Translations under genes and position numbers: made by a program
Part shown: positions 1 to 64,000 of the stretch, one piece after another
Numbering within the stretch: position 1 is the first letter of the stretch
Layout of the letters: every line of letters begins with the position of its first letter
The notes under the pieces: generated by a model
Told to the model about the DNA's origin: nothing
The model's input: the letters and a program-made list of their open reading frames with translations, nothing else
The model's database searches: none
Assembly (NCBI GenBank): GCA_026770705.1
Contig: JANJGN010000002.1
Span: forward strand, 48,918,001 to 48,982,000
Reading direction: 5' to 3'
DNA: 64,000 nt
From: Isurus oxyrinchus
Taxonomy: Eukaryota

Positions 1-2020
1 GTGGCTACTGGTGACCAGGACAAACCACTGACAACATGGCTACTGACTCCTGTGTGCAACGCACGTACTTGGGCACAGTGTGCTTATAATGAAAGCCAAG
101 CTGCCACATGAAATGAAATGCAGTAGACCATTGGTGTACTGAAAAAACACTGCATGGACTGCTGTGGAGGAGCCCTGCAGTACTCAGTGGAATGGGCGTC
201 AAGACTCGTGGTGGTCTGTTGTAACCTGCACAGCCTCATCATGATGAGGGGATAGTCTTTCCCACCAGCAATACATCAAGCATCAGAGTAGGAGAAGCAG
301 GAGGAAGAGGAGAAGGGGAAAGAGGAAGAAAGGAGCAACCTTGACAGTCGTTGTCTGTCTGTACATAAAGAACTCATCCAAGTGTGATACCAGTAAGTAC
401 AGCACCAATTCCTTATTCACCAACAATCCCATGCTTTACCATCCCTCAGTTACTGACCACAACATTCCCTTGACCACTGCATAAAAATATAAGTGGGCAC
501 AAAATAACAATTCCAAATTAAATTTCTAAAATAAATTGTTCCATATTTCATGCAGAAATTAACTAATCACACTGGTGCACTCCCTTAGTGCCTGTCTTTC
601 ATGAGGCTTTTGCTTGTCCTAGTGCTCCCACACAGTGCTAGCCCACTGAATGGAGCATGCCTGCTGGAAGGCTGCTGACTGACCTTCACTGGGGGAGACT
701 GCGCATGGTCTTGCAGGATGACCATGAGCAGCTGTGAGCTTAGGAGGCCTGGCTTCAGACTGCACCAGTTCAGCATGGGCGGCAGCAGTCTGTCAGGCAA
801 CAGAGCACAAGGGGAGTGGCAGGGGTTGGGGGAGTGGTTGCCACTTGCCCAGGGTGGTGTCTCAGCAATCCTAGTAACCTGTTGGAGAATAGCTGGCCTG
901 TCGTGACACCCTGCAAGCCCATTTGCACACATTTTTCGCAGCCATGATAGCTGAACGCACATGCCAGCAAGCTGACCTCACATTTCAAGTGGAAATTTCT
1001 TGTCCTGTATTGGAAACAGGCATCAGCCATCAGATGCTACGCCATGGTTGTGTCCACATATATGTGAATGGAGTTGGCAACCACTTCCATCATGGAAGGA
1101 TGAGCTCCATTCTCAGTGCAAAGCCCTGTGCCAAGTTGGTGTTAGACTCCCCCTTGCATCTTGACACTGGCCCAATTCACAAAGATTCTACATAACCAAC
1201 AGCGTTCTTCCATAGGCTGCCCCATCGAATAGCTCATCTGAGTCGCCTGCAGCAGAACCGTTTTCAACCTCAACTTCTTTTGAGTTGGCACCTGCACTAT
1301 CCTTGCACCCTGGTCTGGCTGCAGGCCTCTTGTGCTCAGTGTCTCATTGTGTACCAATACCACATCTATGTCATTCTGTAAATGCCATGTGATGTCGGTA
1401 TCTGTGTTGGTGGCAGCGAGTATGTAAACAAGTGGCAATGCTGTGTCTTCATCATCACTCTCTTCTTGGTGTTTTTCCACTGACTGGCCATGTTGCACTT
1501 TGTGGGCATCTGAAAATGTGGGCATATTCACTGACCTTGATCACTTATGTAAGGTCATTGAACTTCTTGTGACGCTGCATCCAGATCCTCGATGTTTGGC
1601 TCCTGGCATTGACCTCCATAACTGTCTGCTCCCATTGTCTTCTGAGTTTGTGTCTCAAGACCTCCTGGCTCCCTGCAGGTACAAGTCACCTTGCTCCTCT
1701 TCCACCACAGCATCCCAGGCAGTGTCCGAAAATCTTGAAGTCCACTCTCTCTGATATTGTGCATTCTTCAATGTTTTCCAGATCAGAGTCAATTGTAGAA
1801 CAACGGATAGCACTTGCTCCAGCCACAATGCACCTCCCCTCTCAGAGATGCAGGCTGGCTTGAAGAAGTGCAGGCTAGCCTTAACTGGTTCTAGCCTCTC
1901 ACGATTTAGGGTCCCCTACTGAGGTAATCATCATATTGAACCGGCAGAGGGTAATCTCATGTTGCAACCTCCTTACCCCAGAGTGGGGTCCTTTGGTTTT
2001 CTCTCCAGCCAGAAATCTAA
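1..2020 (+). mobile_element. Decayed PIF/Harbinger transposon, copy 1 (left part outside window, right end approximate)
   Basis: 1-390 resembles the transposase C-terminus (WLLGD-like start, CCNLH, acidic GAG/GAA tail). The - strand at ~585-1790 carries Myb/SANT gene remnants (reads like KKFNDLT..VK before a GTCAGT donor; ends KDRH*). Colinear with the copies at 40943 and 48493. Confidence 0.8.
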
Positions 2021-2380
2021 TGGTAGTATGAGCTCATTTACTGTAACTGAAGTTGGCAGTGTTACCTGGAGAGCAGAATGTGACTCAAAAGATGAAGGCA
2101 ACTGTTATGACAGAAGTCTTTATTAGCCTGGAGAGTGTTGTAACATGCATAGAGTGAGCAGAGAAAGGTGTGGATTCAATGCAAACTACATCAGTAATCA
2201 TGCTTTATGTAATTGCAAATCCAGCATAAAACTAGATTTTAGTTGGTCTTTAATGAGAGGGAGCGATTTGCAAGGTTTAGTCCCTGCAGGTGATCACCTT
2301 TCAGCATGGTAGTTTGTAAATGAGTAAAAGCAGAGTGCCAATATGCACTGCACCTGGGAAATTCTATGAAGGTTTTCAGG

Positions 2381-2493
2381 GGCCAGGACTTTCCTGTCCC
2401 ACCTGTGGTGGGACCCTTTATGGGTGGGACGGAAAATTTGGCAGCCCAGCAAAATATCCATTGACTTCCAGTGAGAATTTCTGCATCCCGGCC
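2381..2493. mobile_element. Short Harbinger-type MITE
   Basis: GGCCAGGACTTTCC start and CATCCCGGCC end form imperfect TIRs; flanks AGG/AGT; resembles the 57634 element. Confidence 0.5.
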
Positions 2494-5400
2494 AGTGTCT
2501 TTGGTGCAGCTATCTGTTTTAATTTAAACTCATTCCTAATCCATTCAACATTCATCCATGCCCCCAAAATTTCTTCATTCTAATGATATTCCTGAATTAC
2601 TTTTTGTTTAACAGATTTAAAAATGGAATTCTCCCATATGTAAAACTGATAATACACTTATACCACACGTTTTGTATTGGTGCCTGTTGAGATTTTTACA
2701 ACCCAAGTGCCAACGTTGCAGTGGTAATCCAGGAGCTCGATGCTTCACCCCAGCAGCAATACAATGGATATCAGTGTGACATGCAACTTTTGTGCAACTT
2801 TTTTAAAGCTTGACAGTAAAAGAGCCAAACATTCTATTTTCTGCTAACTGAAAATGAAGCTTGTGTACCAACTGTTTCTAATTACAAGATGACTTAGCAA
2901 TGCAAGATATGTCAAATGCCCTCCCTGCATATATGTGGTTCTGCCACCCTTAAGCTCCAGTGTGATTCAAGTGAGCGTACAACTCTAACTCCCAGCACAC
3001 ATTCCTGCCTAAACACTGGCATATATTGGCATGTTTAATGTAATAATAGTTTAGGGCAACAAAACAGTGACCCTTCTATAATGCATATTCAAAGATATCT
3101 GAATAGAAAAATTATATGGAAAGCATTTGTAATTACAGTTGGTTTAAGTGTTTCATTTTGTACTAATGGTGGTCTGAAACTTTTTATATATCATTTTCTA
3201 TCCTGACCCAGCATGTGTATGATTAATTCCTGTTCACTACATATCTTTAAGTTGTAGTCTGTATTTCCTTTAGATTACTGCTGGCTTCCCAACCTGTAGC
3301 ACCATCAAATTGATATTCATTCTATAAAATTAGAATGTTACATTTAAAAACTGCAATATGAAGCAAGTATGGAACATATACACTACTTTTAATAGCTTCA
3401 TCTCCAACAGTGTGAGAGGCAATAGTGTGTCTCGGATGCTTTATTGTCAAAAGTAAATTGTTGGCTTTATCGTTACATAGTCTGTTTTAACAGACCACAC
3501 ATTTTAGATCAGAAATATTTCAATATATGACACTAAATATTATCAAGTATCAACTCTTAGTAAGAAGTGCATTGCCACTATACTTGGAAAGCAAAGTTGG
3601 AAGAAGTTTTACATTTTTTGTGGGTGAGGGATATTTGGTGGAGATGTTCCATGTATTGGTGATGCTGCCATATTCTTAAAAAGATGAATGAAATAATTCA
3701 AAATAAAATAATAATTTTAAGTATAAGCAGAAAAAATGGTGCAACATTACATGATATTACATATCAAGAAATAATACATACATGCAGGCAGGCAGCAATG
3801 TGGTCACAATCCTATAAGAATATATATCAGGTAAAAAGGGTAGAATAAGGACTAGTCATTTTGTAAGTCATGGATTGGGCAGACATCTGGTGGTTCTAAT
3901 GCTGTTGCAGCTAAGCCCTAGGATACAGAGGCAAGCTGTTTCAGCTATCCATAGATTTTCTCCAAAAGGGAATTGATGAACCTCTGGGGAACCGAGAGGA
4001 AGAAAAAAAGGAGAAAGAAGAGGTTGGCTTTGCTAAATTGTGCTATTTGAATAACATGAAAATTAAAATGCAAAATACATTTGTTTATTGTTGCTTAATT
4101 CCATCTGTAATAAAAACAATACGCAAAGCGGGGCATTAGTTGAACATGGACTAGAATCTGGTGGTGCTTGTTGATTACAAATTGTAGTAGATGCCTTGCA
4201 GGATTCCATGTGACCTATGAAATTAAAAACCAGCCTTGTAACAATTTTACTGTCAACTGTGTGCCTCCTGTAAATTGGATAATTTAAAATATAAACCTGA
4301 TCTAACTTAGCACTCTGCAATATCAGATAAAAAGAACGACCTGAAAATATTTAATTAAAGTAGCAAAAAAGCTGTCTTTTCAAACTGTATTTCTTTACAG
4401 ATCTTATTGTTAATGTAGACGAACATTGAATTACAGTATTTATCATTATTTAATAAAAAATGGAGATCTGCTACACTAAAAATTAAGAGTCAAAACATTT
4501 TTTCAAATTATAATGGGAGAAAGTGGTAAAACCTTGTATAACTTATACTTTTACAATGGAACATCTTTTACACCTGTTAAAACAATGATTCAAGGACTTA
4601 TGCAAGCTTCTTAAAGTTTTTGACTTTGAGGATCATTATGAATTTATGTACAGCCACGTCTAGCCCAGTTACATCAACTCTTACTTTCCTGTTAATGCCA
4701 GGTGCTTTGTGAATTTATTGTTTTCTACAAATGCTTTATTGAATTCCAGTTCCATTTTATCAAGATTTGCCAGAACAAGTCAGTACGTCAAGGAGGATCT
4801 TAAAGATCCAATAATCCTCTCCACCTGGAAGTAGCTTTCATGCTTAACCAGGTTTAATTGTGCACTCCAAACAGGAATTCTACTGATGCTAATTGAACAC
4901 TTTACTAGAGTGCTGAAGTTAACATTTCAAGTGGTACATTTTGAACTGGTCAAAAAATCCCTAAATGGCATTTTCAGCTCTGCCAAAGTTGAAAATTATT
5001 CCCTGTCTTTTTTTTCTATATAAAAGTTGAGCAAGCTCAACAAGACCTTTCTTATTAATGACAGAACAAGGCTAGACAGAATAATGGCTGTATTGATAGG
5101 CATGGTTAACTTAAAGCACTTGAACTGAGCTGTTTTAATCTTTCTAATTACTTTCATAATATGCCACTTAAACCTCATGCTAAATGGTCTTCTTTAATTT
5201 CTTTAAATGTAAAAGTTTTTAACTTGTTTCATTTAATTTCACCAATTCAAAACTGTTAGTCTGAAATTAATAGGAAAAGCTGAATGCTGAAATTAAAATT
5301 CAAATGGGGGGGAGGGGGGTGGGGGGACTGCTTTCAGCATTGATTCCAGCGATTTAGTCAGGGAAAGCTGCAACTTGGCATTTGGTATCGGTGACCATGG

Positions 5401-8400
5401 GAAAGTAGGAAAAGAAATAAAGATTGAGGATCAAGGGGAAGACATTTTGGTGTGGATTGCAAGCTACTGAGTTGCTTTGCTGTTCAGGTCACTGGAGCTG
5501 GAAAGGACCTAACCCTTGAAAGAGGCATCAAATAGTGATTTATTATTTGTTTATGCTGAGTGGTACAAAACTTTTCACCATTTGAAAGCAATGGGTGATT
5601 GTTTGCTTGGTTTCTAACCTGCCATAGAATAGTAATCAAAACAATGGGGATGTAAATCAACTTGAACCTATATGGAATGTCAGTCTCAAAATTTGGTGAT
5701 GGTAATGGTAAACAAATATTTCATGTGCTCATGTAATGTCCCTCTGTCTGCTGGCTCAACTGAGGCGTTAACTCTCAAAATAGCAAACAAGGAATGACAT
5801 ATGAATGCATTATGAAATTGTCCAGTAATATTGCCAAGAGTACATTCTAACTTATTAAATCCTCTGTATATAAATTACATTGTACTGTATTTGTTCTATG
5901 AAACTAACCATTTGACCTTATCAGAAAGGATCCTCAAAATTAAGTGAATGACATTTATACTTTTTTAGATGAGGGATGGGAAAAGGAGCCTTTCACTGAG
6001 GGCAGAAGGTTAACCATTACTTTTAACAACAGTACAGTATGTTAGTAAAAGTAGGTCAGTGCATTCAAAGCATTAAATCACCTCTTTAGTCCAGTAGATT
6101 TAACACAGACTTATTCAAATGATCATCAGTCTATTCAAGTTGTACATTGTGCCAAATTCACCCAGCAGCTCCAACAATAACCATCACAGGCCTCAGAGGG
6201 TTAGTGACTGAACAGAGCTATAGTTTGATGATGTTACATAGACTGACATCTACAGTAATGTAGATGCTTTAGGGAAAGAGTGTGTACAAGTCTGGATAGC
6301 CTAAACACAGCTGTAATATTAGTAATATGATCTCACTATAAATAAGAACCAATGAATCATTCAATTCTGAGGCTGCACACAGATGCAGATACTTTTTGTA
6401 GGATAAGGTGTGACTTAACTTTAAAGTGATGGTGTTAAAAGAAGTGAATGGTCATACAGTTCTCTTAATTTGTCTTCAAAGTTGTTTGTTCATACTTCTC
6501 AATGAGTACTAAATCACGTGATTCTTTATCTAACCAAATAATTCTTTACATGTATAAAAGAACTGAGAACATTTATAAGCAACTTTGTTTCAAGTGTAGT
6601 TCAGCAATAGGAGCGTCCCAGTTAAATTAAGAACTTTTAATGTTTAACATTAAACCACATTTAAGTAAGTAAAGAAGCATTTAAAATGAAATTTTGCTTG
6701 TGAAATGAAGATAATAAATGTGGTTAGTTAATCATTCTGTTGTATAGCAGAAATAAGAGTCTGAACTACAGTGCTGTGGTTTGGAATGAAATAATTTAGG
6801 ATAGCATTGTTTGGACATTGTGACCTAGAAATTTCAACAGCATGTGCTGAACAGGCATATATGCCTCCAAAGTAGGCAAGAAGCACTCGCTCATTTCAAA
6901 CCTGAAGTTCACCATCCGTATTGGATTGGGCTTCTCCATAGACATCCAGAACTGTTTAAAGCAATGAATGTAAATTGGTGTAAATAAGAGTCCTAGACTT
7001 TGGTATGAAAATTTTAGTATGTTCTGGAAGCTCCATCAACATTAGCCATCATACTTCCATTGCAGGTGTGAGAGATGTGAATGGAGCTGACCATTCAGTC
7101 CATGTTGGATAGAATGTCATGCAGGGTGTGTAGGGTGAGGTAGAATAAGGGCAAAAGATGATAAGTTATGAAACCTCCTTCTTTTTGCTAGCTGCCACAG
7201 CCAAGACTCTGTTCCTTCAAGTGATGGCCAACATCTTTTCTATGAGGGGTAGAGGATGTGCTGGTGGACCCGCCTCCTCTGCTGGCATCCTGTTTGGCGT
7301 TGTTTTTAGGCACAATTGTATTCCTAGGCCTGTATAATGCTGCAGTCACTAAGCATTAAGACTCTGATTAATTACAGACTGAACACTGGACAGAATAGCA
7401 GCAGAGCCTTTTGGGATAGGATATTAGAATCCAAATCAGATCCCAAATTTGCATAACTCAATTTCACAGCTATTTCAGTATTTTTGGGCCAAGATGCTGA
7501 ACAATGTAATTTGCATCTGCATAAGCATACCTCAGTTTCAGAATAACACTGAAAGTAGACATAGTAAGACCATAGTTGGGTCCCAGCAGATGAAAGAAAA
7601 ACATCAGTGGAGCTAATGATATAAGTAGAAGAGTGGGTGTTGCACAGGAAAAGATCCATGCCATGGGAAGTCGCAATTGGCTTCAATTTTTCTATATGCC
7701 CTCTTTACCTTCAAATTCTTAGGCGTAAATCTACTTCTCCTGTTTGCAGGCACAACTGATTAGTACTGTGGATCTCTGTTGTGGACCACTGAGGACATGA
7801 GATCCAAATAAATCAGGATGAACCATTTTGGTGTTTTCTCACTTCAGCATATTACTTTCCTTGAGTGTGACATCCTTGGCACATGCGGTAACATATGCAT
7901 TAACCTGCTTGCTTAGTAATTGCCTTTTGTTTTCAGCTTAGTAAATGGTTTGCTTTCTCCTGTGCCTCTCACAATTGATACAAGTGTGCAGAGACACAAA
8001 TAATCAGGTTATTAATGTGCACAGCTTTGTGGTGCCTTCCTCTTGCTCCGAGCGTCTGCCAGGATAACAAAAGACTTGTACATGTTGCATTCGGGCACAT
8101 TTCCACCACACCGAATCGCCAGTCTATGAGGTCTCATTCAGGTTAATGCAACAGCAGTCAGGCGTCTGTGATGAAGCTGTATTCCTGTTCCTGCCAAAGT
8201 AATTTCTGAGCAAAAATAAAAGGTTCAAGGCTTGTCAGCATTAGCAGCTAGATAGCTGCTTAGACCTAATGAGAAATTGGACATTGCTAGACTCTGAGCT
8301 ATCTTGCCAGAGTCATTTTTCCTGCTTGCCTTTTGTCGGAACGACAGAAAGAGATGTTGTTCAATTAAAACCTCTGACCTGTTGTGGGCTCTTGGAGGCA

Positions 8401-9487
8401 GCCCATTTCATGCTGGTGATGTGAGTGATTGGCAAAATTTAGACAGTTTTGAACCATGCAACATTTTTCAAAGTTGCTGTTACATTCAAAGCAACAAAAA
8501 AAAATCATTGACACTTCCTGTTAGCTGGTTTCCGTGGTGACGCATATTCCCATGAGAAATTTGATATAATTAAATTAGGCTTCTTTTGATGTCAATAAAT
8601 TAAAAGGATAGGTTGTCTTTAAGGCAGTGATCCCACTTGGATTTAGTATAAACCACAATTTTATGTTTCTTTATAATAGTTATAGAAGTGCCACAAAGAC
8701 ATTAGCTTAAAATTATAGTTATGTTTACCTCCTCTAAATATTCATGCTCATCACACTGTCTAGTGATAGAAAAGTTCTTACATTATTAGGAAAGTAATTG
8801 AAAATTGGCAAGATATAGTCGTTTACACTTAGCATCTGCTTAAATGTAATTTAAAATGAAAAATGTTATCAATCTCTTGATGTTGGCAGAAATACCTTAA
8901 TGACTTCCATTTCATCTATAATATTTTTATTTGAAATATGTGAACGTTATGATTTGGCTTCCCAATATTCCCAATAGAAATTCCTTTTTCATCAATGTGC
9001 TTCCCATATTTTTGATGAGAATATCCTTGCAAAAATCTTCTTGCTATCACATTAATCTGCATTAGTGTACATCTCTTCATAAAACAGACAAGCTACCTGG
9101 GACTTTGGTTACTAATTGAAGTATTTTCTGGTAGAGGGGGAGGCATATGGAAATGTAATACCATGTACATTATTTTGTCGTTAAAATGTTTTTTGGATTG
9201 TTTCATATATGATAGCAATGCATTGAATATGATACTTTTTACTGCTATTATGATTTAAAATCTGTTTCAACATGTATTATAGAGATACATGCACTAGCAG
9301 TTATTGATTATTGTCAAGTTATAGTTCTATAAAATCATTTTTTAAATGTTAAACCGTATGCCAAGCCAGCAGTTCCTTTAAAAAAATAATTTGGTATTAA
9401 TTCAAGTCATCCATCATGGTGAACCATTTGGAAATGAACATTTCTATTTTCATTGTATTTTTAAATGCTATTTTTCTTCTTTTCCAG

Positions 9488-9598
9488 GCGTGCGCTTAGA
9501 TAGAGTACGTGGAGGACGGCAGAAATATAAGCGCAGGATAGATGCAGAGAACAGCCCTTACTTGAACCCTCAGCTGGTTCAACCAGCCAAAAAGCCAT
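9488..9598 (+). CDS. ESRRG: ESRRG internal exon (DBD C-terminal extension and hinge), 111 nt
   Basis: Pyrimidine tract plus ccAG acceptor at 9486-9487, GTGAGG donor at 9599. Encodes [37 protein letters not shown], the ERRgamma sequence. Confidence 0.98.
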
Positions 9599-11034
9599 GT
9601 GAGGACAACAAATTAATTTATATTATATTGTACAGGATGTCATTAACATATAAAGCTTCAGCACATTAATTTACAATCCAATGAAACAATGGCATGTCTT
9701 ATCTATTTCAGTATACTCACCCTGCACACACAACCAGTTAAAGAGTTTGCAAACAGATGGGAGTGATAATAGGCAGAGCTAATCCAGTCTCCATTTTATA
9801 AATCGCCAGAGTTTATTTTTCATCAAGGCTAGCATGGTGTACTTTGTGAAAAATTATGTACAGCCATGTGGAAATATTTTGAATTGTCCCTATATTTTTT
9901 CTATGCAGTTCAATTAAAGAGACAGTGCTTTTCACAGCAGTGCTGCTGCAAGAGATTTTGTTTTATTTTGTGCTTTCCCAAAAGTTCTAAATCCCTTTAA
10001 AAACGTAATTTTGTTTATATTTGTGTCCCATGACTGTGATTTAAAATGAGGATTATTAAACAATGTGGAACATTGACAGTATTAAACACATCTGTGGTAT
10101 GTTTTCTCTGAGCCTCTAAGCTAACCATAGTGTTAAACTCAAAACACTAGAATGAAGATTACAAATCCTGCATAAGCTGGATATTGTCTTTTTAAATCTT
10201 TAAGCTTTTATGATGAGACTTTGCCATCAAAAGAGTACATGTTAAATTTTAGGTGCTTTCTCTTTTATTTAACTGTTAAGGAAGACTGTACAGAATGAGC
10301 ATGGTACAAAATATCACCAATGTTGCATTGCAAAACTCATTCAATAACAAGGTAATTTCTTTTGAGTCGACTACATTTCTTTTTATTGGCAAATACTTCA
10401 AAATCACACATTGTATAGGTCCATATTAATAATTCTTTAGGCCATGAGAAAAATACTATAATTTTAATGTGTGCTCTGTGTGTCTTTTGAGCATAATCGT
10501 GCATAGCCATGGACAAGGCAGTGGCTGTTTGTATTTTCCAGCATATTTCTTCTATTAAATAATAAATAATTAAGTATAGCTGAAAGCAATTCATGGAATT
10601 TCAAATGTTAATCAGACTAGAGCTCACACTTTTACAAGAGTGGGCACTATGTGTAATATACCACATTGATGAAACATTGCACTCACATTTACATTTCTGT
10701 AAATTACATTATATTAATATTTTGCAAAGGAGTCTTGTCTATCGGAATCAAATTTTTAATATAGATATCCAAATAACAGATCACATTTAGCATTTTTTCC
10801 CAAGTCCTTAAGTGGTTGGAATGATAAATTCTTACAAAGTCTTTAGTTTTTCCCATTGACTTAAAATAGAGTTTATTTCATTCATCTTAAAAATTCAAAG
10901 AAGTAGATATGTATAATTGTTAAGGATGTGTACCCTATCTGTCAGATTTCCTGGTAGAAATATACAAGAATGTAATTTAGAGGGCTCTAAGGAAAACAAT
11001 ACTAAGTTAATAAAAGTAAAGTATAGTGCATTCA

Positions 11035-11277
11035 AGGGGTTGCTTAGCTCAGTTGGCAAGATGGTTAGCATGTGATTCCGAATAATGCCAACAGCACAGG
11101 TTTGATTCCTGTTCTGGCTGAGGTAGACTTGGAACTTGCCTTCCCACTCTGCCTTGAGAGTGGAAGGCAATGGCAAACCACCACTGACAAGAAAAATGGC
11201 TTAGGATAAAGCATCAACAGACAATAAGCCAAGGACCCGCCTTTGGGGAGAGCACACATGAATGAATGAATGAATGA
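11035..11277 (+). mobile_element. tRNA-derived SINE with (TGAA)n tail
   Basis: A-box TAGCTCAGTTGG, B-box-like GGTTTGATTCC, (ATGA)n tail, 12-bp TSD ATAGTGCATTCA at 11023-11034 and 11278-11289. Confidence 0.9.
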
Positions 11278-12215
11278 ATAGTGCATTCACTTTTTATTTC
11301 GTTAGATGAGACATCTTAAGGTTCCTCTAGATTTTATATGTAGAAAATATTCAGAAGAACCAGAAGTAACAGTTTTTTTCGAAACGTATGATTTCTAAAA
11401 CATTTTCTGACAAATAAATATCGCAGCTATTGTGCAGAACACATTATGATTTGCTGTGTCATTGTAGTATTTAAAAAATCTGGGATCATTTTCCTATCTT
11501 TCACTAATCCAGATGAGCAATTAATTGTAATGTCTGTCTGTCACACCACTTGACTAAACACCTCAACTAGTTATAAAATAAAAAGAGCTTTCCGGACCTG
11601 ACTACCAGAGATATCCGTGGTCATATTTAACTTGATATCAGACATGCATATAATCACCTCTCCCCCTCCTTGTTAAAATTGCTAGGTTATGTGTTTAAAA
11701 CTTATTTTAAAAATGGGTAGCTTAAAAGGATATATTTGGTTTTAGCAAATTCTGGTTTTCTAATTTTTAATACAACCCTTTCTACTGCTCAATACATCTG
11801 AACATTAATATGATTGCATTGTTCTGTGTTTCTAATTTTGCATTGTCTCACCACTTAACAATCATTACTTCTTACCGAAGAGCTGTTGTGTTAATTTTCT
11901 GCAGTTTACTTAATTAGCAGCTTTTTCTAAAAAAAACATTTATAAAATACATGGCCAATTTTCAACTTGTGTCAGGAAGTGCAATATGTCTTGTACCTTG
12001 GATGTAGTCTAAGAGATTTTCTGGATCCTGATTGATTATTTGTGCATAACAAAGCCATTCTGATGAAAATTGGGTTGTATTGATTCTAATTAAGGCAACA
12101 TTAAATAAGATTTACCAAGAGATACCGCTTGCAGCTACTCAATTCCCTGAGTGATGAGGCTGTCTAAACTGACGCAAACGTTTCTCCTTTCTTTTGCCTG
12201 GGTCTTCTATTCTAG

Positions 12216-12377
12216 TCAACAAGATTGTCTCACACTTGCTTGTGGCTGAGCCAGAGAAGATTTATGCCATGCCTGATCCCACCATTCCGGAGAGTGACAT
12301 CAAAGCCCTCACTACACTGTGCGATTTGGCTGATCGAGAACTGGTGGTCATCATTGGATGGGCAAAGCATATTCCAG
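12216..12377 (+). CDS. ESRRG: ESRRG internal exon (LBD helices 1-3), 162 nt
   Basis: ctAG acceptor at 12214-12215, GTACAA donor at 12378. Encodes (F)[53 protein letters not shown](G). Confidence 0.98.
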
Positions 12378-12732
12378 GTACAAAAAGAAAACCAAAAATA
12401 TCAGCTGTTAAGCATGTTGTAAAACAAATTGCGCCTTTGTGCTTGGTACTGAATTTTCCACAGTTGAGATACCACAAAAAAGACTTTGGCTGCGATTTTC
12501 TGGCTCCACCAGCCGCTGGGATCTCACAATGGGGCAGAAAATCCCAGCCTTTGTTAGCCGCTTAGTTTTTCTAATGAAAATCCACCAGCTTTTACTGTTA
12601 TCACATTACTCAACTGATGAGCATGTCTAGTTAACATACTTTTGATTTTTATCAAGATTTATTTTGGTGGTGATCATCTGTAGAATGCATTTGGTATGCA
12701 TTTGTGGTTCTGACTGAGCTGAGGAAAACTAT

Positions 12733-12807
12733 GGGCCAGATTTTTTGCCACAATGGAGAAACTCGCCATCATTGCAAAAGTAGAAGAAATGCCCAAAAAT
12801 CCTAAGT

Positions 12808-12839
<32 letters not shown>

Positions 12840-14183
12840 ACCCCTGCTGAAAATGGCAGTTCCCATTTTCACAGAGTGGGATTGGCTGCGGGGTGTCCTT
12901 CACACTTGCACTGTTTACGGTGGCAGCTAGCCATTTAAATCATTAGCTGCTTCCACTCAAGTGGGATTTTGGGAGGCCAGACATGTGAAACACAAAGTGT
13001 TCAGATTAGACCTAGTAAGAACAAGTTTAAACTTTGTGGATTTGTTAGAATAACCAGAGTATCTCTTTGGAGAGGTAAGGTACTCCTTTGGATCTGGTGC
13101 TGGGACACCTTTGGTGGAGGTCAGGTGCCTGTTGGAATTGTTAAAAGTAGAAATAAATGTGCATTAAAAAAGCGCTTAAACTCATTACTGTCAAATTCAT
13201 TGGAACTGTCAACAGACCTATCAAAATCAACTGTCAAAACTGTCTGAAGCACCTATCAAAAAGAACTGTCAAGTTGTCCAGGAATTTAAAAGCCCTGCCC
13301 TTTAAATCTTTGAAAAAAGTGTCTGGAGTGTTAGAAAAAAATGATTACCGCTATTTCATTCTGCCTGTTGACATAAGCCTGAGGGCTGCCATTATTGGAT
13401 TAGTGCTACATGACTGATTTCACAACTGTCCATTATCACAGTCCGGTGCTTTCTATTTCAGTCTGATTGGCAACTACAGGTGTTATAGACTCTTTGATGT
13501 GGGACTATCAATTGCAATGCTTTTTGTTATGAGCGATTGTTCACTTGAATGAAATGTTTGCTCTTATAAGACGTTATTTAGATGAAAGAATGTAAATTTA
13601 GTAAATGTTTTTTTTATACCTAAGTTTTTTTTCAATATAGTGAAGTCTGCAATAGGCACTTAGAACATTATTTTGTAGAAATGTATTTTATCTCATCTCT
13701 GCATGGGTCCTGAGGTCTGCCCATGGTGGGTACTAGGTGAGTTGACATGGGAGGTGTAAGGACAAAGGGTGGTGGGTGGGGGCATGGGTTGGCATAGGGC
13801 CTACAAAGGGCCATGGAGGGTTCGGTGGAAGGTAATAGGTTGGCATGGAAGGTATGGTTATGGGGGTGTGTGGGGACAATGAGGTGGCATGTATTGGCAT
13901 GGATGGGGAATGTGTGTGGGGGAATGAGGGATTTGGGCTGGAGGAATGTTTCATGTTGCAATTTTTAAAAAAACTTTGGACCCCCTTCCAGACCTGGGCA
14001 TCTTCCTCAGTTCTTCCACAGTCACCCACCCCAATCCAGTCCCTCCCACACCCCTACCCCCCTCACCCCCTACCTCTTGGACCAAAAATCCAATGTCCGG
14101 CAGCCATTTTAAAAGGTCGGGTTTGCAGAGCCGGGAATTCTCCCATCTCTGCGCACTTGACCTGGGAGCGAAAAATCTGGGCC
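12733..14183. mobile_element. Non-autonomous PIF/Harbinger element, 1.45 kb
   Basis: TIRs GGGCCAGATTTTT / AAAAATCTGGGCC (12/13 match), 3-bp TSD TAT on both sides, no coding remnant recognised. Confidence 0.85.
12810..12839. repeat. C30 homopolymer
   Basis: Direct read; produces the spurious poly-Pro ORF 12753-12938. Confidence 0.95.
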
Positions 14184-14529
14184 TATGTTTTTGTTGATGG
14201 GAATGGGAACTCGCAGGGGAAATGAGCTCACTCCCATTACCCACACAATCTCAGTTCATCATCACCACCACCTCACTCATTGATTTGTTAAGTAAAACAT
14301 ATTAGCGTGTGGCCCCACCCAACTTTTTATAGTTGAGTTCCCTGATTTTGAAATATTTGTGTGTAAAATTACAGTTGTAAAAATCCACCTCTTAACCTTC
14401 TGAAACTTAATGGCAACTGTAGCAGATGTAAATTTCACTGAGTTATATTGGACATCATTGTTATTTGTATTTGATCTGCAGTTTCATTAACCTTTCGCAG
14501 ACTTGCAGCAATATTTCTGCATAAACAAC

Positions 14530-16012
14530 ATTAAATGATTACAGCACCGAAGGAGGTCATTTGGTCCATTCTGTCCATGCAGGCTCTCTTTAAGAGCAAC
14601 TCATCTAATCCCACTCACCCACCTTTTCCCCATCGCCCTGCAATTTTTTTTTCTTTACGTAATTGTCCAATAACCTTTGAAAGCCACAACTGAATCTGCA
14701 TCCACTATACTCTCAGGCAATACATTCCAGATTCTAACCACTCACTGCACAAAGAAGTTTTCCTCATGTCACTGTTGCTGCTTTTGCCAATTGCCATAAT
14801 TCGGTGCCCTGTGGCTCACGATCCTTTGGCAAACAGGAGCAGTTTCTCCCTGTATACTCTGCCGAGACTACTCATCATTTTGAACACCTCTATCAAATCT
14901 ACTTTTCATCTCCTTTTCTGCAAGGAGAACAGCCCCAACTGCTCCAACCTTTCCATAAAACTTAACTTCCTCATCCCTGGAACCATTCTCCTGATTCTTT
15001 TCTGCACCCTCTCTGATATGTTCACATCCTTCCTAAAGTGTGGTGCCTAAAACTGGGCATGGTACTGCAGTTGAAGCTGAACCAGTGAACCAGTTTTATA
15101 CAGATTTAGCTTGACCTCCTTTCTTCTGTACTCTATGCCCCTATATAAAGCCCAGGATTGTAGATGCTTTAATAGCCACTTTCTCATCCTGCCCTGCCAC
15201 CATTAATGTTTTGTGCACATATACCCTCAGATCCCTCTGCTCCTGCACCCCCTTTAGGATTGTAGCCTTTATTTTCCCTCTCTTCATTCTTCCTACATAA
15301 GTGGATTACCTTCCCACTTCTCTGCATTAAATTTCACCTGCAACTTGTCTAACCACTCCACCAGCCTGCCTATGATCCCTCTCTTGAACTTAATCCTCTG
15401 CCTGTATCACTATACTTCCAAGTTTTGTGTCATCTGCAAATTTTGAAATTGTATCCTGTACACCCAAGTCTAAGTCATTAATATATATCAGGAAAAGCAC
15501 TGACACCTGTGGAGCCGCACTATATTCCTTCATTCTGAGAAACAGCTGTTCACCACTACTTCCTGTTTCCTGTCATATCCATACTACCACTGTCTCTTTT
15601 ATTCCATGGACTCCTGTTATGTTGCACTTTATGAAATGCCTTTTTGAAGTCCATGTGCACCACATCAGCTGCATTACCCTCATCAAGAAACTGATTCAAA
15701 TTAGTTAAACACAATTTGCCCTTAACAAGTCATTGCTGGCTTTAGTTAATTAATCCACATATATCCAAGTGACTGTTAATTTTGTCCTGAATTATCATTT
15801 CTACAAGATTAGCCTAATTGGCTGTAGCTGCTGGATTCATCCTTACACCCTTTCTTGAACTAGGGTGTAATATTTACAATTCTCCAATTCTCTGGTACCA
15901 TCCCTGTATTTAAGGAGGACTTGAAGATTATGGCCATGGCTTTCGCAATTTTAACCTTACCTCCTTAGTATCCTTGGATGCATCTCATCCATTCCTGATG
16001 ACTTATTGACTT
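14530..16012 (-). mobile_element. 5'-truncated CR1-clade LINE (RT remnant and 3' end)
   Basis: Reverse complement of TGTCATCTGCAAATTT (~15428-15443) reads KFADD(T). The typical CR1 3' region lies at the left end; many stops and frameshifts. Confidence 0.85.
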
Positions 16013-16939
16013 CAGTTGGTTGGTTTATCCATTTATCCTGTTTTGTGACTGTTGTGAACATTATGAACCTCCATCAATTTTCAAAAGACTTCTAATGCAA
16101 ACGCGTTGCAGCAAAAACATTGCTCATGTACATTGTCTGTCATTTCTAAAAATCAATCTTACCATAATATGAACATAAACAGAAGTACTGTAATATTGAC
16201 AAAAAAACCTCAAATTGCCCCTAACTCTCCTCATCTGACCATCTTCAAATTTGATCCCAGCCACTTCTGTTGGAAAAAGACACAGTTGGCAGAGATTGCT
16301 GAAGTAACTAAATAATAAACAGAAGCATTGAGTTGAGTGGAACAAAGATCAAGATAGAGAGGGGAAAAATAGAGAACAAAGCACAGAATAAGAATGTTTA
16401 GAGGGAAACAGCAAAACAAAAATTTCTTCATATAGCCACGTACATGGACACATGAGCCAAAACAGCACTAAAGCCTCACTCCCCAAAATGTTTGCCATCA
16501 GAATGCATGAACCTCTGCACAGCTAGCACCAATAGTCCAATCTTAGTCTTCCATAGGCACTCAGAGCACCTTTGCCTGAACCAGCAGTTAGGCAAAGCTC
16601 CTGAGATATTATTACAAAATACCAACGAGTGAAAAAAGCAACAATATCATCTCTGTACAAATAACGTACATAAAATTTTATCTGCACCTCATAAATTACT
16701 TATCAATGATGCCATGGTTGCTCTATTAGTATTACCTAAAGAATGCTGTAGATTGAGAATAGGCTGCAGTGTGTCCATTTTTTTTTTTAATTTTTATTTT
16801 GTAATAATCGAGTTAGTGCATTTTGAAAACTAACATATACAATTGACTATTTATTGTCTCATGCAACTTGCCCATTATTGGTGAGATAACGTTTTACCTA
16901 GATCATATTCCTTGTTCCATTGTGTTTTAAGCATAATAT

Positions 16940-17602
16940 GGGGTAAATTTTTTGCTCGGCGGGCAAGCGCATGCCCGACCTGACCGAGCGTAAAATGATG
17001 TGGGATGATGTTGGATAAGCGTCCCGATGTCATCATGGACTCACGCAATGTTTCGGTTGGTGGATCCGTGCCGGAGTTGGCAGCGTACCCGCCGACAATT
17101 AAAAGGCCTATTAAGGCCATTAAAAAATTAATTAAGTTAAATTTTTCGCTGCCCGTCCAACCTTATAGTTGGCAGGCAGATGAAAAGACCAAGCGGCCTT
17201 TGCAATTTTTTGGAAGCCTCATCCATGGGTGGGATGAAGTTTCCAAAAGGAAATAAAAGTAAAATAAAAGCTTTAATTTTTCATTAATAACCCATACCCC
17301 TGCTCATGTGACAGAGCCACATGAGGGGTCATGTTTCATTACATTTTTAATTTTAAAAATATTTTTTCCTTATCTCTGAGGCAGCTCTGTGCCTTAGGGA
17401 AATTTTGAAGTGTGTACTCGAGTGTATGCATGATGGTCATGCTTGCCTTCCTCCCCCTGCCTGCACAGGCAGCACTGAGCACAGCCGCTCCCGTTTCACG
17501 CTGAGTGGGCCTTAATTGGCCCACCACTGTGAGATTGCCTACCAGTGCTGATCGCGGGAGGCAGTTGGGAGGAACCCGCCTGAGATGGGTGAAATTCTAC
17601 CC
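16940..17602 (+). mobile_element. Harbinger MITE (~660 bp) related to the 25725 element
   Basis: GGGGTAAATTTT...GAAATTCTACCC termini; both subterminal regions align with the ends of 25725-29285; TSD not clean. Confidence 0.85.
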
Positions 17603-17859
17603 ATTATGTAAATGCTGAGAGTTGCATTCTGATTTGAGTCTTGCTACATGAAGTAGTTTGAATTGAGGAATAGTTGATTATTAGTTATTATTTTCTATAA
17701 AATATAGCCACTCGGTTCCTTAGTGCATCATGGGAACTCAGTGCATAGAATGGACTTTTGGGAAGCGAAAAATAAAGTTTAAATCAATGTTTCCATTAGC
17801 TTCCAATCTCATCTTGTTGGTGCTCATTGTTCTCTCGACAATATTTCCACTAAGCTGCT

Positions 17860-19294
17860 GGCCACACAATTTCCCTTCCTGCCTCCCAGGTTAACTTAAA
17901 ATTGTTAACAGCTCTTTCTTCTCAAGTACTGTCCTCTCTCTTTCAAATCTGCCGGCATCACTCCTTTCCCCAAAATACCATCCTTTGAACACTCTGTCTT
18001 TGGAAAATACCACCTCATCTCCAACATCCTTTTCCTTTCAAGTCCTTGAACATGCTGTCACCCCCCCCAAACCTGTACCCATCTTTCCTGGAATTCCATG
18101 TTTGAATCCTTCCAATCGAGTTTCCCTCCCGCCACAGTACCAGCACAGTTCATAACAAAGTTATAAATGACATCCTGTTTGATTGCGACAAAGGTAAATT
18201 GTCCCTCCTCTTCCTTCTCAACCTTTCAGCAGCATTCAACATGTCTGACCTCACCATCCTCCTCCAGCACCTCTCATTGTTCAGCTGAATGGGACTGCAC
18301 TCACCTGGGCCCATTCTTATCTATCCAGTTGCAACCAGAGAATCACCTGCAATGGCTTTCTCTTCCCACCCTCGGGCAATTACCTTTGCTTTGCCTCACT
18401 AAAATTCTCGTCTATATGCTGCTCCTTGGCAACATCTTCTGAAAACAGTGTCAAATGATGACACCCAGCTCCACCTCATCACCCCCTTCTTGACACTCCA
18501 TTGCCTCTAAATTGTCAGACATTCAGTTTTGAATGAGCAGGAATTTCCACCAACTAAACATTGGGAAGACCAGAACCATTGTCTGCAGATCCCACCACAA
18601 AATCCGTTCCCTTATCATCAACTCCCATCCTTCTCCCTGGCAACTGTAGGAGGCTGAACCAAACTGTTTGCAATTTTGGTGTCATATTTGACTCCATCAT
18701 GAGCTTCCAACAGCATATTTGCACCATTACTAAGACCACCTATTTCCATATCAGTAACATCGCCCAACTCCAACACATTCCTGGCCAGCCTCCCATTTTC
18801 TACCCTTTGTAAACTTGAGGTCATGCAGTACTCAGCTGCCCGCAGTCCCATTCACCCCGTGTCCGCTGATCTACATTGACTCCTTGTTAAGCAATGCCTT
18901 AGTTTTGAAATTCCCATCCCCATTTTCAAATCCCTCCATGGTCACGTCCTGCCTATCTCTGTAACTTCCGCCAGCCCCGCCATCCGAGATCGCTGTACTC
19001 GTCCAATCTGGCCTCTTGAGTGTCCCCAATTTCCATCACTCCACCACTGGCGGCTGTGTCTTCAGCTGCCAAGGTTCTAAACTGTGGAGCTCCCTCGCTA
19101 AACTCTTCTGCCTGTATACGTTTCTTGCCTTCTTTAAGACAGCCTTCAAAACCTACTCCTTTGACCAAGCTTTTGTTATCTGCCTTACATCTCTTATATG
19201 CCTCAATGTCAAATTTTGTTTGATAATGTTCTTGGGAATCACCTTAGGGCATTTTACTACGTTAAAGACATTATATACATACAAGTTGTTGCTG
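17860..19294 (+). mobile_element. 5'-truncated L2-clade LINE
   Basis: Degenerate RT motifs resembling NYRPISNLPFLSKVLE (~18005-18050), LLDLSAAFD (~18213-18240) and DDTQL (~18456); L2-like 3' end ...TACAAGTTGTTGCTG. Confidence 0.85.
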
Positions 19295-21429
19295 GACTAA
19301 AATATCTTAGTATTCTGATTTAATATTTATCTGTTAACGCAGCATCATTGCTAAAATTGCCCTCTTCATATAAAATTTTGTTATTTTATTTATAACTACA
19401 GTTGAATTTTAAAATTACACCACTGTTCCATAAAGGAGAAAATTATTTGGGAAGGTACTTTTAATGCAAGGTACTCCAATTGTCATGGGAAATGAGTATC
19501 CTCATCATGTATCCCTACCATAGTGAAACAAAGGAAAGATTATACAATTTAGTTCTCTTGGATATGATTCTCTAGAACCAAACAGACCATCTATAATTCC
19601 ACAGTAATCGACAATTTGTACTTGGCATCACAGAGCAACTTGATTTAGAACACTGTTATGATGTGGTGGCTGGGCACAAAAGCGTAAAACATTTCAAAAG
19701 GTTATTTAAAAGAACAAAGCCTTTACTTGAAGTAATCTGACGATCCTGTAGCGGCATGTAGTGATGCCACATTTGATCTCATCTTGGCTTTTGATTGGTT
19801 GATTACTTTTTGTCACCATTGGTAAATGAGTATGAAGGTCTCTAGCAGGTAAGACATTATCTAAAGATAATATAGGTATGCCTGCGTTTTCTGTATTGAT
19901 CACTGGACACATTGGCCTAATGTCATCCCGATTTGGAAGTACCATCAAAATCTGGAAACATTAAAACAAAAAGCAGGATGTTAGACTTTGCAGCAGTGTC
20001 TGCTACAGAACTCTCTGCTCATTGGCATAGCTAACAAATAAAATTGTCATTTTTGTGGACCGGTTTGAAGTCAAGTTGCTTGTTTTTGTACTATTATGCT
20101 CTTATTGTGGCATTAAAATGGAGCAGTGAATTGGGAATTTGATCCTGAATTAACTCTTGCTGTGCCTTGCCTTGGAAGTGCTTGACTGAAAACTCTTCCA
20201 TTCTCTGGTAATGTTAGCTTTCAACTTAGCGAACTTAGCTTAGGATTTTTCAAGTTAAGAGGTGCCTTTTGTCACATGCTGGATAAAACGAAAACACCGT
20301 TGAAGATTCAACAGAAAAAAGGCATAGGTTAATTTCTGAATGTTTCCAAGGCAAGAGACAAACGTGTGAGCCACATAGCCTCTGATGAAATATTATTTAA
20401 CAGTGATCGTGAATTAAGGAATTGGCTTATGATAAAATCAGCTCTTCTTATGTGAAGAAAGAGCACTAAAGAAATTGCTTTGATTAATTCTGTATCACAA
20501 AGCGCTTAACTCAGCTGTGTCCACAACAGAGGCAAATATTTAAAGAAAAAATAAAACGACTTTATCAGTAAATAGAATTAGGCTACCCATGCTAATAAAG
20601 CAGCTGAACAGAAAGCAGGGCGTTATGAAATTTGAACAGTCCTTATCTGACAAAGAGCACAATGAAATTAGACAGCACTTGACTTCAGTCGTTTCAAGTT
20701 AGAGTGGAATGAGTGGGTACAAGAGACGGAGGCTGTGCCCTAATAGCCCTTTACTATGACAGGGCCCCCACCATTAGCATCCTTTTATATTCACTGAAAT
20801 TGCTCATGCTTCCTATTCTGGCTCCTATCTGCCTGCCTTCTTTATTCTCTCTTTCAATTTTGTACGTGCTTGGATAAGCGCATGCTAACACAATATGATT
20901 GAGCTGTAAAATGGAATTCTGTCGGCTTTAATCTCTTTTATGTAGATACTGTGGTAGTTCCACACTTCGCTTCATCCAGCCTATTGTAAGATGCACAGAA
21001 TGGACCAGAGAGTAATGTAGGCTGAATCGACTATTGAAGCTAGGTTTCACACATATGATAAAAAGATTATCAATGCAGCAGTCAGATGTATTGTTATACT
21101 TTGTGTTGGATTAGAAAATTCACATGTTACCACATTAACAAAATACTGGAGGTGCTTACTCAGGCATTGCTATGACAGCACTCCATACTTCATCCCCATG
21201 TTAAAAGAACTAGTATCTCTCTTTACTCTTTGTAAGCTGCATTCAACTACTGTGACACAGTAGAACTGTCTGACATCCTCTTAAGGGTATTCTCCAAAAA
21301 TTTAGTTCTTGAAACTTTTCTGTTCTCAGACTATTACTCTCCAAAGTCTTCAATATCTTAAATATTTCACAGAAGTATTTTGTTGAAGTCATTGTATTCA
21401 CTTCTAATTAAGGGGGAAGAAAATACCTA

Positions 21430-22341
21430 GGGAGAGAAATTCAATATCATTGCGCCCATTTTGTGGGGGTTAAATCAGCATTGGGGAATGGATTTCAGAT
21501 TGCCATTTCCCAAACCCAACAAATAGTGAATTGGCTGCCAAATCGGAAGCTTGTGACTCCTGGGAGCATAGGATGCCCACCTATAACAGGCTTTAGGTGG
21601 CTTAAGTGCACAAACCTGTCTTCTTACACACTAGTCCTGTAGGCACGCGATTGAAATTTGGCACAAGATGGGCAAAACTTGCGCTGTACATCTTGCACCA
21701 AGTTTTACTTGAATCAATCTTGCCTAGTCTAACCAGCAATCTCTAAATGGACCATTGGAAGTCATTCAAAAAGGGTCAGGAAATGTTTTAATAGTTTTAT
21801 TTCTGTGGAGTCAAGAGGATCAGTTGTGCTGCTCCCAACTTCATAAAATTACTGCAGGCCATCTTTGTGTTAGAGTTGGCTAGAATTGGTCAGATTCTGA
21901 CCAGTGTGCTGCATTGGCTGCCTGATCACGACCACAGTTTGAAGCAGTTGAAGTTCATTCATTCATGTGTGATCTGCCCGCAGGCAGGCCCTTGGCTGTT
22001 GTCTGCTGATGTTGCATCCTGAGCTGTTTTCTTGGCAGTTTTTTTTTCCAGTGATGGTTTACCATTGCCTTCTGCTCTCGGGCAGGATGAGGAGGCCGAG
22101 ATCCCAAAACTACCTCAGCTGGAACGGAAATCAAACCCGTGCTGTTGGTGTTACTCTGAACCACGCGCTAGCCAGCTACCCAATTGAGCTTATTGACATT
22201 CACCTGCACCTCTCCCCCCCCCCCCGGAGGAAGTCTGCAGCCTAATTGCAATTGAGTTCCAGACTGTCATCTTTGGGCATGCATTTAGATTAGGCCATCC
22301 ATTTTGCACAGGATTCCCACCTGAGATGAAATCCTCTCCTT
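21430..22341. mobile_element. Non-autonomous Harbinger-like element with nested SINE
   Basis: GGGAGAGAAATTCA / TGAAATCCTCTCCTT imperfect TIRs, CTA on both flanks. Confidence 0.6.
21954..22197 (-). mobile_element. tRNA-derived SINE, same family as 11035-11277
   Basis: (TTCA)n tail at left; GGTTTACCATTGCCTTC is the reverse complement of the GAAGGCAATGGCAAACC core; tRNA head at right. Confidence 0.88.
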
Positions 22342-23102
22342 CTAGAAATATGATAAATGTAAATGTCCTGTTATGAGTATCCTTTGTCTCTGTTTAATAT
22401 TGTTGTTTAAAATGTGATTACATATCACATCTAAAGAACGGGCTTTGAAACATTATTGAGCCCAACCACATGAAGCAGTTCATTTATCATCAGTGCATGA
22501 AGTAGTTTACCAGGGTGCTCTAGTAATCATATAATTTTAATTGTATGTTTTAATTTGGTTCATTTGTACTGCAAAGCGCAATTATTCTTCCCAGCCAGTT
22601 TCACCTAATGATAACTGCACTCGATGCTTAAACAAGCCTTTTCAAAAACTTAACAAATGCAAAAGGATATTACCAGATAATTCTTGAGAGCTTTTCTTTG
22701 AAAAGCTGCATGATAGTAATATACCCACCTTCAGAAAAAGATGGGTCATTATTACAGGATGGAAGAATATGCACTGTTCATTCAAAATCATACTATCTTA
22801 CAGCACCAAATGCGGCTATTCAGCCCATCATGCCTGTGTCAGCTATGTAATTATTACGTTTCCCTGCTCTTTCTCCATACACCTACAATTTTCTTCCCTT
22901 CAAGTATTTAATTTTAAACTTAATTTTAAATCTTCGGTAAGAACTCAAATGACTGGGTGAAGATGTTTTATTTTGCATGTTAGATAATTGTTGTTAGTGG
23001 GTTCTAGGTCACAAACTGACAAGGACCTGAACAGCAATAGCAGAATGTAAGTAAAGAAATGACATTATTAATGTTAGCTGTGCCATAAGAAGCAAAGTTT
23101 AT

Positions 23103-23745
23103 GGCCTGTATTTTGCAGTCAGGGGCTCACAATGATCTAGCAATCTCTGTGGGGCGGATTTCACCTTTTCCAATGTTATTTTGAATTGGGAGCCAAATGA
23201 AGGGATCTCCAGGCATCATATTGCAGAGCAGGAGGTAAAATGCACTGATTATCCTTCGCTTTTTTATAAATTTTATAAAGATTGAAATAAAGATTGGGAC
23301 ATACATATTAGAAGCTGTAATATCACAAACAAACTTTTAATATGATAAAAATATTTTTAAAAGCTGTGAAATTTTTATCATAATGGAACAATTTGACAAA
23401 TATAAAATCTTCTTTCCAGGACTAGAGAGGTTTTCAGCAGTAGCTATGACTTAGTATGGCACTTAAAAAATAGTTACGTCTCACTAACAAGAACGTTTTC
23501 AGGGATTTTAAACTGTGATATTACAGTTTAAAAGAAGAAGTTCTTGTCAGTTCAGTGGCTGCCAATTGCATCTGCAGAGACTTCAACAGCACAACCTATG
23601 GGTAAGTGTAGAATCAATGGCAGCAGAAAAAACATTGGGGTTTCTGCATTTAAGTGCTGACTTGAGAAGTTTCTCTAAGCTTCAGAGGAGTAATCATGAT
23701 GAATGCTGACAGTTTTGTTGTCATTATTACCACAAAATCCAGGCC
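23103..23745. mobile_element. AT-rich non-autonomous DNA transposon (Harbinger-like TIRs)
   Basis: GGCCTGTATTTTG / CAAAATCCAGGCC (12/13 match); TSD not preserved. Confidence 0.6.
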
Positions 23746-23852
23746 AGTATTTGAAATGCAAAACTATTTATGTACAAACCTTCCCCGCATAACTTTTCAA
23801 CACATCAAGGTTCATTATTTTCCTTTCCTTCGTCCTCCTCTTTCCATAACAA

Positions 23853-24517
23853 TGGCAGGATTCTCCCCTCGTCGGGCGGGTGTGGTGGGCAGGCCCAGGA
23901 ACCGCTGCGAGATGGGCCACTGCCGGCGATTGGGCTCTAGCCACGATTCCATGCTGGCTGCCTAATTAACAGCCGGCCAGTGGGAAATGCACACTGAGAG
24001 CTTCAGCGCTGCTGGCGGGAGAGTGAGCGCTGAAGTCTGTGCACGCCATGGGGGAGCGCGCACTGATAGCTCCCTGAGGGCACAGAACTGCCTTAGGAAG
24101 TTGAAGAGTTTTAAAATGAAAAGTAAACATTTTACAAATGATAGAAACATGCCCCCACATGTGACTCAGTCACATTAAGAGGGACATGTTAAAAATTCTG
24201 TAAACAAAATAGTTATTTTTTTTTTCAGTTGCCCGCCATGGATGAGGTTTTGTAAAAAAAAATGCAAAGGCCGCCTGGCCTATTTGCCTGCCCGCCAACC
24301 GAGCAGTTGAGCGGGCAGTGAAAAATACAAATTAGTTACTTATTTAAGGGCCTCTTAATTGTCGGCAGGTACGCTGCCGCCTCTCATGCGCACTCGGTGA
24401 CCGAAAGATCGGTAGAGTGCATGATGACGTCAGGGAGCTCGCCCAACATCATTGCCCACTATTTCACTCCTGTTCGGGTTGGGCGCACGTCCGCCCATGG
24501 GACGAAAAATTCTACCC
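23853..24517 (-). mobile_element. Harbinger MITE, inverted relative to 16940-17602
   Basis: TGGCAGGATTCTC...GAAAAATTCTACCC termini, TSD CAA/CAA, internal sequence is a diverged reverse complement of the 16940 copy. Confidence 0.9.
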
Positions 24518-25432
24518 CAAGCTTCCATGTTTGGTCACGACCTCTATCATTGTTAGTCTGTGCTCAAACAATGGAGTTGAGTGGGATTGACCAGGGTTGG
24601 TTTGACCTCCAATTTTCCCTTCTCAGCAGGAAAATATTTTTTCCTTGCATAGCTTGGTTGTAATTGGGGAAATTTTGATCGATTCCACTTCATTACGCAG
24701 CCTGTTTGGAGTACCGTTGCACTGTGAAGCTGAGCCCATAAACCATCAAAAAAACATGATTAACCTTAGTGTTAAACAGCATCCAGCAATGGAACTGATG
24801 ATATTTGGATTGAGTCTTAATGGATTATTTACTTGAGTTGCATTAATCCTTCTGTCGGCTAATTTCACATTAAAACACACTTCATTTTTAGAAACAATAA
24901 AACAGAAATTTTCATCTATTTGATTACATTTTTTGAGGGTTAGTATTAATCAGGATGGGCGTGAATGCTGTCAATGCTGACAAGTGAAAGTACAACTTAT
25001 GTTCACTGATGTAAATTTAGATTTTTAACTGTGTGGACTGGAGACTGATGCATTGCATCAAATCCTGTACAGTTGTGCCATTGGTTGCAGCTTGAGTACA
25101 TATCCATGGCTTCTCTCTGTTCACACCATTATTGAGTAGTGATGACAGAATATTACCGATGTGTACTAAAATTTGTGCACAGAGTGCTGCTTATTGGAAC
25201 CTAGCTGCTAGTGAACTTTGAAAAGGGCTCACTAGTAGACCCTTTATCACTGGAAATTTGTCTGTGCATCAGATGCAGTATAACTACAACTGATGCTGAG
25301 TGCCAGCAGTACAAATATCACTGCAGAGTTGGGCAATAGTATAGCCACAAAGATCAGAAAGCAAAAGCATCAAATTCAGAGTATAGCTGGGGAGCACAGA
25401 TATAAGTCTTAGCAGGTCACCCTTTTTAGTTA

Positions 25433-25628
25433 AACAGAAACAGAATTACCTGGAAAAACTCAGCAGGTCTGGCAGCATCAGCGGAGAAGAAAAGAGTTGA
25501 CGTTTCGAGTCCTCATGACCCTTCGTCAACTCTTTTCTTCTCCGCCAATGCTGCCAGACCTGCTGAGTTTTTCCAGGTAATTCTGTTTTTGTTTTGGATT
25601 TCCAGCATCCGCAGTTTTTTTGTTTTTA
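25433..25628. mobile_element. Short palindromic Penelope-derived element
   Basis: 70-bp inverted arms (25433-25502 / 25524-25593, 3 mismatches); 14-bp TSD ACCCTTTTTAGTTA at 25419-25432 and 25629-25642. Confidence 0.85.
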
Positions 25629-25860
25629 ACCCTTTTTAGTTACATGATCAAAGTAGAAATGATCTTTTTTGATAATAAGTGCTGAATTTTCTGAAGGACG
25701 ATTAAAGAAGTGTAGTGAATCCAAGGGCAGAATTTTTCATCCTGTGGGTGGGCACGTGCCCAACCTGATTGGGAGTAAAAATAGAGCATGATGACGTTGG
25801 GTGAGCGTCATCATGCACTCGCGTGATATTTCACTCAGCAGGCACTTGCGGGTGCTGGAG

Positions 25861-26880
25861 CGGCGATGCAGCTACCTCAATATGTCTGAGGTGCAGTCCT
25901 GAAGGAGGCTCTGCCTCTCAAGGGAGAGCATGACATCTATTTGACAGATAATTAGGCCTGAGATCAGCTCCAACTGTGTGGGTGGACACTCCATACCAGT
26001 GGCTCTGAAGGTCACAGCGGCCTTCAACTTCTATGCCTCTGGCTCCTTCCAGGGCTCAGTGGGGGATTTGTGTGGAGTCTCGCGATCTGCTGTCCAAGCT
26101 GCACCAAGCTGGTGACAGAAGCTCTGTTCAGGTGGGTACTAACCTTTATTCTTTACAGTACAGAGGAGGCCAGCCAGGCTGAGCGAGCCAGAGACTTTGC
26201 AGCAATTGCTGGATTCCCCCACATCCAGGGTGCAATCGACTGCACACATGTGGCCATCAAGGCGCCAGCGGGTCAGCCGGGTGCCTTCATCAACAGGAAG
26301 GGATTCCACTCCATGAACGTGCAGATAGTGCGTGACTGTAGGATGCAGATTCTGCAAGTCTGTGCAAGGTGCCTGGCAGCTCCCATGATGCATACATCCT
26401 GAGACACTCCCAAGTGCCGAGGCTCTTCAGTGCTCCAGCCCGGCTGGATGGATGGCTGCTGGGTGACAAGGGCTATCCGTTGAAGAGGTGGCTCATGATG
26501 CCTCTCCACCGCCCAAGAACAGAGGCAGAGAAGCGTTACAGTATAAGTCATGCCTCCACAAGGGCAGTGGTAGAGAGGACCATAGGCCTCCTCAAGATGC
26601 GCTTCCGATGCCTGGACCGTTCAGGGGGAGCACTACAAAACCTCCCAGAGCGGGTGTCACTGATAGTGATTGCATGTTGCGCTCTCCACAATCTGGCACT
26701 GGCAAGGGGGGACCCGCTGGAGAAAGAGGATATTGATGCAGCTGCACAGGCCACAGATGATGAGTCTATTAGTGAGTCCGAAGAGGAGCCTGGTGAGGAG
26801 AATGCCGAGGGCATGGCGCCGGACCTCGGTAACCTGCAGGGACATGAAGGATGCCTTGATCTAATGTTCCTTCAGCTAGG
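25861..26880 (+). pseudogene. HARBI1-like DDE transposase pseudogene
   Basis: [57 protein letters not shown] and CCALHN motifs. Split by at least two frameshifts with stops in the N-terminal part; the start appears deleted. Confidence 0.93.
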
Positions 26881-27212
26881 CTACCAAAGATCGGCTTCAA
26901 ACGCATGCCAGGGATGCCGCCTCCATCCTGGATGTTTGAAAGGATCCTTTCATTGAACACAAAGAACATTCAGTGCCTGTGCAATAGAGTTCAGAGCTAC
27001 CTATGTCCAGCATTACATACTGGCGTACCCTGCACCAATGAAATAAAAAGGTGAAGCATACTCAGGAGGTCATGACGACAAAAACACAATTTATGTAATT
27101 CTGACAATTCAATAATCTTAACAGAAATGTTTCTGGTATTCAACACCAGACCAGTACACATAAAGTAAACAAAAATAAACATAAAATCAACTGTCACCTG
27201 TCCCTGTTGTGC

Positions 27213-29031
27213 TTATAGTGCCTTTAAATTATGTTTGCGCGTGCTACATCTAGGTGCTCCCCCCTTGCTGGTACCGGCATTGGAGAGAGCCTGCTGACTT
27301 TGCTGTCTTGTTGGCCTTGATGACCTTAGCAGTCATCCTCTGGCCAGTGGAGCCTGTGCTGGCCCAGCCTGGGAGGGAGCGGCCAGTGCCAAGGCTGGCA
27401 TTTCCTCAGTCGCCTCATCAGATGCCATGGTCATTGGCAGAGGAGTTGCTGCTGTCATCCAGAACGCCCTGAGAGGAGCCTACAGAGATGACAGGCAATT
27501 CATGTGCCAATGTGAGATCACTCTGGACCTCCTGGCACACTATTGATGGATGGTCACCAGCTGGGATACTGGATGCCTCATCCATCTCTCACACTGACAC
27601 TGATCACCCAGTGCCTGTGTGAGGGCTTGTACGTCTGAGCGCATCCCCAGGAAAACCTCATTCTGTTCCTGGAGCTGCCTTTCCTTGAAAGTTGCCACTT
27701 TCTCAATGGAGGAGGCAGTGTGCTCAGTCATGATGGTCATGCAGTGCTCATTCTCTGGTACCATGGTACGCAGACCCTCATGGTACCCTCCCGCTGGACG
27801 CCCAGCATCTGCTGCCTAATGGACAACTCCAGAGGCTCATCATCAGCCTTCAACTGAGCATTGTCCTGGTCCAAAGCAGCCTTCCAACTGCCGGCGCCCT
27901 GGGAACTCTCTGCTTCTGCCTGCACCTCAAGCGATTGTGAAGTGCCCTCACCAGTGTGCACCGATTCTAGCCACCACTCTAATGCCCACCAATATGCTGG
28001 TGCCCAGTTCAGAGAGCGGGTGAAAATTACACCCAGTGGTCCCTCCAGTGTTGGGGGTGGCCCTTCGAGGTCCAGAGAGCGATTGCCTGCTGGCGAACTT
28101 AAAAGGAAGAAGAAGGACATGTCATTAGTTAAAGTCATCATATTGTCATTGTCACTATGCATGTCAGGCACCCTGGTGAGACAACGGATAATCTGCAGGA
28201 TGGTGGCCTCATCTTCCAATGATCAATGGCAACTCCAGGTTCGAGGCTCACATCAATGAAGAGACTACACTAGAATAGTTGCACAAGCCGAAATTCTCAC
28301 CTCTGTGCACTGCACCCTTACCTTCGTCTGGCATCCCTGTCTCTCCAAGCACGGTTGCATGTGGGGCATGCCGGCTCTCAAGCTCTAGGGCTTCTTGCTT
28401 ATGCCTCGAGGGGATTAGGAGGCTAGCGGGGCCTCCACCAGTCAGCAACCTTTCTATTTTGTTGTGGGCCGTCTTCTCCTGAAACAACAGAGCAGCAGTG
28501 ATTAGTCCACTGTCTACCTGCAGCCCCATTGCAGCCTGGCCAACCCCAGCTGAGGAGCACCTGACAGGGCACAATGAAGGTGTGGCCCTTGAATGGCAAG
28601 GCACTCAGTCCAAGCAGCAAGGGCTCACTCCTTTGGCCAGCTCCGGTGTGATTGATAGTTGGTACTCAGACTCTAGCACCCCTGAGGTCCATGGTGGGGG
28701 GGGGACGGCCACACCTTAACACTTCTGCACATTGACCAATACCAACATGGTACTCACCCTTCCTGAGCACAGAAGGTAATTGAAGCGCTTTCAGCACAGC
28801 ACCCAGGAGCGCCACACCACGTCACGGCTGCTGATCAGTGCTGCCACCTCCTCCCAAGTCTTCTTGGTGAGGTGCAGTGGAATCCTCCTCAAATCCCTGT
28901 GGTCAAGGGTGTCCCACCTGGCAGTCACCTGCTCCAGGAGGATGGTGAGGCACTCATTAGAGAAGCAGGGGGGCTGAGTGCCCACCCGACCTGCCCTCTC
29001 GCCTGCCGTATCCAGCTGCACTCGGGTCCAT
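27213..29031 (-). pseudogene. Harbinger Myb/SANT-like (trihelix) DNA-binding protein pseudogene, 3 exons
   Basis: ATG at 29031; exon 1 to 28758 (PCFSNECL..LL..V...W..VA..I......RSW..C*KRFN; GTGAGT donor); exon 2 28478-28301 (EKTAHNKIERLLTGGGP); exon 3 from ~28095 to TAA at 27213. One frameshift in a C6 run and an internal stop in exon 1. Confidence 0.85.
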
Positions 29032-32000
29032 AGTGCCGGCTCAGGGAATGTCCTCCACAGCAGCCTTCCAGAGGCTGTCTGGGCTGCTTTTAAACTGGCT
29101 GCTGCGTTGCCATTGGACCCGGCAGCCAACAGGCTCCTGCCCCTGCACGGCCCTTCCCGGCCAGTGCGGAGCCGCGTTTCACGCTGGGTGGACCTTAATT
29201 GGCCTGCCAGCATGAATCGCGGTCGGGGCCTGATCGTGGGCAGCAGTCCGTTTCGCGGCCATCCGATGAAGGGAAAATCCTGCCCCAAGAGTAGTTCTCA
29301 AATCACAGCTATCTGATTCTAATAATAATAATTTCTGGAAACCTTTCTTCATCATTGGGCTTCTATGGTAAACGTGTCACCAGTTCTGCTCATACAAGCA
29401 TTCTTTACTTCGAAGAGGAACGCCATTTTGTTTTACAAACCTTGATTGTCTCAGTAAACAAGGAAATTATTCAATTGAATCAGAAATACTTTTTTTGGTG
29501 CACTATGTATTAAAGTTAATAAATTGTGTTTCTACTGTATTCCTGTTCTTAGTGCTAGAGGTTCCTACAGGACACTCCTGTTCTGCTTTGCATTTCTCTT
29601 TGCTTCTGACTGGATTTCAGTAAAACTCTGGGATTCAGAATAATCACCATTTTTCTGTAGATAGGAGTAAGTTAGAAATTCAAATCATCTCACATATTTA
29701 TGTACATGTATGCATGTAATCTGTAAACACAGGCGTAGATTTTGGGAGCAAACACTTCACTATAGTTGTCAAAGTGTTAAATAAATTTATAGCACAGCTA
29801 TGTCTATGATTAAGTAAAAAGTTTTAGGAGAGAAATTAGTTACAAAAGTTTTTGGATATTGTCCCATATATTTATAAAATATCAGCAGTACTTTAGATGG
29901 GGAAGTAAAGGAGCTTGGATTTTTGACAGCTCTAAATGCCATTAAACAAAAAAGTAATATTGCTCGCCTCCTTAGTCTGAACAAACAAGCTGCCACATAT
30001 TTTTAATATCTATTTCCTCTTCACTTGAAAGCGTTGTTTTTCAGCCGTTTTTCTAGAATGTCAAAGTCAATTTAATACATTTCACTATGCTGAATAAATC
30101 AGAACCGAAATCCTTGCTAAAAGTGAAAATTTGATTTGCTAAAAGGAGCTTAGGGCAACTATTAATCAATACATCCAGTGTGTCAGTGCTGAGGCCCTGA
30201 TAGACAGTGATGCATTTGGATATTGGTTGAAGCAGATGGAGGCTTGCCGGAGAGGGTTGTGGCTGCTGGGGTGTTCTTGGTAAAGTCACATTCAATTCCA
30301 TAGAGAGCTTGTCATCACCTGAGCTGAAACAAACCTTTCTAAATCAGCTGCTCATCAATTTAAGCAGCCCAATCTCCTTAGCAAGTGTTCTAGATATTGC
30401 TACTCTGTTTATTATACAGCAATCTTACTTGTTCCATTCACTCAAAGTGCACATTTTCTCTCTGCCTGTTTTGCTCACCATTTCTCCCCCACTTCAGTTA
30501 TTTGGTCTTTTGAGAATTAAAGAAGGGGCAGTGCAGCTTGATTCTGGATCACCCCGTTGATTTTGAAAGGATTTTTTGTAATTGTTGATTAAAACTAAAA
30601 CAAACAATGAACAAGTAACGTGGCTAATGAGAAGCTATCAACGGCACAAGGCTACATAAATTAGCTATTTCCATAAGTACACAAAGGAGAATCCGATCGA
30701 ACAATGGTGTTACCGCAGAGAGATTTGGAGGAAAAAGCAAGCATGTCTTTCATTGCCTATGAAAAGAAGTTATAGAACTTACTTGGGCTAAGCATCAAAA
30801 TCTCTTAAGTGCACAGTAATCATTTCTCCTGCCCATTTGCTCCAAAAACATTCCATTGTTGTCGTGTGCTCTATGGCTGCTTTTGCCTGCAGATTTGTTC
30901 ATTGATTTATTTCTCTTAACCCCCATAGACTTCTAAAAATTCTTCTGCACAAATTGATCTGGCTACCCAATTCAAATAAAACTTTAAATTGTTAAAGGAT
31001 TTCACAGCAGCTGTCACCGGTTATAGTTTTTCCCCAGCAGTTCCTTTGTTCTTTAACTCTGTGAAACCTCTATGTATGATCTTACAAGCAGCCGAGCTGT
31101 GAAATCAACCATACAAATCGAGCTGCTAATAATTGTGTATTGAAGAAGCATATAAACACTCTTTAAAAACAATAGTTACCTAGAGTAGCACCATTTAGTT
31201 TGTGATTACTATTTTGTGCAATCATCCCAAACCCAAGTGTAAAAATATGTTTACTCTTTGAGGATTTTTTGGTCCAAAACTATTTCTGAAAAGAAGAAAA
31301 AACAGTTCAAAATTGTCAAAAAACAGTATTACTTGCACCAGCGGTACTGGAGTTCCATGTTCAGGTATACAAAACCAGTTCAGACCAGTACCAGTCATTT
31401 CCAAATTTTACTTTTTTTTTCCCCGGTTGGTGCTCCATTTTGCTGTGATATTCTGCTGTGACACAGAATGGTAGCATGTGGGATTGTTTCTTTATTTCTC
31501 CCAAACAAGGAGTTCATCTTCTCATTTATAGTGTTGGGGAAGCTGTGTCAAATGCCAAATGCCTTTTCCTAGAGAACAAGGGAAAATCATAGTTCATGTT
31601 CCCATCACAGGATCGTGGAGGAAGCAGGGTGAGGTTCAAGTAGAGTACAGTAGAGTACAGTAGTTGGAAGTGCGTGACCTGATCTAGTTAACTAAATAAC
31701 TAAGTATTAATTCCATGTGTCTTTAATGCACTACTTTTCACAGCTAAGGTGGATCTGAACCTGCTTAACCTACATGAGAAAGGATTAATTACCAGTACAG
31801 AACAGTGTTAAAATGAGTCAGCACATTTCCAGCAAGGTACATGTTGACCTGGCTAGACGGTCTAGTAAATGGGGATAGGAGGTGTTAATGGCAAGGTTGG
31901 CTTTACTATAGGAGGGAGTCAGCAGTATTGAACCTGCCTCCTCTAATACCCCTATAACAACCAGATAATTTGCCAATTTAGGACAGTCCAGAACATTTCC

Positions 32001-32440
32001 TCAGTAGTCCTACTTTGGCAACGTGAATGCTAATTTAAACTGCGTTTGTAACTCAGTTGTTCTGTTTGGAAATCCAGTTTTAACTGCAGAATATGATTAT
32101 TCTGTTTGAATTATTTCCAGTAACATAGGCATTGAGATTTAAATTTGCCATTTAACATGGGATATACAAAATTAACATACTTTTAAAATAACTATTAATA
32201 TTTTAAACATTTTGATTATGGTTATTAATGAAACATCATTGACCATTTACTATGCAAATACTTGGTTGCTAGTCAATGTGTTATAATGAGGTGATGCATA
32301 TTCAGATCTAAAATGTTTAAAATGGTTGTTAACCATTACCACCAAAACAAATTGTCTGGTCACTTATCTCATTGCTGTTTGTGAAACATTACTGTATACA
32401 AATTGGCTACCATATTTGCCTACTTAACAACAGGCGCTAT

Positions 32441-32841
32441 GGGTTGAATTTTCCCTGTCCCTTGATGGTGCGCTTGGAGATGGTAAACTGTATCCATACA
32501 GCTCCCAGTGCATTCCCACCAATGGGAAACTTCTTTGGTGGGGTGGGATTAGGATCAGGTGCCTGTTCTATAACCAATTAACTTGGTTATGGCCTCAATT
32601 AGGTATGGAAGGTTGCACCCATGGCCCACATGATCCACAGGGCAGAATTTTCCCTCCATTCTGAGGGGCCAAATGGCTTCCACCCTCATAATTTTTTTAT
32701 TTGTATCCATGCCTGGAGACATCCTTACACATAGGCCACCTCCGGGAAGAGTATGCCTCAGACATGCTGCTGGCAAAAGAAGGCTTAGGACCCCATTTGT
32801 TCACTATGTTGGTTTCCCAAAGCCAGTGGGCAATTCTACCC
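32441..32841. mobile_element. Composite Harbinger MITE fragments
   Basis: Two left-type termini (GGGTTGAATTTTCC at 32441, GGGCAGAATTTTCC at 32640) and one right terminus CAATTCTACCC; no clean TSD. Confidence 0.5.
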
Positions 32842-33596
32842 CTGCATGTTGAAAGATAATTAACTCACTTTGGGAGATCCTGAGAGCATGAAGGATGATA
32901 TATGAATGCAAGTTTATCAATTTTTTCTTTCTATTTTATTAGCATATATTTGGAAACTAAAGATCATGGATTTGGTTCTATGCTGCAAGCACTATTACTA
33001 TTGCACTATTGTTGTTTTCCAATTAAAGTGCCTGGAATTTAACTCCATTTAAAGAATATCTTAATATTTACTCTTTGCCATATTTCTAGCTGGTTTATCA
33101 CTGTATGGATTATTTCAATAAATAGCATGAAAGTTGCACGTGAGCAATGGAGCCATATCCATTGAATATGATAGCACATAATATCCAGTAACACACCAGC
33201 TAATTGCACATGACCAAACTGTTCACCCAGCAATAGTTTGTTGATATCCCTGAAAAAAATAAAATAATTACTCTGTTTTGCTGAAGTGTTCCTTTTCATT
33301 TTCAGTGACTTCAATATTATTTCCCTTCAACATTGTGCATTCTTTCTGCTGCCATTCCAGCTCAGTATCCCTTGGATGTACACATATCTCACAGTGTTAC
33401 ATAACTTGTCCCAATTGTCTCTATAATTGTGTGTATCTGACCTGACTGACTCATTGTGGTCCAGTGCTGTTATATCCTAATCAACAGAAAACAAGCACCC
33501 ATATGGAAGCAGATTTTAATAAAAGAACAGATACGGCCTAAGGTGCAGACGTAAACAGAGTACTCTATGAGTTCATCTGTTTGATGCAGAACACCT

Positions 33597-33980
33597 AAGA
33601 AAGAAACACTTGCATTTAAATAGTGTTTTTCACAACCTCACGTCATCCCAACACACTTTACAGCCAATGAAGGGCTTTTGAATTGTACTTACTGTTGTAA
33701 CGTAGGAAACAAGGCAGCCAATTTTCACGCAACGAAGTTCACAAACAGCAATGAGGTAACTGCCAGATAATCTGTTTTAGTGATGTTGATTGAGTGATAA
33801 ATATTGACCAGCACACTAGGAAGCAACTCTTCTGCTCTTCTTCAAAAATAGGGCCATGGAACCTTTTACATCCAGCTGCGCGGGCAAACGGGGTCCTTGT
33901 TTGATGTCTCATCCAAAAGATATCATCTCCGACAGTGCTCCATCAGCACTGCACTGAAGTACTAGCCTAAGTTTTGTGCC
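33597..33980 (-). mobile_element. Deu-domain SINE (SacSINE1/AmnSINE1-like), 5'-truncated
   Basis: Recognisable Deu-like central block (CTGCTCTTCTTCAAAAATAG..GCCATGG..CCTTTTACATCCA; TCTCATCCAAAAGA..CTCCGACAGTGC) and L2-type tail ACTTGCATTTAAATAG. Family assignment from memory. Confidence 0.75.
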
Positions 33981-34909
33981 GATGAATTTCTACTCCCCAA
34001 GAAATATGAGCAAGAACAAAAAAGTTACTAGTTTTAGTAGGATACACCGTTAAGGCAGCCATGCCATTTCCTCCCACAAATAGATGGTCTACAATGTTAC
34101 TTCTGAAGATGCTGGTGGAAATGGTGTATCAGAGTAATGTAAAAGCCTCAGAATATGGATACTGGGCAGGGATAGACCTTGTGTAATTGTGCAAGGGTAG
34201 TGTAGTTCACCCCTGCAAATAAACTAACATTACAGCATTAAAATCCATGTTGCCTCACCTTCCAGCTTATTTTCGTTGGAGATAATGGGGAGCCCACTGA
34301 ACTTCAGCACTGTAAGAATTTTTAATTTCTGTTTAGGCAGTCCTTTTTAAGAGGAGTGTAATGTCAAGGCATACAATTATTTTTTATCTTTTAAAAGAAA
34401 ATAAGGATATAGACTTGAGCAGATGGAGCTAATGATATACTGCCTTTTTCACACCATTCAATGTTGCTTTTAGACAAGAGTCTTATTTATAAAAACACAG
34501 CTCTGAAATTAGAGCAGCCTAGCTACTGATGATGGCCTTTATAAACGGTAACAAACACAGCTGGCTTGACAGTATATTGCCAAGATAGTTAGAATGTGGC
34601 GGGTGAAAAAATAATTTTCATTAGAGAAGCATTTTGTCTGCGTAGCGGCAAGAAATGCTTTTCTGAGGCTGCTTAGTCAGGGATATCAGCCTGTTGGCAG
34701 GGAGTGATTGCCAGACGAAAAACAAGGTATTATTGCACATTTTTCCCTCTTATTAGTTTGATTACATTTGCAAATCAAATCAATCCATCAGTCGTGATCA
34801 GCTGTGTTCAGAATTCAAGGAATGGTAATCTTCTTCTAATAAGATGCAAATGTGTCACATCGGTAAGTAACCAATAAATCATTGGTGTGTCATTGGCAAT
34901 CATTAAATA

Positions 34910-35041
34910 NNNNNNNNNNNNNNNNNNNNNNNNNNNNNNNNNNNNNNNNNNNNNNNNNNNNNNNNNNNNNNNNNNNNNNNNNNNNNNNNNNNNNNNNNNN
35001 NNNNNNNNNNNNNNNNNNNNNNNNNNNNNNNNNNNNNNNNN
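34910..35041. other. Assembly gap (132 N)
   Basis: Run of N. Confidence 1.
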
Positions 35042-37769
35042 AACTTGGCTGTCATCACAGTACATTATTCCTCACAGTTCATGCAAAGTTCACAGACAAG
35101 CATGAAATGGCCATTTCTTTCCCCAATAACTGTTCAAATGGGCCATCCTTTCCATCAGAGAACAAGCAGGCAGGGCTGGCAGGCCTTGGAAATGGAATTG
35201 GATACGAGCTGTCTGAGTCTACTAAAGTATTATAACCTCTGCACATCAGCAGATGGGAGCAATGCATCAGGCTAAGCAGGGATTCCAGGGCGAGGGCAAA
35301 GAGGAGCTGGCATTTCTGACAAAAGCCCATAGGCTTCTCTATCAGACAACTGTGTAAGATTAGGTTTGCCAAGCAATGCAGTTTTATCTTGCCTAAAGTG
35401 ATTCACCCATGTTCTCTGTCTCTTTGCTACTAGTAAAATCCACCTATTAATAGTTTCTGTTTAGTTCCTGAAAGTATCCCATAGCCTCGCTATCAACTTA
35501 TTCCAAAATGCATGTTTTATTTTATCTAGCATTTGATTATAATGTGACTACCCTAGTTGAATACCACTGGTAAACTACAAAGTGCTTCAGTGACCTACTG
35601 TAGTTAGAGCAAGACACATGAACTGAACAAGTGGCTCATCTGAGAAAAAGGAGATGGATATCCATATTTTATAACCTGCATTAATTTGACCAGACATAGG
35701 AAGAAGGATTCCATTATGAATGGGCTTTTAGAAAGGACTGTTATTTAATTGTCTATTCCGGCTTACCCAACATTTCCAGTATTTAAGCTACATATATTGG
35801 ATAAATATTAGATGCTTCATTTGTTTGCTGTCTTTCCTGGTTTACCATTTGTTGTGGAGGTGGTGAGATGGGTTAATGGAATAATCACATTTTCCTGACT
35901 GCTCTAAGGCATCACTGCAAAACTAATTGGGTGGGAAAAAATTGAGAACATGTATCTAAGGATATCATGTAAATGATTATTTCATTTGTACAAACATATT
36001 TTCATAGGTTCTATGTTAGGCACCCGATTTCTACAAATATATGGTAAAATACCTTTAATAAGTACATATACTGCTAATTACTGGTGAGGCTTTTGTCAAC
36101 TTTCAAAGTCCAAAGTTTTACTGCATTAATACATAGAAATGATTCACCAGAGAATATTGCTAAAAGGAGAAAAAAAAACAATAGGAACAGTATATACACA
36201 GTTGGCCCATTCCTTCATAGCAGTGTTAGCTTTTGTGAGGATCCCCATCTCTCAACACATTTGTTACTGTCATACACTTGGGGTCTGTAGAGTTCTTTTA
36301 AAAAATTGCTGAATTAGCTGAAAGGAGCTATAGACTTCAAGAACAAATCTACTGGGGACTGCTGAGGGAAGAAGAAAGAGTATAACACGACACACGACAG
36401 AACAGCTAACAGATAGCTGGAGAGGGATGCCCTAATGCACAGCTGCTGCCTCCCATAGACAGCTCATCCTCTTCTTTTGTCAATCCAAAGCATTGTGGTT
36501 GCATTTGTGCAGGGATTTATAGTTTATCTTTATCTATTGCTTCATCTGTAGGTAGCTATTATAGATGCCTGGGCTGGTTATTGTTTGGGGGTGATAGATC
36601 TGTCTGTACTTCATCAAAGAAACTGGAGTAGCTAAAAGCCATTGGGTGAAGCTTATGATGAAATACGAGCCATCAGCCTCAGTAATGGCTGTAAAATTTC
36701 ATAATTACATGTCCTTTATTACATTGCATAATGATCCTGAAGCAGTATGAAACAATTAATTAAGATTTTGAACCATGGCTTTTTTGAAATTAAAAGGTAC
36801 TCGGTCTGTGAAATGGGGAAGTGGCTTTCCTTTAAAGCATGAAGGAGACGGGTGTTCAGGGAATCTGATATATTGAGCCTAGATTTGTAAGATGCACTGA
36901 ACTAAGGAAAATTCCTCTCAAGCAATCATAAATGAAGTATTTTGTACAAAATGTAGTGTCATAGTACCCCAGATTAGACTTGTCACATCTGCCATTTTCC
37001 ACCGCTATTTGCCTCATTCAGTGTTTTTGGTGTGGCTGATAAGAAATTGAGTGACTTGCAAAGTGCAGGCATTAAAAAAAAACTGGTCTTGTTTAGTGTT
37101 TCTTTCTATCAGCATCAAAAATGGAATGCTGAAAAAATGCATCACAATGTTTGATTTTCCTTGCTCTTTGTAGAGCATATTATATACAAAAGAAACCTAT
37201 TGATTTATAACGGTGAACTTTGCTTTAAAAAAAGTTTATTCTGTTAATTGCTTTCATATTGTGCAATATTACAAATGGCAGACTTTTAATACTATTTTAA
37301 TAAACCACTGGAAGGCATTTCATTATACGATTAAGAGTTTAAAGAATAAAAACATTACTATGTTGAAAAGAGTTGTAGTTGAAGCACAGTTTTTCCAAGT
37401 AATAATCAGCAAGATAAGAGGTAATTGGAAGGGAACAAATTAAAGATTGTCACTCAGTTGGTTGCCACTTAGGCTGGATTTACTCTGGTTGAGGATTGGA
37501 TTTTCTGTGTATGTTTATATTCATTGTCTGATTCCTAAAGTAATGCTATAAGACCTAAAGCTGGCAGTGGGAATATGGAAATCAGGTGATTTGATTGGAT
37601 AATGTAGATTAGGATGGTGAATAAAATGGTCAGCATTTGTTAGCTGTATTTCTTATATCACTATTCAATTGGTCAATTTTGATTCAGAGATCAATTTAAG
37701 CAAGGTAGCTACTAAAAGGTGATGCAGTTGCAGATTGTAGAGAATTATCTAACAGATGCTCATATTTTA

Positions 37770-37905
37770 TAGAATCGTGCAGAAAGAGGCCATTGAACCC
37801 ATCGTGCCTGTGCCAACTCTTTCAAAGAGCAATCCAATCATTCTCCTGCTGTATAACCATAGCCCTGCATTTTTTTCCTTTTCAAGTATATATCCAATAG
37901 TCAAT
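37770..37905 (-). mobile_element. CR1 3'-end fragment
   Basis: Matches the left end of the 14530 CR1 (GAGGCCATT..CCCATC..GCCTGTGCC..CTCTTTCAAAGAGCAATCCAAT). Confidence 0.65.
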
Positions 37906-40900
37906 ATATTTTTGAAATTATGCAGAACCGCCTATGTGTCATTGCAGGAATCCAGCAGACAGTGCCTAGGCATTAGATTATTAAAAAAGAATCTCACACA
38001 TATTACACTGGTACCTATTGTTTACTCTTTAACTCTAATATTATTCTTGAGCTATTGCCATCAAATTGGAATGTAACATTTTCAGTTGAAAATGTTGTAA
38101 TAAAGAGATTGTTCCTAGTGTTTGCAATTTGTTTGATCATATTCTTTAATATTTACATTAGTGTAAGCATAAGATAAATTCTATGATTAGAAGGGTTACA
38201 CCAATAAAATAGAAATCCTGCTCATTTAGAAGGGACCTTATTTTGGGGATTAAGTGTCTTAATTAATACTTATTTTAAAATGGGAGGGTGAGGAATGTGC
38301 AGTAATGTCTTTGCATTGTGCGCAGTAAATTCGCAGAAATGATGAGGAAGGAGCCAGCATCTCCGAAACAGCTTGTACCAGGGGCTGAAGGGAAAATCAC
38401 ACAGTTTTGAGGTAACGAGCTAGAACATTTCACTAGTACAGAGTTATCTGATTCCATTAAAGTCATTACTGGCAAAACGCACAGGTGCCCCCCCCACCCC
38501 ACCAATCCACACTCCACCACCCCACGGCTATTGCCTGTACATTTCTGTATGGATGCTGGCTGCCGGATTGGACTAATGGTGTCATTCTTACAAAAATCCG
38601 GGTGTTGTTGGCTCTGATCACTTGTCATTCCTTAATGGAAACAAAATAGTTCTCCCAGTAAGAAGCTCAATGTCATTTCACTACCCCATGCTGTCCTAGC
38701 AATAGTCAAATGACAGAGTGATTCTCAGTAGGAGTAATTAAAATGTAAATATTGATATTTTATTATTTGAAATTACTTTCCAGTACAGCATTTAATGTTG
38801 CTCCATCTGTGCAGCTCTGTTTAGTGGTCACTTAAGTGCAGCTCTGGGACATGAAGCAGCAGTTCAATCCTGTCATGTCAAAATGCTTGTTCCTGCTTAA
38901 TTTTGATATCTAATTAAGTGGAAAAGTACAGTCCATACTGTAATCCAGGCATCTTAAACAGCTGCTTGGGTATATTTAGAATTAATCTTGGCTATGAATT
39001 GTCTTAATGTATGCAATTAAGAGTCTGCGCATTCCTAATTAGGTGTATTAGAATCATGCAGCTTACCATCCTGGTATAGACTTTGAGATGTCTGCCTCGA
39101 GAGCAAATGATAACGCTCCTAAATGGATTGTGATAAACATGGCAGTGTTAATGCATTTTTTTCATCCAGCATTGCTGCCGCATAGAGTTTCATCCCTTGT
39201 TTCAGTGAGATGAAAGCAGCCTCTGATAAAAGCTGAAACCACTTCAGTCTGCTCAATGGCACCAGTCTACATATCAGTATGTCTCTGTTACACAAACTCA
39301 GGGGGATTAGGTGTTAAAATTGTCTATTTTTCATCATATTCACTGTCTTTTCGCAAACAGAATTATTCAATACTTATTGAACATTGGAAATATATTTGAA
39401 TGTAGGCTGAAAGAATTCTGTTTTGGAATTCACATTATGTGCATTTTTGCTAAATGCTCAGCGTTGCTTGGATCAAACAGATGTTTCCAAATCTCTGTGT
39501 ATGTATTATTACTAATGCAGACAAACCCCAGTCCATGGCTTTATGCAGTGCAGTACATTGTGTAATCAAGCTCCAGTTTTGTTTTTTTACAAGTATTAGG
39601 AAACTTTTTCTCTCCTTTCTGTTATATATTGTATTGTATATTACAGCCAGATAGGTCACTTGTCGTATGTAGTTAGGCAACTTTTAATCAAATGATTGAA
39701 CAAAAATGCTAATGAAACTCAGTTTGCCTGGGTAGCTTAACTGATGCTGCACTTCTCAGCTCGGCGGTCATATAGATTTCAGTTCCTCCCTCCTCTCATT
39801 CCTTGTCTCCAAATCACATATTATAATGTGTTTTGTACAGGTTCCAGGTAGTTTGTTGAGTTCAATAACTCTGCACATGTTCCCAGTTTGATGACGTGGG
39901 TATGGAGGGAGATTGCAATAAAAAAATCTATTCTACATAAAATACTTCAGCATTACAGTTCCTGCTTTTCTTAACTATAAAGCTTTTCCTCGATATAGAG
40001 CTATATTTAAATGAAAGACTGCTTTGCTTCAAAATAGCATTCTCAAGTTTTAAAATATTGTATAAAGTATTGTCACAGGCTTAAGTCATGCCTATATCAT
40101 GTTAGTACTTGAAGATATTTCTGATTTTCTGTGGAAAATCAAAACCAGGAACTACCACTGCAATGCTGAAGTCCATCAAAATTGATGAACTGAGACTCAC
40201 AATAGAAATGCCAACTCTCCCATGAGGGAATATAGGATCACGTCAAAGACAAAAATATTGCAAAAGCAACTTCCAGAATATTAGCTACTTTACTAATATA
40301 TTTTAGACTGACAAAAGCTTCATGAAAAATTATCCGGGGAGGAGGAAGTGCTCTGCCTAATTTTCATGGTGAATATGGATTATGCATTGCTCTGTTTTGA
40401 CATGATTGACATCATAAGTAATATTTGCAAACCATATTTTTATGAAGATGGTGCCCATTTGAAAAAGTGGAAAATGTATAAATTGCATCTTGCTTTATGT
40501 CTATTTCTTCCCAGTTCTTTAAGTCCAGTATGTTGTAATCCTGACCAAAAAGACAAGTAACCTGCTCTCAAGTTTCCTATACAGTTGCATAATTGACCAC
40601 CAGAAGGTGTCATTGCTTCATCTTAATTTGATATCTTTTAAATGGTCCAAGTAAGACTGCAGTGACAGTCTGTGATGGATCATGGGGAGAACACATGCCC
40701 AACAAATCCTTGGTTTAATATTGCATTCTAGTTTGCTGGACTACCTGTGCTACAAACAAAATATGTTGTTTTTTGGGGGGGAAAGTTATATTTGAACTGA
40801 AGCAACAGAAATATTCAGGGCAATTTGCAATTTTAATGAATACAACTGGAAACTTCAAGCGAGGTACAAGAACACCAGGACAGTTTCCATCCTTGCAAAC

Positions 40901-41087
40901 TCCTCTCCCTGTCCAAAGTACAATTAAAATAAAGAATACATTGGATGAGAAATTCAGGTCATTGGCACCATTTTTTGGGTGCCACAAGTGTCATTAGAAT
41001 TCCAAGTGGTGTCCATGTCACACATACACAGTGGTTGCAGGCATTTGCTCATTCACAGTGAGCAGCCATGGTGATCAATCAGATGTA

Positions 41088-41306
41088 ACTCTTTTGAGTA
41101 CAAACCCGTTTCCATCTGTTTCAGATGAAGTTACATTGTTTTGCCATTGTGAGATTTGAACTCTTGATACTCTTTCGAGCACAAACCCATTTCCATCTGT
41201 TTCAGATGAAGTTACATTGTTTCATAGTTTGCCATTGTGAGATTTGAACTCTCGATCTTGGGGTTACAAACCCAGTACCATAACCACTTGGCTATTCAGG
41301 CCAAGC
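41088..41306 (-). mobile_element. Short tRNA-Thr(TGT)-derived SINE, one full unit plus a tandem 5'-truncated unit
   Basis: On the - strand: A-box TAGCCAAGTGG, anticodon arm CTGGG-TTTGTAA-CCCCA, B-box GAGTTCAAATC; 14-bp TSD ATCAATCAGATGTA at 41074-41087 and 41307-41320. Confidence 0.88.
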
Positions 41307-41749
41307 ATCAATCAGATGTATACAGGGCTGGTAGATCTTGATGTTAGTTAGCGTGCAAAGAGGGGCATTTAGGAGTCAACTTTCAAACTAATATCATCTC
41401 TTAACCTCTCACACCTGAACACACATACAGCAGCTGAAAGGACATTCCACTGGTATTATTTAAAGCAATCATCAGCTACTTACTATCAGTTGCTGGTTGA
41501 TTTCTTATGACTGTTGTTGAGATTCTACAAGTGTTTGGTGCTTTCTATAGTCCTTTTCAAGTTGGAGAAATCTGCAGGAGTGATGTGGAAAGTGCTGAGG
41601 ACTTATTGCTGACTTTGAGGTTGCTGCACAGACATGTGCACGTGAGTCGACATTGCCCTGACAGTACAACATGATTTTGAAGAATGAGAAGAGAGAACGC
41701 AGAACAGGACAAGCTACCGGAAGAAGAAGGGAAACACTTGTACCAGGAT

Positions 41750-42720
41750 GCCGTGCCCACTCAGTGTTCAGGGAGCAGCTCTCTTAACTGAACCACAGCA
41801 AGAACAATGTGAGGCACCTACTATCTAGTAAGGACATTCTCACTGAAATGTGCCATCTGCTACAGCTATGGGTGCAACCTCAGAGCTGGCAAGAACCATA
41901 TCGTCAGAGGCTGTGAAGGTGGCCACGGCTATGGATCTCCATGGATCTTACTTCTTTCAGGCTGGAGTTGGAGATATTTGCAACATCTGGCATTTTGCAA
42001 TGCACTGTTGCATTAGTGAGGTCACTGAAGCTCTCTATTCAAATAGAACCAACTATATTTTGTTCTCTATCTTGCCAGAGGCAAGCAGGCAGAGTGAGCA
42101 TACAGCTTTGCAAGGATTGGCAACTTCTCTATGGTGCAGGGTTCCATCGACTGCATGCACATCACATTGTGGGGGCAGATGTCAACTCCAACCTATTCTG
42201 GAATCAAAAGGGACCTATTCCCTCAGCATCTATCTGGTGTATGATCACAGACAGCAAATCATGCAGATCAACAACTGGTATCCCGGCAGCAGTCATAATG
42301 CTTTCATTCTGTGGTGGTCCGCTATGCCAGCTGCATTTGAGCCACCACAGTAAACCAAACGGTGGCTGCTGGAGAACAAGGACTATCTGTTGGTGGCATG
42401 GCTAAGGATACAGGTGCACAACCCATGCACATATGCACGGCATGCATATAATGAAAACCGTGCTGTCACACAAAATGTGATGGAGCAGATCACTGATATG
42501 CTGAAACAATGCTTCCACTGCCTAAATTACTCTGGAGGAGCCCTACAGTACTCAGCTGAATGGGTCTCAATTATTGTGATGATTTGCTGCATGTCATCAA
42601 GTGAGGACAGCCCTTGCCACCAGCTGCATGGTGAGCAGGAGTTTGAGGAGGAGAAGGAAAGGAAGTGAGAAGGCATTTGAAACAGCTCCTCTGTGCTCCA
42701 ATTGTCTGTGAAGAACTCAC
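41750..42720 (+). pseudogene. Harbinger transposase pseudogene
   Basis: AVKVATAM..HGSYFFQAGVGDIC, QGSIDCMH, YPGSSHNAFIL and MLKQCFHCLNYSGGALQYS across several frames. Confidence 0.85.
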
Positions 42721-43442
42721 CCGTAAAATACCAGTAAAAACAGCCCAGTGCCACCCCTTGCCTTCCTTCTGTCACTAATCATCACAGTGTTTGGCTGCAA
42801 TGCAACAAGAGGATTTACTACAAAATAAGTATTCCAAAGCAAATTTATAAATAAAATCATGCTATATTGCATACAAGAGCCAACTGCGCATTCCCTCAGT
42901 GTCTGTCTTGCAGCTGCCTTTGCCTGTCCTCATGCGTTTACACAGTGCTACCTCAGTAGTTGCAGCATGGCTGGTGGAAGGATCTTCAGTGGAAGAAATT
43001 GCAGATGGCCTTGGAGGATGACTTTGAGCACCTCTGGACTTTGGATGTCCAGCTGTGATTGGAACATCTTGTCATGGATTGATGCAGCTGGCTGGCTGAT
43101 GAGGGACAGAAGGGCACTGGTGGAATGACAGGGGTTTGGGGGAGGGGTGGGGGTGGTGTAGCAGTGGTGATGCGGTGGTGAATGCTTTCTTCCTAGGTGA
43201 GGAAAGAAGGTTTGTGCTCCATGGAACCATTGCCATTTCTCTAGGGCAGCGCCTCAGCAATCCCAATAATCTATTGGAGGACAGATTGCTGGACTGCTAT
43301 GGCAGCCTGCAAACTCCTTTCCGCAATTGTAATTCACACTGGCTGAACTTGGGGCAGAAAGCCAACCAAGTCTGGTCTTCTACTGCAGCACTCATATGTT
43401 GGATGCTCAAGCTGCAGCATGAGCCATCAGACACCGTAGCAT

Positions 43443-45756
43443 CGAAGCAGAAAATGCCAGAAATACGCAGCCGGTCAGGGAACATCTTTGAAGGGGGAAA
43501 CAGAGTTAACATTTCAGGACAATTGACCTCTATTCAGAACTGCAAAAGGTTACAGAGGTAACAGGTTTTAAGCAAGTGCAGGGACAAGGAGTGGGGAAAA
43601 TTGTACAATTGGATGGAATACAGGAGAGATTAAATAACACACGGTATGATAGTGCCAGGCAAAAGGCAGTGGTAATGGGACAAATAAAGAAACAAATGAC
43701 GGATCGAGAGGAGCTATAAATGACAATTCCAATATCATCTCCCAACAGCTGTCGTCCAAAAGCGATCTGAAATTGTTGAACTCAGTTGTTGAATCTGGAA
43801 GGCTGTAAAAGTGCCAAATCAAATGCTGAGGTGCAGTTCTTCAAGTTTCTTTTGAGCTTCTTTGAAACGGTGTAGAAGACCAAGAACAGAGAGGTCAGAA
43901 TGAGAGTGGAGTGGAGAGTTAAAATGAAAAGCAACCAGAACACTTGCAGACTGAAAGGAGGTGTTCCACAAAGTGTTCATCCTATCTGTGTTTAGTCTCC
44001 CCAGTGTTGAGGAGACCTCACCGTGAACGGCAACAGTGTACTAAATTGAATGAAGTACAAGTAAATTGCTGTTTCACCTGGAGGGGAGATGGGGGCCCTG
44101 GACATTGGGAAGGAAGGTTGTAAAATGGCAAACACTGCATCTCCTGCGCTTGCATGGGAAGGTGCTCTGGCAAGTGGAGGGGTTATTCATGGTGATAGAG
44201 GAGTGGGCCTGTGTGCCTGGAGAGAATGGTCCTTTCCGGAAACTGAAAGGAATGGGGAAGAGGAAGATGTGTTTGGTGGTAGAATCATGCTAGAGGTAGG
44301 GGAAATGGTGGAAGATGATCCATTGAATATGGAGGTTGCTGTGGTGAAATGTGAGGATGAGGAACCTCAATGTGGTTCTTGGAGGAGGAGATGCAGTGAG
44401 AGCAGAAGTGTAGGAAATCAAATGAACACAGTCCATTGCAATGGAGGGAAATCCTCAGATGAAGGAAAAAGGCACACTGGTATGGATGATAAAATCCATA
44501 AAACAAATGTGATGGAGACAGAGAAACTGGGAGAATGAAATAGAATCCTTTAGGAAGCAGGGTGAGAGGCACTATCGTCAAGATAGCTATGGGAGTCAGT
44601 GGATATTAGTCAACAGCTTACCCCAGAAATGGAGACAAAGAAGTCCGGAAAAGAAAGAACAGTGTCATAGATGAACAATGTGAAGGTGAGGAAAGGTAGA
44701 AATTGAAACCCAACTTTCCAATTTAAGGTACAAGCATAAATCAGCACCAGTACAGTCATCAGTGTACTGGAGAAGCAGGTGAATGATGGGGCCTGAGTAG
44801 GACATAGTATGTTCTACATTTCCCACAAAAAGGCAGGCATAGCTGGGAACCAAATGAGTCCCCATGGCAACACCTACTTAGGGGAAATGAGTGGAGTTAA
44901 AAGGAGATGTTGTTCAATGTGGGACCAAGATTGGTCAGGTTGAGAAGGCTGATGATGGCTGGGGATGGTTGGGCCTCCATTCAAGGAAGAAGCAGAGTGC
45001 TTGCAGACCATCCTGATGGGGAATGAAGGTTTAGAAGAATTTGACATCCATGGTGAAAAGGAGATGGCTAAGACCAGGAAACTGGAAATGGCTGAAGTAA
45101 TGGAAGGCATCAGGAGAGCAACAAAGCTATAGGTGGGGAGAGACTGGACAAAGAGAGAAAAAAGTAGAGTTGAGAATAGGAAGAAATCAGTTCTGTCTGG
45201 TATGAACTGGCTAAAATGATGGGTTTACCAGGGCAGCCCTATTGATGGACCTTGGGAAGGAAGTAGACACGGGTTGTGCAGTACTGGGGGACTGAGGTTG
45301 GAGCCCATGGAAGAAATACCTCCAAAGGAGATGAGGGGGTCAGCAACAGTCTAAAAAGTGTCACTGACTGTCCTGCACTGTGTACCAATGCAACCCGAGA
45401 AACATTGTTTCATCTTTCAATTGGGTTCTTTACAGTCATTCAGACTCAACATGAGTTCAATAACTTTGAACCTTAATCTCTGCCCCCGTTTTTTTCAGAA
45501 GGCAGATAATATTGGTGATACATCTGTTTCCACCTCCTCTAGACCCAGATTTTGTTTCTTAATTATTGCATTATCTCTGTTTTCACTTTGCATCATCATT
45601 CCTTTAGTAATTTAGTCTCTGTTGCATTCCACACTGTCACAGGCCTTCCCTTTTCTTCTTACCCCATTCCCAATTCTCTGGCTTTGTACTTGCTTAAAAC
45701 CTGTTACATCTCTAACCTTTTCCAATTTTGACAAAAGGTTATCAGCCTCAAAACAC
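43443..45756 (-). mobile_element. Penelope-like retroelement (RT plus GIY-YIG) with inverted 3' duplication
   Basis: - strand RT motif MGTHLVPSYACLFVG...QYTDD (44665-44865); GIY-YIG remnant FTCTSFNLV...TGETKHR...FVEH (~43960-44065); C-terminus LQP...EFNNF occurs on - at ~43770-43830 and again on + at ~45400-45470; termini 43530-43590 and 45680-45725 are inverted copies. Confidence 0.88.
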
Positions 45757-48700
45757 TGTGAAAAGCTCTGTGCCAAGTTGGTGCTGGACTTCTTCAAGAT
45801 CCTTGACATTAACTGCAAGCTTTCTGGCAGGCTTCCCACTACACCAGGCACATTGTTGCGCATAACTATCAGCATTCTTTTTTGTGCTGCCCCATCAAAG
45901 TCATCATCAGAGTTCTCTCCAGCTCTGAGCTCTCTTTCTGCGACCCTGCCCACTGTCCAGCTGGTACCTGTGTATCCTTACCCCCTGCCCTGGCTGCAGG
46001 CCACTCATGCCCCATGTCTCACTACATGCATATCCCACCTTATCTATTGTCTAGGATATGTGCTAAGTCAGTACCTGAGCTGATGGCAGTGAGTGGTGGT
46101 GCTATGGCTGCTGCTTCAAGTCTCTTCTTGGTAGACCTGCACTGCCTGGCTAAGTTGCACTTCTTGGATATTGGAAAGGAATAAGAGTTAGGTTGTGATG
46201 TGGGGAGTCTGAGGGCGGGGGTGGGTGGGGGAAAGTAAGACATGCATGTTTCTGCTATATTCAGCTTGTGAATCAGGAGAGATTGAAGGTTGAGATGGAA
46301 GTGGGGTGTGAGAAAGAGGATTAGACATGAGGTTGCCTTCATCTTCAATGGTTTCAGTCCTGTTGCTGGCTGTGAATTAAACAACAGGTGTTTCAATCAT
46401 GGCAAGAACCATCTCCTTCAGGGGTGTCAGGACATGCAGGTTCACCTGTTCACCTCCAATTAGTTCCTACTGCTTCTGGTTGAGTCCCATCTTGTCCTGC
46501 AGGAGAGAGGGCAGTGTGTCAGTAATTGTCATACAAACTCTTCAGGTGACGTGCTTGTCATGCTTAAATAGCTGATAGTGTGTGCAACCTGTGAAAAGTA
46601 GTGGGGAGGTTGGCAGAAGTATTAAGTGTATGAGGGTGAGGTGAGCCATTTGAAAGTATAGTATGAGACGTGATTGATGGGGATTGTAGGTTGGTGGATG
46701 GAGGGGGTATGATGATTTTATCCGTGGCCGAGGCTACTGGTGCAGTTGGTAGGATATGGCATTAAAAGATGCACTCACTGACCTTGACCATTCATGCGAG
46801 TTGATTTGAACTTCTTGCAGTGCTATGTCCAGGTCCTCAGAACTAGACTCTTAAGTACTGATCCCCACAGCTATCTCCCACTGTCTGTTGACCATGTGCC
46901 TTGAGGGCCTCTTTCCCCCACAGCAGACAAAGGTCACTTTCCTTCCTTTCCACCTCCTCCACCAAGAATTCCAGTGGAGCATCCAAAAACCTTGGAAGCT
47001 CACGCTCTCCCCTGCTGTGCCTTTCCTCATTCTTTCCTAGGTCAGATTCTCTTCAACCAGCACCTGCTCCAGCCACGTTGCATCTCTCATTTTAAGAGTT
47101 GCAGGCTAACTTTAAGCAGCACTAGCCATTCAAATATTGGCCCCTTGCTGAGATGTCCAGTGAACAGACAGCTCAGTTAGCATTGGCTAAGTGTAGAAAT
47201 TATTCAAATAAGCAGGCAGCACAAAGTTGGCATGCTGCCTTCATTGCCTTTAACAGGCATGGGTTAATCACACATCGCAATCCTCATGCCTGTTTTCAGG
47301 GTCTTCCCCACTTAGCCCCCATTGCATTGAGCAGGAACCTAAGCCATGTATATACAGGCTGCCTGCAGATGGCTTACCAAAACCTTTTAACTGACTAGTA
47401 TCATGAACATTAACATGTTTCATATCTGTTCCACTCGACCAGCAAACAGACCTAATGAGAAAGGAGCTAGCCTGCTGATGAACAGACAAGCATGACAATT
47501 GTTCCAAATAATTAATTGATTGGTCCTGCTATTCTAACTTAGAGCTAATTTAATTGGGGTAAAAACTGTTTACTTTGAGAAAGAAACATTTGTTTCCTCT
47601 TTCTAAATAAACGTGCCTTTTAAATAGTTACTTGCATATACATTTTGCCCTTCACACATAGATGCTTGGACATATTTAGCTGACTGAAGTACATCACTTC
47701 ACCTATCCAAAAGTGCTAGACAAGTGCCGCTGGCATTAGCATCGCTGCTGAGGCCTGCAGCAGAACTGGGGAGACTTTGGAGTTTCCACACACGTAAATG
47801 TCAATACAGTGCCTTCTCCATCATCAGCACTAAATTCACTTTGATGCCTCTTTTCTTCTCTTTATTGATCCCTTCATGAGAACGTAGATTTGTATCTGTT
47901 AATTAATGCATCCTGAAACAGCGTTTGTATTAATCAGTCAGATAAGAAAAATTGGATGCCTGCGCCCACATGACAACCGTAAAAGTGCTGTCCTGATAAA
48001 ATCATTGATAGGCCTCAATAAAAAAAGTTCCTCCTTCCACTCAATAAACTAATCATCCTGCTTTTAATTATTAGACTGAAGATGTGTGTAGATTGGGAAT
48101 GTGTAAATCTAATTATTTACCAACAGCAGTGTCTAGGTAGGGGAAAAAAAAGCTCCATCACAGAAAGGTGCTGCAGGCCACACATACAGACCATCTGGTA
48201 CTTCTGTTGGGTGGGGGTGGTACTGTGGGAGTATAACAAAAGAATGAACCCTTTTCCGTTTCCCGTTGAATCAGATGTGAAGTGGTATACTTGTCAGCAA
48301 GTTGTATCACTATTATAAAACATTTCTGAGGAATCTTTCAGAATTTGAAAAGGGAATGCCAATTGACATTATCAAACAAAGAGACCATTTGGCAGCATCC
48401 ATCATGACAGCAAACAGCCATGATCTTTGCAATGTTTCTGTCATGTTATTCATAAAGACTTTAAATGGTGCAGGCTCCAGATAACAGTTACTGGGTGAAA
48501 AATTGGAACCATTTTTGCCAATGTTTTGGGCACTACAAGTACGCTTAGAATTCTAAAATGGCATCTGCACACTTGTCCAGCAAATGGTACTGGCTGCCAT
48601 ATTGGTGAGGACATTCACATGAGTGCAGTGAATGACTGCCGGAAGGCAGAGCCTGAAGATCATGACATCAACCAGCATGCGATGCTGATTTGACATTAGT

Positions 48701-50145
48701 CCTGCCATTTTGGAGTTCAGCTCCAGCTAATGCCTGCTCTTAACCTCTCAAAGCTGAGCCTGCATTCAGCTGCATGAAGGGCATCCCACTGGTGCTATTT
48801 AAAGTGATCATTAACTAATTGCAAGTTAGTTGCTGGTTGATTTATTCTGGCTATTGCTTCCATTTGTTGGGGGGTTTTTAAAATTGGTTCAAAGCTACAA
48901 AAGTTGACAGGGAGCAGTGTGACAGGTGATAAAGGTGTATTTTCAGACTTCAAGCCTACTGTACAAATCAGTTGCTTCTAGATATAGATGTACTAGTAGG
49001 CATTCCCCTTTTGATACAGCATGACTAGGGGAATGAACTGAGGCAAAACAGAGCAGGATAAGTTACTGGAAGAGGGAGCAGGAGTAGGAGAAGGGCTGTC
49101 AGCAGGATGCCATATCTAGACAGAGTATTGAGGGAGCAAATCTCCTACCTGAACCACAGCGAGAAGCAATGTGTGAGAAATCTACACTTCAATAAGACAT
49201 CTTCACTGTAACATGTCACCTGGCACAGCTGCAACTTCAGAGCAGGTCAAGCCACATTGCCATTGGCTGTGAAAGTAACTATGGAAATTAATTTTTGTGT
49301 CCAGCTCCTTTCGGGCTGGACCTGGAAATATTTGTAACATCTGCATTATCTTGTCCACTGTTGCACAAAGGAGGTTACTGAGGCTATCTACTTGATGAAA
49401 GCTAACTACATTCCATTCTCTTTTGCCAGCAAGGACTAGGTGGAGTGAGCACATGGCGTTAATAGGATTGCAGTTTCCCCATGATGCAGGGTGCGAGTGA
49501 CTGCACACGCGTCACTTTTCATGTGTTGTATGTTAACTCTACAGTATACTGGAACTGGAAGGGATTCCACTCCCTCAACATCCGTCTGGCGTGTGACTGT
49601 AGACAGCAAAACATGCAGGTCAATGCCCTGTATCCTGACTGAGAATCGGTGCCTTTATTCTGTGCCAGTTCACTGTGCCATCTGCGTTTGAGTCAGTATG
49701 GCAAACCGAAGGGTGGCTGCTGGGTGAAAAGGGGTTTCTGCTAACGAAATAGCTGGTGACTCTGGTGGGCAACCCATATACACATGGGCAACATGCATAC
49801 CATGAAAGCCAAGCTACCACCTGAAGTATGATAGAGCAAATCATTGGCATGCTAAAACAATGCTTCTGCTGTCTAGACCCCTCTGGAGGAGCCCTGTACT
49901 ACTCAGCAGAGCATTTATCAAGATGCGTGGTGGTCACTGCCTGCTGCACAATCTTGCCACAATGAGGAGAAAGTCCATGCCATCAGATATTTGATAAGTA
50001 ACTGAGGAGCAGGATCGTGAAGAAGCAGGAGGGAGGAGGCAACCTAGTCAACTCTCTTCTGGCAAGGCTGCCCATGGAGAACTTGGCTGAGTGTGATACC
50101 AGTAACTGTAACCCAATTTCTCATTGACCATCATTCCCACACTTT

Positions 50146-50643
50146 GGGCTGAATCTTGTGGAGGCAACGAGGGTCTCAGCCGCAGGCTAGAAAGTTGGTG
50201 AGATCCCTGCATTGCTTCTTTTCTGGATGGCCCATCACATCTTGTGCCACTCAGGCACTTAATAGGATCAAGGACCCCGGGAGCGGAAGTCATGGCCCCC
50301 AAGAGCCGTGGGCCATTCAGAGGCCAGCATCTCTTTTGTACGCAGCAGTGCCACTGGGGAGGCAGTGGCTGCTGCCAGTTTTGCACCCACCTGAGAGCTT
50401 GGATCGAGGATGCACTCAGGCACAAGGTAGTGATAGCGGGAAGGGAGTTACCAGGAGCCAGCAATCTAACATGCCATGGTTTGCTTCCCTTGCTCCCTAC
50501 ATGGTGAGACTCCTGCCTGGGCTGGGTTAATACCAGCTGTGGCAGGATGAGGCCCTTAAGTGGGCATTAATTGACCATTTAAGGACCTCAATTGGCGGTG
50601 GGACAGGAAAGCCATCCACAAGGGAAGGCATAAGATTCCACCC
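50146..50643. mobile_element. Harbinger MITE nested between the two genes of the host Harbinger
   Basis: TIRs GGGCTGAATCTT / AAGATTCCACCC (10/12 match), flanks TTT/CTT; contains the GGCCCTTAAGTGGGCATTAATTG motif seen in similar form in the other MITEs. Confidence 0.75.
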
Positions 50644-52628
50644 CTTATCTTCCCTGTCTCTATCACAGTGTCTATTTGACCACAATGCAAAAAATAAAAG
50701 GCACCACAAAATAAACATTCCAGACTCAATTATGATGAAATCCTACCATATTTCATACAAAAGTCTACCAATCAGCCTTGTGGAATCATTTAGTGCCTTT
50801 CTTTTGTGTGCCTTTACCTCCCTAGTGCTCCTATGCAATACTACTCCAGTGGCTGCAGTGTGGCTGATGGAAGGCTGCTGACTTGCAGTGGAGGAGACTG
50901 CAGATGGCTTTGGAGGATGATCTCAAACAGCTCTGGCCCTAGAAGGCCTTTCTTTAGATTGTACTATTTCAGCATGAGCGGCAGAAACCTAGGCTGACTG
51001 ACTGACAGGCAACAGCAATGACACTGGCAGGGTTAGGATGAATGCTATCTTCCTGAAAGAAGATAGCAGGTTTGTGCTCAATGGAACCCCATCAGTCCTC
51101 CTTGGCACGACCTCAATAATTCTAGTAGTCTATTGGAGGACAGATTGCTGCATTGCTATGACATCCTGCAAGCCCCCTTTTCCACTGTAGTCCACAAACA
51201 AGATTACAGCAGTCTGAGTTTACAAGGTTTCTCTATGCTGCCTCATCAAAGTCCTCACCGGAGTCCTCTGCAGTGGAACCCATGTGCAACCTCGTTCTGC
51301 AGCAAACTGGTACAAGTGCTATCCTTGTTCCCTCCCATGGCTGCAGGCCACTCAGTCCTGGTGTTTTGCCATGTGCAGTTCCTGTCCCTACGTTATCCTC
51401 CAATTTGCATGCAGTGCCACTATCTGAGCTGCTGGCTGCAAATGTGAAATGGAGTGACAGTATAGTTTCAACATTACTGTTTTGGCTATGTTGCATTTGA
51501 TGTGTATCTTAAAGGAGAAAAGCAAAAGGTTAAGATAGTTGTGTGAGGAATGGGGGAGGGCGAAGTAGGGGGTGCATGTTTACACCATCTACCATTTTTA
51601 AATCAGAAAAGAACATATGATAAGGGGAAAGTAGGATTTTTAAAGGAGGATAAGTATTGTGATCCTGTTATCTCCAATGGTTTCAGTCCCTCAGCTGGTC
51701 AGAAATGAAGCAATGGCTACCCAATAATAGCTACTATCGCCTCTTTCATGGCAGTTAAAATATGCAGATATGTTTGTCCCCCTTCACTTAGCCCCTGTTG
51801 CTTCTGGTTGTACATCGCCTATTCCTGCAAGAGAGAGGGAAGTGTGTCAGTGAGTGTTGTGCAATCTGTTTGGCTGATGTGGTTGTCATGGCTGAATAGC
51901 TGGCACTGTGTGCAGCCTATGAGATGTGACTGTGAGGCTTGCAGTGGTGCTAAGTGCGTGTGTGATGTGAAACATATGACTGTCAGGTATAAGTCCCAAT
52001 AAAGAGAAATTGTTGGTAGGTACTGATGGGGTATGGTGAAATGGACAGTGTCTGAGGCTCGTAGTTTAGTTAGTAGGTTATGCCATTTAGAAATGCATTC
52101 ACTGACCTTGACCACTTGTGTGAGGTCATTGAACTTCTTGCGGTATTATATCCAGATTCTCTGCCTGAACGATGCTCGCACTGCCTTCTGAGCATGTGTT
52201 TGGAGGGCCTCCTGGCAATCTATAGCCACAGGATATCTCTCCTGCCTTCCATCTCCTCCACTCAAGCCTCTGGTACAGTGTTCAAAACCATTGAAGCCTG
52301 CTGTCTCCCGTGTTGTGCCATTATTCAACATTTCACAGGTCAATTTCACTTCCAACGTAACTAGCCAAACCTGCTCCAGTCATATTGCACTGCCCTTTCA
52401 CGCTGTGCAGGCTATCTTTCAGCACTGCTAACTATCCTTAAGTGATGTGAGGCACTCACGATATTAGCCCCTTTGCTGATGTGTTTAGTGGTTTGCACTA
52501 GCTGGTCACTGAAATCATTGAAATGTCTAGGCAGCACAAAGTTGGCATGCTGCCTGCATCGCAATCAGTGGGTCTGGGTTAATTGCACAATGCGATCACT
52601 GAGTAGTTTTCAAGGACTATCCAATTTA

Positions 52629-53036
52629 CCATAGATGTCGGTGTATAAATCAACCTTTGAAGCCTTGATGAATCCCTCCAAAAATGGGTGTCGACTTATA
52701 CACCCAGTTTAAAAGCGAACCACTGGCGTAGTGTGGGCAGTTGCCATCTTTGTCATCTGCTCTGTGTGGGTATGTCTTAAACTCCCCGTCATCTTCATTA
52801 CACAGCCCATATTGCCTGCTTGATCCCTTGCATGTCAGTTATAAGGTACTTGTAAATAAAACATCCATTTGTGGGGTGAAAAGTTTGAGGCTGACAACTA
52901 ATGCGAGTGTGTCATGTCATGACTGAAAAGAGGGGTGGAGACTTATTCACTGAGTGTATACAAAAGCATGATATTTGGGGCCGAAGAAATGCTGTTATCT
53001 TATATGTTGGGTCAACTTGTGTGCTACCATTTATGG
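52629..53036. mobile_element. Tc1/mariner (Tc2/pogo-like) MITE
   Basis: TA-CCATAGATG...CATTTATGG-TA termini with TA duplication; repeated subterminal GTCGACTTATA-like motifs. Confidence 0.7.
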
Positions 53037-54558
53037 TAGCCCCTATTATATGAAAACTGGTCAATCCTAACTTTTCAGAAATGGTGTTGTTGAAAAAGAT
53101 AAACAGGTATGTTCAATGGTCTGGTGATGACTAAGGCTGTTGACAGTTGTTACAATGATTTGTTACCTGCCCTCCCTTTACCCACTCCCTTCAGATGTGT
53201 GTGAGCACACTCACATTGAAAGCTTGGTTAATCCCCTTTGATGATTTTATTAAGTGCTTTTGGTCTGCTCTGCCAACGGGCATTCCATTGCATGTCATTG
53301 GCAGGCCAGAAAAACCACCTCAAAAGCCGTAAACCATTCTTGTCCTGTTAATAAGATTGTAGATCTTAACAGTGAGGAGATAATAAATTAGTACTGTAGT
53401 TGGTATAAACAATAGCCTGAAAGACATATAATGAGCTGTTTGCCATTAGTGTTCTAGTTAGACAGGAATAAAGCAAGCTGATTCATGTAGCGAAGCCTTC
53501 AGTGTGACAGCCTTGCTTGAACAGATGCTTTAAAATTCCCCCTTCTCTGATAAAATAGTATTTGCTTTTCTGTTATCACACCTGTGATACCTTTGTCGCA
53601 CCAACTGTAAAAGCAATGTCATTCATATATATAATACCATCAAAAAGAATAAGAGAAATTTGCAGGGTGAAATAAAATATAAATTATGATTTCAATCATA
53701 TGTAACCCCATTTACACTGCATCTTGAACTTTCGAGACTTCTCTTGCAAAACCATTGTGTCTAAATGTTAACCTTAGATTCCATACCCACCTAAATTCTT
53801 AAATTGCATCAGAATTTCTGCCTGTTTCAGTTGAATCATACAGGGCAGATAGTGATATCACCACATTCGTTTATGCTACTTGGTTAAACTGAGTGCTTTT
53901 CAGCAGCCAATACTTCCAGTTTGCAACAGGGTGAATGGAATCAAATTCAGTCAAAAGGAATGCTTCTACTTCACCACAGTAGTAGGGGGCAGCCCAACAG
54001 TGACCTCTGCCTTGCTAGAATATAAGTAGTACCTAGCACTGCGTTTGCATCATCAAACAATTAATCAGAGCAGTATAGTCGAGCAATATATATTAAAATT
54101 CCATGATATTAATGTGATATTAAATATGTGATAACACTGACAGAACAAAAATAAATTTGAAATGTTTGTCATGCTGCAAAATGAGATTGTAGTAAAACCT
54201 ATAAAGTTTCCTTAGAGCCGAACCATGATTTATAGCATTTAATCAAAGAAATGGCAATCCCTGCTCATTTAACTTCTCCCTCCACACACATCTGAATTAT
54301 TTTCTTTGATTAACTCAGAATTTCTCCCCTCACCCCCGCTACCCAAAATAAAACCCCTCACAATATCGAGACTGAATAAGTTATTTGTTTTTGTGGATCT
54401 ACGGTGGCTTGATTCAAGTTGTATTTTGATGGGCAAGAAGGGGTTTTAAAAGCAAATTGAAAGCAATTTGATATTCCTCATTGCTGTATGTTCTCTTAGC
54501 TATATGTTTCCATAGTGTGTGGCGTGGTAACACTGTTACATCCTTCTTTTCTTTCTAG

Positions 54559-54828
54559 GATTCTCCACATTATCTCTGGCTGATCAGATGAGCCTCCTCC
54601 AGAGTGCCTGGATGGAGATTCTGATCTTGGGAATTGTGTACAGGTCACTGTCTTTTGAGGATGAGCTGGTATATGCTGAAGACTACATCATGGATGAAGA
54701 CCAGTCAAAGCTAGCTGGGCTTCTTGATCTGAATAACGCTATACTGCAGCTGGTAAAGAAATACAAGAGCATGAAGCTGGAGAAAGAAGAGTTTGTCACC
54801 CTCAAAGCTATAGCGCTTGCTAATTCAG
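54559..54828 (+). CDS. ESRRG: ESRRG internal exon (LBD helices 4-8), 270 nt
   Basis: Pyrimidine tract plus ctAG at 54557-54558, GTTGGC donor at 54829. Encodes [22 protein letters not shown]...[10 protein letters not shown]. Confidence 0.98.
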
Positions 54829-55055
54829 GTTGGCAGATTTGCTTGACTAGGCACTGTTTCAATTAGTTATTATCTTTCCCATCCCCTCCCCAAAACCTTT
54901 TAACCCCTTCTGTGTTGGCAAATTCTCCTATGAAATTGGAAGAGTGCTTTATTTTGGTTTAAATATTTACTTACTTTGTAATGAAAAACCAAATATTTTG
55001 TCTCAAGCCCATCAATCGCCTCTATTCATGTTATAAAATAAACTAAAGTATTTAT

Positions 55056-55298
55056 AAAAATCAAATCAAAGCTGATGCTGGAAATCTGAAATTAAAAACA
55101 AAGTGCTGGAAAAGCTCAGCACGTCTGGTAAAATCTGTTGAGATAGAAACAGATTTTGAGTTGAATTCTTCTTTGTAAGTGAAGAGCTTCAGATCTGAAG
55201 AAGAGTCGTATTGGAATTGAAACAGCAACTCTGTTTCTTTCTCCACAGATGTTGCCAGATGTGCTGAGTATTTCCAGCACTCTCTGTTATTGTTATTA
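55056..55298. mobile_element. Short palindromic Penelope-derived element (older copy)
   Basis: Inverted arms GTGCTGGAAAAGCTCAGCACGTCTGG / CCAGATGTGCTGAGTATTTCCAGCAC; 12-bp TSD TAAAGTATTTAT at 55044-55055 and 55299-55310. Confidence 0.85.
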
Positions 55299-57109
55299 TA
55301 AAGTATTTATTGTTGGGCAAAAACAATTGACAACGTGTGTGAGAAATTGATGTTGCCAATACAGTTCTACCTAAAATCATTTAAAATTGCAAACTTAATT
55401 ACGCTGCTACTTTAAAGTCAGACATATTGTACTGCTTCAATCGTGTTTAAGAAAATGCTTTTGAAAGTAAAATCTGTTCTCAATAAGCTGAAGTTTGGCT
55501 TTCAACAAAATCAGTATATTGTCATAAAAATCTGAAAGGCAGATTTATTTCTCCTGAATGCATATGCTCTTTACCAGCACAAAAGAGGTTAATTATTCCA
55601 GCACGTACATTATCCAGATTTGAATTTAAAGTGCAGAAGCAGTTGGGAATGAATCATGAATAAAATCGTTTGGGCTTTGTTGTTCTTTCCTTTCTCCCCA
55701 ATGCTTTATCGTGGTCTTTAGGCACTTTAACATTTGCATAAAGTTCATGATAGATCACTCTTTAATAACATGCTGATCGTTAGCTACCTGTGTGTCAATA
55801 ACAGCTCTGATGTTGTGTACCGTTGACAATCACGCAATGTCCCTCTATTTCCCCCTGCCTTCTTTTGTTTTGACCTAATCTTTGAACTTTATCTTGGTTG
55901 CCGGCCAGTAGTTTTCTCTTTAATTACAAGAAGGAAACTGTCAATAAAATCTGTTAAATGGAATGCAATGAGTAGCTGAATGGGAGGACAGCCATTTGTT
56001 CAAATTCTACAGCATTCAAGGTATTGACAGTTTGTTTTCTGAGGCCATATGTGCTGATCAATCTCAGGCTGGGCTCAGCCACGCTGAAAAATGAAAAACC
56101 AGATTGCTTTTGCTTATTTTCGGATGACAGCTCTTGATTTGGTGGGTCCGAGATGAACCTTCTGCCAAATTGTACCCCAGAGAACCAAAGCGTGACTGTT
56201 TTGAAAATTATTTTTTAATTGATTTTGTAATTAACAGTTCATCTCATATATTGATGTGCAAATTCCCAGATTGATGGGAGGGAAATTGTTTCAACAAAAA
56301 GTTGCACTTTTTTTTATTTGTCTCAGCAACTGTTGTTGGCACTTTACTGCTTTGACAAGGGAACCAGAGTAAGTTGGGAGCAGTAGCCCATCAGCTGTCA
56401 ATGACATTTTTGAGCTCAGCAATTTCAGACAACTAATGCACTATTTTTTTCCTGCTTTACTAAATCGGTTTGGAAATTTTCTTCCTGCTTCCAATTTGAT
56501 TTTGTCTGAATATGATGTATGTTTGCACATTGTCTCGTTTGCATGACAGACTACAATGTTGTTTACTTGTCATCAAATGAAACTGCTTCAGAATAAGGTC
56601 ACACTGTAGCTGAGTGATAGCAGTTAAGACTTGAGTATCTCTGGATTTTAGCAATTTAGGAACTATAAAGCTAAGGTTTAGCCTATCCTGGAATGCTGCA
56701 AATACACTGACACGTGGTGGCAATTTGAAAGAAAATATTGCAAGAAGAGTAGTCATACCGATCTTAATATTTTATAAACTATGGGCTATAGAAAATACCC
56801 CTAGTTTTATTAACAGTAAAACTTGCAACTCCAGGCCTTTTTGCTGCATTTGCATAGGTGATTCATGCTGCTGTGAAATGTGCTCTCTAAAATGAGCACA
56901 AGCACATATATAAATAAATGGGAAAAGTAGCCTTCCCAAAATAAATAAAATGTTTAATAAATTGGAAACTAATACAAAACTTAATTACCCATTACAGGAG
57001 AAATAATAAAGCAAAGCATTAATACAAATGGAGGTATCCTTGATGTTCAGATTAAAAAGCCAGTTTTGCACCACTTCACTGAAAGCTGTTCCATTTAGGG
57101 TGTTCTTTT

Positions 57110-57335
57110 CATATAGAAACTAGGAGCAGGAGTAGGCCATTCGGCCCTTTGAGCCTGCTCTGTCATTCAATATGATCATGGCTGATCCTCCATCTCAATG
57201 CCATAATCCCGCTTTCCCTCCATATGCCTTGATGTCCCTAATATCCAAACAATTATCAATTTCCTTCTTGAATATACTCAGTGACCCAGCCTGCATAGCC
57301 TTCTGTGGTAGAGAATTCCACAGGTTGACCTCTTC
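57110..57335 (-). mobile_element. CR1 3'-end fragment
   Basis: AGGAGCAGGAGTAGGCCATTCGGCCC...GAGCCTGCTC...ATCATGGCTGATC...GTAGAGAATTCCACAG is the typical antisense CR1 terminus. Confidence 0.75.
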
Positions 57336-57633
57336 AATCGTTATGTTAAATTTATTTGGACTTTTTACTGTGAAATACGCATTGCATATAAATTACAGTT
57401 TTGGTCCTGTTAGCTGTTGTAGTTTTCTATTTGGAGCTTTACTGGAAGTTTCATCATATCATTGGTAGAGGAAAGTAGATAGAGGACAATTAACAGAACA
57501 TAAATGACAAAAAACACATTCGTAAATGCTTTGCTTATTTTATAAAAATCCAACAAAGGCAGGTGGTAGGCAGTTAAAACCCATGGAACACAATCTAGAT
57601 ATTTGAGAAATTTTTAAGTGAAACAGTCACATA

Positions 57634-57749
57634 GAACGGAATTTTACAGCCCCTCTTGCCGGCAGAATTTTCCTGTTCTGCCGAAGCCAATAGAATTTTG
57701 AATGGCTCGCCACGTTTTCTGGCCTGGCCCGGCCCATAAAATTCTGCCT
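57634..57749. mobile_element. 116-bp Harbinger-type MITE
   Basis: GAACGGAATTTTA / TAAAATTCTGCCT termini, TSD ATA/ATA. Confidence 0.7.
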
Positions 57750-57944
57750 ATAGTGTTCCTTTATTTGAAGATTGGACATGTTCTGTTTAAACTTGCAGCT
57801 GAATGCAAGTTTCAGCTGATCAACATTTCAAGTGTACTTAAGCTTGGACCAAAAGTAAAATATTTTAAAATACCATCATACATGCATACACTTCCCTTGC
57901 TTTAATTATAGATATGTTAACAGAGCTTTTATGTTGTCTTGTAG

Positions 57945-58189
57945 ACTCAATGCACATAGAAGATGTTGAGGCCGTTCAGAAGCTGCAAGATGTCTTGCAT
58001 GAGGCCCTGCAGGACTATGAAGCTGGGCAGCATGGGGAAGACCCACGCCGTGCTGGTAAGCTACTGATGACTCTCCCTCTTCTCCGGCAGACCTCTACCA
58101 AAGCTGTGCAGCATTTCTACAACATCAAACTGGAAGGCAAAGTTCCCATGCACAAACTATTCTTGGAAATGCTGGAGGCCAAGGTCTGA
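57945..58189 (+). CDS. ESRRG: ESRRG terminal coding exon (LBD helices 9-12, AF-2), 245 nt to stop
   Basis: gtAG acceptor at 57943-57944. Encodes [15 protein letters not shown]...[16 protein letters not shown] then TGA; the EAKV end is characteristic of ERRbeta/gamma and the body is ERRgamma-like. Confidence 0.98.
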
Positions 58190-60975
58190 CTAGAGGAACC
58201 TAGGCCTTCCCATGAAAATACACAGAATGGGTTAGGCCACAGCAAAGGGAAGAAACATAGGAATTGAACCAGACAAAAGTTAACTGTAGTGTTTAATTGA
58301 AAAAAAAACTGCACTGATATTTAGCAGTATGACTGTGAAGCAGCTTTCAACTTCTCATTCTTCTAGGATTTTTTCATGCAGATTTTGCTGTTGAACTTTT
58401 TAAATGAGGTCTCTAAATGAAGAGAGAGAAGGAAGCCAGCCCTGCCAAAGGATGGGAATCCATAATATGGATGCCACTGAACTAACAATAAGAGAAATAT
58501 CCCCATCAACAAAGGATTCAGACTGACAACTGTTTTACCTAACAGTACAGCGCATTGACTGAATGCAGTATTAGGTTCCATATGAACAGTCTGTAATTAG
58601 GCAACGGAGCAGCGTTGCATTGGCTGCTTCTTCTCATTGCATTTTTTCCACCTTAGATCAGTTACAGCCATTTAATTCCTTAATTGTTTTCAAGTCTTCC
58701 AGATATTTCTTAGGTTAGGAACTATGTCTATTTCAGGGAATAGTAAGCTTTACTCAGTCACGCAATACTGAAAATACTGCATTTATTTGCTGGCTGGAAA
58801 AATGATGGACAGTTATGAAGAACAAACAAAACTTTTTTTAAAACCTTTGTTGTTGATGTTGTTTATGGGTTTTTTGTACCAGCTTTACCACTACAGCCAT
58901 TTTATTAATCTGTGAATTTATCTTAAGCAATAGTGAATGAGAAGGTGCATACTTTTTATGGATGCAATTTATGTTGAGTGCCAGTTCAGTCAAAATCCTC
59001 AACTTCTTTAACACAAGGTAATACATAGCTTCAAGTTCATTATTGCAATTAGATTACACCTTTATTGATAGGCTAGTTGATCTGACAATTGAATCCAATG
59101 CAACAAAGTTATACACTAGCTTGCCCCAGCATACTTTGGAAATATGGTACTAATGTAAAATAATGTACTTTACAAGCATATTTATTAACCATTCAAAACA
59201 TGACTGTTAAGGTGTAAATTTGGTTTAGCAACTAATCAGATGTTTTTCCTCCCCCTTAAAGGCTACATTTGCTACATTTTAAAACAAATGAAGGCGCTAA
59301 CCTGTACCAAGTACTCAAATGTCAGTATTAGTAGCTGCTCCCTGTTGTACCATGTGACATCCTCTTCTGTGTACACTTATGTAATCAAAGATTGTGAGCC
59401 TAACCTGAGGTCATGTATTGGAAACAAAAAAAAAATGTTGTAGTTCAGCTTGCAATGTTTCATGTTTGCTGTGTTCTTCTAATTTTAGTTGAATTCAAAG
59501 ACTGTTGTCTTGTTCTTATTGTGGTGTTAGATTCTTGTGATTGTACGCATTAGACACAGGGTAGAATTAGAGACAGTAATGGATGTAAAATTCCTCAGGA
59601 GATAGTGTATTCTATTCCTTACTGGTGATAAGATTGCTCCTATTAATAATAAGAACAAATAGTTTAAGAATCAAAACAAATATCTCTTCCGACAATACAC
59701 ATTTAAATCATTAATTTAAAAAGGGATATTTTGTGTAACAGTTTATTGTAGAATAACAATGTATATCTTAGAAAAGAATTTGAATATTTCCAAACAATAG
59801 GTAAATGTCTAATTTTTAAATGCTGTAAATATAGCTATGTTCAAACATCTCAAATGGTTGTTAAAACCAGCTTTGTGTCGTTGCAAGTTTTTGGTGCAGA
59901 CAAGTTTCCCAAACTACTGCTACATTGTGTGCTTTGAACAAAAAAAAAGAAAAAGACAAAAAGGTTGATGGTATGCATCAACCTTGTGCTATAAATACTG
60001 TGTATCATTAGCCGTACGAGACTATATAGTAGATTGTGGTTTCTCAGTAGAGAATTGACTGTACTGTGATTCTAGACTTTATTCATCATTAGCAGCTCAT
60101 TCAGGTGGTCAATAACTTGAAGTTTATAGCTGTAATAGGGAACTAAGAAACTGGCACGACCCTTAAAAAAAATCCAACTCCTGGGAGTAAGGTGCTGATT
60201 TTGAGTAACAGGAGCTTAGCTCTGTGGAGTGCAAGGGAAGGATTTAAGATTTATTTTGCGCATGCTTATGGTTAGAACCTGCAGCAAAGTCTCATTTACC
60301 AGTACGCAGAACAGCAAAATGAGATAGTTAAAATGAAGGTTCTATGTTTTAAGCTGTATCTATTTTTTTCCTTTTTTTTCTTTACAATTATCTTTTTTCC
60401 TGCTTAATTATGGCAATATGATTGTGTGACTCCTCAACAGTTGCACTTGCATTTCAATCAGAACAAATATTTATTCCACTATTTGCATTTTAAAAAAAGA
60501 CAAGTTTCAAAATGATATGAAAAAAATTATAAACAGCTATTTTTCTTATATAGAACAGAATGTTGGGTGTTGGTGGTTGTATTTAAATTATTTATGCATC
60601 TGTGTTTACCTGCCTACAAACAATTTATGGCAGTCTTACATGCAAAGTTTAAAAGCAGAAAAAAAAGTTTCAAAAAAGCTACAAATACCAGGAGTTGAAG
60701 TTTAACCTGTAGTGAAAAACCATGTCTGTAGGTCTAGGCAAGCTTTGTGCTTCACATCTGTAAACAATCAACTGTATATTTTTGTGACGTGTATCATACT
60801 GTGTGCTCTGACAAATGTCCATTTGTGTAAATGTATTTATTTTATATTGTATATATTGTTAATGCAAAAGGAGACAATGATTCTGTAACTTTAATCAGTT
60901 CCAATGTGTACTCTAATTATGCCTTTCAGGATGATGGTAGAGCAATATTAAACAAGCTTCCACTTTTACATGCTT
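58190..60975 (+). other. ESRRG: ESRRG 3'UTR (end approximate)
   Basis: Repeat-free AU-rich tract after the stop, ending at an ATTAAA signal followed by GT/T-rich sequence. Confidence 0.7.
60947..60952 (+). terminator. Candidate polyadenylation signal ATTAAA
   Basis: Variant hexamer preceded by multiple TGTA motifs and followed ~25-50 nt later by GTTTGT/GTGTATTTTTTT. Confidence 0.65.
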
Positions 60976-62124
60976 GAGTTTGTAGAATGTGTATTTTTTT
61001 GGAAATGCAGAGCTCAACAAAATTGAAATCATTGGTTTTTAAGTTTTGTTTTGATAGTGTCATGACAATGGGACCTCTAAACAGCCAATATTGGGATTTA
61101 CTGATTTGCATGTTTGCAGATGCACTAATTGTGGCCAGATTTTGTTCAAAACTCTGATAGTGATAGCTTTGCTATCACTGCAATCTACATAGCACCACAA
61201 TACTACTATTATGCTTTGAGATAGCAGTAAAACACTTTAGAGCTCTAATGTTATGTTGCAGGGAGAGGAGTTTACAGTTCCCTTCCCACTTGAACTGCTG
61301 ACCTTAACTACTGACAGACCAAGTGCCACCCACATTAGAGGAAGGATAATAAGGCAGGGGATGGTATCATTTTTAGGCCACATTGCAAGTCTTTTCAGGG
61401 CAGCCTTGGTGATGAGGGGTATCTCTCAATCTCAATGGTATGGGCCAAGGTGATGAGATGAAGTGAAAAACAAAATAAAAGATGATCTGATACCCTCACA
61501 AAGTAACCACAAAGAGGTGCTAGATCTAGGTAGAAAAAATGAGAATCAATGTCAGATCTTTTATCGTTGATGCTAGTATTGTAACCTGCCAAAACCCCCT
61601 TCTCATCCCCAACACTGTGACATTTTGTTAAAATGTTCCACTCTACCAGGTGCCCACTGATAGAACGTTACTGCATCCTGATTAAAACACAAAGCAGCAA
61701 TGGCATGTTCATGCGTGTAAACAGCTCTACTTTTCTATAGTCACAGAAGGTTTTGTGACGAGTGTACTACAGTTAGCAGGGCAGAACCAGGGATTTCTAA
61801 ATGAACACTTTATGGCAGGGTGCAAAGATGAACTTAATGAGGACTAATATTTTGATCTCTAAGATTCAGGGCACTGGGAAATTATATTTGTTAGAGTTTA
61901 TTGTTCCATCAATGTTCCTAACCTCCACTCTCTAGTCTGAAATTGAATATAGAGTGAGAAAAATGATTGGACAAATAAACCTTAAAACTAGTTGAATATC
62001 TTGTGGCTAATTTGGAGTCAGTGCTTCAAAAATAGTCAGTGCATAAATACTGAAACCTTTATGGCTTATTTTAATTTGTGAGGTTTGTTCTACTGTTAGA
62101 GCTAAAAATAGGTTAAAAAAATTA

Positions 62125-62336
62125 GGCCCTGAAATTCCTGAACTAGAGAAGGAGGAAAGCTGCATTCCATTTGGGGAGAGTTTGGAACTTAGGGCACAAC
62201 CTGGTGACACTGAGTTCAGGTAACCTGGCCCTGAGGAGAGCACAGATGAAACTTTGACCCATCTTTGACCCATCCACTTTATATCAAGGGAGTTTATTAG
62301 GGGGAGTCCCTGGGTGTCCTGTGGGAAATTTCACCC
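62125..62336. mobile_element. Possible Harbinger MITE
   Basis: GGCCCTGAAATTCC / GGAAATTTCACCC imperfect TIRs with TTA on both flanks. Confidence 0.5.
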
Positions 62337-62597
62337 TTAATGCCCCTAAAATACCTCATCATTAGTCATGTCAGTTGTTGACTTCCCTTTGATGCCTCCT
62401 GGAAGTCTCAAACCTCATCTTGTCCAAGGTAATTGATCCTGGAAGGAGCCAATTCCCTTCTTTGGAAGCTAACTGGCTCCTTTTTGAGCCAAAGATGTGA
62501 GAAAAATAACTTTTGTTTTTGACCTTGCTGGGTCTGGTGGGATGCCAGGCAGAGCTGCTATGGACTCCTCTAGCTAACAAGCATGGGTTAAGTTTGG

Positions 62598-62895
62598 GGG
62601 AGGAGATGGTGTAGTGGTATAGTTGCTGGACTAGCAATCCAGAGACCCAGGGTAATGTTCTAGGAACCCGGGATTGAATCCCACCACAGCAGATGGTGGA
62701 ATTTGAATTCACTAAAAACCTGGAATTAAAACCATTGTTGATTGTCGTAAAAAGCCATCTGGTTCACTAATGTCCTTTAGGGAAGGAAATCTGCTGTCCT
62801 TACCTGGTCTGGCCTACATGTGACTCCAGGGATGGGTAATAAATACTTGTCTGGCCAGTGAAAAACACATTCCATGAACAAGTAATAGAAAAAAA
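62598..62895 (+). mobile_element. tRNA-derived SINE (different family), internally deleted
   Basis: A-box TGGTGTAGTGG, B-box-like GGATTGAATCCC, body GGTTCACTAATGTCCTTTAGGGAAGGAAA, A-rich tail. Confidence 0.8.
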
Positions 62896-63545
62896 GTTGG
62901 GTGTTGCTGATGCATTCTTGAAGGTCACAGCACCCTTGTATTTTAGCATGAACTGGAGCCTTTGATTTTTCATTGTTTCTAATGAATGAGAATATTTATT
63001 TAATTAAGTTATCTTGTTCCCTTTGTAAGTTTGACTGTGCATCCACCCCTGCCCAAACTGACCCCATGCCTACCAGGACCCCATATCCCTGGTTGTCATA
63101 AGTCCTTTATTTCTTAGGTGCAAGGATTGGATATTCTTGGCTATTGCTTTCCCCATAACTATTATACACTACATTTTCTTCTCTTCATTAATTTTAGTGG
63201 AAAAATTAAAGGAATAAAAAACATTTTAACAGCCAGGCCTCATTGGCATGCTGCTTGCCCACTTCCTGATCAAAACAGCCAAGCAGTCAATAGGAAGCAG
63301 CTGCCCATCAATTAAAATCAAGCCATTTGAAATCAGCCTCCAGAGACCAGAGAGAACCCCTCCCAGCACTAAGTAAGGGATATGTTGGGGACAGTGCAGT
63401 CACGGGCGTGGGTGGGAATCTGAAGCAGGAGAGGCCCTGTTCAGACCAATAGAAACAAAAATTCAGCAGATTGTATGATGGGAAGTTAATTCACAACTGC
63501 CAATTTTCCACCTGTTGCCAAAATGACAATTACATTCACTGCCCA

Positions 63546-63682
63546 GCTTGGCTGAAATAGCCAAGTGGTTATGGTACTGGGCTTGTAACCCCAAGATCAA
63601 GAGTTCAAATCTCACAATGGCAAACTATGAAACAATGTAACTTCATCTGAAACAGATGGAAACAGGTTTGTACTCGAAAGAG
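63546..63682 (+). mobile_element. Short tRNA-Thr(TGT)-derived SINE, monomer
   Basis: Nearly identical to the reverse complement of 41167-41306; TSD TTACAT(T/C)CACTGCCCA at 63530-63545 and 63683-63698. Confidence 0.9.
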
Positions 63683-64000
63683 TTACATCCACTGCCCACA
63701 TTAGAGGCTTAGTATGGTTGAATGATAGCTGTTTGTTCTTTCCTTGTTCAGTATAAAAGTTCTGGTGGTGTTCATTCTTACTCTAAAGGGCTTTATTGGA
63801 ATTTCTAACAAACTGAAAAAATTTACTTATGCTGTCTTTGTGCATTAAGTTTTTAAGTGAGTTAAACTGTCCCAAAACCCTGGGCGGATATAATCTGTCT
63901 TAATTGGTTTGGTGCTGGAGATAATTGGATGTCAACCATCAAACATGCAAGATGATTGAAAATTAAATATTTAATCTACACAAAAACTACATTTTGGAGA

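Follow-up and report, generated by a model that had tools for sequence, protein, structure and literature searches.

Perfect ERR response elements carried by Harbinger copies in the introns of a shark ESRRG gene: a probable by-product of a transposon exon end

Background

Vertebrate PIF/Harbinger elements combine a DDE transposase with a Myb/SANT trihelix gene, according to the parts covered of PMC9392472 and PMC9179366. The latter, in the same parts, gives the elephant shark as devoid of Harbinger and proposes other cartilaginous fish for checking. LatiHarb1 of the coelacanth (Smith et al. 2012) is described in the covered portion of PMC3787270 as a high-copy Harbinger in a slowly evolving vertebrate.

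The dispersal of receptor motifs by transposable elements (TEs) is best illustrated in mouse. The accessible part of bioRxiv 10.1101/2022.05.17.492379 describes SINE B1/Alu as a carrier of Nr5a2 and Esrrb motifs in the context of zygotic genome activation. It also indicates a comparable affinity of Nr5a2 for the Esrrb motif, and a site of this kind is therefore not specific to ERRgamma. The LTR enhancers RLTR9E and RLTR13D6 contain ESRRB motifs which, in the sections covered of PMC6544436, are equally common in non-enhancer copies; more generally, motif presence poorly predicted the enhancer activity of mouse TEs, ESRRB motifs included. The sequence TCAAGGTCA is the ERR element, and autoregulation of ERRgamma has been suggested in mouse (PMC5732273, PMC3899246, both in part); the parts covered of PMC9390996 contain nothing on autoregulation. 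Within the literature searched (titles and the beginnings of abstracts, with most subscription journals and Repbase outside its range), no Harbinger-borne ERR sites and no report of the family described below were encountered.

The window considered here, meaning the whole stretch of 64,000 nucleotides of Isurus oxyrinchus DNA that was analysed, carries this nine-letter word in three Harbinger copies within the gene for ERRgamma itself. We consider it probable that the three words are a by-product of the exon end of a Myb-like transposon gene and its predicted splice donor, and that they are now drifting, probably with no role in ESRRG control.

The word and its position in ESRRG

The host gene of the window was identified as ESRRG. 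The exon at 54561-54827 shares 87 of 89 residues with human ERRgamma, against which its score is 169 bits, versus 139 against ERRbeta. The zinc-finger exons are located 17-20 kb upstream of the window, and the following coding exons lie within it:

9487..9597 (approximate bounds), + strand: ESRRG coding exon, end of the DNA-binding region
12218..12379 (approximate bounds), + strand: ESRRG coding exon with which the ligand-binding domain begins
54561..54827, + strand: ESRRG coding exon, ligand-binding domain, 87/89 residues as in human ERRgamma
57944..58186, + strand: ESRRG last coding exon

The word and its accompanying half-sites are:

1532..1540, - strand: TCAAGGTCA of copy A, made up of the Ile-Lys codons that close Myb exon 1 and the initial 4 nt of the predicted intron
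1552..1557, + strand: AGGTCA half-site in copy A, the Asn-Asp-Leu codons within KKFNDL read on the opposite strand
46779..46787, - strand: TCAAGGTCA of copy B, made up of Val-Lys codons and the predicted donor (predicted intron 46782 to 46497)
52103..52111, - strand: TCAAGGTCA in copy C, Val-Lys codons plus predicted donor
52123..52128, + strand: AGGTCA half-site in copy C, reverse complement of the Asn-Asp-Leu codons

Given the mapped exon positions, all three sites are intronic: the first is in the intron preceding the 9.5-kb exon, and the other two share the 42-kb intron from 12.4 to 54.5 kb. An earlier note on this DNA had reported TGACCTTGA at 1532-1540, 46779-46787 and 52103-52111. These proved to be the sole perfect matches when both strands of the window were scanned, and each agrees letter for letter with the ERR response element consensus as given in the covered part of PMC5732273. 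The note had also placed them at the same homologous spot in three decayed Harbinger copies, which alignment bears out, and had described a second half-site, AGGTCA, in two of the copies; this is indeed present in copies A and C, 14 bp from TGACCT. A fourth intact family site, absent from that note, lies 1.4 kb beyond the window end. The excess in the window is mild: 0.65 words are expected per 64 kb at the genome-wide rate (Poisson p=0.028 for the three observed), and dinucleotide shuffles of the window average 0.89, and three words are reached in 4 of 100.

The Harbinger family

Four Harbinger copies were delimited:

1..1930: Harbinger copy A, truncated by the window start; transposase-side remnant to ~440, Myb gene on the - strand from ~1930 to 555
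25725..29300 (right end approximate): member of a second Harbinger family, with GGAAGG + GTGAGT and no 9-mer at the homologous exon-1 end (28757)
41366..47340: Harbinger copy B, transposase remnant on the + strand (~41850-42660), Myb gene on the - strand
48706..52630: Harbinger copy C, transposase side 67% identical to copy B over 1.2 kb, Myb gene on the - strand

Copies A, B and C all have their Myb gene in antisense orientation relative to ESRRG. Copy B is interrupted by an unrelated insert of ~2.2 kb (~43500-45740), and its segment 42354-42665 matches the DDE_Tnp_4 transposase profile PF13359 above the cut-off (E=5.5e-6). Six sister copies with open frames were compared with the Myb/SANT trihelix profile PF13873, and three matched it (E=1.1e-7, 0.002 and 0.004; all within E<=0.005 and only one above the curated cut-off). 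The 70-aa frame from copy A gave no match to this profile. The family thus has the two marks of PIF/Harbinger, a DDE_Tnp_4 transposase and a second gene with a Myb/SANT domain. The terminal end GGGGGCTAAATT is sharp at one end in 16 copies, and no terminal repeat partner to it was found in copies B or C. The target duplication of PIF/Harbinger elements is a 3-bp TWA. The trinucleotides flanking the 16 ends are T/A-rich, with TTA or TAA in two of the 16. Every family copy examined is decayed.

At the level of sequence, the proposal that this family spread ERR words through the genome holds. The 16-mer formed by the 9-mer and the 7 adjoining intronic nucleotides has 938 exact matches versus 3 for its control, and the 17-mer anchor upstream has 397 versus 2. 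Three distant 17-mers of the family gave 434, 139 and 274 exact matches, and the next intronic 16-mer 467, half the count of the one bearing the word. Capture-recapture, a rough estimate resting on 9/79 and 9/23, places the family at ~8,000-8,200 copies, ~2,400 of them with an intact 9-mer, or an estimated 5% or so of all perfect 9-mers in the genome. The perfect 9-mer occurs 50,624 times in 4.98 Gb and a reversed control word 56,419 times; since the control is the commoner of the two, the genome has no surplus of the motif.

Codons and a predicted splice donor

The overlap of the word with the donor of Myb exon 1, described in the earlier note, is backed by the family alignment, in which the donor is a predicted one. 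Translated along the minus strand, every site gives W-x-Q-x-x-K-K-F-N-D-L-x-x-V-(V/I)-K and then GTCAGT, partly decayed. In an alignment of 53 genomic copies the Myb-like exon 1 ends in V-V-K and is followed by a 286-nt GT..AG intron with a pyrimidine tract; exon 2 then restarts in frame with D-K-V-A-H-N-R-R (acceptor placed in copy B). The donor GTCAG was presumably used for splicing. On this reading of codons and donor, TCAAG is the end of two codons and GTCA the start of the predicted intron. The second half-site is AAT GAC CTN (Asn-Asp-Leu) on the opposite strand, so that the element's protein code, together with the predicted donor, accounts for both half-sites. An everted repeat as a designed element was considered and rejected: 13 of 89 copies retain the two half-sites together, approximately the product of the single rates (27/89 and 37/89). 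The 25725 family does lack the 9-mer, as had been noted; its homologous exon ends in S-G-R followed by GTGAGT, a like architecture with different codons and no motif.

Retention across the family

If the word had been kept for receptor binding, it might be expected to outlast its surroundings. Its retention was compared with that of neighbouring CpG-free 9-mers in three samples. Sample (a) starts from the copies bearing the upstream 17-mer: the 9-mer stands at the exact spacing in 89 of 397, a set that includes other families (10 of 89 in the subset examined). The subset, 90 of the first 100 copies listed minus the window copy and 10 copies of other families, comprises 79, of which 23 retain the 9-mer and 23 retain CTTCAAATG. 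Sample (b) consists of 116 copies anchored on both flanks, of which 90 were examined and one duplicate dropped. Among these 89 the 9-mer is intact in 25, CAAGAAGTT in 26, AAGTTCAAT in 24, AAGAAGTTC in 22, TTCAATGAC in 15 and CAATGACCT in 16; paired tests of the 9-mer against neighbouring 9-mers gave p=0.75, 0.10 and 0.14. Sample (c) consists of 90 copies anchored 210-600 nt away, minus two ESRRG-locus copies and one duplicate, and filtered for at least 65% identity in both 30-nt flanks. Here the 9-mer is retained in 11/45 (15/86 without the flank filter), ATCTTCAAA in 19/43, TGGATGCAG in 13/41 and CAAGAAGTT in 12/41, and 11 of 42 nearby non-overlapping 9-mers match or exceed it.

Adjacent CpG-free 9-mers are thus retained at 17-44%, and the word is level with them in all three samples. 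It decays at the background rate, which argues against selection. Within the word as well as beyond it, G and C are lost more quickly than A and T, and the commonest broken form, TCAAGATCA (8/89 copies), is a plain G-to-A change in the core. A motif kept above neighbouring sequence throughout the family, the mark of a co-opted TE enhancer, was not seen. Family-wide neutrality is nevertheless compatible with selection on a handful of copies.

On a regional scale the word does stand above the median of CpG-free 9-mers (0.24 versus 0.13, with 14 of 137 non-overlapping 9-mers equalling or exceeding it), at the 94th percentile in unfiltered sample (c), and above the expectation from base composition (0.28 versus 0.19). 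The 16-mer bearing it is also commoner than the next intronic 16-mer in the 79 copies (9 versus 5). The donor-shifted AAGGTCAGT is better retained (18/47) than the word with the ERR-specific TCA, and any retention excess follows the donor side and not this TCA. Sub-lineages diverge just downstream of the word, where 9 of 79 copies have a different intron start, and they also differ at third codon positions (0.80 versus 0.85-0.86). Because of this variation, and of the better-kept donor-shifted 9-mer, we read the above-median retention and the 16-mer excess as probable traces of constraint on active ancestors.

Two wider roles can be weighed against these counts. One is a genome-wide ERR regulatory network built from the family, a sizeable fraction of whose copies would be under selection. 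In its favour are the ~2,400 intact family-derived sites, and SINE B1 is described as serving Nr5a2 and Esrrb in this manner in mouse embryos (bioRxiv 2022.05.17.492379, in part); three samples without excess retention over adjacent 9-mers, and a word that is not in excess genome-wide, make it extremely unlikely. The other, raised in the earlier note as receptor control of the transposon, is that the active element retained the word as a site for ERR, NR5A or a similar receptor tuning its own expression, beyond any coding or splicing role. The word belongs to the family consensus and is common to sub-lineages that differ just downstream (938 versus 467; 9/79), and Nr5a2 has a comparable affinity for the Esrrb motif (same preprint, in part). 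However, codons and donor fully account for the word, its better-retained letters are on the donor side, the second family has a like structure without it, and its position, ~540 nt into the element, is in the coding region. Such self-control is highly unlikely, and the claim found no support.

The cluster at ESRRG

A profile search of 264 kb around the window identified seven site-spanning copies, five with an intact 9-mer; of the broken ones, one reads TCAAGGTTG and one is disrupted by a deletion. Control tiles on the same arm contained one copy in 200 kb. Of 89 double-motif matches genome-wide, two fall in the window and are the closest pair among those 89. Local duplication was rejected as a source of the cluster: identity among the copies over the site region is 63-75%, which marks them as separate old insertions. 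The three matches do, as the earlier note stated, share ancestry as members of one family. The copy B insertion is shared with organism B, whose contigs cover it and show 21 differences over 1249 nt (1.7%), too small a distance for a test on nine letters.

These observations bear on the proposal that ERRgamma binds one or more of the copies within ESRRG, which would have been co-opted as enhancers in its introns to form a feedback loop, the rest of the family drifting. Five intact copies out of seven exceed the family rate of 0.27 (p=0.018, post hoc, as three of the sites prompted the choice of window). In copies A and C the 17-mer and the 9-mer are both without a mismatch, yet upstream these copies are only 76-78% identical to the consensus, and autoregulation of ERRgamma has been proposed in mouse (PMC5732273, PMC3899246, in the parts covered). 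However, the window was chosen for its sites, and outside it two of four copies are intact (p=0.30). Copy density outside the window is 4 in 400 kb, compared with one copy, intact, in 200 kb for a control of 20 evenly spaced 10-kb tiles on the same arm (p=0.46). No family copy was found in the further 200 kb on the 5' side of the locus. In an ESRRB-like paralogue (110 kb scanned) the sole intronic copy reads TCATGGTCA and has lost the site, and motif presence is a weak predictor of TE enhancer activity in mouse (PMC6544436, in part). A 73-90 kb stretch of C1, picked for its own cluster, holds five perfect family sites, four of them via local duplication.

The cluster at ESRRG is real and only partly explained, and selection at the locus has no support independent of the choice of window. 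That three sites survive in one window is probably a coincidence picked out post hoc, because scanning many windows will yield pairings of a factor gene with its motif. Co-option of resident copies is accordingly very unlikely, as is, equally, the fuller version in which the transposon splice junction would have been co-opted several times inside ESRRG to form an autoregulatory enhancer cluster. The TE-wired feedback loop suggested in the earlier note is left unsupported by decay at the background rate and by half-sites that codons and donor explain. Since the word is an exon end with a predicted splice site, and decays like its neighbours, a feedback switch is possible but unlikely.

The by-product reading would run as follows. 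The Val/Ile-Lys codons at the end of exon 1, together with the predicted donor, happen to spell TCAAGGTCA, and constraint on active elements would have fixed the word in the ancestors. Present copies would be drifting. About a quarter of several thousand still hold the word, and independent insertions form a local cluster in the 3' half of ESRRG. Some sites could bind ERR, NR5A or related receptors in open chromatin; binding is not function.

Were the loop true, it would be a clean case of DNA transposon coding and splice sequence turned into a receptor's own feedback enhancer. The more modest value of the family is that an old high-copy Harbinger contributes an estimated 5% of the genome's perfect ERR/NR5A words, and that its intact and broken copies form a ready set for binding comparison. 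It also carries a caution: the reading frame of a TE can, as a by-product, place a motif in its consensus.

Comparison with known systems

With its DDE_Tnp_4 transposase and Myb_DNA-bind_5 protein the family resembles vertebrate PIF/Harbinger. Unlike those elements as described, it is represented, among the copies examined, by decayed ones throughout. The absence of Harbinger from elephant shark, as given in the covered part of PMC9179366, contrasts with the thousands of copies in this genome.

LatiHarb1 offers a descriptive parallel, being a Harbinger of high copy number in a vertebrate that likewise evolves slowly. LatiHarb1 is also reported to have enhancer activity.

Like SINE B1, the Harbinger family has TCAAGGTCA in its consensus and spreads the word. 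For SINE B1, occupancy was established by CUT&Tag and binding assays, according to the part of the preprint covered, whereas the Harbinger family offers the motif alone, a coding and donor by-product with no excess retention. RLTR9E and RLTR13D6, again from the covered sections, are LTRs with chromatin evidence, and the Harbinger family is a DNA transposon known from sequence. As with those LTRs, a TE-borne ERR-family motif has here been proposed as an enhancer seed, and the Harbinger 9-mer is an ordinary transposon-borne motif of a kind already known.

Further copies of the 9-mer and ERR paralogues

A fourth copy of the Harbinger family carrying the 9-mer, a perfect match to the ERR response element, lies on the + strand at G000:C2:48983433 (locus L211), 1.4 kb beyond the window end and just 3' of the last ESRRG coding exon; its 9-mer is intact. 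On contig C1 of the same genome (G000:C1:49003901-49076723, loci L272-L279), one family member is present five times within 60 kb at 90-94% identity, with the 9-mer intact in four of these copies. This is a local duplication, which multiplied the 9-mer. Two further ERR paralogues, at G000:C19:642328 and G000:C31:22269434, show 79% and 66% identity, respectively, to the ESRRG exon; closer analysis covered the C19 paralogue.

Structure of the Myb-like gene

The family alignment contains a second acceptor-like site approximately 600 nt beyond the 9-mer, suggesting three or more exons for the Myb-like gene.

Other repeats in the window

Inverted-arm elements and other repeats (window positions)
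43500-45740: insert of ~2.2 kb splitting Harbinger copy B
43526-43598 and 45667-45739: inverted arms of this insert, 73 nt, 78%
25432-25594: inverted arms adjoining the copy of the second Harbinger family, 71 nt, 96%, spacer 21 nt
41082-41306 and 63546-63689: young repeat, inverted copies, 94-97% identity, 22 kb between
17074-17526, 24256-24383 and 29175-29209: short related repeats sharing blocks of 35-98 nt

The arms adjoining the second Harbinger family copy look like two repeat ends placed head-to-head. The young repeat includes a short tandem duplication (41088-41222, within the copy at 41082-41306), and the short related repeats are possibly non-autonomous elements.
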